This document shows, piece after piece, positions 1-59,352 of a stretch of DNA of 59,352 nt. The notes beneath the pieces were generated by a model. That model was not told the DNA's origin. It searched no databases and saw nothing but the letters and a program-made list of their open reading frames with translations. The position numbers were made by a program, and so were the translations under genes. Source of the DNA: a phage; the sequence record PZ564402.1; one strand, given 5' to 3'. Positions within the stretch are counted from its first letter, which is position 1, and each line of letters starts with the position of its first letter.

Positions 1-29
1 TAACCACTCAACCAAATAAGGGGATCACC

Positions 30-578
30 ATGAAACTGAATATCACCGCGCCGGGCCTGTTCTTTAATCGTAGCGGCGACCGCGTCACCGTGGATCAAAT
101 CGTTTTAGAAAATAGCGCCGGGGCCGTCGTGTCATTCCCGGTTAAGGGCCGGATCTGGAAAATGTACCGGGGCGCATATCGTCCGCGTGAGTTTAAGATC
201 TGGACGGCGTCGGGCAAGTTTTACGCGGGCGAACAATCCCGATCGCCGTGGGATATTGTCGGCGAAGTTGTCGCGGACGATGTGCGCCCGGTCTACTGGC
301 AAGATCTGACCGATGACCAGAAAGCGCAAGCCGCCGACAAATATCACAATGGTGAAGGCACGCCGGGCGATTATTTCACCTATACGCCGGATCAATTCAT
401 CGTGATTAATGGTGACGTGTACGATCTGGACGCCGACGCGTCAGTCTATGAGGTCGAAGGGTTAAAAGGTCATGTGCGCATACTGGAAAGCACGAAGGCG
501 GACGGGGGCGCGTTGGCGGTGCAATGCGTCGAAGGTTGGGACGTGGTAAGCGTTTACCGGGTACAGGTGACATCATGA
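30..578 (+). CDS. hypothetical early protein (182 aa)
   Basis: ORF with ATG preceded by AAGGGGA RBS; part of rightward early operon; no recognisable motif. Confidence 0.55.
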   Translation: MKLNITAPGLFFNRSGDRVTVDQIVLENSAGAVVSFPVKGRIWKMYRGAYRPREFKIWTASGKFYAGEQSRSPWDIVGEVVADDVRPVYWQDLTDDQKAQAADKYHNGEGTPGDYFTYTPDQFIVINGDVYDLDADASVYEVEGLKGHVRILESTKADGGALAVQCVEGWDVVSVYRVQVTS

Positions 579-796
579 ATAAAACCGGATTTTCGGGGAA
601 CGCCGCAAGGGCCGCTATAAAATTCACCGCGTGCGGCGCGATCGTGGCGTTTATCGGGGCCGCCGTGTTTTTTGGTGACAACGTCGGGCCGTATAAAGTG
701 TTTTTGTATACCGTCGCTGGGGGCGTATGCGTGCGCCTGATTTGGCCGACTCAGGACGAAGGCGACGCGCTTATAAAACGGGATGACGGGCCGTAA
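575..796 (+). CDS. small hydrophobic/membrane protein (73 aa; start chosen at internal ATG MNKTGF)
   Basis: ATGA overlap with upstream ORF stop; hydrophobic core AIVAFIGAAVFF. Confidence 0.4.
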   Translation: MNKTGFSGNAARAAIKFTACGAIVAFIGAAVFFGDNVGPYKVFLYTVAGGVCVRLIWPTQDEGDALIKRDDGP

Positions 797-830
797 AGGT
801 GACGCGGCCGACGATTAAAGATAAAAGTTA

Positions 831-859
831 TTGACGCACGCCGCGTATATCATTTATAT
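831..859 (+). promoter_or_regulatory. sigma70-like promoter (-35 TTGACG, 17-nt spacer, -10 TTATAT) followed by UUCG-type leader hairpin
   Basis: Near-identical 47-bp copy at 57406-57452; A/T-rich upstream tract; lies in intergenic gap before 922. Confidence 0.6.
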
Positions 860-921
860 TTAAATTCCCTTCGGGGGCCGGGGGCAATGGGGCCGACGGT
901 TATCAAAACAGGTACATTAAA

Positions 922-2076
922 ATGACTCACGATCAAATCGTTGCAATGGTTGGAAAATACAATATCAAGGCCGATCGCGCCGTGTCTTATAACTATGATG
1001 TTTACGGTTCGACGCAAGTCGAGATCCGCGAGGTTGACGGCGGGTTATTAATCTGGCGTGCGTGGTCTTATGAATCCAACTTCGAAAACGTGTTAGAAAG
1101 CGCGCTCGATCATTCCGGCACACTGAAAACCGCCGAAGAAATTGCAGAACAGGAAGCCGCCGCACGCGCTCAAAAGCTCCGCAATGATGCGATTTTCTTT
1201 GAGGTTCACGGATTCGAAGATGATTTCATTTTGAACCTGTCCGACTTTACCCGCGCTGAAATCGAAGCGGAGATCATCGCGATGAATGCAGAATTAAACG
1301 CGGCAAGCGCCGACGCCGACGCGGTTGATCACGTTTTACGCTCAACCAATCCGGCTGGGGAATACGTTTATTTAAAGCGCGGTTACTGGATGTTAGATCT
1401 TGATGACGCGGAGATCCTGAACGCGCGCCCGGATATTCACATGGTTAGTCTTTACGACACGCCGATCGAATATGTGCCGTTTGAACAGGCCCGCAAAGAT
1501 GACCCGGAAAGCGATTTCATCAAACAACTTAAAGCGGGATATGTGACCGCCCCGACCGACTACGTCGATCGCGCGTGCGCCGCCGTTGAGCGTGGAAACG
1601 TTAACGCATCGGGGATCGTGCTGCATACCTTGCGCGACAAAATCGACGGCGAACATTTCGAAATCACGACACGTATTAGCCCGGCTGAATATCAGCTTTA
1701 TCGTGTGCGCGTTGTCGTGTCCTGCTGCATTGATGGCGCGTTTCATAGCGTCATTGAACTGGATCGCGATGTGAGCACGGTTGAGCACGTCCGCGACGTG
1801 GTGCGCGTCGGCTGCATGAAACAATATATCAAGCAAGCCCGCGCGACGTATGCCGCGACCGGGGCCGCCACGCTCAACAATGACAAGACGGCGACACGTA
1901 TCAAGATTAAAACCGTTGCGGGAATGACGTTGATCGCTAAAACCGAAGATGTGATTTTTTCAGATAGCGGCCTGTTTTGCTCCGCGTGGTTAATGCGTCT
2001 TGATTTGCTGGAAAACAAGACATATGCGCAAGCCGTCATGACGTCGCAGATCAAAACAATCGAATTCATCAAATAA
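922..2076 (+). CDS. hypothetical early protein (384 aa)
   Basis: Long ORF downstream of promoter 831-859; no recognisable motif. Confidence 0.6.
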   Translation: MTHDQIVAMVGKYNIKADRAVSYNYDVYGSTQVEIREVDGGLLIWRAWSYESNFENVLESALDHSGTLKTAEEIAEQEAAARAQKLRNDAIFFEVHGFEDDFILNLSDFTRAEIEAEIIAMNAELNAASADADAVDHVLRSTNPAGEYVYLKRGYWMLDLDDAEILNARPDIHMVSLYDTPIEYVPFEQARKDDPESDFIKQLKAGYVTAPTDYVDRACAAVERGNVNASGIVLHTLRDKIDGEHFEITTRISPAEYQLYRVRVVVSCCIDGAFHSVIELDRDVSTVEHVRDVVRVGCMKQYIKQARATYAATGAATLNNDKTATRIKIKTVAGMTLIAKTEDVIFSDSGLFCSAWLMRLDLLENKTYAQAVMTSQIKTIEFIK

Positions 2077-2128
2077 GGATCATCACAATGGATATTATCG
2101 TCATTAAACTGGATCGGGGGTGGTAATT

Positions 2129-2335
2129 ATGGCGGGTTTATGGTTTTTCGTTGTGACGATATGCGGCGCGGTTGGCGCTGATAATATGGCGGCGGATTGT
2201 CATGATTATGTTATTGACGCGGGGATCTCGTTTGACGATTGCCGCGCGTCAGTGGCGGCTTATCCGGGCCGCATTGGCCTGTATTCCGCGCGTTGTGACC
2301 GGGGCGAAGTGGTAGAAGGCGGCAAACATGAATAA
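2129..2335 (+). CDS. small Cys-containing hydrophobic protein (start at ATG 2129 rather than GTG 2120)
   Basis: GGGGGTGG RBS 5 nt upstream of ATG; hydrophobic N-terminus GLWFFVVTICGAVGA. Confidence 0.45.
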   Translation: MAGLWFFVVTICGAVGADNMAADCHDYVIDAGISFDDCRASVAAYPGRIGLYSARCDRGEVVEGGKHE

Positions 2336-2579
2336 AGGCCAATACCGCGCCGCACGTCGCCTTATACGTGATAACGGGATCTATGCGTTGCGATGGATGG
2401 ACGATGACACCGCGCCGATCATGGACGTGTTAGCAAGCCAGCCGGATGACCAGTTAGAGACAAGGGCGGCGATCGTGGCGTACAGCGCCCGCGCCGGGCT
2501 TCCCTGCAATGTGCGTAAAACGGCGTCACTCGACCTTTTAGCGCGGTACAATGACCGCAAGGCGGCCCACAATGGATAA
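2328..2579 (+). CDS. hypothetical protein (83 aa)
   Basis: ORF with start overlapping upstream stop (translational coupling). Confidence 0.45.
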   Translation: MNKGQYRAARRLIRDNGIYALRWMDDDTAPIMDVLASQPDDQLETRAAIVAYSARAGLPCNVRKTASLDLLARYNDRKAAHNG

Positions 2580-2823
2580 GGCGCAACGCTTAACGGCTGC
2601 ACGTATGGCGGCGGATCGGTATGCCGGGATCGCACGGGCAAAAGGTTTTAAACGTCATGCGGATGGCGTGACTTTTATCCGGGCAGATGCGGATCTAACG
2701 TGGGATGACCGGGCGCGCGCTTTCCGTGTGACGCTGTACAAAATGGACGGGGCCGCACGTCTTGCCGTTGCCACTGTACGCGCGAATGCGATGCTTAACG
2801 TGCTGTTAAAATCGTTTATCTGA
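2572..2823 (+). CDS. hypothetical protein (start at internal ATG MDKAQRL)
   Basis: 8-nt overlap with upstream gene; last gene before terminator. Confidence 0.45.
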   Translation: MDKAQRLTAARMAADRYAGIARAKGFKRHADGVTFIRADADLTWDDRARAFRVTLYKMDGAARLAVATVRANAMLNVLLKSFI

Positions 2824-2892
2824 ATCCCGGATTTTCGGGGAACGCCGCACGATCCCTTTTAACCTGTTTTGACATATTCCCCATGTATCAAA

Positions 2893-2919
2893 GGCCGCCT
2901 ATCCGGGCGGCTTTTTTAT
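2893..2919 (+). terminator. rho-independent terminator (GCCGCC stem / GGCGGC, T6 tract)
   Basis: GC stem-loop followed by TTTTTTATT directly after last gene of rightward early operon. Confidence 0.65.
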
Positions 2920-2927
2920 TGCCTTTC

Positions 2928-3126
2928 TGATATACGCGGCGTGCGTTGCGGTGCCGTGTAGCGGGCCTATGGTGTGCCGTGTGCGATGATATACGCGGCG
3001 TGCGTATGGCGGCCCGTCCTGCTTTCTTCCTTCCTGATATACACGACGTGCATCAATGCGGCCTTATGTGTGCGCTATGCCGTATGGCGGCCCGCTATGG
3101 TGCTGCATGATATACGCGGCGTGCGT
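2928..3126. repeat. four direct repeats of 19-bp TGATATACGCGGCGTGCGT (one degenerate) with nested TATGGCGGCCCG sub-repeats
   Basis: Copies at 2928, 2987, 3035 (degenerate), 3108; noncoding; about 240 bp from candidate cos. Confidence 0.7.
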
Positions 3127-3363
3127 TGGTGTGCGGCTGTATATGGCTATCTATTCCCCTTTCTATGGTATCCCCTGCTATATGGTGTGACGGGGCGTTA
3201 TTGTATGCCCTTATTTCGACCGCTACGGGGGGCAGACGGGGCGATCGTGGTGTAAGGTATGCCTACCTATTACGATCTATCTTGCGTGGCGTGGCGGGCG
3301 GCTGAGGAAGAATTACGGTCACGATTTCAAAAAGGTACTTACCCGCCCGTCGGTCAGCCCGGG

Positions 3364-3375
3364 GGTGCGCAGAGC
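3364..3375 (+). other. candidate cohesive-end site (cos) 12-mer GGTGCGCAGAGC
   Basis: Exact match to the 12-nt 5' cohesive end I recall being reported for Salmonella phage Chi; lies in a noncoding interval beside direct repeats. Confidence 0.45.
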
Positions 3376-3605
3376 CGCTTTCTCGGAAAATGGGCCGGAT
3401 CTGCCATAGCCCCGCTTTGCGAAATCAATAACTTAGCCGAAAAATCGAATTTCTCCCGTAGGGAGGCACCGAAACAGGGTGCTGCCCGGGGTGCGGGCGG
3501 AACGGCGCTTTAGCCCCTCAACCGATTGATAGTATTACGGTTATACCCGGTGGGCTGGTGCTGACCAAGTCCACGGCAGCAGGCATCAGACACAAGATAC
3601 AACTC

Positions 3606-3868
3606 GGTTACAGGAAATTCGACTTGTAACCTATCCGTAAATCCTTAATTCTACTACCTTTTATCAACTATTAGTTACAAGTTACAAGAAATAAGGGTAA
3701 ATAGGATAAGAAATAGGGATAAAACGTTGTATATTGTAGATCACATCGTCACACATTATATGTATGTATAGGGTTAGCGGCACTTGTAACCTGTACTCAA
3801 AACATGGTCAAGGCCAGTCGTGACGCGGCTTTCAGGGGTTACAAGACGATCATGCGTTTTTGTAACCT
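3606..3868. promoter_or_regulatory. AT-rich control region with multiple GGTTACAA/TTGTAACC inverted and tandem repeats (operator-like)
   Basis: Inverted pairs 3606-3631 and 3838-3868, tandem GTTACAAGTTACAAG at 3673-3690, further copy at 3784-3791; upstream of HTH gene 3925. Confidence 0.5.
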
Positions 3869-3924
3869 CAACGGTTAACAGCACGTCGAACATACGCGAC
3901 GTGTATCAAACGGGGAAACTAAAA

Positions 3925-4251
3925 ATGGCTAGTGCAGTTGAAAAGTTAAAATGCGGAACGTCAGTGGAACGGGCGTTGAACAAAAGAGCGGCTGATAAAG
4001 TGTGCGACGGGGTTAAAAAGCGTCTCAGAAATGCAATAGTCGCGGAAATCGACGACAAGGGGTACACCAATTCCGAAGTTTGCAGCATGACTTGCGTACC
4101 AAGCAGCCGGGTAAGGGAGTTGAAGGAAAAACAAGGAGACGGATTCCAGCTAGAAACGCTTTTACGCATGGCAATTACGCTTAAATTGGACATTGAAATG
4201 GTCACATTCTGGAATCACGACGTGATCAAAGCGCGCGTAAAAATATCGTGA
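3925..4251 (+). CDS. XRE/Cro-like helix-turn-helix transcriptional regulator (109 aa)
   Basis: HTH-like segment GYTNSEVCSMTCVPSSRVRELKEKQ; GGGGAA RBS; start placed at internal ATG because upstream part of ORF overlaps operator repeats. Confidence 0.55.
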   Translation: MASAVEKLKCGTSVERALNKRAADKVCDGVKKRLRNAIVAEIDDKGYTNSEVCSMTCVPSSRVRELKEKQGDGFQLETLLRMAITLKLDIEMVTFWNHDVIKARVKIS

Positions 4252-4264
4252 TTTCTACTAAAAA

Positions 4265-4293
4265 GTAAGGCCGGATTTCCCGGCCTTTTTTAT
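4265..4293. terminator. bidirectional rho-independent terminator (GGCCGG-ATTTCC-CGGCC flanked by A5 and T6)
   Basis: Perfect hairpin between convergent genes 3925-4251 (+) and 4299-6881 (-). Confidence 0.7.
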
Positions 4294-4298
4294 GTCTG

Positions 4299-6881
4299 TT
4301 AAACTTCGTCATCCCACTCGCCCGGTACAACTTTACCGACGATTTTTTCCACCTCCGCGTTATGCTTTTTCAATGTTTTCTGCGCCCATTCGGAGTTAAG
4401 TTTTCCAGACTCGTCGTACGCACCTTTGACACGCTTTCTGACGTACACGCGACCGGACTTCCCGCCGAATTTCAGTACGCCGCCCGGCTTAAATCCGATC
4501 TCCATAAGCATGTTTTTGAGGCGAGACGTTTTCGGCATTTCCACATCTTCGGTTTCAAGGAAGGCGTCTCGCAACGATGGTACGAAGATGATGTCGCGGT
4601 GGACGCCCGGCGTTGTCCCGTCACGCAGCATTGATACTACCGCACCTTCTACCCCATCGTTTGACGCGTCGGCCATGATGGAAAACGCTTCGGTGTCCTG
4701 CGGTGCATGGCCTTTGTGGTCAAAGTCCTCGCTGATCTCCCATTCGAGGAACCATTTCTTCAATGCAGGGACGTGGTTGTCGATCGCCCGGTACACGTTC
4801 TTGAAGAAGCGCGAGCGTTCCGCCTTCGACCCGTATACCCGCTCCATGTCCAGATGATTTTCGGCCTGCGTGGACACTACCAGATAACGACGCTGGTTTT
4901 CATCGAGTGGCAACGCGTTAAAGTGGTTAGTGAACATCATTTTACTACTGGTGTTCACGACAACCTTTGGCTTGCGGCCTTTCGGTTCCACCTGAAAACG
5001 GTCATTGGTGATATACTCTTTCTGCCGCTCGATGGCGCTGTAGCGGTCGCCCTTGTCGTACACCTCTTCCACGATTTTCAGGATGTCGCCTTCCGCCCAA
5101 TCACTGAAACGGCCGTTCATCACGGAGTTTGAAACGTAGCCCACGTTTTTGCGTCCTAACATGGCTGACATGAGCACGCCTAACGTCGATTTACCGGAAC
5201 CGTGCGCGCCGCGAATCAGTAACGAGTAGTTGATGCGCTTCGTCGGGTGCTGGATAATCCACGCCATCCAGTCCATAACGTATCGGCGTTCCTTGTCATT
5301 CGGGAAAAGCACGACAAAGAAGTCCTTGATGATCTCCACGGCCTTTTTATCGTACGGCGAAAGCTCGTCGGCAGGCTCCGGAATGGAATCCGGGTCGAAA
5401 GAGTTGAGCCACGTCTTCCCGGACTCGTCTATAAAGAATTCCGGGCCATTTACCCCCGGCTTCGGCTTCCACAAGGTTTCTTCCATATCACCGTGCATCG
5501 CCGGGTAGTACATGGCGTCACAAACGATAGGGATCGGCCTGACCAGCGATGCAAAAGTGATAGGTTTAATCGTTTCTTCCTCGAATTTGCACATATTTGC
5601 GTACGCGAAGTCGAAAGCGCCCTTAGAAATGTAAGAACCGGACGATTTATCGATCAAACAGTCATTTTCTTCCGAAAAAACGAATTTTTTCAGCCAAATC
5701 GGCATTTCTTTTGAGCCATAATCGAAGCCTAATTGCTCCTTTTTATCGTTCGCAGTCATCCGGTAGTTCTTGATCCGCAGGTACGCTTCGGCCGCAACTT
5801 GGACGATCGTCTTACGGGTCATGCCGAAAATCTGCTCTTTGCGGAAGGATTCGGCCCATGCGTTCCAGTCTTTCTCGTCAGTACACTCGGCAAACGCCTC
5901 GCGGTACTCGATGGCCTTCTCTTCCTGCTCGGCTTTCTCGATTTCACGAACTTCGGTGATGATCGAGCCTAAAGTTACGAGGCGGGATGCGTTGTGCGCG
6001 AAGCCCTTATCCCACTTGTATTCGAAATCACCATCGTCGAAGTTGTGCGCCTGCATGGCCCACTCGCGGGCAATGGATTTCGCTTCGTCCTGATCCCGGC
6101 AGGAGATTTGCAGCGCGGCCAGCACCTTGATGTAGTTCTCGTAATCCTCCGGATTCGGGTACTTCATGACAAGATCGCGAAGGTCTTCGTACGTGCCGTC
6201 CCATTTCCGGATACCCGCCGTTGCCGCCCAATCCTCTTCGTCCGCCGTTCCGATGGCTTCGTACCCGTTCATCGGGCGCTTGACCATCGTCCAGCCCTGC
6301 TCTTTGGCGTAACGGTCAAACTCCGCCGCGATTTCACGCGCGGTATCGAGGCTGATCTCTTCGAGGTCGAAATCGGCTGCGTTGTTCAGCGGATTCTCGT
6401 CGTCGAGCCAGTAATAATCGCGGTTGGTGTCCGGGTGGATACCGTACGCGACGAACTGCTGGCCGTCGGCGAGGATTTCAACCGCATGGCGCTGGCCGAA
6501 GTCGTCTTCCCATACGCCGGACTTCACTTTCGAGAATGGCGATTCCGTCCGGAACAGAAAGAGTTTCTTTGGTGCCCGTCCGATACGACATGGCGCGCGG
6601 CCAACATTCTCCAGCACCCAATCCGCCATATGCGCCACGGCGTCTTCATCGTAAACGTCGATGTCAACCGCCGGGGTGTATTTGGTCAGAATCCCGATGC
6701 CGTTTTTCGTGTAGCGTTCCGCCCAACGCTGGATCTGCTCCTTATCGTTAATTGTTCTTTCCCAATCCTTACCGATGGGGCGTTTACCCGCGCCCTTCTT
6801 ATCGGCGTCCGGGGCGTAGATAGGTACAACGGTGTACCCATTCCCCCAAAGCGTTTCGCCGTACTCTTGCCAGTAATTCAT
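4299..6881 (-). CDS. bifunctional primase-polymerase / SF3 (D5-like) helicase, 860 aa
   Basis: N-terminal prim-pol motifs (VDIDVYDED, YGIHPD), Walker A GAHGSGKST in C-terminal half; acidic C-terminus WDDEV. Confidence 0.8.
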   Translation of the reverse strand: MNYWQEYGETLWGNGYTVVPIYAPDADKKGAGKRPIGKDWERTINDKEQIQRWAERYTKNGIGILTKYTPAVDIDVYDEDAVAHMADWVLENVGRAPCRIGRAPKKLFLFRTESPFSKVKSGVWEDDFGQRHAVEILADGQQFVAYGIHPDTNRDYYWLDDENPLNNAADFDLEEISLDTAREIAAEFDRYAKEQGWTMVKRPMNGYEAIGTADEEDWAATAGIRKWDGTYEDLRDLVMKYPNPEDYENYIKVLAALQISCRDQDEAKSIAREWAMQAHNFDDGDFEYKWDKGFAHNASRLVTLGSIITEVREIEKAEQEEKAIEYREAFAECTDEKDWNAWAESFRKEQIFGMTRKTIVQVAAEAYLRIKNYRMTANDKKEQLGFDYGSKEMPIWLKKFVFSEENDCLIDKSSGSYISKGAFDFAYANMCKFEEETIKPITFASLVRPIPIVCDAMYYPAMHGDMEETLWKPKPGVNGPEFFIDESGKTWLNSFDPDSIPEPADELSPYDKKAVEIIKDFFVVLFPNDKERRYVMDWMAWIIQHPTKRINYSLLIRGAHGSGKSTLGVLMSAMLGRKNVGYVSNSVMNGRFSDWAEGDILKIVEEVYDKGDRYSAIERQKEYITNDRFQVEPKGRKPKVVVNTSSKMMFTNHFNALPLDENQRRYLVVSTQAENHLDMERVYGSKAERSRFFKNVYRAIDNHVPALKKWFLEWEISEDFDHKGHAPQDTEAFSIMADASNDGVEGAVVSMLRDGTTPGVHRDIIFVPSLRDAFLETEDVEMPKTSRLKNMLMEIGFKPGGVLKFGGKSGRVYVRKRVKGAYDESGKLNSEWAQKTLKKHNAEVEKIVGKVVPGEWDDEV

Positions 6882-7237
6882 TCAAGGATTTCCCCTGTTT
6901 CGCTGTCAGTTTTGATCCAAGAAGGGTTAGTCAGCCAGTGGGGGCGGATTCCGGTAAGCGGTACCGCGCTGCAAACTTTTTCGGCCACTGCGCTCGATAC
7001 GTTATTTTGAGTCGCCCATAAAAGGGTCGAGTAGCTTACTTTCGCGGCCTTCGCTAAGTCCGCCATTCTGGCATTCGGATCGATCTCTAATGCCGCTTGT
7101 GTCATTAGAAATTTGACCTTCATCCGGTCGTCGTTTAAAGCCCATTTCGGAAATCGCATAGCCCAAGCCCTCGCATGTGTGCGTGTTATAGATTTGCGGA
7201 TAGTATATCCGGCCCGTAAATCTGTCAAGCTGGCCAT
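6878..7237 (-). CDS. putative HTH DNA-binding protein (119 aa)
   Basis: ATGA-coupled upstream of primase; HTH-like LAKAAKVSYSTLLWATQNN. Confidence 0.45.
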   Translation of the reverse strand: MASLTDLRAGYTIRKSITRTHARAWAMRFPKWALNDDRMKVKFLMTQAALEIDPNARMADLAKAAKVSYSTLLWATQNNVSSAVAEKVCSAVPLTGIRPHWLTNPSWIKTDSETGEILE

Positions 7238-7316
7238 TTAGTCTGGTACCGCAACCATCTTACGTCCGGAATACAAGGCTTTGAGGTACCCAATCAAAAA
7301 ATTTCGAAAAAAGTGT

Positions 7317-7346
7317 TTGACAGTTATTCGGCGTTTGGGCCATACT
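7317..7346 (+). promoter_or_regulatory. putative sigma70 promoter (-35 TTGACA, 18-nt spacer, -10 CATACT) with upstream A-tracts
   Basis: Consensus -35 in divergent intergenic region upstream of 7399. Confidence 0.4.
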
Positions 7347-7398
7347 TCATCCCGTCAACACGACACGACCTTTTAAACACTTAACGGAGTAGAAAATT

Positions 7399-7818
7399 AT
7401 GTCTGGTATCTTCGAACAACTGCTGGCTGAACAACAAAAAACTAACACCCTGCTGGAAGGCGTTCTGGCAGCATTGAAAGGCGGCGCGGTGAATACCTCC
7501 GCTGACGCTGGTAGCGAAACCACCGAAAAAACCACCACCACCACCAAAGGCGGTGCTAAGGGCGGCGCGAAAGGCGGTGCAGGTAAAACCGAAACTAAAG
7601 CGGCCAAGCCTAAGCACACCAAAGACGAAGTAGTCGCTGCTGTCGTCGCGGTTAAAGACGCGTTCGGCGCGCCGGAAGCCAAGAAAATCACCGCTCACTT
7701 CGGCCTCGCGAGAGTCGCGGAAGCGAAGGAAGAACACTTCGACGAAATCGTTGAAATGTGTGAAGCCAAACTGGCTGAAAAAGATGAAGGCGGTAACGGC
7801 GAAGAAGACGACGTTTAA
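7399..7818 (+). CDS. low-complexity Lys/Gly/Thr-rich protein with acidic C-terminus (139 aa)
   Basis: GGAG RBS; KGGAKGGAKGGAGK repeats; ends EEDDV; followed by hairpin terminator. Confidence 0.6.
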   Translation: MSGIFEQLLAEQQKTNTLLEGVLAALKGGAVNTSADAGSETTEKTTTTTKGGAKGGAKGGAGKTETKAAKPKHTKDEVVAAVVAVKDAFGAPEAKKITAHFGLARVAEAKEEHFDEIVEMCEAKLAEKDEGGNGEEDDV

Positions 7819-7833
7819 TCTTTCGCCCCGCAT

Positions 7834-7858
7834 CGGCTCCCTTCGGGGGGCCGTTTTT
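7834..7858 (+). terminator. putative intrinsic terminator/attenuator (CUUCGG hairpin + T5)
   Basis: GGCTCCCTTCGGGGGGCC followed by GTTTTT immediately after 7818 stop. Confidence 0.45.
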
Positions 7859-7880
7859 CACAACCAACGGAGAGGAAATT

Positions 7881-8210
7881 GTGACCAGCATTACTTTCAC
7901 CAACGTTTCTACTACAGGCGGCGCAGTTCTCGCGCGCACTTGGGCGGAGTTTCGTTTTCAAATCGGTGATCGCGATGTGCTGTTCAGAGTTACTTCCCCT
8001 GTTTCGAAACACGAAGCGCCGCTGCTCGTAACCCACGCATCATCCGGTCTTCGAGTATGCGACGTCTGGTGGGACGACGTGGCGAAGACTCGCTTTAACG
8101 CAGGCCGCAATAATTACAGCGGGGCAGGCGCTAGGGCATTAGTAGCGACGATTGAGCGAGTCGGCCAACACCGATTCCTCAACGCGATAAAGGCGTATCC
8201 GAATGAGTAG
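7881..8210 (+). CDS. hypothetical protein (GTG start, 109 aa)
   Basis: GGAGAGGA RBS 5 nt upstream of GTG. Confidence 0.5.
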   Translation: MTSITFTNVSTTGGAVLARTWAEFRFQIGDRDVLFRVTSPVSKHEAPLLVTHASSGLRVCDVWWDDVAKTRFNAGRNNYSGAGARALVATIERVGQHRFLNAIKAYPNE

Positions 8211-9543
8211 TAAGTCACTGTTAGTCCGCATCATGCGGGAATTCGGCGGTGGCGGCCACTCAATCTTCGCGCCTTCTGCGTCAGCGCGGTGGATAGCATG
8301 TTCCGGGAGCCTGATAGCCGGGCTTTTCGAGCATGACGAAACCATCTACGAGGCGGCGGAAGGCACGGTGGCCCACGGAATCGCCGAACAATGGCTGCGA
8401 ACGGATGTCCGGCCAACCCATTTAATCGGCACTGTCGAGACGATCACGGAAGGCGATGTCAGTCATGACATCCCGATCACGCGGTCAATGCTCGACGCAG
8501 TTCAGGAATACGTGGACTGGTGCCGATTTGAAGAGGGTGAAATGTTCACGGAAATTCGGGTATGGTTCACAGACCTGATGCCGCGAGCAAACCCGGATGA
8601 ACCTGACGAAGAACCGGAAGAGTTTGTCGCTCAGGGCGGAACGGCGGATAACATCATCATCCGTGACCGCACCTTGATCGTGACCGACCTGAAATACGGT
8701 ACTGGTGTTCAGGTTTTCGCGGAAGGGAACCCGCAGGCGCTACTTTACGCGTACGGTGCGTACCGCGCTTTTGCGGATGAATACGAGTTTGACCGTATCA
8801 TCATCCGGATTGCGCAGCCGCGACTCGACCACTTCGATACGTGGGAAATCACGCTTGACGAGTTGTTGGAGTTTGCGGAGTACGCCCGGGAGCGGATTGC
8901 AGCGGCATGGAGCCTTACCGCGCCGCGCCGCGCATCCCTGAAAGGGTGTCGCTTTTGCCGGGCAGCACATAACTGCGCAGCGATAGCGTACATGATGGAA
9001 TGTGCAGTGGGTGGGGATGTGGAATTCCTTGAAGCCGAATTCGGGGAGGAAGAAATGTCAGTATTGCGTGATGCGCTGGCGCAGGAGTATAAATTCCGGC
9101 GTGCGCAGTTCGGAAACCTGACAACCGAGCAGATGGCTAAGATCCTGCCATACCGCAAGGTGGTCGAAAACTGGTTCTCGCGCCTTGACTTCGAACTGGA
9201 ACGCCGCGCAATGAACGGTGAGAAGGTACCGGGTCAAAAGCTGGTTGAGTCGCGGACAAACCGCAAATTCGCCAACGAGAAAGATGCGATCGCGTTGTTC
9301 AAGTTCCTCGACATCGAAGAGGACAAGTACATCGAGCGCAAACTGCGTACTCCGGCGCAGATGGAAGAAGTGCTTAGGGATGAATTGGGCGTGTCCCGGG
9401 CTGGCGCGCCAAACATTATCGCGGGGATCGTTTACAAGCCGGAAGGCAAACCGACACTGGCACCGCTGACCGATAAGCGGCCACCACTGGACGGCAAGTA
9501 TTCCGGGGCGTGGGACGATGAAGATGATGACGACGAAGTGTAA
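8203..9543 (+). CDS. PD-(D/E)XK (RecB/Cas4-like) nuclease, 446 aa
   Basis: Motifs LIVTDLKYG (D/ExK) and QALLYAYG (QxxxY), Cys cluster CRFCRAAHNC; acidic C-terminus WDDEDDDDEV. Confidence 0.65.
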   Translation: MSSKSLLVRIMREFGGGGHSIFAPSASARWIACSGSLIAGLFEHDETIYEAAEGTVAHGIAEQWLRTDVRPTHLIGTVETITEGDVSHDIPITRSMLDAVQEYVDWCRFEEGEMFTEIRVWFTDLMPRANPDEPDEEPEEFVAQGGTADNIIIRDRTLIVTDLKYGTGVQVFAEGNPQALLYAYGAYRAFADEYEFDRIIIRIAQPRLDHFDTWEITLDELLEFAEYARERIAAAWSLTAPRRASLKGCRFCRAAHNCAAIAYMMECAVGGDVEFLEAEFGEEEMSVLRDALAQEYKFRRAQFGNLTTEQMAKILPYRKVVENWFSRLDFELERRAMNGEKVPGQKLVESRTNRKFANEKDAIALFKFLDIEEDKYIERKLRTPAQMEEVLRDELGVSRAGAPNIIAGIVYKPEGKPTLAPLTDKRPPLDGKYSGAWDDEDDDDEV

Positions 9544-9588
9544 ACCCGTAAAACCGTAGAAAGTAAACCCGTAAAACAGTAAACCGAG
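9541..9588 (+). repeat. five tandem degenerate GTAAA(A)CC repeats in leader of SSB gene
   Basis: TAAACCCGTAAAACCGTAGAAAGTAAACCCGTAAAACAGTAAACC directly upstream of RBS GAGGA. Confidence 0.5.
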
Positions 9589-9597
9589 GATATTAAG

Positions 9598-10194
9598 ATG
9601 GCCGAGAAATTAGTCCCTGCGAAGAAAGTCAAGAATGGCGTGCTGTATAAATCTGGTCACATCAAGATTTCTAACGTACGTGCTTCTTACCCGCACCTCG
9701 ATAAGCCGTACGGCGGCGAAGACGGCGGCGAGCCGAAATACTCGCTGACACTTTTGATGCCGAAAGAAAGCCACGGCGAGATCGAGAAAATCATCCGCGA
9801 GCAGATCGAAGTCACCAAGAAGAACCACAAGACAGGCGCGCTTAAAGTGGCTCCGTCCATGTTGTTCATCAAAGACGGCGACACCGATTTCCCGGACAAA
9901 CCGGAATGCGAAGGGATGTGGGTTATCTCAGCGCGCGAAAGCAAACGCCCGGATGTGTATAACATCGAGCGCGAAGAGTTGACTACTTCTTCCGAAATTC
10001 TGGAAGAGATCTACGGTGGTTGTTGGGTGTCTGTCGTCATCCGTCCGTGGTCGCAGGAAAACAAATTCGGCAAACGCGTCAACGCCAACCTGATTTCCGT
10101 TCTCAAACGCAAAGACGACGAGCCGTTCGGTGAAGGTCGCGTTGACACGTCTGATGCGTGGGATGAAGACGAAGATTGGGAAGACGAAGTGTAA
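9598..10194 (+). CDS. ssDNA-binding protein, T7 gp2.5-like (198 aa)
   Basis: N-terminal ASYPHLDKPYGG...YSLTLLMP resembles gp2.5 YAYIAKPDYG...YKVDLTIP; acidic C-terminal tail DAWDEDEDWEDEV. Confidence 0.6.
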   Translation: MAEKLVPAKKVKNGVLYKSGHIKISNVRASYPHLDKPYGGEDGGEPKYSLTLLMPKESHGEIEKIIREQIEVTKKNHKTGALKVAPSMLFIKDGDTDFPDKPECEGMWVISARESKRPDVYNIEREELTTSSEILEEIYGGCWVSVVIRPWSQENKFGKRVNANLISVLKRKDDEPFGEGRVDTSDAWDEDEDWEDEV

Positions 10195-10220
10195 TTCACG
10201 CCCTCGGGCGGTAATTCAAG

Positions 10221-10244
10221 GCCCGCCGTGTGCGGGCTTTTTTC
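10221..10244 (+). terminator. rho-independent terminator (GCCCGC-CGTGT-GCGGGC + T6)
   Basis: Perfect 6-bp stem and T-tract right after SSB gene. Confidence 0.65.
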
Positions 10245-10260
10245 ATATAGGAGCGTTGAC

Positions 10261-12300
10261 GTGACCGATTGCATTAATCTTGACTATGAATCCAGAAGCC
10301 GGGTGAACCTTAAAACGAACGGCTTCGACCGTTATTCGAATGACGAATCGACGAAAGTGCTGATGGGCGCGTGGTCGATCAACGGCGGCGCGGTGCAGCA
10401 CGTAGACCTTCATCGCGGCAAAAAGTTGCCCGGCGAACTGCGTGAAGCGCTGGAAGACCCGGACGTGGAGAAGTGGGCCTTTAACGCTCAGTTCGAACGC
10501 GTGATAACCCGCCGGGTGCTCGGCATTAAGACGCCGTACAAAGCGTGGCGCTGTACGATGGCGATGGCGTATATGCTTGGCTTCGCGGGCGACCTGCTGT
10601 CGGTCGGAACACAATTGGGATTGCCGGAAGACAAACTGAAAGACCCGGAAGGCAAGCGCCTGATCGACCTGTTCAGCAAGCCGCAGCGCGTCACGAAGAA
10701 AAACCCATTTGAGTGGCGCAACGAAGCGACCGACCCGGAAGACTGGTGGCACTTCTGCCGATACAACGTGCGAGACGTTGAAACCGAACTGGCGATTAAA
10801 GCGCGCCTGATGCGGTACCCGATTCTGGACGCCGAGTGGGATATGTACGCGCTGGATCAGTTCATCAACGACACTGGCGTGATGATTGACCGCGAATTCG
10901 CGTACTCGGCGCTGGCACTCGCAGAAGCGCGCAAACCGCAGATTATCGAAGAAATGGCCGACATTACTGGCCTGAATAATCCAAACTCCCCGGCGCAGTT
11001 AACACCGTGGCTCAAAGAGCGCGGCTATCCGTTCAGTGACCTCCGCAGCGACACCGTCAACAAAGTTATCCGTGAAGCCGATGAAAACGGCGTTGACCCG
11101 GACGCGATCCGCGTGCTGCGGATGCGACTGAACAGCGCGAAAAACTCCCTGTCCAAATACCAGACCATGATTGACGCGGCTGGCGAGGATGGCCGTTTTC
11201 GCTTCTCGCTGCAATTTGCCGGGGCGAGTCGTACGAACCGTTGGGCTGGCCGTCGAATCCAGACCCAAAACCTGCCGAGAACGCCGAAGCTGATTGAGGA
11301 CGTGACCGACCTGTCCATCGTCAACAAGATGATCCACCAGCGTGACCTTGATGCGCTGACGCTGTATGTGGGCGAGCCGATGGACGCGCTGGTGGGCTGC
11401 ATCCGCTCCGCCTTCATCCCGACGCCGGGCTACAAGTTTATCGTTGCCGACCTGTCTTCCATCGAATCCGTGGTTATCGGTTGGCTGACGAACTGCAAAT
11501 GGTTCATGGATACGCTGGCGGCCAAGCACGACCTTTACCGTTCATTCGCGGCCCACTGGCTGCACCTGCCGTACGAAGAAACGAAACCGCACCGCTCGAA
11601 AGCCAAACCTGCAACCCTCGGCGCGGGCTATCGCCTCGGCGGCGGCCACATGGATGACAATGGCAAGAAGACCGGGCTGTGGGGTTACGCTGAAAACATG
11701 GGCGTACACATGACGCAGAAAGAGGCAGAAGAGTCGGTACAGGCGTTCCGCGACCTTTGCCCGGAAATCGTTCAGGCATGGTATGGCCTCGAAAACGCGG
11801 TGTTCAAGGTTATCCGCACCCGTCAGGCCGTCGTGTGGGGCTGTCTGATTATCGAATACACAAAACCATTCCTGACCATCCGTCTGCCGTCTGGACGCAA
11901 AATGTATTACTTCCGCCCGCGTCTGGTCGAGCGCCAGATGACGGTTCAGAAGGGGCCGAAGAAAGGCGAGAAGTACACAAAGACCAACTTCCAGTACGAA
12001 GGCAAGGTGGAGGGCAGTGGCACCAAGTGGGGCAAGATCTACAGCCACGGCGGTAAGCTGGTGGAAAACATCGTTCAGGCACTGGCGCGCGACGTGCTCG
12101 CCGAAGGTCTGAAAAAGGCGCACCGCATGGGCTTCCGCATCGTCATGCACATCCACGATGAAATCGTAACCGAAGTGCCAGAAGACAGCCCGCTGACAGT
12201 GGACGACCTGATCTCCTGCATGGTGGCCGAACTGCCGTGGGCCGAAGGTCTACCGCTTGGCGCTGCCGGGTGGGAAGGATATTTCTACCGTAAGGATTAA
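10261..12300 (+). CDS. family A DNA polymerase with 3'-5' exonuclease domain (GTG start)
   Basis: Exo I DxE (LDYESRS), polymerase motifs RRIQTQNLPR, KPATLGAGY, HIHDEIV; AGGAG RBS 7 nt before GTG; ATG at 10228 rejected as it sits in the terminator hairpin. Confidence 0.85.
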   Translation: MTDCINLDYESRSRVNLKTNGFDRYSNDESTKVLMGAWSINGGAVQHVDLHRGKKLPGELREALEDPDVEKWAFNAQFERVITRRVLGIKTPYKAWRCTMAMAYMLGFAGDLLSVGTQLGLPEDKLKDPEGKRLIDLFSKPQRVTKKNPFEWRNEATDPEDWWHFCRYNVRDVETELAIKARLMRYPILDAEWDMYALDQFINDTGVMIDREFAYSALALAEARKPQIIEEMADITGLNNPNSPAQLTPWLKERGYPFSDLRSDTVNKVIREADENGVDPDAIRVLRMRLNSAKNSLSKYQTMIDAAGEDGRFRFSLQFAGASRTNRWAGRRIQTQNLPRTPKLIEDVTDLSIVNKMIHQRDLDALTLYVGEPMDALVGCIRSAFIPTPGYKFIVADLSSIESVVIGWLTNCKWFMDTLAAKHDLYRSFAAHWLHLPYEETKPHRSKAKPATLGAGYRLGGGHMDDNGKKTGLWGYAENMGVHMTQKEAEESVQAFRDLCPEIVQAWYGLENAVFKVIRTRQAVVWGCLIIEYTKPFLTIRLPSGRKMYYFRPRLVERQMTVQKGPKKGEKYTKTNFQYEGKVEGSGTKWGKIYSHGGKLVENIVQALARDVLAEGLKKAHRMGFRIVMHIHDEIVTEVPEDSPLTVDDLISCMVAELPWAEGLPLGAAGWEGYFYRKD

Positions 12301-12301
12301 C

Positions 12302-12589
12302 ATGGCCGAGCCGATAATCAGAGAATCGAAGGTTGAAAAGCGCTGCTGCGAATACGCGCAGGGCCGTGGGTGGTGGGTATCAAAATTCACCTCCCCCGGT
12401 AAAAAAGCCGTCCCGGATCGTGTGCTGATCCGTGGCGGTATTGTGCTTTTTATCGAATTCAAACGCCCCGGCGAAGAACCAACGGCGCAGCAGTATCACC
12501 GCCATAAGGAAATGCGCAAGGCAGGGGCAAACGTGACATGGGTGGACAATTTTGCAGACTTTAAAAACTACATTATCGCCTTTGAGTAG
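12302..12589 (+). CDS. VRR-NUC domain nuclease
   Basis: Small PD-(D/E)XK-type core FIEFKRPGEEPTAQQ; starts 2 nt after polymerase stop. Confidence 0.6.
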   Translation: MAEPIIRESKVEKRCCEYAQGRGWWVSKFTSPGKKAVPDRVLIRGGIVLFIEFKRPGEEPTAQQYHRHKEMRKAGANVTWVDNFADFKNYIIAFE

Positions 12590-14111
12590 AGCGCTCGCGT
12601 ATTGCCTGCGGACGGTTAAACTGAACCGCAGCGACATGCACGACTATCAGGACGAAGGCGTCCAGTTCATCAAAGACCATCCGTACTGCGGCATGTTCGT
12701 AGACCTCGGCTTGGGTAAGACTGTCATGACCGGGACGGCCATGCTAGACCTGATCGCGGACGGCGAAATCAACAAAGTCCTCGTCGTCGCGCCGAAGCGA
12801 GTGGCCCGTACCGGGTGGCCGACGGAATTCGACGAGTGGGGCCATCTGTGCTTCTACAAGATGTCGATTATCGCCGGAAACGCCAAAGAGCGCGCAGCGG
12901 CCGCGAGTAAGGACTGCCATTTTTACACGATCAGCGTCGATAACATCGCGTGGCTGTGCGAGCACTTCAAGACGAAATGGCCGTTCGACGCCGTGGTGCT
13001 GGACGAGTCGAGCATGTTCAAATCCCACACCTCGCAGCGCTTCAAACTGCTGCGCCGGGTGCGGAAGTACATCAAACGGATCGTCGAGTTGACGGCCACG
13101 CCTGCGGCCGAAGGGTACATGGGTATCTTCTCGCAAATTTACCTGCTGGACGAAGGCGAGCGCTTTGGCTCCACCATCGGCGGTTATCAGGACAACTACT
13201 TCACGCAGAACCGCTACAACTTCAAATGGAAACTTCGCCCCGGTGCGGAAGACGAGATTATTCGGAAGATTTCTGATATATGTTTAGTCATGAAAGCGGA
13301 AGACTACCTTGACATGCACGAACCGAATTTCGTTCCTGTCCCGGTCGAGTTAGACGGGGAGACGGCCGAGCGGTACCGCATGATGGAGGAAGAGAGCCTC
13401 GTCGAGATTATGCCGGACGATTTCGATGAACATCTGGATGACCCAATCGTGATCGAAGCGGAGCAGGCCGCGTCTTTGCAGTCGAAGCTATTGCAGATGT
13501 GCTCAGGCTTCATCTACGACACGAAAATCGTTGGCATAACGCAAGACGACAAGGTCATTAAGCAGAAGGACACGTACAGGCTGCACGACCTGAAATTCGA
13601 TGCACTGGAAGAACTGCTGGAAACCACGCTGGCCGATAAAAACGTGCTGATCGCCTATCACTTCAAGCCGACCCTCGAACGACTGAAAGAGCGGTTTAAA
13701 GATCTGGTGGTCATGGATGATGACGGTAAGTGCATCAAGAAGTGGAACGCCGGAAAGATTCGACTGCTGGCCGCGCACCCTCAGTCAGCGGGACACGGTT
13801 TAAACCTCCAGCATGGCGGCCACGTCATCGTCTACATCGACAATCCGTGGTCACTCGAACGCTTCCTGCAATTCAATGGCCGATTGCACCGTCAGGGGCA
13901 GAAGTACCCGGTTACGATCTACCAGTTCAAAGCCATGCTGCGAACACCGAACGGGCTTCTGGCCGAGACGGCGGACGACGTAGTCATACAGGCGCTGGTC
14001 GAAAAGGAAGACGTGCAGGACGCGTTCTTCGAACTGCTCGAACGTATCAAAGGGCGCATCAAACGCCGCAAGAAATCGAAAAATAAAGGGGTATGGGATG
14101 ACGAAGAGTAA
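12552..14111 (+). CDS. SNF2/SF2 family helicase (start uncertain: TTG 12552 or ATG 12636)
   Basis: Q-motif HDYQDEGV, Walker A GLGKT, DExx-like VVLDES, helicase C motifs; C-terminus VWDDEE. Confidence 0.75.
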   Translation: MQTLKTTLSPLSRALAYCLRTVKLNRSDMHDYQDEGVQFIKDHPYCGMFVDLGLGKTVMTGTAMLDLIADGEINKVLVVAPKRVARTGWPTEFDEWGHLCFYKMSIIAGNAKERAAAASKDCHFYTISVDNIAWLCEHFKTKWPFDAVVLDESSMFKSHTSQRFKLLRRVRKYIKRIVELTATPAAEGYMGIFSQIYLLDEGERFGSTIGGYQDNYFTQNRYNFKWKLRPGAEDEIIRKISDICLVMKAEDYLDMHEPNFVPVPVELDGETAERYRMMEEESLVEIMPDDFDEHLDDPIVIEAEQAASLQSKLLQMCSGFIYDTKIVGITQDDKVIKQKDTYRLHDLKFDALEELLETTLADKNVLIAYHFKPTLERLKERFKDLVVMDDDGKCIKKWNAGKIRLLAAHPQSAGHGLNLQHGGHVIVYIDNPWSLERFLQFNGRLHRQGQKYPVTIYQFKAMLRTPNGLLAETADDVVIQALVEKEDVQDAFFELLERIKGRIKRRKKSKNKGVWDDEE

Positions 14112-14667
14112 TGCGCCACTGGCAACCCGGAATCGCCGCTCTAACGCGCCGGACGCCGACACAGAAGCGATGATCTTTCAGGGCTGCAACATCACGCAAC
14201 TGGCAAAACTGTTCCGCATGGAGCGCCGGGACATCACGCCGAAAATCATGGATGTCCCGCCTATCGGCGAGCGTGGCGGGTACCCGATCTACGCGGTTCA
14301 CGAAGTGGCCCCGTACCTCGTTAAGCCGCTGTACGATGTCGAGACGTACCTGCGCCGCATGAATTTCAAGGATCTGCCGAAGGAGTTGTCGAAAGAGTTT
14401 TGGGCCGGGCAGCGTGCAAAGCAGGACTTCGACATCAAAGCTGGCAACCTGTGGGAAACAGAGAAGGTGATCGAGCACTTCGGCGAGGCGGTGAAGGTAC
14501 TGCGCATGTCGATGCTGCTCATTCCCGACACGCTGGCGCGTCAGGCCGGACTCAGCGAGCCGCAACGTCAGGTCATCACGTCATCCATTGACGCCATGCT
14601 GAACGACCTGTCGAGCGCGCTGATCGAGAAGTTCAACGGCGACGAGGTGGACGACGATGAAGTTTAA
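14098..14667 (+). CDS. terminase small subunit, Nu1-like winged-HTH (189 aa)
   Basis: NITQLAKLFRMERRDITPKIMDVPPIGERGGYPIYAVHEV resembles lambda Nu1 N-terminal DNA-binding domain; directly upstream of and overlapping TerL; C-terminus DDDEV. Confidence 0.55.
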   Translation: MTKSNAPLATRNRRSNAPDADTEAMIFQGCNITQLAKLFRMERRDITPKIMDVPPIGERGGYPIYAVHEVAPYLVKPLYDVETYLRRMNFKDLPKELSKEFWAGQRAKQDFDIKAGNLWETEKVIEHFGEAVKVLRMSMLLIPDTLARQAGLSEPQRQVITSSIDAMLNDLSSALIEKFNGDEVDDDEV

Positions 14668-16732
14668 CAGCATCGCGCAGATTATCAGTTCGGTGGCCGA
14701 GCAGTTACGGCCGCCAATGCGTATGACGGTGGCCGATGCGGCCGCCAAGTATCGCTACGTCAACCAACCCGGCGCATACGTCGGGGATTGGCTTAACTCG
14801 ACGACGCCGTACATGGTCGAGCCGATGAACATGATGAACAGCCGGGCATACGACAAGATGGCCTTTGTCGGCCCTGCGCAGTCCGGTAAAACCGATGCGC
14901 TGATCCTGAATAGCATTGTCTATTCAGTGAAAGTTGACCCGATGGATCTGATGGTCTACTGCCCGACGTCAACGGCCGCGCGCGACTTCTCGATGCGACG
15001 TGTAGACCGTCTTCACCGCCATAGCCCGAAGGTGGGCGAAATGCTGATGAAGAACCGCGACGCCGACAACAAATTCGACAAACACTACGTCACAGGCATC
15101 ATCCTGACGTTGAGTTATCCGTCAGTAACCGAACTGGCCGGGCGTCCCGTTGGCCGCATCATCATCACCGACTACGACCGTATTGACGACGACATCGGTG
15201 GCGACGGTAACGCCTTCGACCTCGCATCAAAACGTACGACGACCTTCGGGTCGTTTGCCATGTGTGCAGCCGAGTCATCACCATCGCGCCCGATTAAAGA
15301 CCCAAGCTGGATTAAGCGCACGCCCCACGAAGCCCCGCCGTGTGACGGGATTGTCGGCCTGTACAACCGAGGCGACCGCCGCCGCTGGAAATGGCCGTGT
15401 CCGCATTGCGACCAGTATTTCGAAGGTACCTTCCAGCTTTTGAAGTGGAACACGAAAGACGCCGATGGCAACCCTCTAACCAACCTCGAAAAGTCGGAGA
15501 CAGTGCGCATGGCCTGTCCACACTGCGGCTGCGAAATAGACCCGGTTGATAAGTATGAAATGAACCTGTGGGGGATGTGGGTGCCGGAAGGCTGTCATGT
15601 CAACGAGTTGGGCCAACTGGCCGGGGTACCGATGCGCTCGTCGTTCGCGTCCTTCTGGCTCCGCGGAACGGCGGCCGCATTCATCACATGGCAGAAACTG
15701 GTTCTGAACTACCTCGATGCGATGGATGACTACGAGCGTACGATGTCCGAAGAGTCCTTGAAGAAATTCTGGAACAACGACATGGGCGAACCGTACGTGC
15801 CGAAGGCGATCGAGACGGTACGCGTTCCGGAAGCGCTGAAAGCCCGCGCCGAGAAGTGGCCGGAACAGACGGTGCCGAAGAATGTGCGGTTCTTGGCGGC
15901 CACGGTGGACGTGCAGAAGCATAGCTTTGAAGTGTCGGTGCATGGCGTGGCCCCCGGCTACCCATTCGACACCTACCTGATCGACCGCTTCAACATCACG
16001 AAATCGCGCCGACTCGATGACGATGGCGACCCGAAAATCCTGCACCCGGGCGCGTACCTCGAAGATTGGGATCTCATTGAAACCGAAGTGATGAACAAGA
16101 CGTATCCGCTGTACGATAATTCTGGCCGTTCGCTGCCGATCAAGATGACCGCGTGCGACTCCGGTGGTGAAGCCGGGGTAACGGGCAACGCGTACGAATT
16201 CTTCCGGAAACTGCGGAAGGAAGGGAAAACCGGGCGCTTCTGTCTGGTGAAGGGCGACCCGAAAGCGAACAACCCGCGCACCCGCGTAGCGCTACCGGAC
16301 TCCAACCAGAAAGACAAGAAAGCCATCGCACGCGGCGACGTTCCGGTGCTGATGATTAACTCGAACGTGATGAAAGATAGCCTGAACGGCCGACTGGACG
16401 TCGTGGAGCCGGGCAAAGGCATGTACCACATCCCGAACTGGATGGGCGACGCGGTATTCGCCGAACTGTGTACGGAGACGCGTGACGAGAAAGGCTGGCA
16501 CAACCCATCCCACGCCCGAAACGAAACGTGGGACTTGGCGTATTATTTATTAGGTATTTGCGTCAGTGGCCGCGTGCTCGGGATTGAGCAGATAGATTGG
16601 GATAACCCGCCATCATGGGCGGCCGAGTGGGACGATAACAGCATGGTTATTTTACCGCAGAGCGATGAACCTATTGATGCACCGAAAGATACCGAATACA
16701 GTTTCGAGAAACTCGCAATGGCGTTAGCATAG
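14657..16732 (+). CDS. terminase large subunit (lambda gpA-like)
   Basis: Walker A GPAQSGKT, size 691 aa, position upstream of gpW-like and portal. Confidence 0.9.
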   Translation: MKFNSIAQIISSVAEQLRPPMRMTVADAAAKYRYVNQPGAYVGDWLNSTTPYMVEPMNMMNSRAYDKMAFVGPAQSGKTDALILNSIVYSVKVDPMDLMVYCPTSTAARDFSMRRVDRLHRHSPKVGEMLMKNRDADNKFDKHYVTGIILTLSYPSVTELAGRPVGRIIITDYDRIDDDIGGDGNAFDLASKRTTTFGSFAMCAAESSPSRPIKDPSWIKRTPHEAPPCDGIVGLYNRGDRRRWKWPCPHCDQYFEGTFQLLKWNTKDADGNPLTNLEKSETVRMACPHCGCEIDPVDKYEMNLWGMWVPEGCHVNELGQLAGVPMRSSFASFWLRGTAAAFITWQKLVLNYLDAMDDYERTMSEESLKKFWNNDMGEPYVPKAIETVRVPEALKARAEKWPEQTVPKNVRFLAATVDVQKHSFEVSVHGVAPGYPFDTYLIDRFNITKSRRLDDDGDPKILHPGAYLEDWDLIETEVMNKTYPLYDNSGRSLPIKMTACDSGGEAGVTGNAYEFFRKLRKEGKTGRFCLVKGDPKANNPRTRVALPDSNQKDKKAIARGDVPVLMINSNVMKDSLNGRLDVVEPGKGMYHIPNWMGDAVFAELCTETRDEKGWHNPSHARNETWDLAYYLLGICVSGRVLGIEQIDWDNPPSWAAEWDDNSMVILPQSDEPIDAPKDTEYSFEKLAMALA

Positions 16733-16742
16733 GAGAACCACC

Positions 16743-16997
16743 ATGACACCAGAAGAATGCCGCGCGCAATATCGCCTCATGCTCAAAGAAGCGATGGATG
16801 CGTACCACCAATTAAACCTCGGCGGCTCGGTGCGCGTCGTGGTGGATCAGAACAGTGAACGCGTGGAATATACCGCAGCGAACCGACAAAGCCTATGGGC
16901 CTACATCGTTCGACTGCAAAACGCGATTAATTCGGACAACCCTTGCGCGGCCTTCATGGGCCTACCAAGTTCACCAGCAGGATTCTTATTCCCATGA
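16743..16997 (+). CDS. gpW-like head-tail joining protein
   Basis: Small ORF between TerL and portal; VVDQNSERVEYTAANRQSLWAYIVRLQ resembles lambda gpW core. Confidence 0.45.
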   Translation: MTPEECRAQYRLMLKEAMDAYHQLNLGGSVRVVVDQNSERVEYTAANRQSLWAYIVRLQNAINSDNPCAAFMGLPSSPAGFLFP

Positions 16998-18673
16998 CCG
17001 AGAAAAAGAGAAGCACTACACAACGGGCGAAGAAAGCGGCAAAGACCGCCGACGTCGCTACGTTGGACGCCACGCCGCAGAATCCTTCGGCACTCGGTGG
17101 CGGCTTAGAGGGGGCTGAACGGAACACGCGTGAAATGTTCCGCTGGACGCCTGCCATCATTTCACCAGACCAGCAAATCGCCCAAGACGGTACGCTGGCG
17201 CTTTCGCGTGCGCAGGACATCGTACAGAACGACGGCTACGCATTTGGCGCGGTGGCGATTCACCGTGACAGCGTCGTCGGCTCGCAGTACAAACTCAACT
17301 CGAAACCCAATTCGCTGGTGCTCGGCGCGCCGGAAGGTTGGGCGGATGAATTTCAGGAAGTAGTCGAGGCGCGCTTCAACATGGTGGCCGAGTCTCCTGA
17401 AAACTGGTTCGATGCCCGCCGGATGAACACGCTGACCGGGCTTGTCCGTCTGGCCGTTGGCGGCTTCATCATGACCGGGGAAGTTCTGGCGTCATGCGAG
17501 TGGATGAAGCCGAAGGGAACCCGTATGCAGCGCCGTCCGTTCGGCACTGCGATCCAGATGATTTCGCCGTACCGTCTGTCCAACCCGGACAACATCATGG
17601 ACGACAAGTATCTGCGCTCCGGCGTCAAACTGGATGAAATGGGCGCTCCGATCGGCTACTGGCTGCGTAAAGCGTTCCCGGGCGACCCGACTGACCTCGA
17701 ACAATGGCGATGGGAATACCAGCCCGCTCGCTTCGATTGGGGCCGACGTCGGATGATCCACATCATCGAAGCGCTGCTGCCGGGCCAGACTCGCGGTATC
17801 AGTGAAATGGTCGCAGCGTTGAAGCAGATGAAGATGACCCGAAACTTTCAGGAAGTCACGCTGCAAAACGCCATCGTCAACGCGACCTACGCGGCCGCCA
17901 TCGAATCAGAATTGCCGTCTGACGTGGTCTTCAATCAGATGGGGATGGGACAGACGCCTTTCGGCGACATCCTGAAAACCTACATGGGGAGTCTGGCCGA
18001 GTACATCGCCGGATCGAAAAACATCGCAATCGACGGGGCGAAAATCCCGCACCTGTTCCCCGGTACGAAACTGAAAATGCAGCCCGCAGGAACGCCGGGC
18101 GGAGTCGGAACCGATTATGAAGAATCGTTGCTCAGGAACATCGCCGCATCACTCGGCCTTTCGTACGAGCAGTTCAGCCGCGACTATACGAAAACGAACT
18201 ACTCTTCTGCCCGCGCTTCGATGGCTGAAACGTGGAAGTACATGGAAAGCCGTAAAAAGCTGGTAGCCGACCGTTTCGCGTCGATGATTTATACGTTGTG
18301 GTTGGAAGAAGAGGTTAACGCTGGTAATGTTCCACTGCCGCCGGGCTTCACTTGGCGCGACTTCTACGACCCGATGAAACGTGACGCGCTTTGCAACGCA
18401 GAATGGATCGGCGCGAGTCGCGGTCAGATCGACGAGAAGAAAGAAACCGAAGCCGCTATCCTTCGCATCAAGAATGGCCTGTCAACGTACGAAGCAGAAA
18501 TCGCCCGCCTCGGTGGGGACTTCCGCGAAGTATTCAAACAGCGCGCCCGCGAAGAAGGCATCATCAAAGATTTGGGCCTTGATTTCTCCGGCAAGATGGT
18601 CGAAGGGACGGAGGCAAGCGGTTCAACTGGCAGCACTGGCTCGGACAACAACGAAGAGGATACGAAGGAATGA
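16994..18673 (+). CDS. portal protein (lambda gpB-like)
   Basis: About 560 aa, located between TerL and prohead protease; start at ATG 16994 overlapping gpW-like stop. Confidence 0.8.
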   Translation: MTEKKRSTTQRAKKAAKTADVATLDATPQNPSALGGGLEGAERNTREMFRWTPAIISPDQQIAQDGTLALSRAQDIVQNDGYAFGAVAIHRDSVVGSQYKLNSKPNSLVLGAPEGWADEFQEVVEARFNMVAESPENWFDARRMNTLTGLVRLAVGGFIMTGEVLASCEWMKPKGTRMQRRPFGTAIQMISPYRLSNPDNIMDDKYLRSGVKLDEMGAPIGYWLRKAFPGDPTDLEQWRWEYQPARFDWGRRRMIHIIEALLPGQTRGISEMVAALKQMKMTRNFQEVTLQNAIVNATYAAAIESELPSDVVFNQMGMGQTPFGDILKTYMGSLAEYIAGSKNIAIDGAKIPHLFPGTKLKMQPAGTPGGVGTDYEESLLRNIAASLGLSYEQFSRDYTKTNYSSARASMAETWKYMESRKKLVADRFASMIYTLWLEEEVNAGNVPLPPGFTWRDFYDPMKRDALCNAEWIGASRGQIDEKKETEAAILRIKNGLSTYEAEIARLGGDFREVFKQRAREEGIIKDLGLDFSGKMVEGTEASGSTGSTGSDNNEEDTKE

Positions 18674-19986
18674 GCAACCACGTAAGAGCGAGCGTCTCAA
18701 TGGCGCTCAGTCGAATGAACGGCCAGCCGATCGCCATTCGCGAGAATGACCCGACGCTGCTGACCAACATGCAGCAAATGATGTCCTGTGATGATGAAGA
18801 CTTTCAGGAGCGCGCTGAACAGCAGATGCGCGAAAACTTGTGTGCAGCGTACGGCGTTGGCCGACCGTCTGCGGACAAGCCTTTCGCCTTCTCCAACGGC
18901 CTCGCTATCATCCCGATTCACGGCACCCTGATTAACCGCTATGGCGGGTATTACTACGGCTACGTGACGGGCTACAATTTTATCCGCAGTCAGCGTAATG
19001 CAGCGCTGGCCGACCCGGATGTAGAGGCGATTATCTACGACGTCAACTCGAACGGCGGGGAAGCAGCAGGTTGTTTCGAGTTGTCTCAGGAAATGTTTGA
19101 TACACGCGGCGAGAAACCTTCGCTGGCGGTTGTCGATTCAAACTGCTATTCTGCGGCATATGCGTTGGCAAGCGCAGCGGATAAAATCGTTGTAACGCCG
19201 TCCGGCGGTGCCGGAAGCATCGGGGTTATCGCCCTCCACATCGACATGTCGAAGATGCTGGCGGACATCGGTATCACCGTGAATATCATTAAGTCCGGGG
19301 AGCACAAAGCCGACGGCAACCCGTACGAACCAATGAGCGATGAAGTACGAGCAGACTGGCAAGCGAGCGTGGATTCAATGCGCACCGACTTCGTCAATCT
19401 TGTCGCTCAAAACAGGGATTTAGATCCGAAAGTGGTGCGCGACACCGAAGCGATGTGCTATAACGCTGGTGAAGCGCTGTCAATCGGTCTAATTGACGCG
19501 GTATCAACGCCTTCGAAGGCTGTTACCGAATTCCTCAACGGGCCGTCCGATAACAGCCCGGATCACTCAGGAGCGAACGCAATGAGCTTTACGCAAGAAG
19601 AAATGGACGCAGCCCGCGCAGAGGCGGCGACCAACGAACGAACCCGCATCGCCGGGATCATGGGCTGCGATGCAGCGGCTAACCGCACTAAACTGGCAAA
19701 CCATATCGCCTTCAACACCAACATGTCCGTTGAAGACGCGACTGCAATGCTGACCAATTCCGCCGAAGAACCGAAAGCCGCTGTTACGACTACCGTCGTT
19801 GACGCTGCTGCGCCGGGTAAAACCGGAACCGAAGCGAAGGGTGACAGCCCGTTCGATTCAGTGATGGCAAGCGCGGAACATCCTAACGCTGGTGCCGATG
19901 CAGGCAACGAGCAGGAAGGCGCGAAAGAAACGGCTGGCCTGATGGCGGCAATGACCGCTGTCGCTGGCAACAACATGGCTAAGTAA
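18670..19986 (+). CDS. S49-family prohead protease with C-terminal scaffold-like region (lambda gpC/Nu3-like)
   Basis: S49/SppA-like motif NSNGGEAAG; Ala/Glu-rich C-terminal region; position before decoration and capsid genes. Confidence 0.75.
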   Translation: MSNHVRASVSMALSRMNGQPIAIRENDPTLLTNMQQMMSCDDEDFQERAEQQMRENLCAAYGVGRPSADKPFAFSNGLAIIPIHGTLINRYGGYYYGYVTGYNFIRSQRNAALADPDVEAIIYDVNSNGGEAAGCFELSQEMFDTRGEKPSLAVVDSNCYSAAYALASAADKIVVTPSGGAGSIGVIALHIDMSKMLADIGITVNIIKSGEHKADGNPYEPMSDEVRADWQASVDSMRTDFVNLVAQNRDLDPKVVRDTEAMCYNAGEALSIGLIDAVSTPSKAVTEFLNGPSDNSPDHSGANAMSFTQEEMDAARAEAATNERTRIAGIMGCDAAANRTKLANHIAFNTNMSVEDATAMLTNSAEEPKAAVTTTVVDAAAPGKTGTEAKGDSPFDSVMASAEHPNAGADAGNEQEGAKETAGLMAAMTAVAGNNMAK

Positions 19987-20000
19987 TAGGGGATCTTCGG

Positions 20001-20420
20001 ATGAATCTTTTGACTATGATGGCCGCCTCCAGCCTGCCTAACTATCTGGCTGGAAACGGCGACCTCGGCTCTTGGGAGCCAACCCAAATCTTCGCAGGTG
20101 AAGCGGATATTGTGACCGAAGGCGGTGCCGCTGGCGCTGACATCGAGATCTATCAGGTTATCGCGAAGAACGCCGCTGGCGCTATGGTGCCACATGACCC
20201 GACCGCGACCACTGGCACGTCTCCGGACGAAGTACCAGCACCGCAGTCTGTGGCTATCGGTATCGCAGCGCAGCCCGCGAAGTCCGGCCAGAACGTGCCG
20301 TACTACATCGGTGGTGTATTCAACCACGCTGCCCTCGGTTGGCACGCGTCGCTTGATACGCTGGCAAAACGTCAGGCGGTCTTCGACCGTACTAACATCC
20401 ACATCGGCAATCTGTACTAA
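20001..20420 (+). CDS. head decoration protein (gpD-like), putative
   Basis: 139-aa ORF immediately upstream of major capsid gene; Gly/Ala-rich. Confidence 0.5.
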   Translation: MNLLTMMAASSLPNYLAGNGDLGSWEPTQIFAGEADIVTEGGAAGADIEIYQVIAKNAAGAMVPHDPTATTGTSPDEVPAPQSVAIGIAAQPAKSGQNVPYYIGGVFNHAALGWHASLDTLAKRQAVFDRTNIHIGNLY

Positions 20421-20432
20421 GGAGCAGCGCAA

Positions 20433-21497
20433 ATGGCTGGACTTTACACTACTTACCAACTGCTCGAAGTACAGCGCAAGCTGAAAACGCTGCCTGCGTT
20501 CTTCCTGCAATGGTTCCCGCGCCAGATTAACTTTCAGGAAGACATGATTGCCTTCGATAAAGTTATTCAGGACGTAACCCGCGTTGCGCCGTTCGTTGCA
20601 CCTAACGTACAGGGCCGCGTGATCAAAGAAAGCGGCTACAACACGAAGACTTTTAAACCAGCCTACGTGAAGCCGAAACACGTCATCGACCCTAACATGA
20701 TCATCCCGCGTCAGCCGGGTGAAGCGTTGGGTACGGGTACCCTGTCTATCGCGCAGCGCCGCGACCGTGTCATCGCATATCTGCTGATGAAACACCGCGC
20801 CATGCACGAAAATACGTGGGAATGGATGGCGGCGCAGGCTGCGCAGTATGGTTACGTTGACGTTCAGGGTCAGGACTACCCGCTGGTGCGTGTAGACTTC
20901 GGCCGTGATGCAGCGCTGACCATGACGACCGACTGGACTGCGGCTGGTGTCACCCTGATGGACATGATTGCTGACCTGCGTGACGGTCAACGTCTGGTGT
21001 CCGATAAGTCCATGTCCGGCACCGTTATCCGCGACTACATCTTCGGCGGCGACGCTTGGGATCAGTTCGTCAAGGTCGGCGGTAAAGAACTGTGGGGCAA
21101 AGATGGCCTGATGGACTCGACTATCCGTGGTTCTGAAACCAACGTTACCCGCCTGTGGGATGACGTGGAAGGCGTTCAGTACATGGGCGAACTGGTAGGG
21201 GCTAACGGTGCTGGCCGTATGCGTATTTGGGTGAACACTCAGAAATACCGCGACCAGAACGACCAAGAACAGTTCCTGATGAAGCAGAAAGCGGTAATGG
21301 GTATTTCCTCGGCGATCGAGGGCGTACGTTGCTTCGGTGCTATTCTGGATAAAGGTGCTGGCTATCAGGCGCTTGATTACTTCCCGAAAATGTGGGATCA
21401 GGAAGACCCGAGTGTGGAATACCTGATGTCTCAGGGCGCACCACTGATGGTTCCGGCAGACCCGAACGCGTCGTTCCTGCTGACCGTGATGTCCTAA
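20433..21497 (+). CDS. major capsid protein (lambda gpE-like)
   Basis: AAGGAG RBS; motifs YTTYQLL, YVKPKH, SQGAPLMVPADPNASF match conserved gpE segments. Confidence 0.9.
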   Translation: MAGLYTTYQLLEVQRKLKTLPAFFLQWFPRQINFQEDMIAFDKVIQDVTRVAPFVAPNVQGRVIKESGYNTKTFKPAYVKPKHVIDPNMIIPRQPGEALGTGTLSIAQRRDRVIAYLLMKHRAMHENTWEWMAAQAAQYGYVDVQGQDYPLVRVDFGRDAALTMTTDWTAAGVTLMDMIADLRDGQRLVSDKSMSGTVIRDYIFGGDAWDQFVKVGGKELWGKDGLMDSTIRGSETNVTRLWDDVEGVQYMGELVGANGAGRMRIWVNTQKYRDQNDQEQFLMKQKAVMGISSAIEGVRCFGAILDKGAGYQALDYFPKMWDQEDPSVEYLMSQGAPLMVPADPNASFLLTVMS

Positions 21498-21558
21498 TAA
21501 CCCGTAAATCAAACCATACGATCCGCCTTACCGGGCGGGTCGCTTTGAGGAAAGAGCC

Positions 21559-21852
21559 ATGCCAAAACGTAAAGTTCTCCAGACCGTCATCGTTTACCGC
21601 GACGGCGCGCGTATCAAGCCTTCCATCGGCGAGATCTTCGATTTCAAACAGGCCGAACTGGACAGCATCAACAAAATCAACCCGGACGCCATTGGCCGCC
21701 CGGTGATGGAAGTTGACGTGGAAAATCAGGCAGCGCAGGAAGCCGCAGCGCAGCAGGCGAAAGCTGAAACGTCCAAAAAAGACGAGAAGGCCGACGGTGC
21801 TAAGAAAAACGCCAAAGACGATAAAAAGTCTGGCGCGGAAGACGAAGTCTAA
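21559..21852 (+). CDS. hypothetical head-associated protein, Lys/Ala-rich with acidic C-terminus
   Basis: ORF between capsid and adaptor genes; ends AEDEV. Confidence 0.5.
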   Translation: MPKRKVLQTVIVYRDGARIKPSIGEIFDFKQAELDSINKINPDAIGRPVMEVDVENQAAQEAAAQQAKAETSKKDEKADGAKKNAKDDKKSGAEDEV

Positions 21853-21854
21853 TT

Positions 21855-22220
21855 ATGGCTTCTAACTTCGCAGCAATTAAAGCGAAGGCTCGCAGGGACG
21901 TACACGCGTCCCTGTCAGTACCTGCTCGCTACGAGAATTATTCGCAGGATGTCATCGTCGAAGACCTAAGCGTCCGCTGGCACAACAAAATCGCTATCAT
22001 GGGCGATCTTGAAAACGGCGGCTACGCGAACATCGTCGAGGGCATCGAGCGAATCATTTTCACGCGTGAAGAACTGGCAGTCAAAGGCGTGGTGCTGTCC
22101 GAAGGGGATAGCATCATAATGACGGCCGAGGGATACGAGAACGCCCGTCTGGTTCTCAAAACGCAAGAACCCATCGTCGGGCCAGTGGAAGTCGTCTGGC
22201 AGGTGGCGAGGGCCGACTGA
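21855..22220 (+). CDS. head-tail adaptor (gpFII-like), putative
   Basis: Size and position as in lambda FII. Confidence 0.4.
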   Translation: MASNFAAIKAKARRDVHASLSVPARYENYSQDVIVEDLSVRWHNKIAIMGDLENGGYANIVEGIERIIFTREELAVKGVVLSEGDSIIMTAEGYENARLVLKTQEPIVGPVEVVWQVARAD

Positions 22221-22846
22221 TGCCTGTTAACGTGTTAGCGATTGGCTCCAATGAGTTGAAGGAGTATCTGGAACAGGTACCGGAAATCGCTAACAACTCG
22301 ATCCGCATGGCGATTAATAGCGTGGCTGCTGGCAAGGGCATGACCCTTATCAAGAAGTCGATGACCGACGAGATCGCCTTTCCATCGGGCTACCTCAACG
22401 CAGACCGCCTAAAGCTAACTAAGCGCGCCACTCAGACCAACCTCGAAGCCGTTATTACCGGGCGTAAACGCGCCACCAGCCTCGCCCGTTTCGTTACTGG
22501 CGGGGCAATGGTCGCTAACAGCAAACGGGGTGGCGGCGTACAAGTCCGCGTGAAGAAGGGCAAGACGACCTACCTGAAAAACGCGTTTCTGGTGCGCCTG
22601 AACAAAGGGGCCAGTCTTACCGAGGACAACTATAACATCGGTCTGGCCGTACGGCTTTCCGCCGGGGAATCCTTATCCAACAAACGCTCGCAGCACAAGT
22701 CATGGCTCGTACCGGGCCGCGTCGCATTGCTGTACGGGCCGTCGGTGGATCAGGTCTTCGCGGAAGTGTCCGAGACGGTCGCACCGAAGATAGGTGACAT
22801 GGTAGCGGCAGAATTCCACCGTAATTTCGCGAGGCTGTCTAAATGA
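22220..22846 (+). CDS. tail completion protein (gpZ-like), putative
   Basis: Synteny only. Confidence 0.35.
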   Translation: MPVNVLAIGSNELKEYLEQVPEIANNSIRMAINSVAAGKGMTLIKKSMTDEIAFPSGYLNADRLKLTKRATQTNLEAVITGRKRATSLARFVTGGAMVANSKRGGGVQVRVKKGKTTYLKNAFLVRLNKGASLTEDNYNIGLAVRLSAGESLSNKRSQHKSWLVPGRVALLYGPSVDQVFAEVSETVAPKIGDMVAAEFHRNFARLSK

Positions 22847-23346
22847 GTCAAAGGCTTGACATTCTTAAAGCATTGACAGCGCACCTTGAACAGATCACCA
22901 TTGCAAACGGATACGCTTATGACCTGAAAGGTAAAGTGTATCGCGGGCGCGACCGATTCGGGGCGGACTTCACGTCTCGCCTCCCTATCGTGTCAATCCT
23001 CGAAGCGAAGGCTACGGACTACGGTAGCTTTGCCAACGAGGAACAGACCGTACGCATGGACGATTGGGTGCTGCTGGTACAGGGGTGGGTCAAAGACGAC
23101 CCGCGAAACCCGACCGACCCGGCGTACGAACTGCTGGCCGAGGTGGAAAAAAGACTGGCTATGCTGGTGGCGAAGGACGAGCAGGGGCAACCGATGTACC
23201 CCGCCCTCTACCGCTTGGGTGGGAAGATTGCTAAACTCACACTCGCGCAGCCCGTTGTCAGACCACCAGAAGACGGCTTGTCCGATACGGCGTTTTTCTT
23301 CCTACCTGTTAGGGTAGGACTCAAAGTGGACATTAGGAATCCTTAA
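22843..23346 (+). CDS. tail terminator protein (gpU-like), putative
   Basis: Synteny only. Confidence 0.35.
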   Translation: MSQRLDILKALTAHLEQITIANGYAYDLKGKVYRGRDRFGADFTSRLPIVSILEAKATDYGSFANEEQTVRMDDWVLLVQGWVKDDPRNPTDPAYELLAEVEKRLAMLVAKDEQGQPMYPALYRLGGKIAKLTLAQPVVRPPEDGLSDTAFFFLPVRVGLKVDIRNP

Positions 23347-23359
23347 CAGGAGAAACAGA

Positions 23360-24505
23360 ATGAACGATAACTACCAGAATAACTATGTGGTAGGTCGCGG
23401 AACGGTCTACTTTGACCGATTCCAAGACGGCACTAACCGTAAGACTGGTGAAATGTATTTCGGTAACACGCCGGAATTCACCATCAATACCGATTCCGAA
23501 ACGCTGGATCACTACTCTTCCGATCACGGTATGCGCGTGATGGATGCGTCCGTGCTGCTGGAAGCGTCTCAGGGCGGCACCTTCACCTGTGACAACATCA
23601 ACGCGGATAACCTCGCGCTGTGGTTCCTCGGCGAAGTATCGAACACCACTCAGACGCAGCAGACCGACGCGAAAGAAGTGTTCAACCCGATTATGCGTGG
23701 TCGTTACTACCAACTCGGTACCACCGACGATAACCCGACGGGTGTTCGTGGCGTGACTAACTTCCAGATGGTCAAGGCGGATGCGTCCATCGCGATTTCC
23801 GTGGGTAGCGGCGACATCACTTCCATCGTCGGTGCCACTGTCGTTAACCCGGCGGGCAACTACGAAATCGATCTGGAAGCGGGCCGCATCTACATCGAGC
23901 CAGATTCTACCGACCTGTCCGGTAACGTTCAGATCGCCGTCCAGTACGACGTCGATGCGCAGAAACGTACGCTGGTCATCGGCAAGTCCAACATGGTGTA
24001 TGGCGCGCTGCGCATGATCTCCGACAACCCGGTAGGTCTGAACAAGAACTACTACTTCCCGAAAGTGTCTATCGCGCCAGACGGCGACTACGCACTGAAA
24101 GGCGACGACTGGCAGGTCATGTCCTTCACCTTCAAGGCCATGCAGCTTAACAACATCACGCAGCGCGTCTATATCGACATCGTCGAAGCAGCCGCAGCGG
24201 TTGACCCGACCGCGCAGCGTACCATTGAAATCACGCCTGCATCGACTACGGCCACCACTGGCGGCGCGGGTGTCGTTTGTACCGTGACTGTCCGTGACGG
24301 CACTGGCACGGCGGTACAGGGCGACGCGGTGACGTTCACCACTGTGGCCGGGGCCACTGTCACGCCGAACAGCGCGACGACCGGGGCTACCGGGACGGCG
24401 ACCACTACGGTCAATCGCACCGCAGCGGGTACCGCTACTGTTACCGCGACGCTGGCAAACGGCAAAGCGGCCACTACGGGAACCATTACCTTCTCGGCTC
24501 CGTAA
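23360..24505 (+). CDS. major tail protein with C-terminal Ig-like domain
   Basis: AGGAGA RBS; Thr/Ala/Gly-rich C-terminus TVTVRDGTGTAVQGDAVTFTT typical of Big-type Ig domains; strong terminator follows. Confidence 0.65.
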   Translation: MNDNYQNNYVVGRGTVYFDRFQDGTNRKTGEMYFGNTPEFTINTDSETLDHYSSDHGMRVMDASVLLEASQGGTFTCDNINADNLALWFLGEVSNTTQTQQTDAKEVFNPIMRGRYYQLGTTDDNPTGVRGVTNFQMVKADASIAISVGSGDITSIVGATVVNPAGNYEIDLEAGRIYIEPDSTDLSGNVQIAVQYDVDAQKRTLVIGKSNMVYGALRMISDNPVGLNKNYYFPKVSIAPDGDYALKGDDWQVMSFTFKAMQLNNITQRVYIDIVEAAAAVDPTAQRTIEITPASTTATTGGAGVVCTVTVRDGTGTAVQGDAVTFTTVAGATVTPNSATTGATGTATTTVNRTAAGTATVTATLANGKAATTGTITFSAP

Positions 24506-24523
24506 TACATGCCAAACTGATAA

Positions 24524-24549
24524 AGCGCCTTCGGGCGCTTTTCTTTTAT
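24524..24549 (+). terminator. rho-independent terminator (GCGCC-TTCG-GGCGC + T-rich tract)
   Basis: UUCG tetraloop hairpin then TTTTCTTTTAT after major tail gene. Confidence 0.6.
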
Positions 24550-24601
24550 CTGCAAGTATGTGCTACATTAACGACGGATTAGCGCAAAGGAGATCCGTCA
24601 A

Positions 24602-25063
24602 ATGTCACTATCAGATTACACACCAGAAATCGAAGAAATCACCATCCCTGCCAGACGTGGTAAAAAGGCTGGCTCGTTTAACGTCCGTGGGCTTTCCTTC
24701 CACGACATTTCCAAAATCATCCGCGTTCACTATCATGACCTTGATGGCCTGTTCGACCTGTACCAGAAGACCGCCGGGGAAGACCTGACGGCCATTGCTA
24801 CCGGGCGTTTCGCCGTGTCGCTGGTATCAGATGCGCCGGGGCTGGTGGCCCACGTCATCGCGCTGGCCGCTGACGAAGAAGCCGAACTGGAAAAGGTTCA
24901 GACGCTTCCCCTGCTGGTGCAATTCGACGCCTTGAAGAAGATTGCCGGACTGACGTTCTCGGACGTTGAAGAAGTAAAAAAGATGTTCGCTCAGGTAATG
25001 GAGCAGATCGGCAAGATGAAGGGCGAAGAGGCGGTGTCGAAACCCGGTCAAAGCGCGAAATAG
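24602..25063 (+). CDS. tail assembly chaperone (lambda gpG-like)
   Basis: Position immediately upstream of tape measure gene; contains slippery heptamer. Confidence 0.65.
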   Translation: MSLSDYTPEIEEITIPARRGKKAGSFNVRGLSFHDISKIIRVHYHDLDGLFDLYQKTAGEDLTAIATGRFAVSLVSDAPGLVAHVIALAADEEAELEKVQTLPLLVQFDALKKIAGLTFSDVEEVKKMFAQVMEQIGKMKGEEAVSKPGQSAK

Positions 25064-25305
25064 TTCTCGACTTCCACAATAACCTTCGTGCCACGGTGTC
25101 CTTCCTCATGTCCGAGGGACACCCGGCCGCCCGGCATTACCCGTTAGGATATTTGTGGTCAGAAACGAAAATCGCGAAGCGCCGGGTAAACGCGGGTTAT
25201 GTCACCCAAAGTTTACTGATGCAGTCCTGTATCGGCGCTGTACTCAACGGCAAGAAAGGCGGGAAAGAGTATAAAAAACTAATCAAGGAATTATCAGATG
25301 GCTAA
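24602..25305 (+). CDS. tail assembly chaperone frameshift fusion product (gpGT-like; -1 shift at 24976-24982)
   Basis: Downstream ORF 25096-25305 lies in -1 frame, is open back to 24970 and ends overlapping tape measure start. Confidence 0.55.
24976..24982 (+). other. programmed -1 ribosomal frameshift slippery heptamer A_AAA_AAG
   Basis: X_XXY_YYZ in chaperone frame; the -1 frame is open from 24970 to 25305. Confidence 0.6.
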
Positions 25306-28300
25306 CAGCAAAGACGTCGAGCTACGAATCCGGGCGAGGGACTACAGCCAAAAGCCCTTAAAGGCTGTGACCAGCGCTATCGAACAGATGGCAAAGGCGC
25401 AGGACGAACAGCGTAAAGCAGCCGAGCGCGGTGAAGTCTCGACGCGTGATCTGGAAGCCGCATACAAAAAGCTGGAAAGTGCCGGGAGCCAACTGCTCAA
25501 ACTCAACTCGCTGATCGAGGTGTTCAAACGGCAGAATCAGGCTATGACGGAGGCGACGGCCAAGACCGAAGGACTCCGCCAGAAACAGGCCGATCTCCAG
25601 AAGACCTACGATTCCACCGAGAAGGTTACGCAGAAACAGGAACGGGCGCTGGCCCGGGTTACACGTCAGGTCGAAGCCGCAACCCGCGCGGAAGCGAATC
25701 AGGCCGAGCGTGTCAATCGGGCAACCCGCGACCTCGAACGATACGGGATCGAGACGTCGAAAGTTGGGGCGGCCCAAGCGGGTATCGTCACCAGCGTCGC
25801 GCAGGTCAACCGTGTCCTCGAACGTCAGGACGAAATCATTTCAACGTCTGCCGCTGCGGCCGCACAAGCGAAGGTCATTCGCGGATTGCAGCAGCAGGCG
25901 GATCAGGCGATGGCAACGGCGCGCGGGTACCAAACCCTCGGCCGCGTGGTGCAGCAGGCAACCGGACAACTCGGGCCGCTTGGCACGCAGATCCAGACCA
26001 TCGTCAGCCCGGCAGAAGCGGCGCGCCGCACGCTGTCCGGACTTGAGAATCAGGTACACGGCGTTACCGCAGAACTGGCTCGCAATAGCAAGGAAGTGGA
26101 AAACGTCGCTCAAAAAGTAAGAATGCTCAACGAGGCGAATAAAACCGTCTCGGCGCTGGCGCAGCAAATCGACCTGTACCGTCAGCAGGTGGCAACCCTT
26201 CGGAACGCCCGCACTGAATACCAACAAGCGCGACAAGACGTCATCAAGTTAGCACAGCAGATGCGCACCGCGACAACTGATACGGGTGCTTTAGGTATTC
26301 AGATGCAGGCCGCCCAACAACGGCTTTCCGCAGCCGCGACGGCCATGCGAAACACGGCCACGGCCGCCCGGTCTACCCAAGCGGCATTACGTGCTGCGCA
26401 GGTGGACACGCGTAACCTGTCCGATGCGGAAGCCCGGCTGATCTCCACCAGCCAACAATCGGCCGCAGCACTTAACACGCTGTCCACCGCGACCAACCGT
26501 AACAGCCAAGCGGCGCGCGACGGGTCGAAAGCGTGGTCACTGTTCCGCGACGAGGGCCGTACCACGCTGTCCTTCCTGCAACGTATTCGCGGTGAAGTGC
26601 TGGCGCTGACGACCACGTATGTCGGTTTTCAGGGGGCTATCAATCTGGCGGGAGGCGCGATCGACGCGTACAAGAACCGTCAGCAGGCGATGGTCAAAAT
26701 TGCGAACGTGGTGGGTAACAGCCAAGCGGCCATTAACAAAGAGTGGGAATACATGGTCGGTCTGGCGAATACGCTCGGGATCGACATCACCACCCTGTCA
26801 CAGTCGTACACGAAATTCGCCGTATCCGCGAAGGCGGTCGGCCTGTCATTGCAGGACTCAAAGTTCATCTTCGAAAGCGTAGCGAAAGCGGGCCGTGTAT
26901 TCCACCTGTCACAAGATGACATGGAAGGCGTATTCCGCGCGCTGGAACAGATGTTGTCGAAGGGTCAGGTGTATGCGGAAGAACTGCGCGGCCAATTGGG
27001 TGAACGTCTCCCGGCGGCCTTCGCGCTGTTCGCAAAAGGCATGGACATGACCACCGCCGAACTGATGAAGGCGATGGAAAACGGGGAAGTCACTGGCGAG
27101 GCGGTTATCAACTTCGCCCGCGAGCAGGCCAAAGCGATTGACGCTCAACTCGCCACGGCGCAGAAAGGTGTCGATGCGATGGAAGCGCGCGCCCGCAACG
27201 CCATGAACGCATTTCAACTGGCATTGGCCGACGCAGGCTTTATCGAAGCGTACGTGCAGATGCTTAACAAGATCACCGACTTCCTGAACAGCGAGGATGG
27301 TCGGGCGGCCGCCGTTAAACTCGGCGAGGCGTTCGGCACGTTGGCCGACGCTGTGACGTGGTGCATCGAGAACGTGGACACGCTGATCACCGCGTTAAGC
27401 GTTCTGGCCGGGCTGAAAGTGGTGCAGTTCATCGGCGGCATGATTTCGGGACTTAAAAACCTGCTGCCGCTGTTCAGCACGCTCGGTAAAATCGGCGATG
27501 GCATTATAACGATGCTGGAAGGTGTCGCGGCCAGAATGATTGCGGCACAAGGGGCCGTAGGGCTTCTCGGCATCGCGTTGAAAGGGCTGACCCGGTTAAT
27601 CCCGATTGTCGGGTGGGCGCTGCTGGCGTACGACATCGGTGCCATCATGTACGACCAGTCGCAGACCTTCCGCGAGGCGGTCAACGCGATCATCCGGGAC
27701 TTCAAGAACCTCGGGAATCAACTGGCAGCCGTCGTCGAGTCCATCCCGGCGCTGCTGTACGATCTGGCGGTATCGGTGCTGCGCCCTATTACCACGATGT
27801 TCGCCGACACCACGCAGGCGATTATTAAGTGGATCGCGGATGTTCTGAAACTGATCCCGGGCGTTGGTCAAGGGCTGTCCGAGTGGGCCATGTCCATCGG
27901 CGACGACCTGACGAAAGAGCAGCGTGGCTTCCTCGAATCGACTGGCCGCATTTGGGACGACGTCAATAAACAGTGGGTGAAACTGAACGACGAAATGGTC
28001 GCGAAGAACGCCGATGCGACTGACAAGATTCGCGGGCAGGTCAACCAACTGGCCGCCGACATGGCCGCTATCACGAAGGGCGAAGGATTCCAGTTCACCC
28101 AAGACCCGGGAACAGGCGTCACGAAGCGCAGCCGCGAGATCGCGGGCCTGACGAAAGAGTTAGGCAAGATGGAAGAGGCGGCCAAAAAAGCGGACGTCGC
28201 GTCGCGTAAAGCCGAGCAGCGGAAGAACCTGTCCGGCCGCCTCGCCATCATTGACGAGGAATTTGCGCCGCAGTACGCCCGCGCTAAGTCGATCGGCGGC

Positions 28301-29593
28301 TCGGAGGGTGATGCCCTTACCAAACGTCTTGACGCCGTTGTGGCCGCGCGCAAGAAGGCAGAAACGACCCTCTTCAACTCGCAGCAACGTACGACGGGTG
28401 GTATCAAGAAACAGGAAAACGCATTACAGGCGCTGATCAACAAGTACAACGAGTTGAATGCCGCCGTCGGTGTGAAGGAAGTTAAGATTGACCCTAATGC
28501 CACGTTTGACGACCGTCTGGCCGCTAAACTGGCCGCCGTCAATACGCAGTACGATCAGCTGATCGCCAAGTCGAAGAAACTCGGGACTGGCGGGCAGAAT
28601 CTGGCCGGGCAGTTCGAAGACCTGCGCAAACGCAATCTGGAATACGCGACCACGCAGGCCAAACTCGAAGAACTGAAACGCATTGAGGATCAGTTAAACT
28701 CGCAGCAGGAGACGAAGAAAAACCTGCTGGACGAAATCAATGCCAAACGGCAGGCCGGGGTTATCTCTGAAAACGAAGCCGTCGCGCAGACGGTAGCCTT
28801 GTATCAGAACATGAATACGGGCATCGCGTCGTCGGCCGAGCAGCTTGACGCCTTCGCGCAGAAGATTAAAGACACGATGTCGCCGGAAGAATTCAGCCGC
28901 ATCATGGCTCAGATTGCATCCGTCAAAGCCGGGCTGGTGGACGTCACAGGCACCTTCACGACGATGGACACGACTGTCGTTCAGGGCGTGCTGGACGGAA
29001 TGAGCACGGCGCTGTCATCCATCGTTGATGAAATGGCGTTGGTGGTGGCCGGGTCACAAAGCATTGGCGATGCGTTCTCGAATCTTGGCGTGGCCGTGGC
29101 ACGGTTCTTCGCGGACTTCTTGCAGAAGATCGCAATGGCAATCTTGCAGCAGATGGCGCTCAACGCGTTGGCCTCTATGGGGGGTGGCATCGGTTCGGCG
29201 GCCGTTGCATTAGGCGGCACCGTGGCGAAACATAACGGCGGCACCGTCGGCAGTAAGACAACTGGCGGCACGCAGATGAAGGGCGGGATCAGCCCGGCCA
29301 TGTTCGCGAATGCCCCGCGCTTCCATGATGGCGGACTGCCGGGCTTGCGTTCTGACGAGGTTCCGACCATTCTGCAAAAAGGCGAACAGGTGCTGTCGAA
29401 GGATGACCCGAATAACGTGCTTAACCAGTCGCGCGGCGGCGGCCAGACGGCGCAGTCGCCACAAGGTCTTCGCTTCGTGCTGGTGGATGACAGGTCGAAA
29501 GTGCCGGAAGCCATGAACACGCCGGAAGGAGAAAAGGCGGTGATGCAGATTCTTCAACGCAACGTACCGACGTTGAAAAACTTAGTGGGATAA
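25298..29593 (+). CDS. tail tape measure protein (1431 aa)
   Basis: Very long Ala/Gln-rich alpha-helical ORF after chaperone pair; AAGGA RBS. Confidence 0.9.
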   Translation: MANSKDVELRIRARDYSQKPLKAVTSAIEQMAKAQDEQRKAAERGEVSTRDLEAAYKKLESAGSQLLKLNSLIEVFKRQNQAMTEATAKTEGLRQKQADLQKTYDSTEKVTQKQERALARVTRQVEAATRAEANQAERVNRATRDLERYGIETSKVGAAQAGIVTSVAQVNRVLERQDEIISTSAAAAAQAKVIRGLQQQADQAMATARGYQTLGRVVQQATGQLGPLGTQIQTIVSPAEAARRTLSGLENQVHGVTAELARNSKEVENVAQKVRMLNEANKTVSALAQQIDLYRQQVATLRNARTEYQQARQDVIKLAQQMRTATTDTGALGIQMQAAQQRLSAAATAMRNTATAARSTQAALRAAQVDTRNLSDAEARLISTSQQSAAALNTLSTATNRNSQAARDGSKAWSLFRDEGRTTLSFLQRIRGEVLALTTTYVGFQGAINLAGGAIDAYKNRQQAMVKIANVVGNSQAAINKEWEYMVGLANTLGIDITTLSQSYTKFAVSAKAVGLSLQDSKFIFESVAKAGRVFHLSQDDMEGVFRALEQMLSKGQVYAEELRGQLGERLPAAFALFAKGMDMTTAELMKAMENGEVTGEAVINFAREQAKAIDAQLATAQKGVDAMEARARNAMNAFQLALADAGFIEAYVQMLNKITDFLNSEDGRAAAVKLGEAFGTLADAVTWCIENVDTLITALSVLAGLKVVQFIGGMISGLKNLLPLFSTLGKIGDGIITMLEGVAARMIAAQGAVGLLGIALKGLTRLIPIVGWALLAYDIGAIMYDQSQTFREAVNAIIRDFKNLGNQLAAVVESIPALLYDLAVSVLRPITTMFADTTQAIIKWIADVLKLIPGVGQGLSEWAMSIGDDLTKEQRGFLESTGRIWDDVNKQWVKLNDEMVAKNADATDKIRGQVNQLAADMAAITKGEGFQFTQDPGTGVTKRSREIAGLTKELGKMEEAAKKADVASRKAEQRKNLSGRLAIIDEEFAPQYARAKSIGGSEGDALTKRLDAVVAARKKAETTLFNSQQRTTGGIKKQENALQALINKYNELNAAVGVKEVKIDPNATFDDRLAAKLAAVNTQYDQLIAKSKKLGTGGQNLAGQFEDLRKRNLEYATTQAKLEELKRIEDQLNSQQETKKNLLDEINAKRQAGVISENEAVAQTVALYQNMNTGIASSAEQLDAFAQKIKDTMSPEEFSRIMAQIASVKAGLVDVTGTFTTMDTTVVQGVLDGMSTALSSIVDEMALVVAGSQSIGDAFSNLGVAVARFFADFLQKIAMAILQQMALNALASMGGGIGSAAVALGGTVAKHNGGTVGSKTTGGTQMKGGISPAMFANAPRFHDGGLPGLRSDEVPTILQKGEQVLSKDDPNNVLNQSRGGGQTAQSPQGLRFVLVDDRSKVPEAMNTPEGEKAVMQILQRNVPTLKNLVG

Positions 29594-29598
29594 TAACA

Positions 29599-31287
29599 AT
29601 GGCTTTGAGCGGACTGCGCCCCGCGCGCGAACAGTTTAACCAAGCAATCTACGACGCCCTTAACGGGGCGTACCAGCTTTACGTTCAGGACGTCTTCGGT
29701 CAGGCTGCGGCCAACCAGACGTACTACATGGCGAAGTGGATGAAGTTGAAGGCCGGGTCTTATACGGCGGTCATGTATGTCGATGACTCCGGCACCCTGT
29801 CTATCGATCATGCCGTCGTCGCGACTGCGGCCATCGGCACCAATCCGAACAGCGGGGAGTTTACGATCTCCGCCGACGGCGTGTACCGCTTTGACTGCAT
29901 CTACTCCAACGTCCCGGCCGACACCCCGGCGTACATGGCATTCCAGCTAATCCTTGACGGCCAGACCGTCGAGGTTAGCCGGGCCAACGACTTTATCGCG
30001 GACATCGTGCCGATCCCGGATAAGGCATTGGGGCCGAAGCCGCCATACTCCGACGACGTCCGCCTGACGTACCCGGTGTTCCTGCCGCTGCCGAACTGGA
30101 AAGACGGCGTCACCGAGCGCATCGAGTGGCAAACTGACGTCATGATTTCCGAGTCCGGCGCAGAACAGCGACGCCCGATCCGCCTGCACCCTCGCCGCTC
30201 ATTCGAAGCGACGTTCCTGCGTTGGGAAGAAAAGCGTACGCTGCTCGATACGACCATCGCGGGCGTCGGCCAGTCTCCGTTACTCCTGCCTTTGTGGCAC
30301 GACATGACAGCCACGGAAAACGATGCGCCAGCCGGGTCGGTGGACATCTTCGGCCAGTTCCGGGTGAAAGACTTCAACGTGGGTGACGTGGTCATGTTCA
30401 ACCGTGGCACGACGTGGGACTATGAGACGAACATCATCGCCGGGCTGGACATTGACGCCGGGCATATGACGCTGACGTTTGGCCTCCAGTCGGACACGCC
30501 GCGAGGCACGCGCCTGTATCCGGTTCGCGTTGCGCAGATCCGGGAGGCGATGAACGGCCAGCAGATGACCGATAGCGTGTCACAGACCCAAGTCCGGTTC
30601 TTCTGCACCGAGAACTATGACCTGACGCCATCGTGGTCAGACTTCCCTGTCTACACCCGTACCGGGCTGCACATCTTCGTCCTGCCGGAAGATTGGGGAT
30701 CGTCCAATGAAATCACGTCTGACCGCCTGACCTACAATTTCGATAACCAGTCCGGCCCGGTGGTCATTGTTGACCCGGGCGGCCAGAACTACGGCACCGT
30801 GAAGAAGTCGTACACCATTAACGGCCGCACAGCGGATCGGCAGTTCCGGCAGATCCTGTTCGCGCTCCGTGGCCGCACCAAGACTTTCCACCTGCCGCTC
30901 GATACGAATGACTTCATTCTGTCCCGCGACATCAACCCGGCCGACGGCGCGCTCGTAGTCCGGCGCTGCGGTTATACTCAGTACATCAGCGGGACGCAGG
31001 AAACGAAAAGTGACATCATGGTCGAACTGTACGACGGCACCAGAATCCCGACCACCATCATTTCGAGTCGTATCGTTGGGGATGAAGAGTGGCTATTCCT
31101 GTCACAGTCCATCCCGGCGACGTCCAGAAACGACGTCCGGCGCATCGGATATATCCCCGTAGCGCGATTAGATGTTGACGGAATCGAAATAAAACGGTTG
31201 ACTGACTCGGCGGGCGTAAGTCAAGTTTCTCTGACCTTCAAGTTTTTCGACGATCGGAGGATTGCAACGCCCTTACCATTATCATAA
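29599..31287 (+). CDS. minor tail / tail-tip protein (562 aa)
   Basis: Position between tape measure and J-like gene. Confidence 0.45.
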   Translation: MALSGLRPAREQFNQAIYDALNGAYQLYVQDVFGQAAANQTYYMAKWMKLKAGSYTAVMYVDDSGTLSIDHAVVATAAIGTNPNSGEFTISADGVYRFDCIYSNVPADTPAYMAFQLILDGQTVEVSRANDFIADIVPIPDKALGPKPPYSDDVRLTYPVFLPLPNWKDGVTERIEWQTDVMISESGAEQRRPIRLHPRRSFEATFLRWEEKRTLLDTTIAGVGQSPLLLPLWHDMTATENDAPAGSVDIFGQFRVKDFNVGDVVMFNRGTTWDYETNIIAGLDIDAGHMTLTFGLQSDTPRGTRLYPVRVAQIREAMNGQQMTDSVSQTQVRFFCTENYDLTPSWSDFPVYTRTGLHIFVLPEDWGSSNEITSDRLTYNFDNQSGPVVIVDPGGQNYGTVKKSYTINGRTADRQFRQILFALRGRTKTFHLPLDTNDFILSRDINPADGALVVRRCGYTQYISGTQETKSDIMVELYDGTRIPTTIISSRIVGDEEWLFLSQSIPATSRNDVRRIGYIPVARLDVDGIEIKRLTDSAGVSQVSLTFKFFDDRRIATPLPLS

Positions 31288-31296
31288 GAGGGCATT

Positions 31297-32115
31297 ATGT
31301 CTTACAACATTATCGAGACGTCCAACGACAACGGCAGGCCCGTATTTATGTACGAGTTTCGCCTGCTGGATAAATACTGGCGTTATACCTCCGCAGACGC
31401 TAAAGTAAGTGCGCTGGGGAGCATTTGGGAACCGATGGGAGTGTCCGACGACGGGATTAAACAAACGGGCGAGGCTAAGACGGATGCGCTAAATCTGACG
31501 CTGCCAAACTCGAATCCCGTCGTCGGCCTCTTCATCGGGACTCCCCCCGGCTCCCCCGTAACCCTGACTATCCGACGGATGCACCTTGACGATAACGACC
31601 CGGTGGTCTGTTATGTCGGCACCGTCGATAGCATCAATCAGGGCGAAAACCCTACCGTAGCAACTGTCACCTGTTCAACCCTGTCGGCCACGATGGACAG
31701 AAATGGTCTGCGCCTGTCGTGGAGCCGTGGTTGTCCGCACGCGCTGTATGACGGCCAATGCCGCGTTAACAAAGAAGCCTTCCGCGTGGATGCCACGATC
31801 CTTACCGTTGGCGCGGGTACCGTTACGGCTGCTGCATACGCCACACGGCCAGATGGGTATTTCGCAGGCGGCTTCATCGAGTGGATAGATCCGGTGTACG
31901 GCGTGGAACGTCGCGGCATCGAAACCCATACCGGGAATACCATTACCATCTTTGGTACCGTAGACGGCTTGGCCGGGGGCTACATCCTCAAGACTTACCC
32001 GGGATGCCCGCGCACCAGTACGGCCTGTGATACCATCTTCAACAATCTGGCGAACTTCGGCGGTATCCCGTCGCTGCCAGACCGTTCCCCGTTCGACGGC
32101 AACCCAATCTTTTAA
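31297..32115 (+). CDS. minor tail protein, Cys-rich (possible gpL-like Fe-S tail tip protein)
   Basis: Four Cys in two pairs (CPHALYDGQC, CPRTSTAC); synteny. Confidence 0.4.
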   Translation: MSYNIIETSNDNGRPVFMYEFRLLDKYWRYTSADAKVSALGSIWEPMGVSDDGIKQTGEAKTDALNLTLPNSNPVVGLFIGTPPGSPVTLTIRRMHLDDNDPVVCYVGTVDSINQGENPTVATVTCSTLSATMDRNGLRLSWSRGCPHALYDGQCRVNKEAFRVDATILTVGAGTVTAAAYATRPDGYFAGGFIEWIDPVYGVERRGIETHTGNTITIFGTVDGLAGGYILKTYPGCPRTSTACDTIFNNLANFGGIPSLPDRSPFDGNPIF

Positions 32116-32126
32116 GGAGAATCGCT

Positions 32127-32357
32127 ATGTGGTGGGCGTTAGCAATGCTGGTGGCCTCGGTGCTGATCAACGCGGCCCTCGCGCCGAAGCCTGCATCGGC
32201 AAAACCAGCAACAATTCAAGATTTCGACATCCCGCAGGTGAAGGAAGGCACGCCGCAGTCGGTGGTATTCGGCGAGGTGTGGACAGCCGACTGGCAGGTA
32301 TTGGGCTTCGGTAACTTCCGAACCAAAGCAGTTAAAGCGAAACAGGCGAAAAAATAA
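32127..32357 (+). CDS. small tail assembly protein with N-terminal hydrophobic segment
   Basis: WWALAMLVASVLINAALA hydrophobic helix; synteny with lambda I/K region. Confidence 0.35.
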   Translation: MWWALAMLVASVLINAALAPKPASAKPATIQDFDIPQVKEGTPQSVVFGEVWTADWQVLGFGNFRTKAVKAKQAKK

Positions 32358-32596
32358 TGAGCAGACACGACGAGCCGCAGGATCAGCCGCGCATCTTTAT
32401 GCGCCATGCCCGGAAACTCGGGTATTGCAAAAACGGGTCGGAGCGCTTGGCCGAGCGCTTCGGTATCACCTTCGAACAATTCCTACGGGAAGGCTACCCG
32501 GTAGCGGAAGCCATGAAGTCCGCAAACCCGCTGCTGCGTAAAGCCGCAGCCGTGGCCCAACAAGAATGGGACGAGGCGCACGCACATGGGAAGTAA
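32357..32596 (+). CDS. hypothetical tail-region protein (79 aa)
   Basis: ORF coupled between flanking tail genes. Confidence 0.35.
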   Translation: MSRHDEPQDQPRIFMRHARKLGYCKNGSERLAERFGITFEQFLREGYPVAEAMKSANPLLRKAAAVAQQEWDEAHAHGK

Positions 32597-35500
32597 AGCC
32601 AAGAAGATTACGGTTGGGTACAAATACTACATGGGCCTGTTTATGGGCCTTTTCCGTGGCCCGGTGAATGAGATTGTCGAGATCCGCGTGGGCGACCGCA
32701 CCGCGTGGACAGGCTCAATCACTGGCAACACAACCATCCAGATCAACCGCGAAGACTTGTTCGGCGGCACGAAGGCGGAAGGGGGCATTGATGGCCCGCT
32801 CGAAGTTTATATGGGCGCGCCGACGCAGACCGTCAGCCAGAAGTTAAAGAACATGCTCGGCGGCCGCCAGCCGGAATTCCGTGGTGTCGTTACCGCGTAT
32901 TTCGACGGCCTGATCTGCGCCATGAACCCTTACCCGAAGCAGTGGAAATTCAAGGCCCGCCGCTCTACGGCCGGGTGGACAGGAGGCGTCTGGTATCCGG
33001 AAAAATGTCTGGTCAAGATGCAGGGGTACGACGGTCAGGGCAATCAGCACGAAATCCATGCCATGAACCCTGCGCACATCCTGTATGAATGCCAGTCGAA
33101 CTACGAGTGGGGCCGTGGCCTGTCACGCACGCTTATCGACGACACGACGTTCCGCCTCGCGGCCGACACCCTGTTTAACGAGAACTTCGGCCTTTGCATC
33201 CGATGGAACCGTCAGGACACGCTCGAATCGTTCATGCAGCTTATCCTCGACCACATCGGCGGCGCGATGTACGTCAGCAAAGTGACGGGCAAACTGTCCC
33301 TGCGGTTGATCCGGAAGGACTACGACTTCGACACGCTGCCGATCTTCGACACGGATTCCGGGCTGCTGTCCATTCAGGAAGCGACCAACGCGTCTCCGGC
33401 CAATCTGGTTAACGAAGTAGTCGTGACTTACCACAACCCGATTATGGACGAAGACCAGCAGGTGCGTAGCCACAACCTCGCGCAGATCCAGAATCAGGGC
33501 TGTCTGAACAGCAACACGATTGAATACCTCGGCATCCCTACCGGGAAACTGGCGATGCAGGTGGCACAGCGTGACTTGCGCGCCGCGTCTACCAACGTCC
33601 GCCGTTTCACCGTGATCTGTGACCGCCGGGCATGGAACGTGCAGCCGGGCGACGTGCTGAAAGTGCGTGACCCGAAACAGCGCGGCCTGACCGAAGTTGT
33701 TATCCGCGTCGGTACCGTTGAAGATGGCACGCTGCCGGACGGCAAGATCAAGATTGTCGCGCTGCAAGACCAGTTCGCCTTCCAGTTAAACACGTTCAAC
33801 CAAGTCGAGCCGCCATCCGGATACGAGCCTGACCTGACTCCCGCGATTGCCCGCCGTATCGTGTACGAAATGCCGTACGTGGATCTGGTGCAGCAGCTAC
33901 CGGACGGCGAACTGAACGCCGTTGGCCCGAACGATGCGTTCATCAACTCGCAGGCCGAGAAGCCGACTGACATGTCCGCCGCGTATGACATGGGTATCAT
34001 GGCCGAAGGTGAATCGGGCTTCGACATCCGTGGCAACGGTGACTTCGGTGCGTTCGGATCGCTGGCCGCCGACATCGACTACCTGTCAACGCAAATCATC
34101 CTGTCCGAAATGACCGACATGTGGGACGACGTTCAGCCGGGCTTCGTGGCGCGCATCGCCAAGCCTGTTCTTGACGGCCAACGCACGCAGATGGAAATCG
34201 CCGAAGAGTTTGTCCGCATCGACGCCATCAATGGCAACGTGATTACCGTGGCGCGCGGTGTACTCGATACCATCCCATTCCGCCACCAGAAAAGCGAAAT
34301 GCTTTGGGTGACGACGTACGACGGCGGTACCGACTGGCAGAAATACGCGGGCAACGAGTCCATCGACATCAAGATTCTGCCGTGGACATTGGGCGGTGGC
34401 CGCTTCCCGATTGAAGATGCGCCGATTGATCATCTGGACATGGACTTCCGCCAGATCCGCCCATACCCGCCGGGCAACGTGCAGCACTATCTCGCTTCGA
34501 CGTCAACGCTGCAACGCTGGTATGTCCCGTCCGCGCTTACCTACACGGCCAACGCCGGGGAAACGCCTGACACGTACACCCTGACTTGGGCGCACCGCGA
34601 CCGTATCCTGCAAGCGGATAAGCCTGTGCCGCACACCGACGGCGACATCGGGCCAGAACCGGGTACCACGTACACCATCCGCGTCTACAATCAGGAAGGG
34701 ACGTTGGTTCGCACCGAGTCCGGTATCAACGGCACGTCGTGGAATTGGCCGTACGCAACCGCAGCGGCGGACATGAATGTCGAAGCCAGCCTGTTCGACC
34801 CGGTGCTCGCGACGCTCCGCCTGACGTCTGTCCGCAGCGGCCGCGAAAGTTGGGAATACTACGAAATGAAGGTCAGCGTTTATAAGAAGCCTCCGCAGTT
34901 CGTGTATAACGCCAGCCTGATGCAGTTCGCCGCGCAGCCGTACAACGCCGCCAGTGATCCTAACCCGCCAACGCCACCGATGGACGGCCCGTATGTTTCG
35001 TCCCTGATGCAGTTTGCCGCGCAGCCAGATGGTAGCGATGACTTCGGCCCGGCGGAAAGCATGAATGGCCCGAACGTGGCGCTACTGCCGCACCAAGTCA
35101 CGCAGACGTCGTCAATCATTACGCCGCTCGATACGCTGCTGTATGAAACGCCGTACATCCAGTTATCCCGCGACGGCCGTGACCTAAATACATCGAAAGT
35201 CAGCGCGTACGTGGCGCGTTCGTCCGACCGTACCGTCGATTCGTACACCCTGTTCACCAAGCACGAAACGGACGCGAACTACACGTCGGCCGGGACTCAG
35301 CCGTGGACACCGTGGGGCATGTCAACCGTCGGCCTCGGCTTCTTCACGGACGAAGTGACCATCGACCCAACGTCCGATAAAGACGGCGTTCCGGTAGCTC
35401 CCGCGAAGGTTGGTGATCTGCTGCTTATCGATCAGGAATTGGTGTCCATTACCGCCATCAACGGCCGCACGTATAAGATTGGTCGTGGCGTAGCAGATAC

Positions 35501-36476
35501 CATCCCGGCGCAGCACTACAGCAGCCGTCCTGTCTGGCTGATCTCCGTGGGCTTCGGCTACTCCGACATGGCATTCGGCGACAACGAAAAAGCGATGGTC
35601 ATCATCCGCCCGGATACCTACGGCACCGACATTCCGTTGAGCAAGCTGTACCCGCTCCAATTGCAGATGCAGTACCGTCCGAAACGTCCATACCCGCCGG
35701 GCCTGATGATGATTGGCGGCCAACCGTTCTTCAATACCGCGAGCGGACTGGCTGACGATTTCAACCCGTACGACAACCTGAAAGCGAAGGACGTGGTATG
35801 CACATACGCACACCGCAACCGTGTATCGCAATCCACCACGGCGCGCGACCACTTCGCCGTCGGCATCACCCCGGAACCGGGCGTGAAGTACCGCGTGCGC
35901 ATTGGTTATGCGTACTGGTCGCAGTCAGGTAGCGGCTTCTCGCTGCTGTCTCAGTTCGAAACGGAAGACGCTGGCTTCATTATGCGTGCCGCCGACCTCG
36001 AACGTTGGGGCCGTCAGGCGGGCTATGCGCAGGACGCTGGTGGCTATTCCACGTTAAACGTGACCGTCAACGCGATTCGTGATGGAATGCTGAACTGGCA
36101 GGGATATACGATGACCGTGCGCGTGCCGTCCTTCCCCCTTCCTCCGGGACAGAAACCGGGTGGTGGCGATGGGCCGTGGAACCCGCCGGGCGGTGGCAAT
36201 ACTGGCGGTACTACTCCGCCGACGGAGCCGCCGGATCGTCCAGACCCGAGCGAGCCGGGTACCACTGACCCATCCGAGCCGACGAAGCCGGACGAGCCGG
36301 AAGAACCGCAGCCGCCAGTCGATCCGGAAGACCCGGATACTGACCCGCCGGAACCGCCGGAACCGCCCGTTGACCCGACCAACGTACCGGGCTGGTCATT
36401 GAGTTGGGATCACGGTTGGGCGATGACACTGCCAGATTTCCGATATGTTCCACCAGCAGACGAGGAACCTGAATAA
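32586..36476 (+). CDS. tail tip / host specificity protein (lambda gpJ-like), 1296 aa
   Basis: N-terminus KITVGYKYYMGLF and overall size typical of gpJ family; C-terminal Pro/Glu/Asp-rich low-complexity segment. Confidence 0.8.
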   Translation: MGSKAKKITVGYKYYMGLFMGLFRGPVNEIVEIRVGDRTAWTGSITGNTTIQINREDLFGGTKAEGGIDGPLEVYMGAPTQTVSQKLKNMLGGRQPEFRGVVTAYFDGLICAMNPYPKQWKFKARRSTAGWTGGVWYPEKCLVKMQGYDGQGNQHEIHAMNPAHILYECQSNYEWGRGLSRTLIDDTTFRLAADTLFNENFGLCIRWNRQDTLESFMQLILDHIGGAMYVSKVTGKLSLRLIRKDYDFDTLPIFDTDSGLLSIQEATNASPANLVNEVVVTYHNPIMDEDQQVRSHNLAQIQNQGCLNSNTIEYLGIPTGKLAMQVAQRDLRAASTNVRRFTVICDRRAWNVQPGDVLKVRDPKQRGLTEVVIRVGTVEDGTLPDGKIKIVALQDQFAFQLNTFNQVEPPSGYEPDLTPAIARRIVYEMPYVDLVQQLPDGELNAVGPNDAFINSQAEKPTDMSAAYDMGIMAEGESGFDIRGNGDFGAFGSLAADIDYLSTQIILSEMTDMWDDVQPGFVARIAKPVLDGQRTQMEIAEEFVRIDAINGNVITVARGVLDTIPFRHQKSEMLWVTTYDGGTDWQKYAGNESIDIKILPWTLGGGRFPIEDAPIDHLDMDFRQIRPYPPGNVQHYLASTSTLQRWYVPSALTYTANAGETPDTYTLTWAHRDRILQADKPVPHTDGDIGPEPGTTYTIRVYNQEGTLVRTESGINGTSWNWPYATAAADMNVEASLFDPVLATLRLTSVRSGRESWEYYEMKVSVYKKPPQFVYNASLMQFAAQPYNAASDPNPPTPPMDGPYVSSLMQFAAQPDGSDDFGPAESMNGPNVALLPHQVTQTSSIITPLDTLLYETPYIQLSRDGRDLNTSKVSAYVARSSDRTVDSYTLFTKHETDANYTSAGTQPWTPWGMSTVGLGFFTDEVTIDPTSDKDGVPVAPAKVGDLLLIDQELVSITAINGRTYKIGRGVADTIPAQHYSSRPVWLISVGFGYSDMAFGDNEKAMVIIRPDTYGTDIPLSKLYPLQLQMQYRPKRPYPPGLMMIGGQPFFNTASGLADDFNPYDNLKAKDVVCTYAHRNRVSQSTTARDHFAVGITPEPGVKYRVRIGYAYWSQSGSGFSLLSQFETEDAGFIMRAADLERWGRQAGYAQDAGGYSTLNVTVNAIRDGMLNWQGYTMTVRVPSFPLPPGQKPGGGDGPWNPPGGGNTGGTTPPTEPPDRPDPSEPGTTDPSEPTKPDEPEEPQPPVDPEDPDTDPPEPPEPPVDPTNVPGWSLSWDHGWAMTLPDFRYVPPADEEPE

Positions 36477-37216
36477 TGCCGAAAAAGACAGCCCCGAATC
36501 AGGGGCTACCCTACGGGTGGATTCGCGGGGAAGACTATTGGGGCGGCCCGATGTCCGACTCGCAGATCTTCCTCGACACCACGCTATTCCTGACACTGGA
36601 ATCGCTGACCTTCTCCGCTCCGCCGCCGGACGTGGTGGACGGGGCCACCTACGTCGTCGCGGCTAACCCGACGGGTGCGTGGGCCGGACATGAAGGCGAT
36701 GTGGCCGTGTACGTGGAAAAGGTCTGGACGTTTTACAAGCCTCGCTACGGATGGCGCGCTCGCGTCCGTTCGTACGAGAAATTCTTGTGGTTTAACGGCA
36801 CGACGTGGCTTGACGAGGCGACCGGGGAAGACCCGGTCAACCCTGACCCCGACCCAAGCGTTAAGCCGAAATGGTACGACATCGGGGTGACGGTGTCGGA
36901 CAGCATGTACGCGAATGAACCTGTCGTGCATCTGCCGATCCTTGACCCGATGTACCTGCCTGCCAATATGGTCGGCTCACAGTTTGACATGGCCGACGGC
37001 GCAAGCCCGGCCTATTACCAATTCCGCGTGCAGCGCAACGGCCAGAACGTCGCAACGATGACCGTGGAAATCGGAAACTTCAACGCATCGTTTACCACTG
37101 CCGGGGGCAACCCGATTTCCTTCGCCGCCGGGGATCGCATGACGGTTCGCGCGCAGCAGGAAGCCGTCGCCGGGATGAAAAACTTTGGCTTCGTAATTCG
37201 CATGGGACTGGTCTAA
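36476..37216 (+). CDS. hypothetical tail protein (246 aa)
   Basis: ORF coupled to J-like stop. Confidence 0.45.
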   Translation: MPKKTAPNQGLPYGWIRGEDYWGGPMSDSQIFLDTTLFLTLESLTFSAPPPDVVDGATYVVAANPTGAWAGHEGDVAVYVEKVWTFYKPRYGWRARVRSYEKFLWFNGTTWLDEATGEDPVNPDPDPSVKPKWYDIGVTVSDSMYANEPVVHLPILDPMYLPANMVGSQFDMADGASPAYYQFRVQRNGQNVATMTVEIGNFNASFTTAGGNPISFAAGDRMTVRAQQEAVAGMKNFGFVIRMGLV

Positions 37217-37225
37217 GGGGATCAC

Positions 37226-38233
37226 ATGGCAAGTTATTTTGATGGATATGAGCAGTTCCGTTCGACGGACACGTCTAACCCGGGAACCTTTATGCGGCTC
37301 GCCGGGTACACGGTTCGAGGCGCGATTTCGGCGGGTCTTGGCCGCCTCCCGGCGAGCATCGGACTGTACACGCTGAACAGCGCCTACGAGCGCGACTGGA
37401 CGTGGGGTGGCGACACCCTCACCATCGGCTTTGCGTGCAAGCAGCAGGAGCGTGGCGCGCTATTTGGGCTAAAGGTCGGTGACGCCACTGGCCGCGATGT
37501 TCCGCATGTCGTTGTCTACACTGACCCGGTGTCGGCGCTCGTCACCATCCAGACCGGGCCAGACCAGTCGGAAGTCGGGTATGTCACGCCGATCCCGACA
37601 CGCTGGTACTACTACGAAGTCGTGATGAACCGCGCCACGAAGGTTATCGAGGTGTTCGTTAACGGGAAGTCCGACGTGGCGTTCACGCTGCCGGACGTCC
37701 TCGCGGCGTCGGCCGTTGTGCGCATGGTCTTCAACCCGTTCGACATGCTCCCGGCGTTCCCTGCCGATGCGAACTACAAGGAAGACACGAAAGTATTCGA
37801 CGACATGTATGCGCAGGACGGCGGCCGTTTAGGGGCCATCCAGATTAGCGGACGACTGCCGGACGGCGACCGTGACACCGAATGGGGTGTGGCCGGGCCT
37901 AACCCGACGGCCGCACATAACCAGATGGTCGGCCGACTGCCGCCAGACATGGCAAATCGGTTTATCTATACTGGCACGAATGACCGCCATGACTCGTTTA
38001 TCTCGTCGGCGAAGTTACCGGATAACGGGGCTATTCTGGCGCAGGGACTGATCGCATTAGTCCGGAAGGCCACGGCCGACCCGGTGTCGATTATCGCGAA
38101 CATTGACAGCCACACTGTTACCCTGTCGAATATCGGCCGTAATTGGGAATATCGTTACGCGCAATTCACCACAAGCGGTTATGATCGAGCCGCCATTGAA
38201 GCCGCCGAATTCGGTGTGCGTTCAGTAATTTAA
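37226..38233 (+). CDS. tail-associated paralog 1 (335 aa)
   Basis: Shares N-terminal F-DGY-EQ and RWYYYEVVMNRATKVIEVFVNG motif with three following genes. Confidence 0.6.
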   Translation: MASYFDGYEQFRSTDTSNPGTFMRLAGYTVRGAISAGLGRLPASIGLYTLNSAYERDWTWGGDTLTIGFACKQQERGALFGLKVGDATGRDVPHVVVYTDPVSALVTIQTGPDQSEVGYVTPIPTRWYYYEVVMNRATKVIEVFVNGKSDVAFTLPDVLAASAVVRMVFNPFDMLPAFPADANYKEDTKVFDDMYAQDGGRLGAIQISGRLPDGDRDTEWGVAGPNPTAAHNQMVGRLPPDMANRFIYTGTNDRHDSFISSAKLPDNGAILAQGLIALVRKATADPVSIIANIDSHTVTLSNIGRNWEYRYAQFTTSGYDRAAIEAAEFGVRSVI

Positions 38234-38243
38234 AGGGGTTACT

Positions 38244-39206
38244 ATGCTGAAATTTATGGACGGTTTTGACCAGCTACGCGGCTGGTCTGACGTTACTGAT
38301 GGGCTGACCAAATGCGGGTACACCGTGTCTGGCACGCCCACACTGGAGGAAGGGCGTGTGGCTACGCAGATGGCGGTATCGCTGCCGGACACGGCCAGCC
38401 TGAAACGCGTGTTCACCTCCGGGGCCACGAAGGTCGTGTTTGGCTTTGCCTTCCGCGCTATCGGGAAACGCCACACCCTCGTCACCATCAAAGATGTTGC
38501 GACGGTTACGTGGGACGAGACTAACGGGAAGATCACGGCCGCTGGCGGTACCGGAACAGCGGTGCTGCTGCTGGACTTGTGGTACTACATCGAAGTGGTT
38601 CTGGACAAGACTACCAGCACGATCGAGGTGTACGTGAACAACGGGCCGGACATCACCGCGCCATCGCCGTCGAGCGCTAACCCGGTCACTAACTATGAAG
38701 TCACATGGGCGGGCGTTGCCACGGCGCAGTACCTTCTCGACGACATCCAGTTCATCGACAACCAGCCGGGTAAGTATACCGGGCGCATCGGGCCTATCCA
38801 GATCACCAGCCGCTTGCCGATGGTGGACGTGGACAAAGAATGGTCGCCGTCATCCGGCAATGATCACTACCCGCTCGTCTACAATCAGCCGCCCGTCGAA
38901 GGGTCGTACATCCAGTCGAACACGTCCGGCGCGACCGACACGTTTCTATCAAACACCGTCATCCCTGATACGCAAAACATTCTGGCCGTCGGCATGACCG
39001 TGCTGAACAAAAAGTCAGACGTGGACAACCGTCAGTTAGGCATGGTCATCGGCCAAAAAGGCGACACGCAAAAAGAAGTTATCGACGCGGCGCTATCCAC
39101 GACTGAAAAGTATAGTTATGCTGTGTTCGAGACGAACGCGGCCGGGCAAGACTGGAATGACGAACGACTCAGCGAAGCGCCGTTCGGCGTCATCGTAAGA
39201 CCATAA
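38244..39206 (+). CDS. tail-associated paralog 2 (320 aa)
   Basis: MLKFMDGFDQ and LWYYIEVVLDKTTSTIEVYVNN shared motifs. Confidence 0.6.
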   Translation: MLKFMDGFDQLRGWSDVTDGLTKCGYTVSGTPTLEEGRVATQMAVSLPDTASLKRVFTSGATKVVFGFAFRAIGKRHTLVTIKDVATVTWDETNGKITAAGGTGTAVLLLDLWYYIEVVLDKTTSTIEVYVNNGPDITAPSPSSANPVTNYEVTWAGVATAQYLLDDIQFIDNQPGKYTGRIGPIQITSRLPMVDVDKEWSPSSGNDHYPLVYNQPPVEGSYIQSNTSGATDTFLSNTVIPDTQNILAVGMTVLNKKSDVDNRQLGMVIGQKGDTQKEVIDAALSTTEKYSYAVFETNAAGQDWNDERLSEAPFGVIVRP

Positions 39207-39219
39207 GGAGCATACCGAA

Positions 39220-40239
39220 ATGTTTAAATTCTGTGACGGGTACGACCACTATGCCGAAATCGGCGCGAAGGGTACGGCCCTACAAAGTTATCTGGAAGCC
39301 GCCGGGTACGTGGTGCGTAATGCCAGCGATTCCACGTTTTCCGTTGTCGAGGGCCGCCGGACAGGTGCGCGTGCGCTGAAATTCACCGTGGCCGCCAGTT
39401 CATCTGTCAACGCCTCACTGTCATGGGGATTCACCACGACGGCCTCGTCAGTCGTCTTCGGATTTGCCATGAAAGCCGGGCTGTCCCGTATGCGTATCGC
39501 GCGCATCGAGAACATCGTGGACATCGAGTGGGACACCACGACCGGGAAAATCCGCGTAGGCGAGCAGTTAGGCGTCAACCCGCTGATCCTGAACGCATGG
39601 TATTACTTTGAAATCGAGATCGATAAGACGGCCAATACCGTCAAGATCTACGCGAATAACGAATTGCAGTTAACCGTTACGCCATCGAGTGCGCCGACCA
39701 CCACGTACACAATCGTTTGGGGGCAGACGGGTACCGCGCCGAATGCGGGCGAACAGACACTGGACGATTTCTACGTTATCGATGGTTCTGGTAGCCGCAA
39801 CAACGCGCGCCTGACTCCGGTCGAAGTGACCAGTCGTATGCCAACGGCCGACGTTTCTACGCAGTGGGAAGTCGTGAACGCCTCATCTGCCACGCCGCAC
39901 TATCAGATCGTGTCACAGCTTTCCCCGGGCGGCGAGTCGAAGCCATACCTGCAATCGAACACCGCAGGAGCGACCGATATGTACCGTTCGAACGTGACGC
40001 TGCCGAACAATAACCAGATCTTCGCCGTATCTGTTATCGCGTACGCCCGTAAAGGCGACCTTGATGACCGTAAACTCGGTCTGGTAGTCAACACGGAAGG
40101 CGGAACGCCGACTGAAATTCAGGTGCCGCTGACCGAGTCGTACAAGTATTATCAGGCATCGTTCGAGCAAGCGCCGGGCGGAAGTGACTGGAACCAGAAC
40201 AACGTCGAATCTTTGCAATTCGGCATCATCACTCGATAA
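39220..40239 (+). CDS. tail-associated paralog 3 (339 aa)
   Basis: MFKFCDGYDH and AWYYFEIEIDKTANTVKIYANN shared motifs. Confidence 0.6.
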   Translation: MFKFCDGYDHYAEIGAKGTALQSYLEAAGYVVRNASDSTFSVVEGRRTGARALKFTVAASSSVNASLSWGFTTTASSVVFGFAMKAGLSRMRIARIENIVDIEWDTTTGKIRVGEQLGVNPLILNAWYYFEIEIDKTANTVKIYANNELQLTVTPSSAPTTTYTIVWGQTGTAPNAGEQTLDDFYVIDGSGSRNNARLTPVEVTSRMPTADVSTQWEVVNASSATPHYQIVSQLSPGGESKPYLQSNTAGATDMYRSNVTLPNNNQIFAVSVIAYARKGDLDDRKLGLVVNTEGGTPTEIQVPLTESYKYYQASFEQAPGGSDWNQNNVESLQFGIITR

Positions 40240-40253
40240 GGGAGGGATTCACT

Positions 40254-41480
40254 ATGCCTGTAGTTTGGCACTGCGGTTTTAATGGGATCATCAATAACAC
40301 GATGAGTCAGGGTCAGTCGAACCTGTTTATCAACACAAACGATACCGTGGCGGGGGGCCATGCCCTCTCCAGCGACAATTTAATCAACAACGTCTTCGGG
40401 CGCGGCAACGGCCTCCAAAATGGCGGCTTTCTCCCTCTGATCACTTACTACGGATGTAAATGGACGACAAACGGGGCGTACGGGTCGTCTTATGTTTTTG
40501 GTCGTGTTAAGCCGTCTTTCTTTGATAACTCCGTGCCATGCCTAAGCACCGAGCTATACCAACCTGCTACCACTTCCGACTGGTGGGTGGGATGGCAGTT
40601 CCGTATCGATTTGTGCTGGCCTTCGGCGGAACGCCTGACGACGTCGTGGCGCATGGGCTTCCGTATTGGCCGAGCAACACACCCCACACGCGATATTGGT
40701 TATCAAGTCTATATCTGCCCGGCAGGTATTAACGGTGCAGAAGGCCGAGACTTATATCGTATCCCGATCACTGCGGGTCAGGACGAGAAGTATATGGAGG
40801 TGGAATGGTTGGCGGATACCAAGACCCTTAACATCTATCTGAACGACGAACTTGTCTCGACCCGCACCAACTACACCGCCTACGATATGTCGTACGGCCT
40901 TATTTTGGTGTGCGAACATTTCGTTGGCTCTACCACTAGCTCCACACCGTTCTTCGGTTTTGAACTGCGGGACATGTATGTCCAGAAAATTGTTTCAGAT
41001 GCAGATCAACGCCTCGGGTCTTCGACAAAAGTATATGCGTTCAATCCCGTTAATGACGATGTTGTACAGTTCTCTCGGCCAGACGCATATTCGTCAAACG
41101 CCGCCGTCGCGGTAACGCCGATCTCTTCCGGGGGTATCACCCCGACGCCGTCGCAATCTACTGCAATTCTCGGGGCGGACGTGGTCGGACAGCAAGACCT
41201 GTATAACATTGACATTTCCAAAGTCAGCACACGTCTGGCGTCGATTGAAGCGGTTAACGTCCGGACGATGGCCCGAAATCCGTTGCTTGGAAATAGACAA
41301 TCTGCCGCGATCGCCAAGTCCGGGGCCGCTCAAACCCAAAGCGAGAACACATCGACGCTCGAACAAGGCGGCCTGTGGCGTTTCAACACGTTGCAGATGG
41401 TGTCTGACCCGGCGGATGGCTCGCGCTGGAACCTTACAAAACTGGCCGGGCTTAAAGTCGGTACCAAATTCGTCGCGTAA
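40254..41480 (+). CDS. tail-associated paralog 4, divergent (408 aa)
   Basis: YMEVEWLADTKTLNIYLNDE resembles shared beta-strand motif; same orientation and spacing. Confidence 0.5.
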   Translation: MPVVWHCGFNGIINNTMSQGQSNLFINTNDTVAGGHALSSDNLINNVFGRGNGLQNGGFLPLITYYGCKWTTNGAYGSSYVFGRVKPSFFDNSVPCLSTELYQPATTSDWWVGWQFRIDLCWPSAERLTTSWRMGFRIGRATHPTRDIGYQVYICPAGINGAEGRDLYRIPITAGQDEKYMEVEWLADTKTLNIYLNDELVSTRTNYTAYDMSYGLILVCEHFVGSTTSSTPFFGFELRDMYVQKIVSDADQRLGSSTKVYAFNPVNDDVVQFSRPDAYSSNAAVAVTPISSGGITPTPSQSTAILGADVVGQQDLYNIDISKVSTRLASIEAVNVRTMARNPLLGNRQSAAIAKSGAAQTQSENTSTLEQGGLWRFNTLQMVSDPADGSRWNLTKLAGLKVGTKFVA

Positions 41481-41489
41481 GGGGGCCAT

Positions 41490-43619
41490 GTGGCGGATGA
41501 AGACGTAGGTATCAGCGCGGCCAAACTGGTCGGCGAAGCCTTGCAGTGGAATGGCGAGAAGCCCAAACTCACATACCTGTCTAAGTGTGTGGGTGAAGCG
41601 TTAGCCATTTCCGCATTGAACATGGACGCGGCGAAAAACTTCGGGGAGGTTTTGCAGTGGGACGGTAAATTGCCGTCCATCTTCCGCGCGGCCGAATTGG
41701 TCGGCGAAGTGCTGGCGATTCAGAAGATGGAGATCCGCGCATCGTCAATGATTTGCGAAGCGCTGGTCAAAGAGCCGCAATTTATGGCGGCCGAAATGAT
41801 CTGCGAGGCTATCGGTCAGGCGGCCACGGAACGGCCACCGCTTTACGCAGATGCGGTTTATCAGTACGTCACGCAGCACGATGTCGTACCGCCGTTGTCA
41901 GATGTCATTTCGACGGAACGCCTGTACTCGCTGTGGAATTACGCCATTGTCCAGCGGCCGATCGATGCCCCGATTTCCTACAACATCGTGAAGCAGGCGG
42001 TGACGCTGTCCGTTCTGGCGTCGCCTATCGTGACTATTTCGTACGACAAGGTGAAGACCGCGTGGTCGTATGCCGTGGTGTCCGCGACGCTCGGTGACTT
42101 CCCGCTGCCGGATGAAATGTGGTCGAAGATCAGCACGAAACAGGCGTGGAATCTGGTATTGCAGTCGATCGACATCCCGTACGTCCCGACGTCTGGTGTG
42201 TTCGTTCGCCATGAATCGACGCTGGTGGTTCAGGCCCGTCCGCTGCCGATGTACACGACGCCTGCGTCCGTGAAGTCGAACGTAGTTCTGGCCGCGCAGA
42301 AGCGCCCGGTTGAACGACTCCCGCGCTCAAGGACTCGCGTGGCGCAGGCATTATCGCAGGCCGTTACCGCGTTGCCGATCCCGATGCCCCGGTCAAACGT
42401 GTTCGCCGCGCAGACGCTGTCACAGGCGGTCATCCCGGCGGACTTCGTTGACCCGACTGTCGGCGTCGAGCACGCGGCCGCAGTGACGTCGTACGCTGTT
42501 TGCGAGTATCAGGTGTCGCTTCCTATCAGTTACACTCGTGCGAAGTCCCTGACGCCGCTGGTGCTGCAATTTAGCGATAACCAACGAGCCATCCCGCTGT
42601 CCACGATGCGCACCAAACATGTTTCGTCTCAGTTCTTGGTCAAGTCTGACTTGCTCCCGGTGCTGTCTCGGACGCGCGTTAAACAGGTGCGCACGTACGC
42701 GGTGCAGGAGTCGGCCTACACGCCGCCGATTAACCTGCTGGTGTGGTCACGCGCCGATGCCGTTCGTACGTCGGTGGTGCAGCAGGCCACGGACTACCCT
42801 GACCCGGGCATCCCTACAACGTCGGCTATCGTCGGCGCGGCCACGGCGTATCACGTCATGAAAGCGCTGGACTACGAAGACCCGAACGACATGTGGGAAG
42901 CGAGCAAGGTTCAGATGGTGCCGCAGTTCTTAGAGAAGGTGCTGAAAGCCCAACCGCTGCGGCTCCCGATCTCGTACGCACCGTTGGCGCAATTCGTTGA
43001 ACTGGTCACGCGGTATCAGTACATGCCGCCGCCGGGCGAAGTGGCCGAGTCCGGTATCCACGTTCGTCAGGTGATGCAGCCAGTGGCGTTCCGTGCGACC
43101 TATCCTGACCCGACTGTCCCGGCGTCCTTCCTGACTGTCAATCAGGTGCTGGAGCACATCGCGATCCCGGCCGACTATCCGGATGTCCATCTGCCGACGT
43201 CGGACGCGATTGTAAATCAGGTATTAGAACACGTTGCGCAGATTGACGATTTCCCTGATCCCGGTACCATGTTCCGGCCGCTTATTGTCAGCCAGATCAT
43301 CCAGCAGGCGGCACAGGACGCGTCTTACCCGGATTGGAGCACACTGCATAAACCCATCGCGGTGCAGCAGGTGATTCAGCATGTATCAATGACAGCGGAG
43401 TACCCTGACAAGGACATCCCGCAATCATTTGCAGAAGTGTCTCAAGTTTTACAACACTATGCCGATATAGCTAATTACCCAGACAAAGATGCTCCCCAAT
43501 CCACGCTACGAGTCCGTCAGGTACTTGAGCAGGTAATGATGCGCGACAAGTCGATGTACGAAATGCCGCAGCCACCACGGAAACATCGGGTGCAAATCAC
43601 TTGCCGCTTTGTGTACTGA
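41490..43619 (+). CDS. highly repetitive fibre-like protein (GTG start, 709 aa)
   Basis: AAGGGGG RBS; about 25-30 degenerate 22-24-aa repeats (e.g. YPDxxxPxSxxxVxQVLxH); last structural gene before lysis cassette. Confidence 0.6.
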   Translation: MADEDVGISAAKLVGEALQWNGEKPKLTYLSKCVGEALAISALNMDAAKNFGEVLQWDGKLPSIFRAAELVGEVLAIQKMEIRASSMICEALVKEPQFMAAEMICEAIGQAATERPPLYADAVYQYVTQHDVVPPLSDVISTERLYSLWNYAIVQRPIDAPISYNIVKQAVTLSVLASPIVTISYDKVKTAWSYAVVSATLGDFPLPDEMWSKISTKQAWNLVLQSIDIPYVPTSGVFVRHESTLVVQARPLPMYTTPASVKSNVVLAAQKRPVERLPRSRTRVAQALSQAVTALPIPMPRSNVFAAQTLSQAVIPADFVDPTVGVEHAAAVTSYAVCEYQVSLPISYTRAKSLTPLVLQFSDNQRAIPLSTMRTKHVSSQFLVKSDLLPVLSRTRVKQVRTYAVQESAYTPPINLLVWSRADAVRTSVVQQATDYPDPGIPTTSAIVGAATAYHVMKALDYEDPNDMWEASKVQMVPQFLEKVLKAQPLRLPISYAPLAQFVELVTRYQYMPPPGEVAESGIHVRQVMQPVAFRATYPDPTVPASFLTVNQVLEHIAIPADYPDVHLPTSDAIVNQVLEHVAQIDDFPDPGTMFRPLIVSQIIQQAAQDASYPDWSTLHKPIAVQQVIQHVSMTAEYPDKDIPQSFAEVSQVLQHYADIANYPDKDAPQSTLRVRQVLEQVMMRDKSMYEMPQPPRKHRVQITCRFVY

Positions 43620-43640
43620 TTAATGACGGGTTAATATTCT

Positions 43641-43668
43641 TAGCGGGCTTGTCCCGCTAATTTTTTAT
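43641..43668 (+). terminator. rho-independent terminator (TAGCGGG-CTTGT-CCCGCTA + T6)
   Basis: Perfect 7-bp stem and T-tract after fibre-like gene. Confidence 0.65.
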
Positions 43669-43683
43669 GTGAGGAAGCACCCA

Positions 43684-44022
43684 ATGAGCGAAATGGAACG
43701 GGAACGGCCGGGGGATAACTCCGGCGGCATCAAGTTAGACCTGTCTGTCAATCTCCCCACGATTCTGACGATGGCTTCGATGCTGGTGGCGGCGGTACTG
43801 TACGTCAACAACCGCTTCGCCGACCTGTCAAATCAGAACACGCAGACGGACACCCGGCTGACCAACGTCGAGAAACGTCAGGACTCCACTGACGCGGCGT
43901 TCACGGTTCTCCGGGCCGAAACCGTCTCGCAAAACTCCGCCCTTCGTTCAGACCTTCGCGCCGACATGCGCGACCTGAAACAAAGCGTGGATGCCCTATC
44001 TTCCCAAATGATGAGGAAATAA
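43684..44022 (+). CDS. putative holin (single TMD)
   Basis: GAGGAAG RBS; one hydrophobic helix LPTILTMASMLVAAVLYV; immediately upstream of endolysin. Confidence 0.5.
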   Translation: MSEMERERPGDNSGGIKLDLSVNLPTILTMASMLVAAVLYVNNRFADLSNQNTQTDTRLTNVEKRQDSTDAAFTVLRAETVSQNSALRSDLRADMRDLKQSVDALSSQMMRK

Positions 44023-44025
44023 CCG

Positions 44026-44739
44026 ATGGCTAAACAGAAGCCGCGTGGGATTCGCAATAACAACCCCGGCAACATCGAATGGGGGTCGCCGTGGCAAGGG
44101 CTGATCCCGCGTAGCGAGGCGACGGACAGCCGCTTCGCACAGTTCAAAGACCCGGCATCTGGCATCCGCGCCATTGCCGTCACCCTGACCACCTACTACG
44201 ACAAGCGCAAAGCGAACGACGGCAGCAAAATCGACTCGGTGCGCGAAGTGATCGAGCGGTGGGCACCTGCCGTCGAGAACAACGTATCCGCCTACGCTAA
44301 ACAGGTGGCCGCCGTTCTGGCCGTTGACCCGAATAGCGAAACGCTGAACCTCCACGACTACGACACCATGCGCGGTCTGGTGGAAGGCATCATCCGCCAC
44401 GAAAACGGGAACCCGGAAGCGTTCGGCCTGACGCCGTACAGCAACGCGAATACGTGGTACTCGGACGAAGTGATCGAGGAAGGTCTGCGCCGGGCGGGTA
44501 TCGTTAAGGCGGCCAAGCCTGTTAACCGTACCACCGTGGCCGCGACAAGCGTGGCAGGACTCGGCGCGGCGCAACTGGTTGACATGGTACAGCCCGTCAA
44601 GGCTGCGATGGACAGCGCCCACGGCGATATTTCTTCCGGTGATTGGGTACGCATCGCATTCGGCGCGGCCACAATCGCGATTGGCCTGTACATGGGATGG
44701 GTCGCGTACCGGAAGCATCGGGCCGGGGCGGCTGCATGA
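44026..44739 (+). CDS. endolysin with C-terminal transmembrane anchor
   Basis: N-terminal IRNNNPGNIEW motif typical of peptidoglycan hydrolases; C-terminal hydrophobic helix VRIAFGAATIAIGLYMGWVAY; resembles the unusual Chi-like (Enc34-type) endolysin architecture as I recall it. Confidence 0.6.
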   Translation: MAKQKPRGIRNNNPGNIEWGSPWQGLIPRSEATDSRFAQFKDPASGIRAIAVTLTTYYDKRKANDGSKIDSVREVIERWAPAVENNVSAYAKQVAAVLAVDPNSETLNLHDYDTMRGLVEGIIRHENGNPEAFGLTPYSNANTWYSDEVIEEGLRRAGIVKAAKPVNRTTVAATSVAGLGAAQLVDMVQPVKAAMDSAHGDISSGDWVRIAFGAATIAIGLYMGWVAYRKHRAGAAA

Positions 44740-44990
44740 CAGGGCTATTCGCCCGGATCAAGACGGGCGTCCTTGCGGCGCTCGTTTTCGTTGTAGCCCT
44801 CTTCGGCGTCTGGCGGGCAGGACGCGCGAAGGGCAAACAGGATCAGATTAATAACCAGAACTACGACACGTTGCGGGAACAGGCAAACGCGGATAAAAAT
44901 GTGGCCGAGGTGCATAATGAAATCAATAAACTCCCTGCTGGTGGCGCTAACGATCTGCTTCGCCGTAAGTGGATGCGTCGAAAGGATTAA
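44736..44990 (+). CDS. i-spanin (Rz-like), N-terminal TMD
   Basis: ATGA overlap with endolysin stop; TMD GVLAALVFVVALFGVW then charged periplasmic domain. Confidence 0.5.
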   Translation: MTGLFARIKTGVLAALVFVVALFGVWRAGRAKGKQDQINNQNYDTLREQANADKNVAEVHNEINKLPAGGANDLLRRKWMRRKD

Positions 44991-45120
44991 CCCTGCGCCG
45001 TCTTTCTGTTCTGTCGCGCGCGCCATCTACATCGGCGAGGAAGACGTGCTGACAGATGAAACCGCACGGCAGATCGCCACCCACGATGAAATCGGCGAAC
45101 GGCTATGCGGCTGGAAATAG
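44917..45120 (+). CDS. o-spanin (Rz1-like) lipoprotein, overlapping i-spanin in a different frame
   Basis: Lipoprotein signal MKSINSLLVALTICFAVSGC with lipobox-like AVSGC; starts inside the i-spanin gene. Confidence 0.55.
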   Translation: MKSINSLLVALTICFAVSGCVERINPAPSFCSVARAIYIGEEDVLTDETARQIATHDEIGERLCGWK

Positions 45121-45582
45121 TTAAATGGTCGGGTGGGTAATAACCACCGTACGTTCACCCTCGATTGTCTGGTGGTACCGCAGCGAGGACACCAGATGAT
45201 CGAGGCTATTGAAGACCGGGATATTCAGCCTCTTCGCCTCTTCCACCTCCGCGCGGGTACCTGAACTACGCATCGCATCTTCACCAATCAGCAGAACAGC
45301 GTCACAGCGGCGCATCAATTCCATCGTGCATTCCAGCCAGTATTCGTCCGGGGTCTCGCCTTCGGTCTTGTGCTCGAAGTTGGCCGTGTTCAGGTGCGGC
45401 GTGACCGGGAACATCTTATGGACGTAGAGTTGATCGACAACCGACACGGCCGTCTCTTCGGCTTTCAGGATGTTGACCGTCGTCGGAACGGTGCAGCCCG
45501 AACCGATGATGTACGGGCGGTACGGCCCGGCCAGATAGATCATGACGGGCTTGGCCGCCGGGTTACACATATTCACGTTCAT
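45121..45582 (-). CDS. nucleoside 2-deoxyribosyltransferase-superfamily protein (Ndt/Rcl-like)
   Basis: N-terminal IYLAGPY motif characteristic of this fold; last gene of leftward early operon. Confidence 0.45.
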   Translation of the reverse strand: MNVNMCNPAAKPVMIYLAGPYRPYIIGSGCTVPTTVNILKAEETAVSVVDQLYVHKMFPVTPHLNTANFEHKTEGETPDEYWLECTMELMRRCDAVLLIGEDAMRSSGTRAEVEEAKRLNIPVFNSLDHLVSSLRYHQTIEGERTVVITHPTI

Positions 45583-45863
45583 ATTAAGCCTCGGTTATAT
45601 TCGTCCACGTATTTTTCATTTTCAGGAGATCGGTCTACCTGATTAATCTCGCTGAACTCGCAGGAAATAATATCCCCGCTAGGCAGGCGCACCCGCCAAA
45701 AAATATCCTCTTCACGCGGCCCGGTGCGTTCCCATTCGAGCACGGTTCCGTAGTATTTATGCCCGTTGAATCGGTCAGTGAAATGCACGGAGTCGCCTTT
45801 AATCGGCCAGCCCGGTTTTATCTTGGCACGGTATTTCCGTTTTATAGCCTCAACGTCGATCAT
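45579..45863 (-). CDS. hypothetical early protein (94 aa)
   Basis: ORF coupled to neighbours on minus strand. Confidence 0.45.
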   Translation of the reverse strand: MIDVEAIKRKYRAKIKPGWPIKGDSVHFTDRFNGHKYYGTVLEWERTGPREEDIFWRVRLPSGDIISCEFSEINQVDRSPENEKYVDEYNRGLI

Positions 45864-45938
45864 ACTTCATCATCCTCCAAGTCTTCGTCAAAAAGGTCGG
45901 ACTGGCCGCCGGAAAAGCTGACGACAAGCGGCGCTTTG

Positions 45939-46652
45939 TTAGTTGGCATCGGTTGAGTCCTCGCATAATGGTATGAAGTCCTTCGGGCCGTCGCCTGAAC
46001 CGGGGAAGCGCCGGAAGACCATTTCGTCTTCGATGGTCAGTTTATCCTTGCTGTTCCCGCGACGATAGAAGTCGGCCATGCCGCTGCCGTACGTGCGGTC
46101 AATCCCGGCACCATACGGATCTTGCGGGCAAAGTTCCAGCGCCAGCACTTCTCGCCAGTCCGGCCGATCGATACGGCAGACCGTACGATAGTTGTTCGAC
46201 ACCCGGCAGTATCCCGAGGCAATCAGCGTTTCCACCAACCGGGCCTGTTCCTTGCCACGCATCGTTTTCGCGCGCTTGACGTCCTCTTTCCTTGCCCGGG
46301 CGAAATACTCCCGCGAGAATCGGCTACCGACGTTCTCCGCGAAGATGCGCAGGTCTTTGATGACCATGCCCCATTTCCGGCGGCTACCCTCGTCCACGTA
46401 GCGGATGGCTCCGGCGTAGCGAAGCAGCATGGCGTCGGTCAGGCGGGCATTCTTCGGGTCTTTGGCTTTCCACCAGCCGTACACTTCCACCATGCGGGCC
46501 ATCGCCTTGTCGCTATACCACAACTCGGCGTGGCTGGTGGGCGAGTATTCCGGGTAAGACTTTGCGCCGCCGTCAAACGCCCGGTAGCAGTACCAGATCC
46601 CGCCGCTGTACTGGAAGTGCGGTATCTTGTGAAGTTCTTTCATCGTAGCCAT
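45939..46652 (-). CDS. hypothetical early protein (start at internal ATG MATMKEL)
   Basis: GAGGA RBS before ATG 46652; ATGA-type overlap with upstream gene. Confidence 0.5.
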   Translation of the reverse strand: MATMKELHKIPHFQYSGGIWYCYRAFDGGAKSYPEYSPTSHAELWYSDKAMARMVEVYGWWKAKDPKNARLTDAMLLRYAGAIRYVDEGSRRKWGMVIKDLRIFAENVGSRFSREYFARARKEDVKRAKTMRGKEQARLVETLIASGYCRVSNNYRTVCRIDRPDWREVLALELCPQDPYGAGIDRTYGSGMADFYRRGNSKDKLTIEDEMVFRRFPGSGDGPKDFIPLCEDSTDAN

Positions 46653-46653
46653 G

Positions 46654-47106
46654 TCAGTCCTCGGCCAGTTCAGGGTTAATGGTAAACCGCAGTCCGTACT
46701 TAAAGTCGTTTTTGGACAGCAGGCTGATGATTTCATCCGAGTTTTCTATCTTGATGCCCTTCTCGGCGAGCGCTTCCCTCGGCGGGAGCCACGGATCGAT
46801 AGTCAACTGGCGGTATACCGGGGTCATGTGGATCGGCGACCCATCGCGAACACTGTACGGCAGCGGGTATGGTCGGCCAGAACGAGGGTGGATACGTCGC
46901 GGCCCGGGCGAACGGGTAATGCCGTAGAACGATGCCATAACGTCGGTCAGCCCTTTGCCGTACATCGAGCGCACCACCTCTTCGTCGCCTTTCAGCAGGC
47001 GTTTGACGATGTGCCGGACGAACGGGTACAGATCCCACTTCGCGCGTTGGCGGATGACCGAAGCCTGTCGGCGGGCCTCCTGCTGGAATAATGATCCGCG
47101 TTTCAT
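46654..47106 (-). CDS. hypothetical early protein (150 aa)
   Basis: Coupled ORF. Confidence 0.45.
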   Translation of the reverse strand: MKRGSLFQQEARRQASVIRQRAKWDLYPFVRHIVKRLLKGDEEVVRSMYGKGLTDVMASFYGITRSPGPRRIHPRSGRPYPLPYSVRDGSPIHMTPVYRQLTIDPWLPPREALAEKGIKIENSDEIISLLSKNDFKYGLRFTINPELAED

Positions 47107-47450
47107 TTTTTGTACTTATCCTCTTCGTTGAAATTACGGACAGGCACGCCGTCCCAAATGCGTACGATGCCCGGGTGCGCCTCGCGCCACGATCCAAGCA
47201 GGTGATCAGCCCACTCCTTCAAATCTTCGCTGTATGCGGACAGCAGTCGGTCTTCAATGGACTGGCGTTCCGCTGCGGACAGCGGCCCGACCTGATGGAT
47301 GATGTCAAACCAGATCTCGTCGTGGACACCGTTGACGGCCACCAGATAGCCCTTCGCTTCCAGTTCTGCGATGACGGCGTGGGTGCGGTCGGCTTTCATG
47401 CGCATGTAGTTCATGCTGCGGCCCTCCCCCATAAGATTTGCAGGGAGCAC
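47103..47450 (-). CDS. hypothetical early protein (115 aa)
   Basis: Coupled ORF. Confidence 0.45.
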   Translation of the reverse strand: MLPANLMGEGRSMNYMRMKADRTHAVIAELEAKGYLVAVNGVHDEIWFDIIHQVGPLSAAERQSIEDRLLSAYSEDLKEWADHLLGSWREAHPGIVRIWDGVPVRNFNEEDKYKK

Positions 47451-47692
47451 GGCGGCTCGTCCGGATCGGAGTAGATTTCGAACCCGGCGTCCTTAATCCA
47501 GCCGATCAGCATGGCTCGGGACTTATCGGACAGCGGATGGTCGTTGTGTAACAGCGCGACCGTAGTGGTGGTCAGCCCGGCCGATGCGGCCCGGCGGATA
47601 AGACGCTCTACCTCGTCACGTACTTCAATCGCTTCGGCGGTGTGGTGGTCGGTAGCAGCTTTATACATTTCATCGGCAGTGATAGTCAGCAT
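47411..47692 (-). CDS. hypothetical early protein (93 aa)
   Basis: First ORF downstream of promoter 47736-47765. Confidence 0.45.
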   Translation of the reverse strand: MLTITADEMYKAATDHHTAEAIEVRDEVERLIRRAASAGLTTTTVALLHNDHPLSDKSRAMLIGWIKDAGFEIYSDPDEPPCSLQILWGRAAA

Positions 47693-47735
47693 GTTGCCCC
47701 CTAAAGTAAAAATCCCCGTTGTTGCCTTCGGGGAT

Positions 47736-47765
47736 AATATAGGTTATACACGCGACGTATGTCAA
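47736..47765 (-). promoter_or_regulatory. early promoter, conserved family (-35 TTGACA, spacer with TACGTCGCGTGTA, -10 TATATT)
   Basis: One of four near-identical minus-strand modules (47.7, 50.2, 53.5, 56.8 kb), each intergenic. Confidence 0.6.
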
Positions 47766-47772
47766 ACAGTTT

Positions 47773-48285
47773 CTAAGACTTTCTTTTCCGGGCGTGCTCC
47801 AGTCGATCACCGTGGCCCTTCTCGACCATGAAATCGCGGGTCTGTTTGTGCAGGTCGGCGATCGTCTCCTTCGTTTTCCGCCAGCGCGCCACTATCCCTT
47901 CGCGCACTTCCCGGTCGCGGAACAGGACGGCCAAGTCCGTCGCGGTGATTTCGTACCCGGCGCACGCGGCCAGCACGCCTTCCTTGAATTCGTAGAACAG
48001 GTGCTGGATCTCCCGGAATTCAGCCTCGGTTACGACCTCGATGTTGACGGTTTTCCCTTCACCGATGTCGTCCTCGGTAAACAGGCACCCGGCTTCGCCC
48101 ACGGCCCGGCCATCGTCCTTCCGGTAGCGCGAGTTGCCGATGATGATCTGCGTCGGCGTGGTGCGCTCTACGCGGCGTTTCACGGCGAACGTTACTTCCG
48201 GGCTGTACCCGATGCGGATGCTGTTACGCTCCAGCGCCATGTCACCCGTTTCGAGGTGTCCAAATCTCAATTTTTTATCGGCCAT
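47773..48285 (-). CDS. hypothetical early protein (170 aa)
   Basis: ORF. Confidence 0.45.
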   Translation of the reverse strand: MADKKLRFGHLETGDMALERNSIRIGYSPEVTFAVKRRVERTTPTQIIIGNSRYRKDDGRAVGEAGCLFTEDDIGEGKTVNIEVVTEAEFREIQHLFYEFKEGVLAACAGYEITATDLAVLFRDREVREGIVARWRKTKETIADLHKQTRDFMVEKGHGDRLEHARKRKS

Positions 48286-48521
48286 TCTTCATATTCTCCC
48301 TTCGGTAATTCGTCAGTCACGTCGCGCGCGGCCCATTGCAGGAACGCTTCGCGGGTACAACTTGGATAGTGTCGGCCAAAGCCTACGACCGGGCCGTCGT
48401 ACTGGATGTGCGTGGCCCCGATGTACAGGATGGTGCGGTCGTTCACCAGTCCGTTTCGGTTCTGCGGCCGTTTTCCGCGATACGTGCGGCCCGCTTTCAG
48501 TTCTAATTCGCTATCGGCCAT
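48267..48521 (-). CDS. hypothetical early protein (84 aa)
   Basis: ORF. Confidence 0.4.
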   Translation of the reverse strand: MADSELELKAGRTYRGKRPQNRNGLVNDRTILYIGATHIQYDGPVVGFGRHYPSCTREAFLQWAARDVTDELPKGEYEEWPIKN

Positions 48522-48726
48522 CGCTGTCCACCTCGACTTCGAATGTGCGCGGAACGGTCATGGTCAGCACGTCATTCTCGGTGAACGGTGACAGCGGTTC
48601 GTCGCCCGGCTGGAAGCGCAGCGTGACGCTGCCGACGTTGTGATACGTGATATAGCGAAGGCGGAACTGCTCGCCAAAGATGGTCGCGAGTACGCCCGGC
48701 TTAACGTCTCCTGCGGCAATTTTCAT
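48511..48726 (-). CDS. hypothetical early protein (71 aa)
   Basis: ORF. Confidence 0.4.
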   Translation of the reverse strand: MKIAAGDVKPGVLATIFGEQFRLRYITYHNVGSVTLRFQPGDEPLSPFTENDVLTMTVPRTFEVEVDSDGR

Positions 48727-49016
48727 GGTAAAAGTCCTTCTGGCAAATTATCTATGTGGATAACAGTCGGGGTGTAGCCTTCCTTTATGATGCGACCTAC
48801 CCATTCAAACTCCGGCGTTTTTTGCAGATAAATCACACGCTGTTCGTCGCGCAATGACAGCGGACACGGCCACTCGCCCATGTTCCCCCGTATGATGTTC
48901 GCACCATAATGCTCCGCGATTGCGATCTGCCCCTTCGGCTCAATCTCTGGCGCGCCTTCGCCATAAACGATCACGATGTCATACACGGTCATAGTCTCCA
49001 GTCTAACGGCTCCCAT
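48723..49016 (-). CDS. hypothetical early protein (97 aa)
   Basis: ORF. Confidence 0.4.
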   Translation of the reverse strand: MGAVRLETMTVYDIVIVYGEGAPEIEPKGQIAIAEHYGANIIRGNMGEWPCPLSLRDEQRVIYLQKTPEFEWVGRIIKEGYTPTVIHIDNLPEGLLP

Positions 49017-49183
49017 TGGCCGTCTCGTTTGATGTAGCAGCCGCTTAACGGGCTGTATTTGGTGGGTAGTTCGGTCTGGACGCTGACGTCGTTACACCCG
49101 ATCGCCGCGCCCACACGGCCAATGACAAACAGCACACCGCAGATAATCAATACAAACAGCGTTAGCGCAGCGATCTTCTTCAT
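48989..49183 (-). CDS. small secreted protein / putative lipoprotein (64 aa)
   Basis: AAAGGGG RBS; N-terminal signal-like MKKIAALTLFVLIICGVLFVIG with Cys residues. Confidence 0.45.
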   Translation of the reverse strand: MKKIAALTLFVLIICGVLFVIGRVGAAIGCNDVSVQTELPTKYSPLSGCYIKRDGQWEPLDWRL

Positions 49184-49193
49184 GGTGGCCCCT

Positions 49194-50168
49194 TTATTCC
49201 TTCGGTGGATTTGATTGGTGGCGATTTAGCCAGATGACAATTCCGGCAGTATAATTGATCACGCCGAGCAACTCCCTAACCCTTTGGTCATGTGTTGGCA
49301 GGTTGACACCCTCGACGACCTTTTTGCATACCTGATACACCAAGCCGAGCGGGCTATTGATCAGGTCAGAAATGGCGTTCATCGGCTGCTGGCTGAACGG
49401 CAGGTCATTCGCGTGGCGCTCGCGTCCTTTACCATACGCGGCTTGTGTCAGCGCATCATGTAGCACTTTGACTAATTCGGAATAATCGTTGCTGTCTTTG
49501 ACGTTCCGGAATTCGTACTGCCATGACCTGGCGGCCGACGGTGCAACGGCTTCCGGCGCGACGAGGGCTTCATCAAGCGGCCATCCCTGCGCGAAGGCGA
49601 ACATGATGTAATTCATCGCGTCTATGTACTGATTCTCTTCGAGACAGCGGCGGATGGCGTCGGAACATTGCTTTGGCCAGTCCGGCTGCATCCATCCCAA
49701 TTCCAGTCCCGGGTTTTTGCGCTCGAACTGAATCAGACGATCCAGCATGTATCCGAAGACCTGTTCGCAGATTTCCGCCGTGGGTTGGCTCAACGCTGGC
49801 CGCTCCAGATGGAATACCGTGACAGTCGGGTCTGTCTTGCCTTTCGGCAGTTTCAGGTATTTCTGTTCGGTATCGAGCAGCGACTGAATCAGGCCAAGAA
49901 CGTGCTCCTTCATGATCAATGGCGTGGCGTATCCGGCTTGGTCTAACCCTAACTGCGCCAGCACGGCCTTGCGGAAATCCTCGGCGTCGTACTGATCCTT
50001 GCTTTTCGGCGAGGATTGCAGGTCATTGATAATCTTCACTGCGTGGTCGCGCATATCGCCGTCGTCCTCGTAGTCAAAACTGTCCATGTTCAGCGCGTTG
50101 AGGATGGCTTCTTCAAACTTCTCGCTGCTGGTCTTTCTCAGACCGCGTTCTTTCTTCACGTCTACCAT
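49194..50168 (-). CDS. hypothetical early protein (324 aa)
   Basis: First ORF downstream of promoter 50208-50236. Confidence 0.5.
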   Translation of the reverse strand: MVDVKKERGLRKTSSEKFEEAILNALNMDSFDYEDDGDMRDHAVKIINDLQSSPKSKDQYDAEDFRKAVLAQLGLDQAGYATPLIMKEHVLGLIQSLLDTEQKYLKLPKGKTDPTVTVFHLERPALSQPTAEICEQVFGYMLDRLIQFERKNPGLELGWMQPDWPKQCSDAIRRCLEENQYIDAMNYIMFAFAQGWPLDEALVAPEAVAPSAARSWQYEFRNVKDSNDYSELVKVLHDALTQAAYGKGRERHANDLPFSQQPMNAISDLINSPLGLVYQVCKKVVEGVNLPTHDQRVRELLGVINYTAGIVIWLNRHQSNPPKE

Positions 50169-50207
50169 AATAAAAAACTCCCGTTGGTGGATTAACCTTC
50201 GGGAGTA

Positions 50208-50236
50208 ATATTAATTACACATGTCGCGTATGTCAA
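50208..50236 (-). promoter_or_regulatory. early promoter, conserved family (-35 TTGACA, -10 TAATAT) followed by leader hairpin + U-tract
   Basis: Conserved module; hairpin CTCCCG...CGGGAG then T6 before RBS. Confidence 0.6.
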
Positions 50237-50245
50237 ACGCTTTCT

Positions 50246-50932
50246 TTAAATCTCGTCCCACATCTTGATCCAGCGGTTCCGGATCTTGGCCGATACGTTA
50301 GCCAGTGGTGCGCCGATTTCCAGTAGCGTTTCACGGTCGATATACTCGTTGGGGTGAATGCGGTCAGTCGCCGGGTCGAAGATGTGGATGGCCGCGCCGA
50401 ACCCGGCCGACGTGATTTCGCTGCTGCCTTCCTTCGGCCGGAACCAGACTGGCGGTTCGAACCCGATGCGCCCTTTGATGAAGATGGTGCGCGTGGCGAT
50501 GGTGTCCGGCCACCAGCTTTCCGACGTCGCGGACTTGGTCAGCCAGATGGTGCCTGCGCCTTTGGCCCGCTCCTCGTCGGCCTTGCGCATGATGTGGGTC
50601 ATCCCTGTCAGGTGTTCTTTCCCGGCGCGCTTCTGGCTGTATGGCGGGTTAGCGTAGGCCCAAACGCGGGTGTTCGAGTCGAACCCGTCGCTGGCGTGGA
50701 TCTCGGCCAGACGCTTCGCCCAATCCTGCCGCAGCGCGTTATCTTCGGCCGTAAAGAAACGCTGGCATTTGGCGTTCTGGCCGTCGGTGAACAGGTCAAG
50801 CACGATTGGCCCGTACAGCTTGTTAATCGCTTGGAACAGCCATTCCGGCGTACGCCATTGGTCGCCGATCAACTTCGGTTCGTGCTCGTCCATGCCTTTC
50901 AGCGCGTTCAGCGCATCAACGTACTGGCTCAT
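50246..50932 (-). CDS. dam: DNA N6-adenine methyltransferase (phage Dam type)
   Basis: Catalytic NPPY motif (AYANPPYSQ) and N-terminal WRTPEWLF typical of phage Dam MTases. Confidence 0.7.
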   Translation of the reverse strand: MSQYVDALNALKGMDEHEPKLIGDQWRTPEWLFQAINKLYGPIVLDLFTDGQNAKCQRFFTAEDNALRQDWAKRLAEIHASDGFDSNTRVWAYANPPYSQKRAGKEHLTGMTHIMRKADEERAKGAGTIWLTKSATSESWWPDTIATRTIFIKGRIGFEPPVWFRPKEGSSEITSAGFGAAIHIFDPATDRIHPNEYIDRETLLEIGAPLANVSAKIRNRWIKMWDEI

Positions 50933-52032
50933 TAAAACGTCTCTCCTTTCAGCAGGTCATCGGCCTCGACGTAGAAGGCTTCGTATTTGTCGGGTGACAT
51001 CGTGTACAGCGGCTGGCCGCCCGTATATTTATGGGTCAGGTCGGTGTACGTGGATGCGCTCATGTCGAGTTGAATACGGTTCGCCATGTCCTTGACCATT
51101 TGCAACGTGACTGACTTCGGTTGTGGTGACAGCAGCAGGTTATCGCACATCGCATGGATGTACGTGACGATCGGTGCTGGCAGGCCCGCCACCAGATTCG
51201 CGTTCAGGCGGTAATGCGGCGTGTCAAGGTACTCGGCGGCATGGTCAGGGTACGCCCGGAAGCCGGACAGGATCACCATGCGGGCCGTGGTCAGGTCGAT
51301 GGCCGCCAGTTCTTCCCACGCAGCGCGGACGGACGCGGACTTCCGGGTGTAGCGTACGTCATTCTGCATCGACTTGATCGTGGCGCGCAGCTTAGTCGTT
51401 TCCCGGTCGTGCTCGGTGTTATCTTCGGCGTGACGGCGGTGGGCCTCGGATAACTGGATTTGCAGACTGGTGACAGCGCTTTCCGCCGTATCGAGACTGC
51501 GGGTCTTGGTATCCAGCGCTTCGCGTAGTGCGGCCAGTTCGCCCGGCGTGATGTTGGCGAGGCGCAGCGGTTCGAAGTCTTTCAGCGTCAGCGGGCCTTT
51601 GCTGGTCATCTGCTCGGTCAGGCGCTGTATGTCCTGCATGGCGAGGCTTCCGGCCAGATCGATGCTGGTGGTGCCTGCAATCTTTGCGTATTTAGCGCTG
51701 GCACGTACCGTTTCGAGGATGGTGCTCAGGATCTGCTGGCACTGCTCGCGCTCCCACTCGGTCACTTCTGCGGCCGTTGGCGTAACCGCCGATGGGCGTT
51801 TAACTCGCGTCCAGTGAATGCGGATTTCCCGGGGCATTGCGTCGCCGTCCACCTCGACTTCATCGACTGACTGGATGTTCGCTTCCGGCGTTCCGCAGTT
51901 ATCGCGAAGGTATTTATGCGCCACGCACAGGATATGATTTGGGGATATGCCGCCTTCCTGCTCGATAGCCATGACGAGGATGTCTTTCAGGCTTTTATCG
52001 TCGGTGATGTATGTGACTTTTTGTTCGCTCAT
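50932..52032 (-). CDS. hypothetical early protein (366 aa)
   Basis: ORF. Confidence 0.5.
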   Translation of the reverse strand: MSEQKVTYITDDKSLKDILVMAIEQEGGISPNHILCVAHKYLRDNCGTPEANIQSVDEVEVDGDAMPREIRIHWTRVKRPSAVTPTAAEVTEWEREQCQQILSTILETVRASAKYAKIAGTTSIDLAGSLAMQDIQRLTEQMTSKGPLTLKDFEPLRLANITPGELAALREALDTKTRSLDTAESAVTSLQIQLSEAHRRHAEDNTEHDRETTKLRATIKSMQNDVRYTRKSASVRAAWEELAAIDLTTARMVILSGFRAYPDHAAEYLDTPHYRLNANLVAGLPAPIVTYIHAMCDNLLLSPQPKSVTLQMVKDMANRIQLDMSASTYTDLTHKYTGGQPLYTMSPDKYEAFYVEADDLLKGETF

Positions 52033-52703
52033 TTGGATGCCTTTAAAATGTTAGAGAATTCAACGATGTTGACAAGGTTATGCTGACGTCCGCTGTTCGA
52101 TCTGGCCCGGCTGGCCGTCTCCATTACCCGGGGATTCATTTCAACGCGCGGCGTGCGCCCGGTACCGTATTGATCCATGCTGCTCATGCGGTCAACGCAG
52201 ATGCTGTACATCTGGCTGGCCGTCATCCAGTTACCCATCGTATTGATGAAAAATTCCATCGCCTGCAATGCGTCGAGCGCGTAGACCATCGTGGCCGCGT
52301 TGTCCGTGTACAGCACGTACGCGCCGACGGACTGCACGACCTTATCAACGCCGCTCATGTACTCGGCGATCCACTCCGGCGGCACTGGAGGAACCGCACG
52401 ACGTTCACCGCTCGCAGGGGTACCGTACGGATAGGCGAAGGCCGGGCTGGCCGAAACGCGACGTCCGGTAGGCGTGGTCGTCACCGTTGCTTTCGGCTCG
52501 TCTTTAGGCAGATTCTGGAGGCAGGCCGGGCCGCCTTGCCAGCGCTTCCAGACCGTTTTCTTCGGCTCGTCGGACTCCGGCGCGGTGCATGGTGGTGGGT
52601 CGATGTCATTCGCGTCCCATGTCTTCTGACAGTCCCGGCAATAGAATTGGTCACTATGCTGCACGACTGATAAGTGGCTTCCGCCAGTGGCTTCGATTCT
52701 CAT
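52029..52703 (-). CDS. hypothetical early protein (start at internal ATG MRIEATGG)
   Basis: GAAGGGGAAG RBS; ATGA overlap with upstream gene stop. Confidence 0.5.
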   Translation of the reverse strand: MRIEATGGSHLSVVQHSDQFYCRDCQKTWDANDIDPPPCTAPESDEPKKTVWKRWQGGPACLQNLPKDEPKATVTTTPTGRRVSASPAFAYPYGTPASGERRAVPPVPPEWIAEYMSGVDKVVQSVGAYVLYTDNAATMVYALDALQAMEFFINTMGNWMTASQMYSICVDRMSSMDQYGTGRTPRVEMNPRVMETASRARSNSGRQHNLVNIVEFSNILKASK

Positions 52704-53446
52704 ATCTCTACTTCCCCTTCGGTTAAAATGCGAAACGCGCCGCCGCCGACTTTCCAGCCCTGCCACACGTCGGCCAGAAGCGCCGCCCGGTACTTCCGGC
52801 GGAACACGTTGTAAATCATGTCCCAATTCTCACTCGGCAGGTCAGACGCGATACCACCGCTCTCCCACGCCCAATCACGCGGCGACTGCGTCAGCCATTT
52901 CAGCGGAGGACGGGGGTAGGTGTACGGATTCGCCAGACCGCAGGCCACCAGCCCGCGTTTAATCCATGCACGTTGCCACCATAAATCGTGAACCGTCTTC
53001 CCGGCGATGAATTCTTCGTCCAGCATCGCGCACAGGATCGTCATGGCGGCCTTTTCTGCGTTCATGGGTACGCCAATGTCGTCCCAATCTTCCAGCGCGG
53101 CCCTGACGCCGTCAGCGCTGCCGTCGTCGTTGCTGGTGGATGAACGGTCATGCAGGATGACGTCGAACACCATGAACGGGAACACGACCTGTTCGCCGTT
53201 CCGCGTGTATTTCGGGTTAGGCTCGCTGAACATAGCCGAGTACAGACGGCGGATGTGGTCTTCGAGATCCGGGACAAACCCGGTAAGTGGTGCGCCGTCG
53301 TCAGCGTTGACCATTTCGAGGTCGGTGCCGTTGGTGCGGATCAGGCAGCGTGGCCCGTATGGCAGGGGGAAAACGTACAGCACTTCTTTCCCGATCAACG
53401 CTTGGTTGAAAGGCACGAATTTCATTACGTGGGTCTTCATCGGCAT
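52700..53446 (-). CDS. hypothetical early protein (248 aa)
   Basis: AAAGGAG RBS; first gene after promoter 53470-53498. Confidence 0.55.
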   Translation of the reverse strand: MPMKTHVMKFVPFNQALIGKEVLYVFPLPYGPRCLIRTNGTDLEMVNADDGAPLTGFVPDLEDHIRRLYSAMFSEPNPKYTRNGEQVVFPFMVFDVILHDRSSTSNDDGSADGVRAALEDWDDIGVPMNAEKAAMTILCAMLDEEFIAGKTVHDLWWQRAWIKRGLVACGLANPYTYPRPPLKWLTQSPRDWAWESGGIASDLPSENWDMIYNVFRRKYRAALLADVWQGWKVGGGAFRILTEGEVEI

Positions 53447-53469
53447 GACTCCTTTGTTATGGTACGGGA

Positions 53470-53498
53470 ATATTAGTCGTACACGCGACGTACGTCAA
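53470..53498 (-). promoter_or_regulatory. early promoter, conserved family (-35 TTGACG, -10 TAATAT)
   Basis: Conserved spacer TACGTCGCGTGTACGAC; intergenic. Confidence 0.6.
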
Positions 53499-53635
53499 TA
53501 ACTTTATTCGAGGCAAAAGAAAGCCCGCGTAAAGGGATTGCGGGCTTTTGGAAGGTGGCATCCGAAGATTACCACTGGCTTAAAGCGGACAACGCAGGAG
53601 CCGATAAGGAAGCACTATGCCGAGTCCGCAGTTAA

Positions 53636-53935
53636 TCATATGTCGGGGTTACTGTAAATAAGATTCCAGTATTTGTACTCCTTCAAGTCCAGTTCAACGA
53701 CACAAGGGTCATCCAGCGCGCTCAGACAGGTGCCATAGTCCTCGACAAAGACGCAGGAGGACTCCGGATGATGCAGCAGGCGCACCCGGCGGTAGTTCAG
53801 GTGCCATTCCGGGCTGAACACATGGTTCTCCGGCTGGCGTATCAGCATGATCTGGCCTGTCGTTCTGACCTGCCAGTATTGGTCTACTTGGGGCGTGGCA
53901 TAGGCTCCCATATTGTTACTCCTTTTTGTCCGCAC
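53636..53935 (-). CDS. hypothetical early protein (99 aa)
   Basis: ORF. Confidence 0.4.
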   Translation of the reverse strand: MRTKRSNNMGAYATPQVDQYWQVRTTGQIMLIRQPENHVFSPEWHLNYRRVRLLHHPESSCVFVEDYGTCLSALDDPCVVELDLKEYKYWNLIYSNPDI

Positions 53936-54149
53936 TATCCCGGTAAACGCGGGTGCCCATCTTCCCGTAGATCTGGTCTTGCAGCGTAAAACGGATGGAC
54001 AGGCGGATGTTAAGCCGATAGCCCATGCGACGCAGATAGCCGAGATCCTGCGGCTTCACGCCCTCGATAAAGAACGACTCGCCGTCCTTCATTCCGAGCA
54101 GAAGTTTTTCGTGAGTTTCACGCACGCTTTTGTCGGTAGTCGCGGCCAT
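53916..54149 (-). CDS. hypothetical early protein (77 aa)
   Basis: ORF. Confidence 0.4.
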   Translation of the reverse strand: MAATTDKSVRETHEKLLLGMKDGESFFIEGVKPQDLGYLRRMGYRLNIRLSIRFTLQDQIYGKMGTRVYRDSADKKE

Positions 54150-54151
54150 TG

Positions 54152-55225
54152 TTAAACCTCGTCGTCGTCTTCGTCGTTCAGCGTTCCGGTGTACTCAACA
54201 ACCTGCCCGGCCTCGTCCAGCACGCTGATCACCGCACGCAGGGACTTATCGAGTTGGAACAGGTTCGCCATCATGGTCAGGAACTGGCCGCCATCGGTGC
54301 CGTAACGTTCGAGCGTGGCGTCGTAGTTCGCATCGACGTCGGCCTCGCCGATATGGATACCGGACAGGATGGCTTTGTCGGACAGGCGGAAGTACACGGT
54401 GTCGATGCCCGGGCATTGCGTATCGACTTCGAGATCCAGTGCGCGGACAGTCCAGTGGCGGGACAGCAGGTCAACCACCGCCTCGTCTTTGAAGATGTCC
54501 GTGTCCTTCATCTTAACGTCGTCACCATCGTCGTGTTTCAGGTGGATAAACGCATCGCCCTTGATGCCGTCCTGCTGGCCGAGAACCGCGCGCTGCATTA
54601 ACTGGCGCAGCTCATACTCGCTCGGCAGGAGGTGTTCGACGGGCCATGTGCCGAGCGCGGTACGGATCAGCGCGCTGCACTCTTCTGCCGTCTTCGCGCT
54701 CGACGTGAACACGTACACGAACGGGGCGGACAGGATGACGTTGACGCGGGACGGGCGGATAGGCGCGTATTTCAGCATTTCCGCTTCCACGTCGTCCTTC
54801 ATCTGCGCCCAATCCTTGCGGTTCGGCTCCCAACCCTCGATCTCTTTCTCCCGCAACGCGGCCATGCGCTTCACGACTTCATTTCGTACGCTGACGCCGG
54901 GCAACACACGTTCGCGCTTTTCGATCTGGAAGACGATGGCGTTTGTCCCGGGGATGGCGAGCGCAAACTTGCTGTCAACCTCTTCGCCGTACGCTGCAAA
55001 GCCCATTGTCTTGTAAGACGCCTCCGGCGGATCTGACACTTCATGCTTTTCGAGTGCATCGCTTAACGCTCCTTTAGCGAAAGACGTCACCGCCTCTTCG
55101 TCAACGTTCGGCAGATTCAGGATCAGGCGGTGCAGCGGCTTGACCTTCTCGTTACCGTCGTTGGCCGCGTCGTACAGCGCGCCGAGGTGCAAGATAATGG
55201 CTTTCTCATAACCCTTGATTTTCAT
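54152..55225 (-). CDS. RdgC-like recombination-associated protein with acidic C-terminal tail
   Basis: Segments VLPGVSVRNEVVKRMAALREKE and AEECSALIRTALGTWPVEHLLP resemble E. coli RdgC as I recall it; ends NDEDDDEV. Confidence 0.5.
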   Translation of the reverse strand: MKIKGYEKAIILHLGALYDAANDGNEKVKPLHRLILNLPNVDEEAVTSFAKGALSDALEKHEVSDPPEASYKTMGFAAYGEEVDSKFALAIPGTNAIVFQIEKRERVLPGVSVRNEVVKRMAALREKEIEGWEPNRKDWAQMKDDVEAEMLKYAPIRPSRVNVILSAPFVYVFTSSAKTAEECSALIRTALGTWPVEHLLPSEYELRQLMQRAVLGQQDGIKGDAFIHLKHDDGDDVKMKDTDIFKDEAVVDLLSRHWTVRALDLEVDTQCPGIDTVYFRLSDKAILSGIHIGEADVDANYDATLERYGTDGGQFLTMMANLFQLDKSLRAVISVLDEAGQVVEYTGTLNDEDDDEV

Positions 55226-55568
55226 GCTCTATGGCTCCTACGTTAATTAAATTGGCTGGTGCTCCGTGGTACATGGATTGCGCTGCATGGAACATCGCGG
55301 CGCGTAGTGCTTCTTTGGCCGCCCGAAGGCCCGCCATTGATTCAGCGTACTGGTCGCTGACCGTGTTATACGCCGCCTCGTCGTTGTCCAGCGTGGCGAG
55401 GTCGAGCATTTTGGTACTATGGGCCTGCACGTCGTCTTCCATGTCCTTGAAAAACGTCTCAAGGGCAGACAGTTTGCAGGTGATTTGGTCTAACCGGACT
55501 TTGCGCAGTTCTTGGTACTGCACGCGAACGAATTCAATGCCTTCCACCAGCCACCTCCACGACGACAT
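55206..55568 (-). CDS. hypothetical early protein (120 aa)
   Basis: ORF. Confidence 0.4.
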   Translation of the reverse strand: MSSWRWLVEGIEFVRVQYQELRKVRLDQITCKLSALETFFKDMEDDVQAHSTKMLDLATLDNDEAAYNTVSDQYAESMAGLRAAKEALRAAMFHAAQSMYHGAPANLINVGAIEHENQGL

Positions 55569-55869
55569 TCTGCACTTCCGGGCATGGCATATTCGTCATG
55601 GCCCAATCCAGAAACTTCACGATGTACATGCGCATGGCCGCACATTCGTCCGCGCCACGGGCCTTGCCGTGCTTCGCGATGGCCGGGTCGCCGGACTGAT
55701 AGAAGGTCACGCGGTGATTCGTGGCAGACGACACCTTGATCCCGGTGTGCGTGGCGTGGATGGTCACGCTGTAGATCCGCTCGATAGCGCGGAACGCCGG
55801 GACGACGTCGATGCGGCCTTTCGGGTGCATGGCGTTGTTCACCATCAACGCGGTATTAGTCGGCTGCAT
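55534..55869 (-). CDS. hypothetical early protein (111 aa)
   Basis: ORF. Confidence 0.4.
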   Translation of the reverse strand: MQPTNTALMVNNAMHPKGRIDVVPAFRAIERIYSVTIHATHTGIKVSSATNHRVTFYQSGDPAIAKHGKARGADECAAMRMYIVKFLDWAMTNMPCPEVQNVVVEVAGGRH

Positions 55870-56296
55870 TCAGCGGTTCCTCTTTCAGACGGTAGGTGAT
55901 GGTGTCCTGGCGAGTCGCGTCGATTTCCAGTTCAGGCATCTGCCCGGTGATCAGGCGGGACGGCGTCAGCACGGCGGTGCGCAGGCCGTTCTCGAACATG
56001 ATGTTGGCCGCCGTGACCAGCGAAATGCTTTCGATATGGTCTTGGGTCTGGTCGAGGCGGCGCTGTAGCAGTTCTACCTTCTCGGCGTTCTCGTCCGGAA
56101 GGTCGAAGGCGGCACGCAGCCCGGCGATCAATGCGATGGCGTCCGCGCGGGTCAGGGGGGTGGCGATCTCGGTGTCACCGTTGTCCTTCTCGATGTAGAT
56201 CTCGCCCTCTTTTTGGCCGGGCTTCTTATAGATAAAGGCCGTACGGGCAATGTCGCGTACCGGACTCAGTTCAATAGGGTGGTGCGTTGTTTTCAT
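55856..56296 (-). CDS. hypothetical early protein (146 aa)
   Basis: ORF. Confidence 0.45.
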   Translation of the reverse strand: MKTTHHPIELSPVRDIARTAFIYKKPGQKEGEIYIEKDNGDTEIATPLTRADAIALIAGLRAAFDLPDENAEKVELLQRRLDQTQDHIESISLVTAANIMFENGLRTAVLTPSRLITGQMPELEIDATRQDTITYRLKEEPLNAAD

Positions 56297-56367
56297 CGGT
56301 GTGCGTCCTATAGGGTGTCAGGTCAAAAGGGTGGTACGCCATTTTTCAGGCGTGCCGTCCTACGTTT

Positions 56368-56739
56368 TTAAACTTCGTCGTCGTCCGCGACGTCGGTGGC
56401 CGTACAGGTTACGACGGCCTGAATGAACATGCGGCCAGACGGGTAAGTCACCAGCGCGGACTCCATGCTGAACCGTTGGCCGTGGTGCTTCATGGCATTC
56501 CGGATGGAGGAATTTAGGCTGGCCCGCATCTTCGCTTTGAGGGCATTGGCCTCGTCCTGTACCTGCGAAAGCGTACGGTCAAGCGGGAGTTCTTGGGACA
56601 GGGTGTACACGCCACCGACTTCCAGCGCAATGAGGTTCCCCACGACGCTGTACACGCGCACGCGTGACGGCAGTTCAACATCCGGCTCGGTCGTCATCAT
56701 TGCGCCAGTCAGTTCGGCCGGGCTTAGTTCTTTGCTCAT
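56368..56739 (-). CDS. hypothetical early protein with acidic C-terminus (123 aa)
   Basis: GGAG RBS; first gene after promoter 56782-56810; ends DVADDDEV. Confidence 0.5.
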   Translation of the reverse strand: MSKELSPAELTGAMMTTEPDVELPSRVRVYSVVGNLIALEVGGVYTLSQELPLDRTLSQVQDEANALKAKMRASLNSSIRNAMKHHGQRFSMESALVTYPSGRMFIQAVVTCTATDVADDDEV

Positions 56740-56781
56740 TGGGATGGCTCCAGTTGGTTCGTTAAATGTTACGTTCGGAGA

Positions 56782-56810
56782 ACAATAGTTCTACACGCGA
56801 CGTATGTCAA
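56782..56810 (-). promoter_or_regulatory. early promoter, conserved family (-35 TTGACA, -10 TATTGT)
   Basis: Conserved spacer TACGTCGCGTGTAGAAC; drives leftward early operon. Confidence 0.55.
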
Positions 56811-56871
56811 TTCATTTCATCCGGCAATTATGATGACCGGGCGAAACTCCAGTTTAGTTTCTGTCGGCGAG

Positions 56872-57100
56872 GTTTCCGAAGTAAGACCCGGCGTCGCGGG
56901 GCCGAGCGGGGGCAGGCTGACTTTTTCGAGTAAGCCCGGAACGCCAACCCTTCCGTCGGCCAGCTTTTTCAAGTAAGCCGGACAGCCGGGTGAAATTGGC
57001 CCGACGCTGGTGGATAAAAACCGCAACCGGGTAGGTTTTTGAAGTAAGGACTGGCGCAGTCGTTCAAAAATTTTGGGCAGGCTAGGTTTTTCAAGTAAGC
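56872..57100. repeat. five iteron-like direct repeats, consensus (G)GTTTTTCAAGTAAGCCCGG
   Basis: Copies near 56872, 56921, 56964, 57033, 57083 in the 600-bp noncoding gap between divergent early promoters. Confidence 0.65.
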
Positions 57101-57405
57101 CCGTCGGAAATTTTTGTAGAGAATGTCAGGCCCGGCGCGGCCCGGCGTCATGGTGTGCAGCCGTTTTTGGTGGGATTTTGTACAAATCGTTATAAATCAA
57201 TGACTTAACCTATGCGCCGATCGACCTGTTTTGGCCCGGTTATCGTGGATTTTTCGTATAGAATTCAAGGGTTTAGGACGTGGCGCCGCGTGCCGTTTGG
57301 CGGTGTGCCGGGGCGGGGGCCGTGGGGCGCGGCGGTGCAATGCGGCCCGGCGTGGCGGTCGGTGGCGCTTTTATGTGCGGTTACTCAAATAATATGAAAA
57401 AAGAT

Positions 57406-57434
57406 TTGACGCACGCCGCGTATATCAATTACAT
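57406..57434 (+). promoter_or_regulatory. sigma70-like promoter (-35 TTGACG, 17-nt spacer, -10 TTACAT) with UUCG leader hairpin
   Basis: 47-bp near-identical copy of promoter at 831; upstream A-tract. Confidence 0.6.
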
Positions 57435-57499
57435 TTGAATTCCCTTCGGGGGACGGGGCAAAAAGTCCCGGCGATAAACCAACTTAATGAGGTGTCACG

Positions 57500-57757
57500 A
57501 TGGAAAAGGTATATAACGCGATCAAGGGTCAAACGTTGCAACATTGGTTAACGATTGCCATCAAGCGCGACGAAAACGGCGGCGCTACGGTCGAACTACG
57601 CAGCACGATCCACGTTAACAAGGTTAGCCCGGTGTCGTTTTCATGGGGTAAGGAATATAGCGACGCGGATATTCTGAATGATGCCGATTTATTACGCGTC
57701 ATTTATCAGAAGTATGGACACGAAATTTTCACCGCTGATTTTACACGTAACATTTAA
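57500..57757 (+). CDS. hypothetical early protein (85 aa)
   Basis: First ORF after promoter 57406. Confidence 0.5.
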   Translation: MEKVYNAIKGQTLQHWLTIAIKRDENGGATVELRSTIHVNKVSPVSFSWGKEYSDADILNDADLLRVIYQKYGHEIFTADFTRNI

Positions 57758-57775
57758 TTTAATAAGGGGATAACT

Positions 57776-58315
57776 ATGCAAACTATTAACACTAAATATC
57801 ACAACGGGAAAATCGTTGCGACTTCTTGGAATGGCTGGACGCGTTCAGAATATGACGCGGCGTTATCCAGTGAGCAAAACCACCGCGCCGCCGCTGAAAA
57901 GCTAATCATTAAACTGAATAAAGGCCGCTCGATGGAATGGGGGATCGTGAATAGTGCGCCATCCGTGCCGGGCGTGCGTGGTAAGGATAACGGCTGGACG
58001 TTTATTATTGGTTATGTGCCAGAAGTCGCGCCCGCGCATATGTCAATCACTGTTAAGTTCTGCCCGGCAACAAATAAAGGCCCGGCATACATGCGCGCTT
58101 ATTCGTGGTTAGTGCCGCGCGGGATCAAGGTTAACTATTCGCCACGCGTCGCCGACGGGTCAGATATTCAGGCAAACGCACGTTATGCGGCGGGCATCAT
58201 GTTAGACCGCATTAATGAGATATGCCGCGAAGGTGGCGATCTCTTAGGCTGGAAAATTGCGGACTACGTGCAATTGTACGACGGCGATCGCCTGTTCACT
58301 CTGAAATCTAATTAA
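57776..58315 (+). CDS. hypothetical early protein (179 aa)
   Basis: AAGGGGA RBS. Confidence 0.5.
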   Translation: MQTINTKYHNGKIVATSWNGWTRSEYDAALSSEQNHRAAAEKLIIKLNKGRSMEWGIVNSAPSVPGVRGKDNGWTFIIGYVPEVAPAHMSITVKFCPATNKGPAYMRAYSWLVPRGIKVNYSPRVADGSDIQANARYAAGIMLDRINEICREGGDLLGWKIADYVQLYDGDRLFTLKSN

Positions 58316-58329
58316 TCCGGGGGCGCGTC

Positions 58330-58530
58330 ATGTTAATGGCTATTATCTTGATCGGTTATTCAATAATTGCGGCTGTTATATATCGTGACGCGCGGGCGGT
58401 GTGGCGTCGCTGTAAGGTTGAGCGCCGTTATTCTTTCGGGCGTAAAACGTTTTATTTACGCGAGCGTAAAACAGGCCGCTTGATCGGCTGTTCAAATAAT
58501 TTTTTCACTATCCTGTTACAAGGGGCTTAA
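58330..58530 (+). CDS. small membrane protein (66 aa)
   Basis: N-terminal TMD MLMAIILIGYSIIAAVIY. Confidence 0.4.
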   Translation: MLMAIILIGYSIIAAVIYRDARAVWRRCKVERRYSFGRKTFYLRERKTGRLIGCSNNFFTILLQGA

Positions 58531-58532
58531 TC

Positions 58533-59156
58533 ATGCGTACTATTTCACTTTATACTTTTAACGAACTGTCCGACGTCGCGAAAGCAAAAGCGATCGAAAA
58601 TTACCGCCAATATAAGAGCGGCGATCAATTCGACTTTTCTGAATATAAAGAAAGCCTTCGTGAATTTTGTGATGATCTATGCGTCGAGGTGCGCGACTGG
58701 TCTTATGGTTTAGGGGGTTGCGATGTAAGCTATGAAATTAATCATAGTTCAGATGTGGAAGATTTATCCGGCGTGCGTGCGTACAAGTGGATTATTAATA
58801 ATGTTACGGCGTTTAATACGCGTCGCCGCGTTTATCGTGAATACCGTGAAGTCAATAACCACGGTTTTAAACAAAAGGCGTCCTTCGTTAAATGGGTTAG
58901 CGGGGTGTTCAACGCGTCCGACGATTGCCCGTATACAGGCGTTTGCTGTGACGAATCATTATTGAAGCCTTTCCGTGACTTCCTGAAAAAGCCAGATGAC
59001 CGCACGATCGCGGAACTGATACGCGAAGCGATAGACGGGTATTGTTCGGATATGCTCGACGAACTGGAAAGCCGCGAAAGCGACGAATATTTACGGGATG
59101 ATCTGGAAAACGGCGACACGCCTGAATTTTTTGAAAACGGCGCTATTTATAACTAA
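58533..59156 (+). CDS. hypothetical early protein (207 aa)
   Basis: ORF coupled to upstream gene. Confidence 0.5.
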   Translation: MRTISLYTFNELSDVAKAKAIENYRQYKSGDQFDFSEYKESLREFCDDLCVEVRDWSYGLGGCDVSYEINHSSDVEDLSGVRAYKWIINNVTAFNTRRRVYREYREVNNHGFKQKASFVKWVSGVFNASDDCPYTGVCCDESLLKPFRDFLKKPDDRTIAELIREAIDGYCSDMLDELESRESDEYLRDDLENGDTPEFFENGAIYN

Positions 59157-59167
59157 CCGGGGGATCT

Positions 59168-59352
59168 ATGGGTCATATGTATGGCGTTATCTTGTCAAAT
59201 GGTACGCATTGCGACACGTCAACCACGGAAAAGGGCGCGAAAAATTACGCCACGCGCCACGGTTACAAGGAAGTAAGCCGCCGCCTGAATTGCGGCTATA
59301 GCGTCGAAATCGTAGCACATCGCGCCGGGTCGAAATGGATCGCCGGGCCTGC
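59168..59352 (+). CDS. hypothetical protein, truncated by window end (would terminate at position 18 if the sequence is circular)
   Basis: ATG at 59168 with GGGGGA RBS; frame stays open to the window end and continues in frame into positions 1-18 (TAA). Confidence 0.35.
   Translation, partial: MGHMYGVILSNGTHCDTSTTEKGAKNYATRHGYKEVSRRLNCGYSVEIVAHRAGSKWIAGP

Follow-up and report, generated by a model that had tools for sequence, protein, structure and literature searches.

The locus at 2928-3375 raises the question of where the virion chromosome of this phage begins and ends, and whether the direct repeats lying near those ends are the sites at which its terminase is positioned. The window (the whole stretch of phage DNA analysed, 59,352 nucleotides, record PZ564402.1) had been credited in a preliminary description with a cosN plus cosB-type arrangement, composed of a 12-mer matching the cohesive end of phage Chi, four direct repeats about 240 bp from it and a Nu1-like small terminase subunit (TerS). 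The cosN part of that arrangement stood. The repeats as cosB were not supported as described, as copies of them occur in promoters, they lie on the wrong side of cosN and they fall outside the conserved core. The reading that we favour as the probable one, though with modest confidence, is that 3364-3375 is cosN, that the 19-bp repeats are operator-like and not the primary packaging-initiation site, and that the terminase signals lie in a conserved cos core.

The 12-mer GGTGCGCAGAGC was located on the plus strand at 3364-3375 and was the sole match in the window even at up to one mismatch, with about 0.007 exact matches expected by chance in 2 x 59,352 positions. Primer extension on Chi has mapped 12-base 5' extensions of GGTGCGCAGAGC (Hendrix 2015, PMC4342425), and the same 12-nt overhang was confirmed for Utah (PMC5374247) and Siskin (PMC6498227), in agreement with the Chi sequence given in the preliminary description. 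PhageTerm termini for SeF2 and SeF6b agreed with a Chi-type cos. The window showed 90-99% identity to Chi, Utah and Siskin across the cos region, and its gene order around cos (right-arm small genes, then cos, then primase) matched that of the Chi relatives. An identical 12-nt 5' overhang was shared with Chi, Utah, Siskin, iEPS5 and Enc34, and its flanks were 87-99% homologous within Chivirus.

Analysis by blastn showed that 2880-3400 was matched by 113 phage records, many of which terminate at window 3363 or 3375. The 12-mer is the record end in BSPM4 (which finishes ...GGTGCGCAGAGC), STP-2, phage 37 and YSD1; the records of iEPS5, SPN19 and BP12C start at it in reverse orientation; those of Chi, Siskin and Season12 stop immediately before it; and the Enc34 record carries the annotation 'cos overhang' at both ends. 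The annotations of Chi, Siskin and Enc34, all curated relatives, place no CDS in 2824-3924, in line with the noncoding interval reported earlier. By these comparisons the window is a circularly permuted Chivirus (Casjensviridae) genome of a Chi-like siphophage. Because the mapped termini of Chi, Utah and Siskin coincide with the record ends of relatives that are 90-99% identical, the virion ends of this phage almost certainly lie at 3364-3375, where the preliminary description had placed them, with relatives' records beginning or ending exactly at the 3363/3364 junction or at 3375. The cosN is of the already known Chi-like kind, and the phage is another member of that group. Position 3364 is base 1 on the standard Chi map, so this Chi-like genome should be opened with base 1 at window 3364, and cos packaging is almost certain.

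Left of cosN, where the virion chromosome has its right end, four plus-strand direct repeats of TGATATACGCGGCGTGCGT were found within 2928-3126. Copies 1 (2928-2946), 2 (2987-3005) and 4 (3108-3126) are identical. Copy 3 (3035-3053, TGATATACACGACGTGCAT) has three mismatches (16/19), forms a better palindrome (ATaCACG-A-CGTGcAT) and has the canonical sequence in SP-124 and PMBT19. The start-to-start spacing is 59, 48 and 73 bp, and copy 4 is separated from the 12-mer by 237 bp, which confirms the four repeats about 240 bp away, three of them exact. At up to three mismatches, 6 matches to the 19-mer occurred in the window versus 0.02 in shuffles.

The array follows directly on the intrinsic terminator of the rightmost operon (2890-2917, plus strand), a GGCCGCC/GGCGGCC hairpin then a T-run, with a predicted RNA fold of -17.4 kcal/mol (z = -3.5) and 0/26 variable columns in 8 Chivirus genomes. 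A similar hairpin with a T-run was present at the equivalent place in Enc34, Redjac, RAH2, XAP3 and JS26. A known structured RNA in 2700-4000 was discarded, as Rfam gave only sub-threshold matches, on the terminator hairpin. A coding reading of the ORFs at 2946-3513 (54-93 aa, one of them spanning cosN) was also set aside: they are unannotated in curated relatives, and the alignments show 1-nt indels.

Across the 8 Chivirus genomes, 7 of the 76 repeat columns were variable versus 48 of the 123 spacer columns (Fisher p = 3e-6), with 1/19 variable in copy 1. Judged by this alignment the 19-mers are under selection, hence putative real protein-binding sites. The array copies have no usable -35 or -10 hexamers in the flanks inspected, and these flanks are fully diverged, so that the 19-mer alone is conserved. 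At least four genera keep the array at this position, flanked by the terminator and the cos core, which argues for a chromosome-end function beyond transcription alone. The array recurs in Redjac, with four cos-proximal copies, and in Enc34, with a cos-proximal copy at 60117, and that of Klebsiella phage RAH2 consists of weak copies only. Degenerate relatives of the 19-mer core also occur inside the conserved core of the window, GACGGGGCG at 3236 and TGCGTGGCGTG at 3287, a further point against an operator-only reading.

The 19-mer was not confined to the cos interval. The minus strand carries two further exact copies, one at 834-852 and one at 57409-57427, each forming the spacer of a predicted plus-strand sigma70-like promoter. 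The one at 831-860 (TTGACG, 18 nt, TATATT) would drive the genes at 922-2823 and the one at 57406-57435 (TTGACG, 18 nt, TACATT) the genes from 57500. A PWM scan showed palindromic relatives in the spacers of four predicted leftward (minus-strand) promoters, namely ACATACGTCGCGTGTAT at 47736-47765, ACATACGCGACATGTGT at 50207-50236, GTACGTCGCGTGTAC at 53469-53498 and ACATACGTCGCGTGTAG at 56782-56810, and an independent promoter scan gave exactly these six sites, putative strong sigma70-type promoters, as TTGAC[AG] promoters, with spacers of 17-18 nt. The family consensus ACATACG-N3-CGTATGT is a dyad, of which the window 19-mer is an imperfect and the Redjac element (ACATACGC-C-GCGTATGT) a perfect form. 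Enc34 shares its element with promoters at 44718, 46046 and 53760, and Redjac with a promoter at 20582; lineage by lineage, the copies at cos and those in promoters carry one flank variant in common, namely GCGT for the window, GTGY for Enc34 and ATGT for Redjac. Dyad symmetry and overlap with the core promoter (six copies), two properties of an operator, were both found. Since the same element lies inside early promoters, the array 19-mers are probably regulator-binding sites rather than a terminase docking site.

The arrangement is like that of known spacer operators (MerR-type; lambda OL/OR) in having a 17-19-bp dyad element between the -35 and -10 of several promoters, and like lambda OL/OR in having extra copies kilobases off, which in the window phage could cooperate by looping. 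It is unlike them in that the four auxiliary copies share one orientation and lie at the chromosome end. Given promoter spacers of 17-18 nt, binding should repress and not activate in the MerR manner. Putative candidates for the regulator are TerS and the conserved 119-aa product of 6878-7237, whose homologue in Enc34 is annotated 'putative transcriptional regulator'. The HTH_37 protein (3925-4251) was rejected as a universal binder because BSPM4, Enc34 and most relatives lack its gene. A host transcription factor is unlikely, as the motif goes with the lineage of the phage in hosts ranging from Xanthomonas to Salmonella, and we know of no enterobacterial consensus that resembles the 19-mer.

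A second conserved unit, the cos core, covers about 360 bp on both sides of cosN across genera, and the 19-mer array lies outside it. The blastn matches from Redjac, PatoteraRojo, RAH2, XAP3, Rostov43 and Enc34 begin at about window 3180; on the left, distant genera retain nothing beyond about 3180-3378, and on the right their conserved blocks reach about 3540. The left half of the core (3180-3363) is the sole part left of cosN that could be aligned in other genera (alignment A1). It contains the 17-mer ATTTCAAAAAGGTACTT on the plus strand at 3324-3340, 23 nt upstream of the top-strand nick and thus in a cosQ-like position. In A1, 16 of its 17 positions were invariant in 7 genomes of distinct genera, PatoteraRojo having T for C at 3328, and in the block around it 1/23 columns varied within Chivirus. 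An IMG/VR scan for the 17-mer gave 14 loci, 5 of them Chi-like (Redjac, Enc34, Chi and two new contigs); the remaining loci were dismissed as chance matches in AT-rich DNA. A short inverted repeat, (A)CCCG ... CGGGG(G), occupies 3341-3365 with its right arm abutting the nick site, and in the window, Enc34, Redjac, RAH2, XAP3 and L025 its arms are kept around a variable spacer of 13-15 nt.

The right half of the core (3376-3540; alignment A2, 5 genera) is a candidate lambda-type cosB. It contains GAAAATGGGCCGGA, CCCGTAGG at 3456-3463, and a repeat with copies at 3407-3415 (TAGCCCCGC) and 3511-3519 (right-hand copy, TAGCCCCTC). An IHF consensus match, AATCAATAACTTA, lies between the two at 3423-3435, and a second lies at 3519-3531 on the minus strand. 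Two of the 4 IHF consensus matches in the whole window thus fall in the 170 bp that follow cosN on its right, and the consensus WATCAANNNNTTR had no match in 2824-3363, array included. Enc34, Redjac, RAH2 and Rostov43 all retain the repeat and IHF blocks. The short TAGCCCCGC alone was not statistically enriched in the window, so its weight comes only from conservation across genera and position. Taken together, 3376-3540 shows the layout of a lambda-type cosB: repeats with an IHF consensus between them, adjoining cosN on the terminase side. The sequences read by the terminase are most likely those of the cos core, and its 17-mer and TAGCCCCGC/IHF module would be better terminase candidates than the 19-mer array.

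The terminase genes are on the plus strand, with TerS at 14098-14667, 10.7 kb right of cosN, and a large subunit (TerL) of the lambda gpA type at 14657-16732, followed by a lambda-family portal at 16943-18673. Hendrix et al. (PMC4342425) likewise noted terminase genes over 10 kb away from the left end in Chi. The TerS belongs to DUF1441 and phrog_141, the latter described in PHROG as 'terminase small subunit'. DUF1441 (PF07278) was its sole Pfam match even at E <= 10; a Nu1-like TerS beside the repeats was therefore not borne out, the Pfam family being DUF1441 and not Phage_Nu1 and the gene being 10.7 kb away. When TerS was compared with the PDB by sequence and by profile, the only matches were to Z-alpha winged helices, at E of about 0.7. 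Its AF2 model (pLDDT 78, pTM 0.40) has an N-terminal H-H-H-beta-beta arrangement and then long helices. The best Foldseek matches of the model were MerR-family proteins, at non-significant values (E 0.03-1), and hhalign against lambda Nu1 aligned the N-termini with E 0.022 and a probability of only 2%. The predicted N-terminus may thus faintly resemble a MerR/Nu1-type winged helix.

In lambda, cosB occupies the interval from cosN to the terminase genes and has an IHF site between its R elements (PMC4669245). Common to lambda and the window are the 12-nt 5' overhang, a TerL of the gpA family, a portal of the lambda family and a small TerS, whose N-terminus in the window phage may be of wHTH type. 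The window also shares with lambda cosQ a short conserved element tens of bp upstream of the nick, and with lambda cosB the repeated short elements, the IHF consensus between them and the location on the terminase-gene side of cosN. The two differ in that the lambda terminase genes adjoin cos and those of the window phage are 10.7 kb away, and in that the R-like candidates of the window are direct repeats 104 bp apart whereas lambda R3/R2 form an inverted pair. At the sequence level the window resembles none of lambda cosQ, cosN and cosB. Nothing in lambda corresponds to the 19-mer array, apart from a loose parallel with R4/I2, which lie left of cosN and are dispensable in lambda.

A different array was found in the Serratia phage JS26 (Dunedinvirus, Casjensviridae), where three or four repeats of about 21 bp, all in one orientation, occupy the stretch that separates the last right-arm terminator from the conserved cos core, 40-75 bp apart start to start, in an arrangement similar to that of the window. 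Their motif GTATCAGATAGCCCGATCATC is unrelated to the 19-mer, the conserved core includes one degenerate member, and the motif was not found at promoters within the 25 kb examined. The JS26 array looks cos-specific, which counts against an operator-only reading of such arrays. The JS26 record is given in the opposite, reverse-complement orientation to the Chi map, and the genes beside its array-equivalent end are expressed by 5 min, for which its authors propose first entry into the cell (preprint, on this other genus). By the lambda rule that the first end in is the last packaged, this proposal would make the array end of the window phage the last-packaged end.

Four other explanations of the array were weighed against the operator-like reading. 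The array could be the equivalent of cosB, with TerS binding the 19-mers and positioning TerL on cosN 240 bp off, so that packaging would start on this side. This agrees with four same-orientation repeats under purifying selection near cosN, with arrays at the equivalent position in several genera, including the cos-specific-looking one of JS26, with the winged helix predicted at the TerS N-terminus, and with the TerS sites that SPP1-type phages carry on both sides of the cut (PMC4669245). We nevertheless regard it as unlikely, because the motif is exact in two promoter spacers with relatives in four more and so is not specific to cos, and because the array lies outside the cross-genus core, without an IHF consensus, on the side of cosN opposite to TerS and TerL, and at a gap of 237 bp that far exceeds the lambda cosN-to-R3 distance. 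RAH2 moreover has weak copies only, and the array end would be packaged last if the JS26 inference holds. A model with two uses for one protein, which we rate as rather improbable, would have TerS (a MerR/Nu1-like winged helix plus coiled coil) bind both the array and the early-promoter dyads. At the array it would slow or capture the incoming motor, as suggested for lambda cosQ, R4 and I2, and in the promoter spacers it would end early transcription once infection is late. The motif sits exactly where MerR proteins bind their dyads, in -35/-10 spacers, and the top Foldseek matches of the TerS model were consistently of MerR-family wHTH type (CarH, BmrR, CadR, CueR, GlnR and RacA). The array is also upstream of cosN relative to the inferred direction of translocation, and array and promoter copies co-vary by lineage. 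Those Foldseek matches are, however, non-significant (E 0.03-1, model pTM 0.40), the hhalign probability against lambda Nu1 is 2%, the spacers have 17-18 nt and not the 19-20 nt typical of MerR activation, and the array motif of JS26 differs from its promoter spacers; to our knowledge, a TerS acting as a transcription factor has no precedent. If true, a terminase subunit would be a spacer-binding transcription factor, and one protein would couple the shut-off of the early operon, which is injected first, to the recognition or termination of packaging at cos.

The two remaining explanations leave the terminase aside. As a replication origin, the array would consist of lambda-ori-like iterons of about 19 bp bound by an initiator, for example the primase-helicase (4299-6881), with repression of the early promoters as its second task. 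The presence of four partly dyad-symmetric 19-bp repeats, and of a gene for a Prim-Pol/SF3-type primase-helicase at about 1 kb once the genome is circularised, is in keeping with this, but the array has a GC of 0.58 and no adjoining AT-rich unwinding element (GC 0.53-0.60 over 2900-3300), its repeats are irregularly spaced at 48-73 bp, a long distance for iterons, and the sole AT-rich stretch (3600-3800) lies across cosN with its own TTGTAAC repeats and would be the better origin candidate, so that an origin at the array appears very unlikely. It is equally hard to believe that the copies are decayed duplicates of early promoters, now functionless and kept identical by gene conversion. Their sequence is identical to that of the promoter spacers, the first copy still has TTGACA in XAP3 and Rostov43, and in Adana all four copies carry one A-to-G change, which suggests conversion. 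Against decay, the 19-mer alone is conserved beside diverged immediate flanks, variation in the repeats is four-fold below that in the spacers, and the arrays persist across genera in which the flanking DNA cannot be aligned.

Under the favoured operator-like reading, a lambda-type terminase (gpA-like TerL with the small TerS), as homology suggests, would introduce nicks staggered by 12 nt that leave the overhang GGTGCGCAGAGC, with 3364 becoming the left and 3363 the right chromosome end. It would read the core of about 360 bp, using the cosQ-like 17-mer on the left and the cosB-like TAGCCCCGC plus IHF set on the right. A dimeric phage-encoded DNA-binding protein on the 19-mers would control early transcription, the exact 19-mer occupying both predicted promoters of the right-end early operon. 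The array just past the terminator of that operon would probably provide auxiliary operators, acting via looping or a raised local concentration.

In the papers on Chi-like phages that were searched, the overhang alone is described, and a cosB, an array, a promoter motif or flanking recognition elements were not found there. To the 12-nt overhang by which these papers describe the Chi-family cos, the comparison adds a testable map, consisting of a core of about 360 bp, a 17-mer upstream of the nick, and an IHF and repeat module on the terminase side despite the displaced terminase genes. The conspicuous repeat array is made of the element that marks the early promoters, which calls for caution in naming any repeat near cosN 'cosB'. 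The sharing between array and promoters points to a regulator, or to a second role of TerS, in a phage group used in therapy and flagellar biology.

To the right of cos, GC falls to 0.29-0.35 over about 3600-3800, within an AT-rich stretch (3590-3870) that has TTGTAAC(C) direct and inverted repeats and adjoins the primase-helicase gene. Enc34 carries four copies of TTGTAATAAA at the equivalent place. The region at 3590-3870 is a candidate origin or control region, separate from the 19-mer array.

The 12-mer GGTGCGCAGAGC was found by sequence search of the window on the plus strand at 3364-3375, with a single match even when one mismatch was permitted. The preliminary description had matched it to the cohesive end of phage Chi and had placed the virion ends there, within a noncoding interval, and all of this agreed with the published and curated evidence. 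The Chi termini are 12-base 5' extensions of GGTGCGCAGAGC by primer extension (Hendrix et al., PMC4342425), run-off sequencing confirmed the termini of Utah (PMC5374247) and Siskin (PMC6498227), and PhageTerm was in agreement for SeF2 and SeF6b. The 12-mer forms the terminal bases of the BSPM4, STP-2, phage 37 and YSD1 records, opens those of iEPS5, SPN19 and BP12C in reverse orientation, and begins one base after the point where the Chi, Siskin and Season12 records stop. Region 2800-3900 matched more than 100 phage records at 87-99% identity, nearly all Chi-like and mostly classed as Chivirus, with Salmonella and E. coli as hosts. The cos assignment is right and already known, and cosN may be regarded as settled by homology for this genome.

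The gene order around cos was identical to that of Chi. Positions 2824-3924 are non-coding in curated relatives, 2824 being the end of the last right-arm ORF; a strong intrinsic terminator (2890-2917; -17.4 kcal/mol, z = -3.5) stands at the start of this interval. A variable HTH gene comes first after 3375, followed by the primase-helicase (4299-6881, minus strand), nuclease, SSB, Pol A, SNF2 helicase, TerS (14098-14667), a gpA-type TerL (14657-16732) and a lambda-family portal. Hendrix et al. [quoted passage not shown] With up to three mismatches, the 19-mer was found 6 times, against 0.02 in shuffles. Across eight aligned Chivirus genomes, variation affected 7 of the 76 columns in the repeats and 48 of the 123 in the spacers (Fisher p = 3e-6), and the copies are best taken as real, selected, putative protein-binding sites.

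The repeats are not cos-specific. The minus strand carried two further exact 19-mers (834-852 and 57409-57427), each in an intergenic rightward sigma70-like promoter consisting of TTGACG, a spacer of 17-18 nt that the 19-mer fills almost wholly, and TATATT or TACATT, with the leader AATTCCCTTCGGGGG 3' of the -10 in both. A PWM scan placed palindromic relatives at 47.7, 50.2, 53.5 and 56.8 kb; on the minus strand, each of these falls between the -35 and -10 of a TTGAC(A/G) promoter directed leftward, and the best TTGAC[AG] matches of an independent promoter scan were exactly the motif-bearing promoter sites. The family consensus is the dyad ACATACG-N3-CGTATGT. The -35 and -10 hexamers were absent at all four array copies while the 19-mer was retained, which argues that the element itself is maintained and not a promoter. 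The best-supported reading is that the array comprises operator-like sites that it shares with the early promoters, an auxiliary set located where the right-end early operon ends.

A stable GC hairpin stood in the leader directly after each motif-bearing promoter (863-885 and 57438-57460, CCCTTCGGGGG; minus strand ~47700-47735 and ~50170-50205, ATCCCCGAAGG...CGGGGAT or ACTCCCGAAGG...CGGGAGT, then a T-run), as also in Enc34 and JS26; in appearance these hairpins are like terminators or attenuators close to the promoter, or like stems that stabilise the mRNA. The non-coding stretch 57260-57400, 5' of the 57406 promoter, was G/T-rich and carried the words GGTGTGCCG and AATGCGGCC, also present in the array spacers. 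Just before it, at 57195-57207, lay AATCAATGACTTA, one of the four IHF consensus matches in the window and identical to the version that Redjac, IMG/VR contig L025 and the consensus have at the IHF site to the right of cosN.

Outside the genus the array region was unalignable, and the same motif persisted between the terminator and the cos core. Cos-proximal copies numbered four in Redjac, three or four in PatoteraRojo, XAP3 and Rostov43, one or two in Enc34 and two in L025, while Klebsiella phage RAH2 had weak copies only. Enc34 and Redjac also carried the motif in distant promoter spacers, and the 3' flank variant matched between array and promoter in each lineage (GCGT in the window, GTGY in Enc34, ATGT in Redjac), a pattern consistent with a single binding protein or with concerted evolution. 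In Salmonella phage S.Typ Adana (OR845130.1), each of the four array copies (TGGTATACG...) had the same A-to-G change, which the homologous promoter copy (TTTATATACG...) lacked, suggesting gene conversion among array copies; the motif scan found no counterpart of the 831 promoter there. The first start-to-start interval was nearly constant (59 bp in the window, 58 in Redjac, XAP3 and Rostov43, 60 in Enc34), and later intervals varied across genera.

Serratia phage JS26 (NC_053012.1) was the exception, its cos-proximal repeats being another 21-mer that was not found at JS26 promoters in the 25 kb examined. On the array side (L036, 1-760) there were three copies of GTATCAGATAGCCCGATCATC and one degenerate copy falling within the conserved core. 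On the primase side (L037, 4510-4972), CCTACGCAAT/ATTGCGTAGG occurred in two inverted clusters, and the record appears to have been opened close to, not precisely at, a Chi-type overhang.

Left of cosN, similarity to distant genera was limited to ~3180-3378 and included ATTTCAAAAAGGTACTT (3324-3340), which lies 23 nt from the nick and is nearly invariant, with 16 of 17 positions identical in a seven-genome alignment; next to the nick is a short CCCG...CGGGG inverted repeat. To the right, five genera shared the blocks GAAAATGSGCCG, CATAGCCCCGCTT (3405-3417), AAATCAATRACTTA, CCCGTAGG and TTTAGCCCCGCAACCGnTTGAT, and two of the window's four matches to the IHF consensus WATCAANNNNTTR lay at 3423-3435 and 3519-3531. 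In lambda, cosB is on the terminase-gene side of cosN and is made up of R elements bound by TerS, R3 being separated from R2 by an IHF site; cosQ, short and conserved, is upstream of cosN (PMC4669245). Because elements on both flanks match this arrangement, the core reproduces the lambda layout either side of the nick, whereas the 19-mer array falls outside it. Packaging signals are more probably in the core than in the array. Since the TAGCCCCGC elements are short and unenriched across the window, the cosB candidate right of cosN is assigned from position and conservation. Of the cosN plus cosB-type arrangement proposed earlier, cosN stood by homology; the repeats as a lambda-type cosB were not supported, the element recurring in promoters and a better candidate lying right of cosN.

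The lambda rule is that the end injected first is the end packaged last. The JS26 record is reverse-complemented relative to the Chi map (the minus-strand TerL lies 10.4 kb short of the right end, and the primase is the final gene), and its gp01-gp13 are the counterpart of the operon ending at the array. A Tn-seq preprint (bioRxiv 10.64898/2025.12.19.695335) describes these as small genes that are non-essential, reach high expression by 5 min and are hyper-targeted by Tn5, a pattern its authors read as first-injected DNA. By this indirect analogy with another genus, the array end would be packaged last and initiation would lie across cosN from it. A packaging-related role of the array, especially on the termination side, was considered rather unlikely beside the operator-like reading.

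The description of TerS as Nu1-like was not borne out by Pfam, where the match was DUF1441 (small terminase in PHROGs) and Phage_Nu1 was absent. An AlphaFold model from a 39-sequence alignment (pLDDT 78) began with an H-H-H-beta-beta unit and had long helices towards the C-terminus; its best Foldseek matches were uniformly MerR-family winged-helix regulators, none significant (E 0.03-1), and hhalign aligned its N-terminus with that of lambda Nu1 (E 0.022, probability 2%). On these values, 'Nu1-like' is plausible by fold and unproven. As MerR proteins bind dyads in promoter spacers, TerS itself might read the 19-mer, a reading of low probability.

Over the array and left cos core (2850-3400, plus strand) T exceeded A, with an AT skew of -0.33 to -0.48 that turned positive at cosN. 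Between cos and the primase gene, 3590-3870 was AT-rich (GC 0.29-0.35) with no fewer than seven TTGTAAC(C) repeats in direct or inverted orientation, an architecture kept family-wide (GTTACAAGTTACAA; TTGTAATAAA four times in Enc34), which makes it a candidate for a replication origin or a control region. Positions 3688-4251, comprising the HTH_37 gene (3925-4251) and the DNA 5' of it, are a variable insert that few relatives match (ECO104 4-5-2, ECO111 5-P, PK4, SeF6b and sal3); the gene was absent from BSPM4 and Enc34, and a near-perfect dyad ACATACGCGACGTGTAT (3890-3906) lies just 5' of its ribosome-binding site. At least nine proteins, including the primase-helicase, DUF2800 nuclease, Enc34-type SSB, TerS and recombination exonuclease, ended in an acidic tail ...D[DE]EV (4299-6881(-), 7399-7818, 8203-9543, 9598-10194, 14098-14667, 21508-21852, 45860-46036(-), 54152-55225(-) and 56368-56739(-)), which is comparable to the acidic C-termini of T7 gp2.5/gp4 and has the look of a docking tail through which all would bind one partner.

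Follow-up and report, generated by a model that had tools for sequence, protein, structure and literature searches.

The window analysed here, the whole 59,352-nt stretch of record PZ564402.1, contains the complete genome of a Chi-like siphovirus (Chivirus, Casjensviridae) in circularly permuted form, and its segment 3000-5000 shows 97-99% identity to Escherichia phage ECO111 5-P, Serratia phage Smarc6 and Salmonella phage YSD1. Position 3364 of the window is where deposited genomes of the Chi-like group begin. The 12-base cohesive end of phage Chi, determined as 5'-GGTGCGCAGAGC (PMC4342425), is found at 3364-3375, a site that the Smarc6 record labels 'cos overhang', so that what the first-pass annotation had called a candidate cos site is genuine. 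An array of short repeated boxes therefore lies about 240-550 bp inside the left genome end; counted from the nick site, the boxes extend over ~225-505 bp, beyond a highly conserved block of ~220 bp. The array is followed by gene 1 (3925-4251, plus strand), the XRE-like gene of the first-pass annotation, whose product matches HTH_37 (Pfam), and by the gp2 gene (4299-6881, minus strand), which encodes a primase-helicase of 860 residues that is proposed below to be a replication initiator. The two genes are convergent, so that the boxes lie 3' of the gp2 gene. Between them stands a GC-rich hairpin with T-runs on both strands (4267-4287), a probable bidirectional terminator.

The DNA on either side of cos carries further conserved elements. 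To the right of cosN (3376-3587), there is hardly any variation from Chi to Enc34 over the first ~100 bp, and conservation is still good over the following ~120 bp, which makes this segment a better candidate for terminase recognition (cosB-like) than the boxes. The right genome end carries a direct repeat, TG(A/G)TATACGCGGCGTGCGT, in four copies (2927-3126; at 2927, 2986, 3034 and 3107) that lie 252-432 bp to the left of cosN, distances shared by every Chivirus genome checked. These repeats are kept also in BSPM4, which is devoid of gene 1, and are independent of the class of the boxes. A diverged fifth copy, ATACGCGACGTGTAT (related element at 3890-3906), is located just upstream of the gene-1 ribosome-binding site. 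A packaging role of the repeats would fit the near-invariant terminase small subunit (TerS).

The box array and its AT-rich DNA

The array is built from a box of 8-9 bp with the consensus a[G/A]GTTACAA[A/G], which is present seven times in the window and nine times in relatives. Its layout is a tandem, an inverted pair, a second tandem, ~100 bp of AT-rich DNA, a single box and a second inverted pair. The leftmost tandem is degenerate (AGACACAA at 3588-3595 and AGATACAA at 3595-3602, plus strand) and corresponds in position, in the alignment, to the intact tandem GGTTACAAGTTACAG of Chi. The first inverted pair consists of a one-mismatch copy, GGTTACAG (S1, 3606-3613, plus strand), whose position is kept in all aligned Chi-like phages, and of an exact GGTTACAA (S2, 3624-3631, minus strand), separated by a 10-bp spacer. 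The second tandem is formed by two overlapping one-mismatch copies AGTTACAA on the plus strand (S3, 3673-3680; S4, 3680-3687), which together read AGTTACAAGTTACAA (3673-3687) with a 7-bp period. Beyond the AT-rich DNA, three exact copies of GGTTACAA complete the array: the single box S5 (3784-3791, minus strand) and the two arms of the second inverted pair, S6 (3837-3844, plus strand) and S7 (3860-3867, minus strand), with a 15-bp spacer (3845-3859). Measured centre to centre, the two inverted pairs span 18 and 23 bp, respectively. What the first-pass annotation had described is borne out by this anatomy. It had counted at least six half-sites, and there are seven once the one-mismatch copies are included; the tandem arrangement is that of the overlapping boxes at 3673-3680 and 3680-3687; the array does end before the gene at 3925, its last box stopping 57 bp short of the ATG. 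Of the two spacers given there, 10 and 16 bp, the former stands and the latter measures 15 bp.

The clustering of the boxes departs strongly from chance. Exact GGTTACAA/TTGTAACC occurs five times in the window against an expectation of 1.12, and at least five occurrences were reached in none of 100 shuffles; the seven boxes fall within 262 bp, although only 0.19 would be expected in 300 bp (Poisson P=1.4e-9), and the largest of the box clusters across 100 Markov simulations contained four. The fifth exact GGTTACAA (59261-59268) is isolated inside a coding region, far from the array, and is consistent with a chance occurrence.

The AT-rich stretch between the two box groups (3632-3783, unstranded) is a candidate DNA-unwinding element, with a GC content of 25-30% over 3640-3740. 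As had been noted from the sequence, the region is AT-rich: the 120-bp windows of lowest GC content in the whole 59 kb fall in 3621-3770 (28% compared with 56% for the genome), directly adjoining the repeats. The predicted DNA fold of 3590-3880 shows no hairpins beyond those formed by the two inverted pairs (z=-2.4), and no large stem-loop like that of pRN1. GC skew along the window follows the coding strand and gives no origin signal, an Rfam search returned nothing over noise, and no second cis element of the crr type was seen.

Conservation of the array and the gene-1 slot

An alignment from cos to gene 1 of the window, Chi, FSL SP-030, BSPM4 and Enc34 shows that the distances of the boxes from cos are kept across the five phages: ~225/232 for the first tandem, 243/261 for the first inverted pair, 310/317 for the second tandem, ~421 for the single box and ~474/497 for the second inverted pair. 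The positions of the array are conserved in more than 20 relatives, and are held from Chi to Enc34 and KPN N137 despite diverged flanks. Among four phages that share both the GGTTACAA boxes of the window (class T, see below) and its gene-1 type, 1 of 55 box columns varies compared with 76 of 268 non-box columns (Fisher p=2.6e-6). The array is also present where gene 1 is absent, namely in BSPM4, Enc34, KPN N137 and the contigs of P0014, P0016, P0017 and P0018; in BSPM4, Enc34 and the Klebsiella phage KPN N137, the primase gene ends 60-110 bp past the last box. The near invariance of the box columns, together with the independence of the array from gene 1, indicates that the boxes are under selection, but not as gene-1 operators.

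That the boxes are autoregulated operators, to which the gene-1 product (XRE/HTH_37) would bind as a dimer and repress its own promoter, was the reading of the first-pass annotation. It agrees with the location of the boxes upstream of an HTH gene and with the presence of inverted pairs, the last of them 57-88 bp from the ATG. A motif search across relatives, however, finds the array at the same cos distances in phages that have no gene 1, and identical GGTTACAA boxes accompany gene-1 proteins of no more than 18-20% mutual identity in the window, Chi and BP12C. Nor do gene-1 allele and box class go together, and the unequal spacing of the two inverted pairs and the additional tandem copies also count against this reading. 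A consensus scan of 2700-4400 detected no sigma-70-like promoter and manual inspection of it no convincing -35/-10 pair; the gene-1 alleles of Chi and SP-030 have palindromes of their own, ATAAC-N6-GTTAT, accompanied by an upstream TATAAT. The comparative data thus largely refute the operator reading, which we regard as highly improbable. Another candidate gene-1 operator, the inverted repeat CACGTCG-N8-CGACGTG (3882-3903), is not kept in Seifer, SP-088 and SeF6b, which carry the same gene-1 type.

The slot between the array and the primase stop codon is hypervariable, in the window (3925-4251) as at seven further loci, and holds unrelated small HTH_37 proteins (11-34% identical between types), proteins of 177-197 residues, or nothing. 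It behaves like a site of exchangeable cargo; gene 1 would then be variable cargo lodged between an origin and its initiator gene rather than the reader of the boxes. For annotation, the case is a warning against assigning boxes to an HTH gene solely because they precede it.

Covariation of the boxes with the predicted gp2 wing

According to Pfam, gp2 is composed of a Prim-Pol domain, PriCT-2, an SF3 helicase (DUF5906) and a C-terminal domain. Its sole significant sequence match in the protein data bank is the helicase domain of NrS-1. An AlphaFold2 model of residues 680-860, calculated from a 63-sequence alignment (mean pLDDT 88.5), displays the topology of a winged helix, with helix H1 (744-754), strand S1 (764-766), helices H2 (767-776) and H3 (785-794), and a β-hairpin wing (797-815) made of β2 (797-805), a turn (806-807) and β3 (808-815). 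The C-terminal domain hence models as a winged helix (residues 744-815, encoded by 4437-4652, minus strand). A Foldseek comparison of this domain with the protein data bank gave no match below E=0.1, and the origin-binding domain of P4 alpha (PDB 1KA8) shows neither a sequence match nor a significant fold match to it. Primase, SF3 helicase and C-terminal winged helix, the last as predicted, are the parts expected of an initiator and are combined here in one protein. A protein search with the C-terminal domain alone returned two proteins only, and the full-length sequence was used as the query instead.

The primase is one of eight proteins of the window that end in an acidic tail, ...D(D/E)EV-COOH, often after W, in the variants ..WDDEV, ..DDDDEV, ..WEDEV, ..DDDEV, ..EEDDV and ..WDDEE. 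The proteins are the primase, gp4, the exonuclease, a Gp2.5-like SSB, a SNF2 helicase, the terminase small subunit, an RdgC-like protein and a 123-residue ORF (4299-6881, 54152-55225 and 56368-56739 on the minus strand; 7399-7818, 8203-9543, 9598-10194, 12552-14111 and 14098-14667 on the plus strand). Similar ends (..ENDEV, ..GENEV) occur in several gene-1 alleles of relatives. Acidic tails are known from T7 gp2.5 and gp4, and by analogy the tail looks like a shared docking motif for one partner.

All copies of the box switch in concert by lineage, between GGTTACAA, GGTAACA[A/G], [T/A]ATTACAA and AGTWACAG. The window and Chi have GGTTACAA (class T) and SP-030 has GGTAACAG (class A); BSPM4 and Enc34 have (T/A)ATTACAA (class AT, TATTACAA in BSPM4), TA or AA replacing GG in every box of BSPM4. 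AGT(T/A)ACAG boxes are found in P0007 and P0008, both with S804 in gp2. The host does not set the class, since three classes occur among Salmonella phages. Outside these classes, the P0025 contig, whose primase is 54-59% identical and has a different wing (VGLFSFEG), lacks TTACAA-type boxes and carries a repeated GCGGTAAGGA-like motif at ~377-661 nt of the reverse-complemented stretch downstream of its primase gene, possibly a fifth origin dialect. In the more distant Xylella phage Sano, whose primase shares 28% identity, the corresponding place is occupied by about ten TACTGTCACAAG repeats. No clean box family was seen in E21 (Lavrentievavirus) and BUCT551, E21 having just a few TGTACAAA-type repeats, and a scan of IMG/VR with the primase alignment yielded six loci, every one a known isolate.

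Differences between the gp2 proteins of different box classes are concentrated at the C terminus. Between SP-030 and the window, 51 of 58 residue differences lie in the last 160 residues (99% identity over residues 1-700, 69% over 701-860), and between BSPM4 and the window 14 of 25 lie in the last 130; in Seifer, which belongs to the class of the window, they are evenly spread along the protein. Likewise, the N-terminal parts of P0017/P0024 and N137/P0018 gp2 are 93-97% identical while their winged helices are 54-59% identical. Across nine phages, only two of the 860 columns are partitioned by class, V802L (class A) and K804C (class AT), and both lie in the motif KPGG-V-L-K-FGG; the corresponding codons 802-804 (V-L-K, 4470-4478, minus strand) encode part of wing strand β2, on which the model places both residues. 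In a scan of all 860 columns over 17-18 phages, normalized mutual information (MI) reached 1.0 solely for residue 802 (V/L) with base 4 of the box (T/A) and for residue 804 (K/C/S) with bases 1-2; the next-best values were 0.44 and 0.54, respectively, and came mostly from within the same wing. The same scan applied to the neighbouring gp3, gp5, exonuclease and SSB (877 columns) gave maxima of 0.32 and 0.52.

The covariation is not only exclusive to these two residues but also predictive. Wing motifs were read from the 120 listed of ~770 gp2 homologues, and predictions were written down before any contig was viewed, under the rule that V..K goes with GGTTACAA, L..K with GGTAACA and V..C with (T/A)ATTACAA. 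The box class was predicted correctly in all ten unseen contigs, from lineages 53-96% identical: GGTTACAA for the V..K wings of P0016 and Yersinia phage Rostov 43, GGTAACA(A/G) for the L..K wings of P0013, P0014, P0015, P0017, P0024 and ZCSE8, and TATTACAA for the V..C wings of P0018 and P0023. Exceptions to the rule are P0007 (V802, S804), whose boxes are mixed T/A at base 4, while P0008 (L802, S804) has A there, and P0025, which has no such boxes. C804 recurs in three winged-helix backgrounds that are mutually 47-71% identical and L802 in four, and for several winged-helix domains the nearest domain belongs to another class. The winged helix of BSPM4 is 95% identical to that of the window, and K804C is its sole class-specific change after removal of those shared with class T.

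Other candidate readers did not survive these comparisons. The small regulator gp3, whose gene directly precedes that of the primase, shows 100% identity between the window (class T), SP-030 (class A) and BSPM4 (class AT), and TerS is 100% identical in SP-030 and BSPM4; their identity across box classes excludes both as readers. The gene-1 HTH protein is absent or unrelated in phages that keep the boxes. Within gp2, H761 appeared promising as a specificity residue with five phages and failed with SAP012 and P0016. Taken together, the comparisons make the gp2 winged helix likely to be the reader of the boxes. The pairing of Lys with GG, and of a Val/Leu exchange with a T/A swap, would make chemical sense; two residues on the same face of a strand would be spaced about two base pairs apart.

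Similar arrays were encountered in small circular, non-mobilizable plasmids retrieved by tblastn. A PriCT-2/Toprim/DUF5906 protein is encoded by pW47-1 of Proteus (8,955 bp) and by pECQ4552_IHU03 of E. coli, which is a dimer of a similar unit; they carry ten (C)GGTTACAA(C) boxes ~300 bp downstream of the gene for this protein, past a terminator and around AT-rich DNA; the box orientations, +++ -- ++, AT-rich, -, + -, mirror the phage array. The pW47-1-type protein has 23% identity to window gp2 over residues 496-834 only, and in pW47-1 it aligns, weakly (E=0.014), a Pro rather than a Val with position 802. pRHB04-C06_4 (E. coli) contains GGTTACAC six to seven times directly downstream of its homologue, and no obvious array was seen in small plasmids of Moellerella and Klebsiella. 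The three plasmids thus share with the phage GGTTACA(A/C) boxes, their order of orientations, AT-rich DNA and an upstream DUF5906 gene, and their C-terminal wings (..GPIKVHGKAAR.. in pW47-1; ..VKLAGKAVR..) resemble that of the phage; they differ from it in the Toprim and PriCT-2 primase part and in being 9-kb circles with few phage-like genes. The GGTTACA array thus travels with the helicase-winged-helix gene, in elements that have neither Chi cos nor terminase. Phage-type genes are present in this group: pW47-1 has one for a minor-tail/tape-measure domain protein, and pW18-2-d has genes for an integrase and a major capsid protein. These two and a third member (L038) may be phage satellites or mini phage-plasmids and not ordinary plasmids.

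The origin reading, its rivals and known systems

The first-pass annotation had raised in passing a possible function in replication for the AT-rich DNA beside cos, and this is the suggestion favoured by the array, its conservation and its covariation with gp2. Seven boxes and two degenerate ones, in direct and inverted orientation, are gathered in 3588-3867 beside the most AT-rich DNA of the genome, and the array is probably an iteron-type replication origin of the P4 alpha/ori type, read by the winged helix of gp2. Because the primase gene and cos are always adjacent in the Chi-like family, position alone cannot separate a role in replication from one related to cos.

A cos-related role would have the boxes act as cosB-like sites for TerS or another cos-accessory protein, as in lambda, whose cosB likewise has repeated sites and a bend. 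The boxes do lie beside cosN, beginning 230-240 bp from it at a distance fixed in all relatives. However, TerS, identical in SP-030 and BSPM4 and two residues away from that of the window, is faced with GGTAACAG in the one and TATTACAA in the other; the near-invariant ~100 bp adjoining cosN even in Enc34 could themselves serve as cosB; and the same GGTTACAA array stands beside a helicase-winged-helix gene in the 9-kb plasmids, where there is no Chi-type cos or TerS. A cosB function of the boxes is accordingly quite improbable. The match with residues 802 and 804 might also have arisen by hitch-hiking in a shared recombination block, some other phage or host protein being the reader. Less than 1 kb separates the boxes from the 3' end of the primase gene, a physical linkage by which the covariation could partly reflect co-inheritance; SP-030 and P0017/24 have clearly gained a whole C-terminal domain by recombination, and the genome-wide comparison covered three full genomes. 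Yet only the dispensable gene 1 lies between the boxes and the segment for the primase C-terminal domain, and classes that are not linked to host (three among Salmonella phages) were predicted correctly ten times out of ten over lineages of 53-96% identity. The sharing of C804 and of L802 by unrelated winged-helix backgrounds, the near-identical winged helix of BSPM4, which differs essentially by K804C, and the controls on neighbouring proteins argue against co-inheritance without abolishing it, and a different reader appears improbable.

If gp2 is the reader, the winged helix may still bind the boxes for a purpose other than initiation, such as controlling gene 1 or the transcription that comes in from cos, autoregulating or ending the convergent primase transcript, or tethering the injected genome end. 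Covariation identifies a reader and not the consequence of reading, the boxes overlap the sole possible promoter region of gene 1, and initiator proteins frequently double as repressors. On the other hand, the array flanks the stretch of the genome richest in AT and is kept where gene 1 is absent, the same arrangement recurs in small plasmids whose sole replication-type gene seen is the homologue, and P4 and pRN1 have their origins at such sites. Taken jointly, these non-origin purposes are unlikely.

Under the origin reading, gp2 would bind the iterons through its winged-helix domain once the cos ends have joined. Wing strand β2 would read the boxes, with bases 1-2 recognized by residue 804 (Lys for GG) and base 4 by residue 802 (Val for T and Leu for A), and the inverted pairs would nucleate helicase oligomers flanking the AT-rich stretch, which would melt there. 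The Prim-Pol domain would then prime synthesis, and the phage DNA polymerase I would take over. We infer physical binding, melting and initiation at the array from sequence comparison. A bolder proposal, which we advance as tentative, is that the wing strand reads the iteron with a near one-residue-to-base code that has changed repeatedly, in some cases through one substitution alone (K804C in BSPM4), with the 7-9 iterons following in concert, so that one family of lytic phages would use at least four mutually exclusive origin dialects, or replication-specificity groups. Were this two-residue code true, K804C should shift preference to TATTACAA and V802L to GGTAACAA, and a swap of the two residues should reprogram origin choice; this could be used to engineer orthogonal phage replicons, and could help to explain exclusion or competition between co-infecting relatives. 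The GGTTACAA dialect is common to the satellite-like plasmids, and cross-talk with the phage initiator could therefore occur.

A literature search found no paper on the origin or iterons of Chi-like phages (Casjensviridae), and the putative origin appears previously undescribed. Chi-like phages are widely isolated as biocontrol candidates against Salmonella, E. coli and Klebsiella, and the analysis offers for them a precise, testable origin (3588-3867) and a named candidate reader, the gp2 winged helix. The natural, matched variants of protein and site would furthermore constitute a specificity map for a wing-mediated DNA contact.

The closest functional parallel is the alpha protein of satellite phage P4, for which two published accounts describe binding to origin repeats through a C-terminal winged helix (PMC4234260, PMC2777425). 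P4 alpha and gp2 both join a primase, an SF3 helicase and a C-terminal winged-helix domain, origin-binding in P4 and putatively so here, in one polypeptide, and both systems have octamer-sized repeats in both orientations with AT-rich DNA. They differ in the primase, which is of the DnaG/Toprim type in P4 and an archaeo-eukaryotic Prim-Pol with PriCT-2 here, and in the replicon, a satellite phage there and a 59-kb lytic-type siphovirus with its own polymerase here. The P4 iteron, TGTTCACC, is also different from GGTTACAA.

The order of domains in gp2, Prim-Pol, helical/PriCT-2, SF3 helicase and winged helix, is that of ORF904 of the Sulfolobus plasmid pRN1 and of Bordetella phage BIP-1, although the sequence match of gp2 to ORF904 is borderline (E=0.19, Prim-Pol part only). 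The pRN1 origin lies 3' of the ORF904 gene itself (PMC4234260, PMC2777425), as the array does with respect to gp2, and in each case a small DNA-binding gene precedes the replication gene in the operon, orf56 there and gp3 here (PMC4234260). The origins of pRN1 and BIP-1, however, have been described as a stem-loop of ~100 nt in which no iterons were found, in contrast to the iteron array and small local hairpins seen here. The findings would link the Chi-like family to Prim-Pol/SF3/winged-helix initiators, a group in which the motif recognized by the best-studied member, pRN1, was not identified by its authors.

Base reading by a wing strand is unusual, RFX being the precedent. RFX (PDB 1DP7) is a eukaryotic transcription factor with a generic similarity of fold to the modelled domain, and homology beyond the fold is unsupported. 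Matched variation of initiator and site has better-known counterparts: the O proteins of lambda, phi80 and P22 fall into matched types of DNA-binding domain and iteron that make their origins type-specific. Variants of PLE RepA and its ori are among the subjects discussed in PMC8263062. The Chi-like phages would resemble both systems in possessing matched variants of initiator domain and iteron among relatives, and differ from them in that the initiator belongs to another protein family, the putative origin lies outside the initiator gene, and the switch appears to reside in two residues of the wing.

Follow-up and report, generated by a model that had tools for sequence, protein, structure and literature searches.

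A common short acidic C-terminal tail was found on about 11 replication, recombination, DNA-modification and packaging proteins (10–12 in the comparison with T7) of a Chi-like Salmonella phage (Chivirus), and the last residue of this tail switches together across client sets between phage lineages, which is the key new result of this analysis. We consider the chances somewhat better than even (roughly 0.55) that a single receptor encoded by the phage recognises the tail as a C-terminal linear motif; homology with the T7 system makes the family-A DNA polymerase, itself without a tail, the most likely candidate. The window analysed is the whole 59,352-nucleotide stretch of sequence record PZ564402.1, the relevant features of which are collected in Table 1. 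No earlier description of this shared tail system was found in the literature.

Table 1. Tailed proteins of the window and the tail-less polymerase, with positions numbered from the first nucleotide of the window.
Feature	Position	Strand	Family or note	C-terminus	Tail codons
Primase-helicase	4299..6881	-	Prim-Pol + PriCT_2 + DUF5906/D5-like	…GEWDDEV	4302-4316
hyp139	7399..7818	+	phrog_7721	…GEEDDV	7801-7815
PD-(D/E)XK exonuclease	8203..9543	+	DUF2800	…AWDDEDDDDEV	9511-9540
gp2.5/Enc34-type SSB	9598..10194	+	PF10991	…AWDEDEDWEDEV	10159-10191
Family-A DNA polymerase	10261..12300	+	PF00476; tail-less	…GWEGYFYRKD	
SNF2-family helicase	12636..14111	+	variant tail	…KNKGVWDDEE	14094-14108
Small terminase subunit TerS	14098..14667	+	DUF1441, phrog_141	…DEVDDDEV	14641-14664
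hyp97	21559..21852	+	DUF7443; lambda FI position	…GAEDEV	21838-21849
hyp29	45860..45949	-	29 aa, MPTNKAPLVVSFSGGQSDLFDEDLEDDEV	…LEDDEV	45863-45898
Dam-type N6-adenine methyltransferase	50246..50932	-	PF05869; variant tail	…KMWDEI	50249-50260
RdgC-like protein	54152..55225	-	PF04381	…NDEDDDEV	54155-54175
hyp123	56368..56739	-	DUF7609	…ADDDEV	56371-56385

The tail enrichment is real and far above chance. The motif [DE][DE][DE]V ([DE]{3}V) closes 9 of the 76 proteins against a composition expectation of 0.012, and the comparison with shuffled proteins proposed alongside the original prediction came out clearly in its favour, with within-protein shuffles (n = 20,000) giving a mean of 0.014 proteins ending in [DE]{3}V and a maximum of 2. 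Across the whole proteome (18,789 residues) the motif occurs 14 times, nine of them at the extreme C-terminus, and in a six-frame scan 9 of 3,040 stop-to-stop segments ended in it, precisely the nine genes, so that every such ORF is a real gene. All nine C-termini quoted in the original prediction are present at the genes named, eight ending in [DE]{3}V; the SNF2 helicase instead ends in E (WDDEE), a variant tail like the WDEI of the Dam methyltransferase. Two further tails lie beyond the nine quoted, on the remnant ORF hyp29 and on Dam. The identical scan of T7 recovered gp2.5 (…SWDEDDEESEEADEDGDF) and gp4 (…STDWSNDTDF) alone, its two known clients, and that of lambda recovered zero real genes with the motif. 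An example tail peptide with a free C-terminus is GAWDDEDDDDEV.

Such a pattern might arise at the nucleotide level, with tail codons acting as a Shine-Dalgarno or other signal for the next gene, or being homogenised by gene conversion; GAGGTG (Glu-Val) is a strong potential Shine-Dalgarno sequence, and the tails at the helicase/TerS and TerS/TerL junctions and those of hyp97, RdgC and hyp29 overlap or abut the next start codon. However, the final Glu-Val is encoded by GAA or GAG with GTT, GTG, GTC or GTA, Glu being GAA in 8 of the 9 V-ending tails and GAG only in RdgC, whilst six tails precede 54–77 nt spacers, terminators or no gene; an intrinsic-terminator-like hairpin lies 3' of the primase-helicase gene. 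The repeats are also too short for gene conversion and their synonymous diversity is too great, and the motif is missing from the other five frames. The DNA-level artefact was thus tested and rejected on codon use, spacers or terminators and the other frames, and we accord it a negligible probability. Within the V clade the final four residues are 60–100% conserved against 17–42% for the preceding 20 residues, with TerS at 100% for the final four and 26% identity in the linker. Because the Glu-Val codons are diverse, six tails lack a close downstream gene and the tail outconserves its linker, selection acts on the tail at the protein, not the DNA, level.

Amongst the replication and recombination clients, primase-helicase orthologues end in …DDEDEV (V clade), …NIDDI (L095), …DDEEI (Aeromonas phage pAEv1812) and …DVDDDL (Pseudomonas phage UF_RH7), those of the DUF2800 exonuclease in …DDDEI, …SMDDDL and …VDNEI, and those of the RdgC-like protein in …PEDDEL, …DDGEI, …DDDDDI and …VEDDM. 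PF10991 and Foldseek (5ODL, TM 0.87–0.97; T7 gp2.5 1JE5, probability 1.0) identify the SSB as a gp2.5/Enc34-ORF6-type OB fold, and 120 of 120 SSB homologues were aliphatic-ended (L 72, I 35, V 9, M 4). The SNF2 helicase tail consists of W and acidic residues without a terminal aliphatic, downstream of a K/R-rich stretch, and its L- and I-clade orthologues are aliphatic-ended (…FDDDDL, …EEDDEI).

The remaining clients extend to packaging, DNA modification and proteins of uncharacterised function. TerS orthologues end in …DDEEI, …DEDEDL and …DEDEEI. Late gene order is the same as lambda nu1-A-W-B-C-D-E-FI-FII-Z-U-V-G-T-H, which places hyp97 (orthologue ends …NDDEI, …DADDDL, …KEEDL) at FI, with no sequence similarity between hyp97 and lambda FI. 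In other genera, Dam orthologues carry the local tail (…EEEEI in pAEv1812, …SFDDL in PM87, …RWEDL in JC01); in relatives this PF05869 protein is annotated 'PAPS reductase'. The hyp29 ORF is what remains of a PAPS-reductase-like client after an in-frame deletion that spared 17 N-terminal codons and the tail; its full-length counterpart in phage Chi has 299 aa and the C-terminus …FQSDLFDEEFEDDEV. The protein hyp139, comprising an N-terminal helix, a disordered T/G/K-rich linker, a small three-helix domain and the tail, had no match in a Pfam search, and with orthologues bearing local tails (…NDDDI, …EGDGL, …DDDDDL, …ADDDF) it is a core client. By contrast, hyp123 counts as a client within the V clade alone, since its weak orthologues in PM87 and pAEv1812 are tail-less.

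Valine endings were found in every genome with polymerase identity of at least 74% (Chivirus and close relatives). Isoleucine endings characterise the nearest outgroup L095 (5/5 aliphatic-ended clients), L020/L023 and pAEv1812 (11 clients); leucine endings characterise UF_RH7 (~10 clients), L030, L027/28, L031/33 and L039, and 'GL' endings L042/L054. Compared at the level of clades, 107 of the 119 client pairs within genomes agree in their terminal residue, against 50.1 ± 4.7 concordant pairs (maximum 73) in a permutation test (n = 20,000), and the I class arises three separate times on the polymerase tree. A concerted switch is predicted by a shared receptor and not by independent tails, and therefore argues for a shared receptor; the notion of one hub with many clients, originally a guess from a single genome, now gains comparative backing. 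Mixed terminal residues (F, I, L, M) occur in Cronobacter phage JC01 and Proteus phage PM87-like phages, which suggests relaxed specificity there or more than one receptor.

Further evidence came from BPP-1, where an Sf6-type TerS non-homologous to DUF1441 TerS ends in …AAGLV and an N6_N4 methyltransferase non-homologous to PF05869 Dam ends in …VADLI, the motif …[DG]L[VI] (summarised as …DLV/GLV) being common to its TerS, methyltransferase, exonuclease and SSB. The tail on the non-homologous TerS and methyltransferase is convergent. Autoinhibition by acidic C-termini is common, gp2.5, gp32 and HMGB1 being known cases, and the likeness amongst tails could reflect only that all clients bind DNA: with no shared receptor, each tail would fold onto its own protein's DNA-binding surface to inhibit it electrostatically or to filter its specificity. 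Almost all clients do bind DNA, and Enc34 SSB without its tail gains dsDNA binding (PMC5686142). We nevertheless regard this explanation as improbable, since it predicts neither the invariant terminal aliphatic residue, nor the concerted switch over 5–11 unrelated folds per genome, nor the same local ending on the non-homologous BPP-1 proteins.

When the phages were compared by host, Erwinia phages carried L, Cronobacter phages F/I and Salmonella, Klebsiella, Providencia and Enterobacter phages V, whilst E. coli phage E21 clustered with the Proteus phages and their mixed ends. Tail class goes with phage lineage rather than with host. This weighs upon the proposal that the receptor is a host protein, such as a partner of the host SSB C-terminus, a chaperone or a C-terminus-recognising protease, which would suit the resemblance of an aromatic, an acidic run and a hydrophobic end to the bacterial SSB C-terminus (…DFDDDIPF) and the absence of PDZ/TPR-like receptor domains amongst ~60 window proteins scanned against Pfam. 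However, the endings sort by phage clade, with V, L, F/I or mixed residues amongst phages of closely related Enterobacterales; the E. coli phage differs from the Salmonella phages; the …PF end typical of bacterial SSBs is found in 0/120 SSB homologues; and the system accompanies the duf2800-gp2.5-polA module in carriers from Proteobacteria to Staphylococcus, making a host receptor very unlikely. As with the bacterial SSB tip (…DDDIPF) interactome, an acidic, hydrophobic-ended C-terminal peptide appears to link a DNA-metabolism network of many partners, but the polarity is reversed: bacteria have one tail, on SSB, and a pocket on each partner, whereas here many partners carry the tail of the SSB, which implies one pocket.

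The exonuclease-SSB-polymerase-VRR-NUC-helicase arrangement of the window is the duf2800-gp2.5-polA module, the published account of which covers gene context only and leaves shared C-terminal tails unmentioned (PMC8093625). In the distant carriers BPP-1 and Staphylococcus phage phi2, too, exonuclease and SSB share a tail, the exonuclease ending as its own phage's SSB tail does (…VEDLV and …AEDDFDKL, respectively). Lambda terminase contacts involve the Nu1 C-terminus with gpA, the acidic gpA C-terminus with the portal, and FI. The late operon here is likewise lambda-like, and packaging contacts in lambda are mediated by acidic C-terminal ends (gpA ends …SGEDE), but the TerS and FI-position tails match those of the replication proteins and switch with them. 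Together with BPP-1, in which the tailed non-homologous TerS pairs with a non-gpA-type TerL, this speaks against a contact between TerS and TerL only.

In T7, the gp2.5 and gp4 tails bind a front basic patch of gp5 (K587/K589/R590/R591), and PDB 6P7E contains the DTDF peptide (PMC12339929). The T7 analogy drawn in the original prediction holds, given the gp2.5-type SSB (PF10991, Foldseek) and the T7 scan; the two systems share a homologous SSB fold, a tail-less family-A polymerase, tails on SSB and primase-helicase, and a W, an acidic run and a hydrophobic last residue (T7 …SWDEDDEE…DGDF, …TDWSNDTDF). Unlike T7 with two clients, 10–12 are found here, adding exonuclease, SNF2 helicase, RdgC, methyltransferase, PAPS-reductase-like enzyme, TerS and FI-position protein; the last residue is a lineage-specific aliphatic (V, I or L) rather than Phe, and the primase-helicase is Prim-Pol/D5-like rather than DnaG-DnaB-like. 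No thioredoxin-binding-domain equivalent was evident in the polymerase alignment to T7 gp5.

The polymerase C-terminus is tail-less in each lineage examined, and Pol, VRR-NUC and TerL are alone amongst the non-structural proteins conserved in V, L and I genomes in having no tail. Between motifs B and C the polymerase carries a basic insertion (…LPSGRKMYYFRPRLVERQMTVQKGPKKGEKYTK…) that lines up with the front basic patch of T7 gp5, with alignment and insertion statistics that are weak and confounded; it also occurs in Salvo/Sano, whose SSB alone is tailed, and is at its most basic there. In pAEv1812 the clients include a DnaQ-like proofreading exonuclease, which fits tethering to a polymerase. 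A specificity-determining-position scan detected no polymerase column that tracks tail class. As counterpoints to a polymerase receptor, it is not obvious why TerS or the FI-position protein should bind polymerase, ten other clients would lose out to the abundant SSB tail in competition for one site, and the V-clade SNF2 helicase lacks a terminal aliphatic.

Alternatively, the common receptor could be the SSB's own DNA-binding groove, with tails mimicking ssDNA and the SSB an abundant multi-site hub; through their tails clients would carry or encounter free SSB, to be delivered or evicted wherever they create or need ssDNA. The Enc34 SSB crystal structure has the proximal acidic tail occupying the DNA-binding sheet of an adjacent molecule, and tail deletion alters DNA specificity, but the final 11 residues, including the WDEDEV motif, are disordered (PMC5686142). 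AF2 of T7 gp2.5 places its own tail in the groove (PMC12339929), whereas in the AF2 model of the window SSB the tail reaches a pLDDT of only 54–62 (body, 90.6). With 10–12 clients, an abundant hub is a better fit than a scarce polymerase; ssDNA is made or processed by many of the clients (helicases, exonucleases, RdgC); the SSB tail is kept in every lineage even where other clients lost theirs; and the phi2 exonuclease end AEDDFDKL copies the SSB tail repeat AEDDFDEL. Against this, tail and ssDNA would be mutually exclusive in the groove, precluding client recruitment to SSB-coated DNA; Dam, TerS and the FI-like protein act on dsDNA or in packaging; and no SSB column tracks tail class. We consider this groove reading, the rival to the polymerase, unlikely.

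For the polymerase reading, we infer a single receptor, its phage origin and its identity as polymerase, the last by analogy with T7. The motif comprises an optional aromatic (W, F or Y), a run of 3–9 Asp/Glu and a terminal aliphatic with free carboxylate, and, borne on a disordered, fast-evolving linker, would tether DNA-transaction proteins to one common phage-encoded receptor, on which the acidic run would meet a basic surface and the last side chain would be read by a small hydrophobic pocket. Its clients would include primase-helicase, PD-(D/E)XK exonuclease, SSB, SNF2 helicase, RdgC, Dam, PAPS-reductase-like modifiers, TerS, the FI-position protein and several unknowns. As in sliding-clamp tool-belts (beta-clamp motif, PCNA PIP box), a short shared motif would gather polymerase accessories, nucleases, helicases and a DNA methyltransferase on one platform, a functional analogy only, as the window has no clamp gene and the motif chemistry is unrelated. 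Clients may exchange on the polymerase in tool-belt fashion, in competition with the abundant SSB tail. Ultimately, by analogy, these observations point to a much enlarged version of the T7 two-protein tail system.

The window is an essentially complete genome (59,352 bp) of a Chi-like Salmonella phage (Chivirus, Casjensviridae), and over 12 kb it shares 97.7% identity with phage PST-H4 and 96.7% with phage Chi. A model of 76 genes was built from synteny with BSPM4, a curated relative, and from ORFs found only in the window; the ORFs lacking a BSPM4 counterpart mark variable early-region cassettes. The late operon has the gene order of lambda, nu1-A-W-B-C-D-E-FI-FII-Z-U-V-G-T-H. Upstream, a DUF2800 nuclease, a PF10991 SSB and a family-A polymerase adjoin in that order as a duf2800-gp2.5-polA module, defined as these three genes in adjacency without a bacterial-type ssb (PMC8093625).

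All nine acidic C-termini quoted in the original prediction were found in the window sequence. Eight of the nine proteins close on [DE][DE][DE]V, the SNF2 helicase closes on …VWDDEE, and two further members were detected, namely a 29-aa ORF (hyp29) and a Dam-type methyltransferase. Enrichment against shuffled proteomes was confirmed, as 9 of the 76 proteins end in [DE]{3}V, compared with 0.012 expected from composition and a maximum of 2 in 20,000 shuffles. Nine of the 14 [DE]{3}V occurrences in the proteome lie at the extreme C-terminus, and just those nine ended in this way among the 3,040 stop-to-stop segments of a six-frame scan. An equivalent scan of T7, whose acidic tails had been cited as precedent, yielded exactly gp2.5 and gp4, whilst a C-terminal tail scan of lambda matched no real gene. 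Tail peptides of the window include GAWDDEDDDDEV, PGEWDDEV (primase-helicase), DEVDDDEV (TerS) and GAEDEV (hyp97, a small late-operon protein). Within the V clade, the lineage to which the window belongs and whose tail-bearing proteins (clients) end in Val, the last four residues are 60-100% conserved and the 20 residues before them 17-42% identical, which in sequence terms is the signature of a putative short linear motif on a fast-evolving linker.

Coordinates of the features in the window
Feature	Position	Strand	Assignment and ending
ORFs without BSPM4 counterpart	within 2974-4251, 48723-49016, 57500-57757, 58533-59156
HTH_37-domain protein	3820-4251		143 aa; without BSPM4 counterpart
Hairpin 3' of primase	4267-4287		strong, terminator-like; bidirectional
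Primase-helicase C-terminus	4302-4340		Prim-Pol/PriCT_2/DUF5906, D5-like; client, …GEWDDEV
Sigma-70-like promoter	7228-7200	-	divergent pair
Sigma-70-like promoter	7317-7346	+	divergent pair
hyp139	7399-7818	+	client
Hairpin 3' of hyp139	7834-7853		strong, terminator-like
duf2800-gp2.5-polA module	8203-12300
Exonuclease			DUF2800 PD-(D/E)XK; client
SSB	9598-10194	+	gp2.5/Enc34-type, PF10991; client
Hairpin 3' of SSB	10218-10240		strong, terminator-like
Polymerase	10261-12300	+	family A; tail-less
VRR-NUC-type nuclease	12302-12589		95 aa; tail-less
SNF2 helicase C-terminus	14040-14111		client
Late operon	14098-25305
Small terminase (TerS)			DUF1441; client
TerL	14657-16732		gpA-type (PF05876 + PF20454); tail-less
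hyp97	21559-21852	+	DUF7443; client
Gene inserted downstream of hyp29	45579-45863	-	94 aa
hyp29	45860-45949	-	29 aa; …LEDDEV
Dam-type N6-adenine methyltransferase	50246-50932	-	PF05869, E 6.7e-30; …MWDEI
RdgC-like protein			client
hyp77	53916-54149		tail-less, …SADKKE
hyp123	56368-56739	-	DUF7609; client

Two explanations at the level of DNA were rejected. Codon usage and spacing rule out that the tails are an artefact of a Shine-Dalgarno sequence or other DNA signal (GAGGTG) serving the next gene: in the nine V-ending tails Glu is encoded by GAA in eight and by GAG in RdgC only, Val is encoded by GTT, GTG, GTC and GTA alike, and what comes after six of the tails is a spacer of 54-77 nt, an intrinsic-terminator-like hairpin or no gene at all. 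Selection therefore acts on the peptide. Gene conversion among tails was likewise ruled out, as their codon runs are short and synonymously diverse, and non-homologous proteins gained the tail convergently. The hairpin 3' of the SSB gene overlaps an alternative GTG start at 10228, which favours 10261 as the start of the polymerase.

Genomes ~97% identical to one another carry two versions of the primase linker and tail (…VVPGEWDDEV and …KPDPFDDEDEV; window versus loci L009/L010/L018), so this C-terminal region is mosaic, and either version keeps the aromatic-acidic-V pattern. The SSB assignment is confirmed at the level of the predicted structure, with an AlphaFold2 model (pLDDT 90.6) matching Enc34 ORF6 (5ODL, TM 0.87-0.97) and T7 gp2.5 (1JE5, probability 1.0) in Foldseek; its tail is modelled at intermediate confidence (pLDDT 54-62). 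In some SSB homologues (P0015-P0029, P0034, P0078 and P0094), the OB fold is separated from the terminal acidic run by a basic insert rich in K, R and S, such as …SGGKKSKPSDDDDDDL. The SNF2 helicase tail, preceded by a K/R-rich stretch (RIKRRKKSKNKG), stands apart as a subclass of its own in the V clade and the nearest outgroup, with a conserved [VIL]WDDE[DE]1-2 and without a terminal aliphatic residue; in the L and I clades, where clients end in Leu and Ile, this helicase also ends in L or I. The methyltransferase gene is labelled 'phosphoadenosine phosphosulfate reductase' in relatives, which, judged from its sequence, looks like a propagated mis-annotation.

Among the smaller clients, hyp97 occupies the slot of the lambda FI packaging factor but shares no sequence similarity with lambda FI, so the link is positional only. 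The hyp139 protein begins with a helix, continues through a disordered linker rich in T, G and K into a small domain of three helices, and closes with the tail; the mean pLDDT of its AlphaFold2 model (57.9) fell short of what a fold search requires. No match to hyp123 was found in the PDB, and its tail is confined to the V clade; hyp77 is tail-less in the window, and its orthologue in Pseudomonas phage UF_RH7 (L005, 46762-47061) ends …EEEDDL. Sequence comparison thus indicates that proteins join and leave the client set from lineage to lineage. At the hyp29 locus, phage Chi encodes a 299-aa PAPS-reductase-like protein ending …FQSDLFDEEFEDDEV, of which hyp29 is an in-frame deletion remnant, the first 17 codons (~50 nt of the 5' end) being joined to the tail (~40 nt of the 3' end). 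The full-length protein bears the tail and is thus an additional client in Chi.

The comparison of terminal residues covered 77 replication-module loci, whose polymerase identity ranged from 98% down to 37%, as well as several complete genomes and the contig of the nearest outgroup; whole GenBank genomes replaced RdgC-centred locus retrieval because RdgC alignments were too divergent (19-29% identity). Wherever polymerase identity was 74% or higher, all sampled genomes had clients ending in V. L095, the nearest outgroup, whose SSB is 67% identical, has I at the end of its primase, exonuclease, SSB, TerS and homologue of hyp139. The ending [DE]2-3-I stands on eleven proteins of Aeromonas phage pAEv1812, among them the FI-position protein, RdgC, Dam and a DnaQ-like exonuclease; approximately ten proteins of UF_RH7 end …DDDL or …DDEL; and further clades show L, I or '…GL' throughout. 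With one representative per clade (14 clades, <70% polymerase identity), the residue was concordant in 107 of 119 within-genome client pairs, compared with 50.1 ± 4.7 under column-preserving permutation of terminal residues (maximum 73 in 20,000). In a neighbour-joining tree of the polymerases, I-class genomes occupy three separate positions and L-class genomes several, which implies at least four concerted switches of three to seven proteins each, an approximate count because the tree carries no support values. Clients are mixed in Cronobacter phage JC01 (F, I, L) and in PM87-like phages (L, I, M, F), the latter having lost several. In a deep clade (loci L055-L085, polymerase 37-40% identical), the SSB ends …DDDFL[SANG] and the exonuclease has a sub-terminal [DE][DE]F (…NDFMEV, …EDFKND), so that the element common to the two is internal ('acidic-Phe') and not a terminal aliphatic residue.

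Tail sharing travels with the duf2800-gp2.5-polA module. Podovirus BPP-1 has a common ending, …[DG]L[VI], on its exonuclease (…VEDLV), SSB (…AADLV), methyltransferase (…VADLI), TerS (…AAGLV) and a small ORF. Its TerS (Sf6-type) and methyltransferase (N6_N4-type) are each non-homologous to their window counterparts, and therefore the same functional classes were recruited as clients independently. The exonuclease of Staphylococcus phage phi2 ends in AEDDFDKL, which copies AEDDFDEL, a repeat in the SSB tail. Sharing of this sort was not seen in Edwardsiella phage eiAU-183, and the feature is thus common in the module, not universal.

That the terminal residue stays constant within a genome, varies between lineages and occurs on unrelated folds would be best explained by a shared reader. 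Bacterial SSBs typically end in …PF, an ending absent from all 120 SSB homologues, whose last residue is L, I, V or M and never F. Tail class tracks phage phylogeny, not host taxonomy: V occurs in phages of Salmonella, Klebsiella, Serratia, Providencia and Enterobacter, L in an Erwinia phage and F/I in a Cronobacter phage, whilst E. coli phage E21 falls in with the Proteus phages, whose endings are mixed. Taken together, these sequence patterns argue for a phage-encoded rather than a host reader. Only the polymerase, the VRR-NUC-type nuclease and TerL are non-structural proteins conserved and tail-less in V, L and I genomes, the polymerase being tail-less in all lineages examined.

Because of T7 homology, the leading candidate receptor would be the family-A polymerase. 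The gp2.5 and gp4 tails of T7 anchor on the front basic patch of gp5, and PDB 6P7E shows a DTDF peptide on gp5 (PMC12339929). A strongly basic polymerase insertion aligns with this patch and does not discriminate between lineages; it measures 41-63 aa (net +3 to +11) in multi-client lineages versus 34-35 aa (-1 to +4) in the deep clade, a trend with client number that is broken by Salvo/Sano and confounded by phylogeny. The main rival receptor is the SSB's own DNA groove, where the proximal tail is lodged in the Enc34 crystal (PMC5686142) and which would offer many sites. Neither tail-class covariation, insertion statistics nor AlphaFold2 tail confidence gave a signal separating polymerase from SSB groove, and no protein stood out in specificity-determining positions between I-class and L-class genomes (polymerase, SSB, VRR-NUC, TerL and clients). 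Pfam revealed no PDZ, TPR or similar receptor-like domain in ~60 window proteins, and a weak TPR-consensus match in polymerase residues 487-517 was dismissed as spurious, with no passing stretch.

The most far-reaching interpretation, to which we assign a probability of roughly one in five, is that the tails may form a lineage-specific C-terminal 'address code', by which enzymes of replication, recombination, DNA modification and packaging would be brought together as one factory by a single multivalent receptor of the phage, whether the polymerase or the SSB grooves as a pool. Such a system would replace the cellular clamp and SSB-tip tool-belts, and its switchable last residue (V, I, L, GL; DLV in BPP-1) could keep the networks of related co-infecting phages orthogonal.

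The two acidic tails of T7 are textbook replisome coupling. Like T7, the window has an SSB of the gp2.5-type fold, with a tail (…WEDEV) that the primase-helicase tail resembles. However, its helicase-primase belongs to another family, its tail ends in V where T7 has the C-terminal aromatic Phe as the critical side chain, and clients are approximately five-fold more numerous, include modification and packaging proteins and have an evolvable specificity residue. The bacterial SSB-Ct interactome has one tail-bearing hub (SSB, …IPF) and pockets on many partners, whereas the window has 10-12 tailed proteins and no …PF. The full-text literature searched, which includes few subscription journals, treats the SSB tail as a feature of SSB only, describing neither sharing among many proteins nor lineage-specific switching.

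The window appears to present the T7 device scaled to about a dozen clients, reaching DNA modification and genome packaging, with a specificity residue switched repeatedly in evolution. If the 'address code' is true, the tail predicts that hyp139, hyp123 and hyp97 belong to the same machine. Confirmation would offer a direct experimental route to the hub, which one peptide should pull down, a set of V, I and L variants provided by nature, with which specificity could be dissected and re-engineered, and a simple sequence handle, the C-terminus, for assigning uncharacterised phage proteins to the DNA-transaction machinery. It would also reveal a principle behind the organisation of a replication module found widely among Proteobacteria and Firmicutes phages.

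Follow-up and report, generated by a model that had tools for sequence, protein, structure and literature searches.

A conserved array of 7-8-nt repeats at the ribosome-binding site of a Chi-like phage SSB gene as a possible autogenous translational operator

Introduction

Replication requires SSBs in stoichiometric amounts and suffers from an excess as well as from a shortage of these proteins. Among the SSBs of tailed phages, T4 gp32 is to our knowledge the worked-out case of how such a level is set. In the 59-kb genome of a Chi-like Salmonella phage (record PZ564402.1; the whole 59,352-nt stretch is referred to here as the window, and all coordinates are window positions), a row of short, A-rich repeats directly precedes the Shine-Dalgarno sequence of an SSB gene. 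This raises the question of whether the repeats allow the SSB to control its own translation, as had been suggested in an initial annotation on the precedent of T4 gene 32, or whether they serve the ribosome, another RNA-binding factor or the DNA itself. Here, we describe the array and its genomic context, follow it across the Casjensviridae and more distant SSB genes, and weigh the explanations that could account for it.

Results

Repeat and motif scans of the sequence delimit a tandem array of six units of 7-8 nt on the plus strand (9540..9585). In 5' to 3' order, these plus-strand units are GTAAACCC (9540-9547), GTAAAACC (9548-9555), a degenerate GTAGAAA (9556-9562), GTAAACCC once more (9563-9570), GTAAAACA (9571-9578) and GTAAACC (9579-9585), with a spacing of 7-8 nt. 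The five tandem GTAAA(A)CC copies that the initial annotation had placed upstream of the SSB ribosome-binding site are borne out by five exact matches to GTAAAMC (starts at 9540, 9548, 9563, 9571 and 9579), to which the degenerate unit at 9556 is added; the array it described is present, with its first base at 9540 rather than 9541. Tandem Repeats Finder resolves the repeats both as a period of 8 with 5.6 copies (score 46) and as a period of 15 with 2.9 copies (score 57), and a super-period of 15-23 nt is present in the genus Chivirus only. The array comprises 22 A, 11 C, 7 G and 6 T, corresponding to 48% A, 13% U and 24% C as RNA, and has a local GC content of 39% compared with 56% for the genome. 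Outside the array, GTAAAMC has only 12 matches on both strands of the whole 59-kb window, and GTARA, which occurs six times in the 50-nt stretch of the array, reaches at most three occurrences in any other. Other motif clusters, or 4-mer chains phased at 7-9 nt, of comparable strength were not found anywhere in the 59-kb window, and a genome-wide regulatory motif was ruled out on the grounds that there is no second comparable cluster.

The array lies within the replication gene module, between a gene for a DUF2800 / PD-(D/E)XK nuclease (8203..9543, plus strand; an open reading frame matching Pfam PF10926 with E=1.6e-70, and also PF12705) and the SSB gene. Its first unit contains the TAA stop codon of the nuclease gene (9541-9543), and its last unit abuts the Shine-Dalgarno sequence GAGGA of the SSB gene (9586..9590, plus strand), which is located 7 nt before the ATG at 9598. 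The spacer between the nuclease stop codon and the SSB Shine-Dalgarno sequence, reported as 54 nt, is filled by the array. Since the upstream stop codon falls within unit 1, what had been called the leader of the SSB gene is an intercistronic spacer, although the described contact of the repeats with the ribosome-binding site holds. The downstream gene (9598..10194, plus strand) encodes a protein of 198 aa with an Enc34 ORF6 / T7 gp2.5-like OB fold and an acidic C-terminal tail. Its assignment as an SSB is confirmed by a match to PF10991 (Enc34_ssDNA-bd, E=8e-31) and by near-identity, across 196 residues, with Enc34 ORF6, a protein of known crystal structure (5ODJ, E=4.8e-117).

A terminator scan and the sequence itself place an intrinsic-terminator-like hairpin followed by a T-run 3' of the SSB gene (10218..10246, plus strand), ahead of a DNA polymerase gene with a GTG start, and this hairpin marks SSB as the predicted last gene of its transcription unit. 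Scanning 6500-10600 revealed neither a sigma-70-like promoter nor a terminator at the spacer, the closest promoter-like site being located at 7317-7346 and the closest terminator-like sites at 7834-7853 and 10218-10240. As no such site occurs at the spacer in the 6500-10600 scan, a transcriptional operator is unlikely.

The 73-nt leader has an MFE of -3.6 kcal/mol (z = +1.07), and 46-nt windows over the array, with an MFE of 0, rank within the least structured 0.14-0.2% genome-wide. Low structure extends to the family, in which the mean leader MFE is -8.5 kcal/mol for SSB genes, as opposed to -18.5 kcal/mol in controls (+4.1 after adjustment for GC). A search for a conserved hairpin or pseudoknot 5' of the array, made with RNAalifold on 12 genera, yielded 0 predicted pairs, and a scan of 9300-9800 against Rfam 15 with a permissive E-value returned chance-level matches only, the best of them reaching 18.2 bits where the gathering score is 47.9. 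Because the leader is unstructured, no promoter-like site is nearby and the array tracks the SSB ribosome-binding site rather than the nuclease stop codon, the element most likely works in the mRNA.

Tandem units of 7-8 nt occupy the SSB spacer in 12 of the 12 other Casjensviridae genera fetched first and in Xylella phage Salvo, and the array is present in all Casjensviridae genera examined, with SSB identities down to ~34%. Between genera, its position and period are kept, whereas unit sequence and copy number (~2-9) drift. SAP012 carries eight to nine copies of GTAAAACC and JC01 five copies of CCGTAACT, both as perfect repeats that suggest recent slippage; the unit of BcepNazgul is CCGTAGAC, MA11 has CGAAACC/GAAAACC units, and the Salvo array has a CGAA core. 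The core that is constant across lineages is the A-tract and not YC, with few YC dinucleotides in the arrays of Salvo and the AT-rich lineages. Stop codons (TAA/TAG) in all three frames, considered as a selected feature, were rejected since they are absent from the arrays of MA11 (CGAAACC) and Salvo (CGAA).

The orientation of the array and its direct contact with the Shine-Dalgarno sequence are kept in all lineages compared, the arrangement in relatives being the same as in the window phage. Where the spacer extends to 100-350 nt or contains intervening genes, the array stays by the SSB Shine-Dalgarno sequence and not by the nuclease stop codon, and in some lineages with a long spacer it sits 3' of a promoter-like site and a hairpin while still contacting the Shine-Dalgarno sequence. 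Inspection by eye also revealed a 5' hairpin before the repeats at some distant loci.

To quantify these patterns, we compared 58 non-redundant SSB leaders with 342 control leaders. A 4-mer recurring at least five times is found in 21% of the SSB leaders and 0% of the controls, and 8 is the best autocorrelation period for 28/58 SSB leaders as opposed to 39/342 controls. The family motif G-U-A-A-A-M-C-S, its model being trained on the same SSB leaders that it scored, has 2.78 matches per SSB leader and 0.28 per control leader, a ten-fold enrichment, with spacings of 8 nt the commonest (52 cases) and spacings of 7 and 9 nt accounting for 18 cases each. The same period and place throughout the family indicate that the array is not a product of chance. 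However, the SSB leaders in these statistics are not phylogenetically independent, so the constant 8-nt period could be the legacy of one ancestor rather than set by a protein footprint.

Within Chivirus, as measured on GenBank phage records of the genus, the 65-mer covering the array, Shine-Dalgarno sequence and ATG is identical in 93/100 records, compared with 15/99 and 9/101 for the flanking coding 65-mers, and copy number is invariant among the 40 Chivirus matches listed. An exact-pattern scan of IMG/VR for the Chivirus array retrieved only 4 copies, all previously known. Further afield, the spacers of distant DUF2815 SSB genes (≤35% identity) and of some Casjensviridae-like loci are short and contain 0-2 units, and mostly short, array-less spacers precede the DUF2815 homologues of bacterial genomes and MAGs (≤35% identity), Staphylococcus phage phi12 and Bordetella phage BIP-1. 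SSB genes of this family can do without the array, as the short spacers of the distant loci show, and its distribution identifies it as a feature of the Casjensviridae-type clade and of scattered AT-rich lineages, not of the whole Pfam family. The T7 gene 2.5 leader reads GAGAAACC-AAAC-GAAACC-UAAAGGAG, after the phi2.5 5' hairpin, a pattern that among ~50 distinct T7-like leaders is kept in close T7 relatives only. Divergent gp2.5 lineages (55-85% protein identity) do not have it, and we therefore rejected the array as a trait common to all gp2.5-type SSBs. The literature on gp2.5 autoregulation, Casjensviridae repeats and DUF2815/DUF2800 yielded no description of the array.

Published work on this SSB type provides a scale against which the repeats can be read. 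In the Enc34 ORF6 crystal, each monomer holds 8 visible nucleotides and a ninth phosphate, with base-specific hydrogen bonds at positions 3, 7 and 8, and the protein has been modelled as a head-to-tail filament on a continuous strand; the site size of gp2.5 is 7-8 nt. The array period of 7-8 nt thus equals the published 7-8 nt occluded by one monomer of an Enc34/gp2.5-type SSB. The reported preference of T7 gp2.5 for GC-rich ssDNA over AT-rich ssDNA does not speak for an A-rich site such as the array. A literature search for RNA binding or control of their own translation by Enc34/gp2.5-type SSBs found no report of either.

Discussion

Based on these results, our preferred reading, to which we tentatively give a little less than an even chance, is that the array may offer SSB an unstructured, phased lattice on which to bind cooperatively, and that this binding would occlude the ribosome site and so lead to SSB self-repression. 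The RNA element would comprise ~46 nt of A-rich, near structure-free GUAAA(A)CC units and reach as far as the Shine-Dalgarno sequence. In the unbound state, it would present an open and efficient SSB initiation site that is independent of the upstream nuclease gene. With SSB in excess of ssDNA, monomers would bind the array, one per unit and each covering 7-8 nt, and extend cooperatively along it across the Shine-Dalgarno sequence and AUG, thereby blocking 30S binding, with autogenous translational repression in the style of T4 gp32 as the outcome. RNA binding by this SSB, its preference for the array sequence and translational repression are three steps that we infer. The self-control operator suggested in the initial annotation gains from the conserved position and period of the array, the agreement of this period with the monomer site size, the low structure and the precedent of the T4 gene 32 operator, whereas the T4 pseudoknot has no counterpart. 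A T4-like self-control would be consistent with all of our findings and is in this sense partly supported, although a plain unstructured enhancer could account for most of them too.

A stricter form of self-control, possible but in our estimation doubtful, would make the array a phased, sequence-specific operator in which each 8-nt GUAAAACC unit seats one Enc34/gp2.5-type monomer and a filament in register covers the Shine-Dalgarno sequence. In such a fit, the A of GUAAAACC would take position 3, the AAA stack positions 4-6 and the CC the buried positions 7-8, matching the base-specific contacts in 5ODL.

The main rival of an SSB operator, although we consider it rather unlikely, is a plain translational enhancer or ribosome standby site that opens SSB initiation, possibly via S1, and involves no SSB feedback. 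The stoichiometrically needed SSB would then be made far faster than the upstream nuclease, and repeats would be the easiest slippage route to unfoldable sequence, to which the perfect repeats of SAP012 and JC01 lend some weight. An A-rich, unstructured leader with a strong Shine-Dalgarno sequence and then the ATG directly 3' of the array agrees with such a role, and the terminator after SSB and the GTG start of the polymerase gene suit a high relative SSB output. However, low structure alone predicts neither a constant period of 7-8 nt nor a GUAAA-C core across units that have turned over, and the near-complete nucleotide identity within Chivirus is tighter than a constraint on composition only requires. 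In the same phage, the gene for the abundant major tail protein has a spacer of only 13 nt without an array-type leader. Moreover, S1-dependent enhancers are typically U- or AU-rich, whereas U makes up 13% of the array and A 48%.

The remaining explanations assign the array to other factors, to the DNA or to no function. It is improbable that the array is the target of another trans-acting RNA factor, be it Rho (rut, phased YC), RNase E, Hfq or a phage RNA-binding repressor, even though it is unstructured, contains more C than G, has a CC or UC close to most of its unit boundaries, and is gene-specific and in the mRNA. A lineage-invariant core that is an A-tract, together with the YC-poor arrays of Salvo and the AT-rich lineages, argues against phased YC and Rho, for which a naked spacer of ~50 nt between a translated ORF and a strong Shine-Dalgarno sequence is also short. 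Hfq requires consecutive A-R-N triplets, which the array units do not form; RNase E sites are expected to have a U two bases downstream, which the candidate sites lack; and a dedicated repressor would control this single gene only, the motif being 5' of no other. More improbable still is a DNA-level element, such as origin iterons, an operator for a reader of tandem 7-8 bp boxes (MetJ/omega-type ribbon-helix-helix) or an ssDNA nucleation site for SSB. Some ribbon-helix-helix repressors do read tandem 7-8 bp boxes, and the placement of the array in the replication module, its local AT-richness and its very strong sequence conservation within the genus would suit a DNA element, but an operator would have no promoter-like site to act on, and sites repeated every 8 bp would not all face the same side of the duplex. 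Dyad symmetry and DnaA-box-like or longer iteron units were not seen in the array, its strands are strongly asymmetric (A >> T), and orientation and contact with the SSB Shine-Dalgarno sequence persist in all lineages, even in long spacers that bear promoter-like sites and hairpins. A functionless slippage product, that is, a neutral microsatellite-like expansion of the spacer, is the least probable explanation. It would be compatible with genera that differ in copy number and unit sequence and with the perfect repeats of some arrays, but it is close to refuted by the conservation data, in which every Casjensviridae genus examined retains the array to an SSB identity of ~34%, the 40 listed Chivirus matches agree in copy number, the Chivirus spacer shows stronger conservation than the coding sequence on either side, and the motif is enriched ten-fold over control leaders.

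If self-repression through the array is correct, SSBs would have come under autogenous translational control on at least two occasions, each in a separate and unrelated OB-fold family, with the Chi/Enc34 version being the simpler one in that it has no pseudoknot and its lattice units equal one protein footprint. The classic von Hippel model would then be directly testable, since unit number and spacing can be altered and a protein-ssDNA crystal structure exists, and an SSB taken to be non-specific would prove to have a sequence preference. If each unit does seat one monomer, the T7-type SSB family would gain its first described case of autogenous translational control, one convergent with T4 gene 32 but without a structured nucleation site, and the array would provide a natural high-affinity RNA/ssDNA sequence for an SSB regarded as sequence-independent. 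The array would serve as a recognisable regulatory signature for annotating SSB genes of the Casjensviridae, and phage engineering could make use of it as a compact, tunable leader. As an enhancer only, it would still be conserved and previously unremarked, and of modest interest.

Comparison with known systems

Several known elements share single properties with the array. The gene V protein of filamentous phages, a cooperative ssDNA binder, represses gene II mRNA by coating its unstructured leader; it differs in having the mRNA of another gene as its target, in belonging to an unrelated family with an unrelated sequence, and in using no tandem units. S1-dependent enhancers and standby sites are unstructured, lie directly 5' of the Shine-Dalgarno sequence and raise initiation, being defined by composition and accessibility. 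The array, too, is unstructured sequence just 5' of a Shine-Dalgarno sequence, but unlike these elements it is a conserved phased repeat, rich in A and poor in U. Origin iterons are AT-rich tandem direct repeats in replication modules, typically of 17-22 bp, helix-phased and bound by a dedicated initiator, whereas the array has strand-asymmetric units with a period of 7-8 nt and an orientation locked to the SSB ribosome site. No covariance model of Rfam 15 came near its gathering score at 9300-9800. Short (7-nt) tandem direct repeats 5' of genes are also known from Beggiatoaceae and cyanobacteria, as TAACTGA heptamers with a proposed post-transcriptional role; they differ from the array in occupying 169 sites across one genome at many genes, in sequence and host, and in having no reported SSB link (PMC4679880).

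The closest parallels are found in the gene 32 leaders of T4-type phages. Like the array, the RB49-type leader consists of repeated UUAA/UUAAA units, is unstructured and has no recognisable pseudoknot, but it belongs to the gp32 family, no regular 8-nt phasing has been reported for it and its autoregulation is described as undecided (PMC535899). In T4, the gene 32 operator spans >40 nt of unstructured sequence that includes the ribosome-binding site and carries several UUAAA/UAAA repeats, which are essential for repression (PMC535899). It differs from the array of the Chi-like phage in that repression is proven there and proposed here, and in that the Chi-like SSB, a PF10991 protein with an Enc34/T7 gp2.5-type OB fold, is not a gp32 homologue. 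The Chi-like leader also lacks a nucleating 5' pseudoknot or conserved structure (RNAalifold on 12 genera; no Rfam match), its units are regularly phased at 7-8 nt with conserved C residues, and it is intercistronic, with unit 1 overlapping the upstream stop codon. The UAAA repeats themselves recur in variant form, as five (G)UAAA and one GUAGA, with a G before UAAA and a conserved C after it. In common with the T4/RB69 operator, the array is a 5' leader of an SSB gene that is contiguous with the ribosome-binding site (9540-9585 abutting 9586-9590, and likewise in relatives), at least 40 nt long, unstructured, A-rich and made of short (U)UAAA-type repeats (PMC535899), and the T4 scheme, in which ssDNA first titrates the protein and the protein then spreads cooperatively across the ribosome-binding site, would carry over to it.

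Genomic context of the repeat array

The 59,352-bp sequence is all, or nearly all, of the genome of a Chi-like Salmonella siphovirus (Chivirus, Casjensviridae), and the 1.3 kb surrounding the array shares 99% identity with phage Chi and 97-99% with about 100 other records. On the + strand, a small ORF (7881-8210) is followed by genes for a DUF2800/PD-(D/E)XK nuclease (8203-9543) and a T7 gp2.5-like protein that binds single-stranded DNA (SSB, 9598-10194; Pfam PF10991, Enc34_ssDNA-bd, formerly DUF2815), a terminator-like hairpin 3' of the SSB gene (10218-10240), and a family A DNA polymerase gene. Over 196 residues, this SSB is almost the same as Enc34 ORF6, which has been crystallised (5ODJ/5ODK/5ODL; E=5e-117). 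In the stretch 10218-10263, directly 3' of the SSB stop, a T-run accompanies the hairpin and the apparent polymerase start is a GTG at 10261, preceded by AGGAG; SSB output would therefore be much greater than that of the polymerase. Divergent sigma-70-like promoter matches occur at 7200-7346 (TTGACA-17-TACTAT, 7228-7200, - strand; TTGACA-18-CATACT, 7317-7346, + strand), and the + strand match is the likely start of a transcription unit ending after the SSB gene.

The array occupies 9540-9585 and reads, in order, GTAAACCC GTAAAACC GTAGAAA GTAAACCC GTAAAACA GTAAACC, with exact GTAAAMC in five units and a degenerate sixth. The initial annotation placed five GTAAA(A)CC copies at 9541-9597 as a possible translational operator of the SSB gene; the tandem units stand, five of them exact, with the start moved to 9540. 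Tandem Repeats Finder returned a period of 8 (5.6 copies, score 46) and, alternatively, of 15 (2.9 copies, score 57). The nuclease TAA stop (9541-9543) lies inside the first unit, and the Shine-Dalgarno (SD) sequence GAGGA (9586-9590) adjoins the last, 7 nt before the SSB ATG at 9598. Elsewhere in the genome GTAAAMC has 12 matches, both strands counted, and GTARA occurs six times per 50 nt at the array versus at most three in any other stretch. Since this cluster is unique in the genome, and the gene for another abundant product, the major tail protein, is preceded by just an SD within a 13-nt spacer, the array is not a general high-expression device of the phage.

Conservation and distribution

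The 65 nt covering the array, SD and ATG (9536-9600) are identical in 93 of 100 matching GenBank phage records, whereas coding 65-mers 30-100 nt to each side are identical in 15/99 and 9/101. Among the 40 full-length matches listed, none is longer or shorter by a repeat unit; each spans either 1301 or 1298 nt, and in the IMG/VR copies examined the 3-nt difference is a codon in the nuclease acidic tail. As the non-coding spacer is more conserved than its coding flanks, selection acts at the nucleotide level. The array is conserved and clearly non-random, and we found no description of it in the literature searched. Several GenBank records labelled as Staphylococcus, Listeria or Enterococcus phages (e.g. 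Staphylococcus phage SA1, Listeria phage LM 4-14-1) also contain 97-98% identical Chivirus sequence, and are probably mixed or misassigned assemblies.

We fetched the spacer from 12 Casjensviridae representatives (Smarc5, SAP012, Redjac, KPN U2874, MA11, Kokobel1, pPM_01, AhMtk13b, JC01, BcepNazgul, phiAxp-2 and a second Chivirus) and later from Xylella phage Salvo, relatives whose SSBs range from 89% down to ~34% identity. In all of them the spacer from nuclease stop to SSB SD holds units of 7-8 nt in tandem; the unit itself varies, from eight to nine copies of GTAAAACA/GTAAAACC in SAP012 and five perfect copies of CCGTAACT in JC01 to CCGTAGAC-type units in BcepNazgul, CGAAACC/GAAAACCA in MA11, CCGAAA/CCGTTTAA in phiAxp-2 and a CGAA core in Salvo. 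An IMG/VR scan added 79 loci. Filtering out near-duplicates left 58 SSB leaders, for which 342 leaders of other ORFs (100 aa or longer) at the same loci served as controls, many of them overlapping coding sequence. A 4-mer repeated at least four times in 50 nt was present in 31% of SSB leaders versus 3.5% of controls, and at least five times in 21% versus 0%. The best autocorrelation period was 8 in 28/58 versus 39/342, and successive copies were spaced by 8 (n=49), 9 (n=26) or 7 nt (n=10; Mann-Whitney p ~1e-13). Owing to shared descent, these 58 leaders are not 58 independent events. Iterative refinement gave the family motif G-U-A-A-A-(A/C)-C-(G/C), most informative at U2, A3, A4, A5 and C7, with matches spaced by 8 (n=52), 7 (n=18) or 9 nt (n=18). 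Its enrichment (2.78 versus 0.28 matches per leader) is somewhat circular because the model was trained on SSB leaders; the 4-mer statistics are not.

Distant members of the SSB family, like a few Casjensviridae-like loci, have just 0-2 units. In T7, the phi2.5 leader (record positions 9107-9157) has a GGGAAGACUCCC hairpin and, 3' of it, GAGAAACC-AAAC-GAAACC-UAAAGGAG; GAAACC is present twice in the gene 2.5 leader, in units resembling the MA11 type. This repeat is kept in close T7 relatives only and is absent from more divergent T7-like lineages, so the array is unsupported as a feature of the whole gp2.5 superfamily.

An unstructured element, probably read at the RNA level

No sigma-70-like promoter was found near the spacer, the closest promoter-like site being 7317-7346, and no terminator-like site was found between the nuclease and SSB genes. 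From this, the array most likely forms part of a polycistronic mRNA. Its base composition differs strongly between the strands (A 22, T 6, C 11, G 7), and its orientation and contact with the SSB SD are constant in every lineage. At distant AT-rich loci (e.g. L077-L080, L083/L090, L065/L068 and L085 of our SSB locus collection) the nuclease gene ends 100-350 nt away, once 2 kb, and the repeats still adjoin the SSB SD, which makes them a feature of the SSB leader rather than of the nuclease 3' end; by eye, these repeats lie downstream of promoter-like sequences and, in many cases, of a small hairpin. Probable transcription, strand asymmetry, orientation and SD contact together indicate that the array is read as RNA.

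The leader is largely unfolded. Its 73 nt have a minimum free energy (MFE) of -3.6 kcal/mol, weaker than 179/200 shuffles (z = +1.07), and the 221-nt context folds worse than 200/200 (z = +2.16). Sliding 46-nt windows across the array have an MFE of 0, common to 0.22% of genome windows (both strands), and 58-nt windows (-0.6 kcal/mol) fall in the least structured 0.14%. Family-wide, SSB leaders average -8.5 versus -18.5 kcal/mol for controls, a difference of +4.1 kcal/mol after GC regression (p = 6e-10). RNAalifold predicted no conserved base pairs across 12 genera, and no Rfam family matches the leader.

Proposed function and alternatives

In the Enc34 ORF6-(dT)35 crystal, one monomer holds eight visible nucleotides plus a ninth phosphate; Trp150 and Tyr156 cap two stacks, made of bases 1-3 and 4-6, whereas bases 7-8 lie buried, and base-specific hydrogen bonds occur at positions 3, 7 and 8, with a head-to-tail filament along a continuous strand as the authors' model (PMC5686142). 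A single-molecule study gives gp2.5 a site size of 7-8 nt and cites an equal figure for Enc34 (PMC10359462). With a mode of 8 and a range of 7-9, the period of the array agrees with this footprint. In T4, the proven gene 32 operator has a 5' pseudoknot and then an unstructured RNA stretch of >40 nt that includes several UUAAA/UAAA repeats and the ribosome-binding site; repression needs both parts, and RB49 keeps the repeats in the absence of the pseudoknot (PMC535899). Given the footprint match and this precedent, we tentatively prefer, at somewhat below even odds, an array that combines an open initiation region with a phased SSB lattice over the protein's own mRNA. The array would provide an open, efficient initiation region until surplus SSB polymerised along it, one monomer per unit, the filament growing until SD and AUG were covered. 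We infer that the SSB would bind RNA, prefer the array sequence and repress translation; speculatively, in one possible register position 3 would be an A, the 4-6 stack would take AAA and the 7-8 pocket CC.

Several points count against the lattice: the literature searched yielded no account of gp2.5/Enc34-type SSBs binding RNA or regulating themselves, T7 gp2.5 is reported to prefer GC-rich ssDNA (PMC10359462), the leader has no nucleation structure, and some relatives get by on 0-2 units. A purely translational enhancer or standby site, the less probable but strongest competitor, accounts for the absent structure and A-richness; it explains less well the fixed period, the conserved GUAAA-C core, the restriction to one gene and the almost complete conservation of the nucleotides, and is compatible with the lattice because the T4 leader performs both roles. 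In their phasing the CC/UC dinucleotides recall a rut site, yet the invariant core is an A-tract and only a short naked RNA separates the translated ORF from the strong SD, so that a target of Rho, Hfq, RNase E or an uncharacterised phage protein appears improbable. Slightly more doubtful still is a DNA-level origin, operator or ssDNA nucleation site, disfavoured by fixed orientation, SD contact, strand asymmetry and the lack of a promoter-like site, while neutral slippage, contradicted by the conservation data, is very improbable. The lattice hypothesis is concrete and easily tested, with a crystal structure of the system already available; if it is right, the regulatory principle itself would not be new.

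Other features of the genome

The acidic C-terminal tails of the nuclease (9502-9543) and SSB (10153-10194) co-vary between genera (loci L001-L012 and L176). Immediately before their stops, nuclease and SSB read DDDDEV and WEDEV in this phage, DDEEV and DDEEV in SAP012, DDDDEV and DDDDEV in Redjac, MDDDL and DEDDL in MA11, WDDDEI and WDDDEI in AhMtk13b, and ADDGL and DNGGL in BcepNazgul; the last one or two residues are common to both in 8/13 pairs. This suggests that the two tails may dock on one shared partner, much as the gp2.5 and gp4 tails dock on T7 DNA polymerase.

A 306-nt AT-rich non-coding gap (3520-3820) ranks with the least structured parts of the genome. It contains GTTACAAG-like boxes in both orientations (~3608, 3625, 3674, 3681 and 3786) and two tandem copies of AAATAGGGATAAG (3699-3722), and may be a cluster of operators or an origin region. 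The ORF at 7399-7818 (phrog_7721, function unassigned) has a low-complexity Thr/Gly/Ala/Lys-rich centre, TTTTTKGGAKGGAKGGAGK, corresponding to tandem repeats at 7531-7580.

Comparison with the T4 gene 32 operator

At distant DUF2815 loci with a long spacer (L069-L074, L076, L077-L084, L087 and L177), promoter-like sequence and a small 5' hairpin, such as GUC-GAAA-GAC in L077 or GTAGC-AATTA-GCTAC in L082, precede A-rich units by eye, a layout recalling the structured element and unstructured repeats of the T4 gene 32 operator. Under the lattice model, the Chivirus array would work like that operator. However, the SSB here is non-homologous and the pseudoknot is absent, and the array is therefore not a member of the T4 gene 32 operator family.
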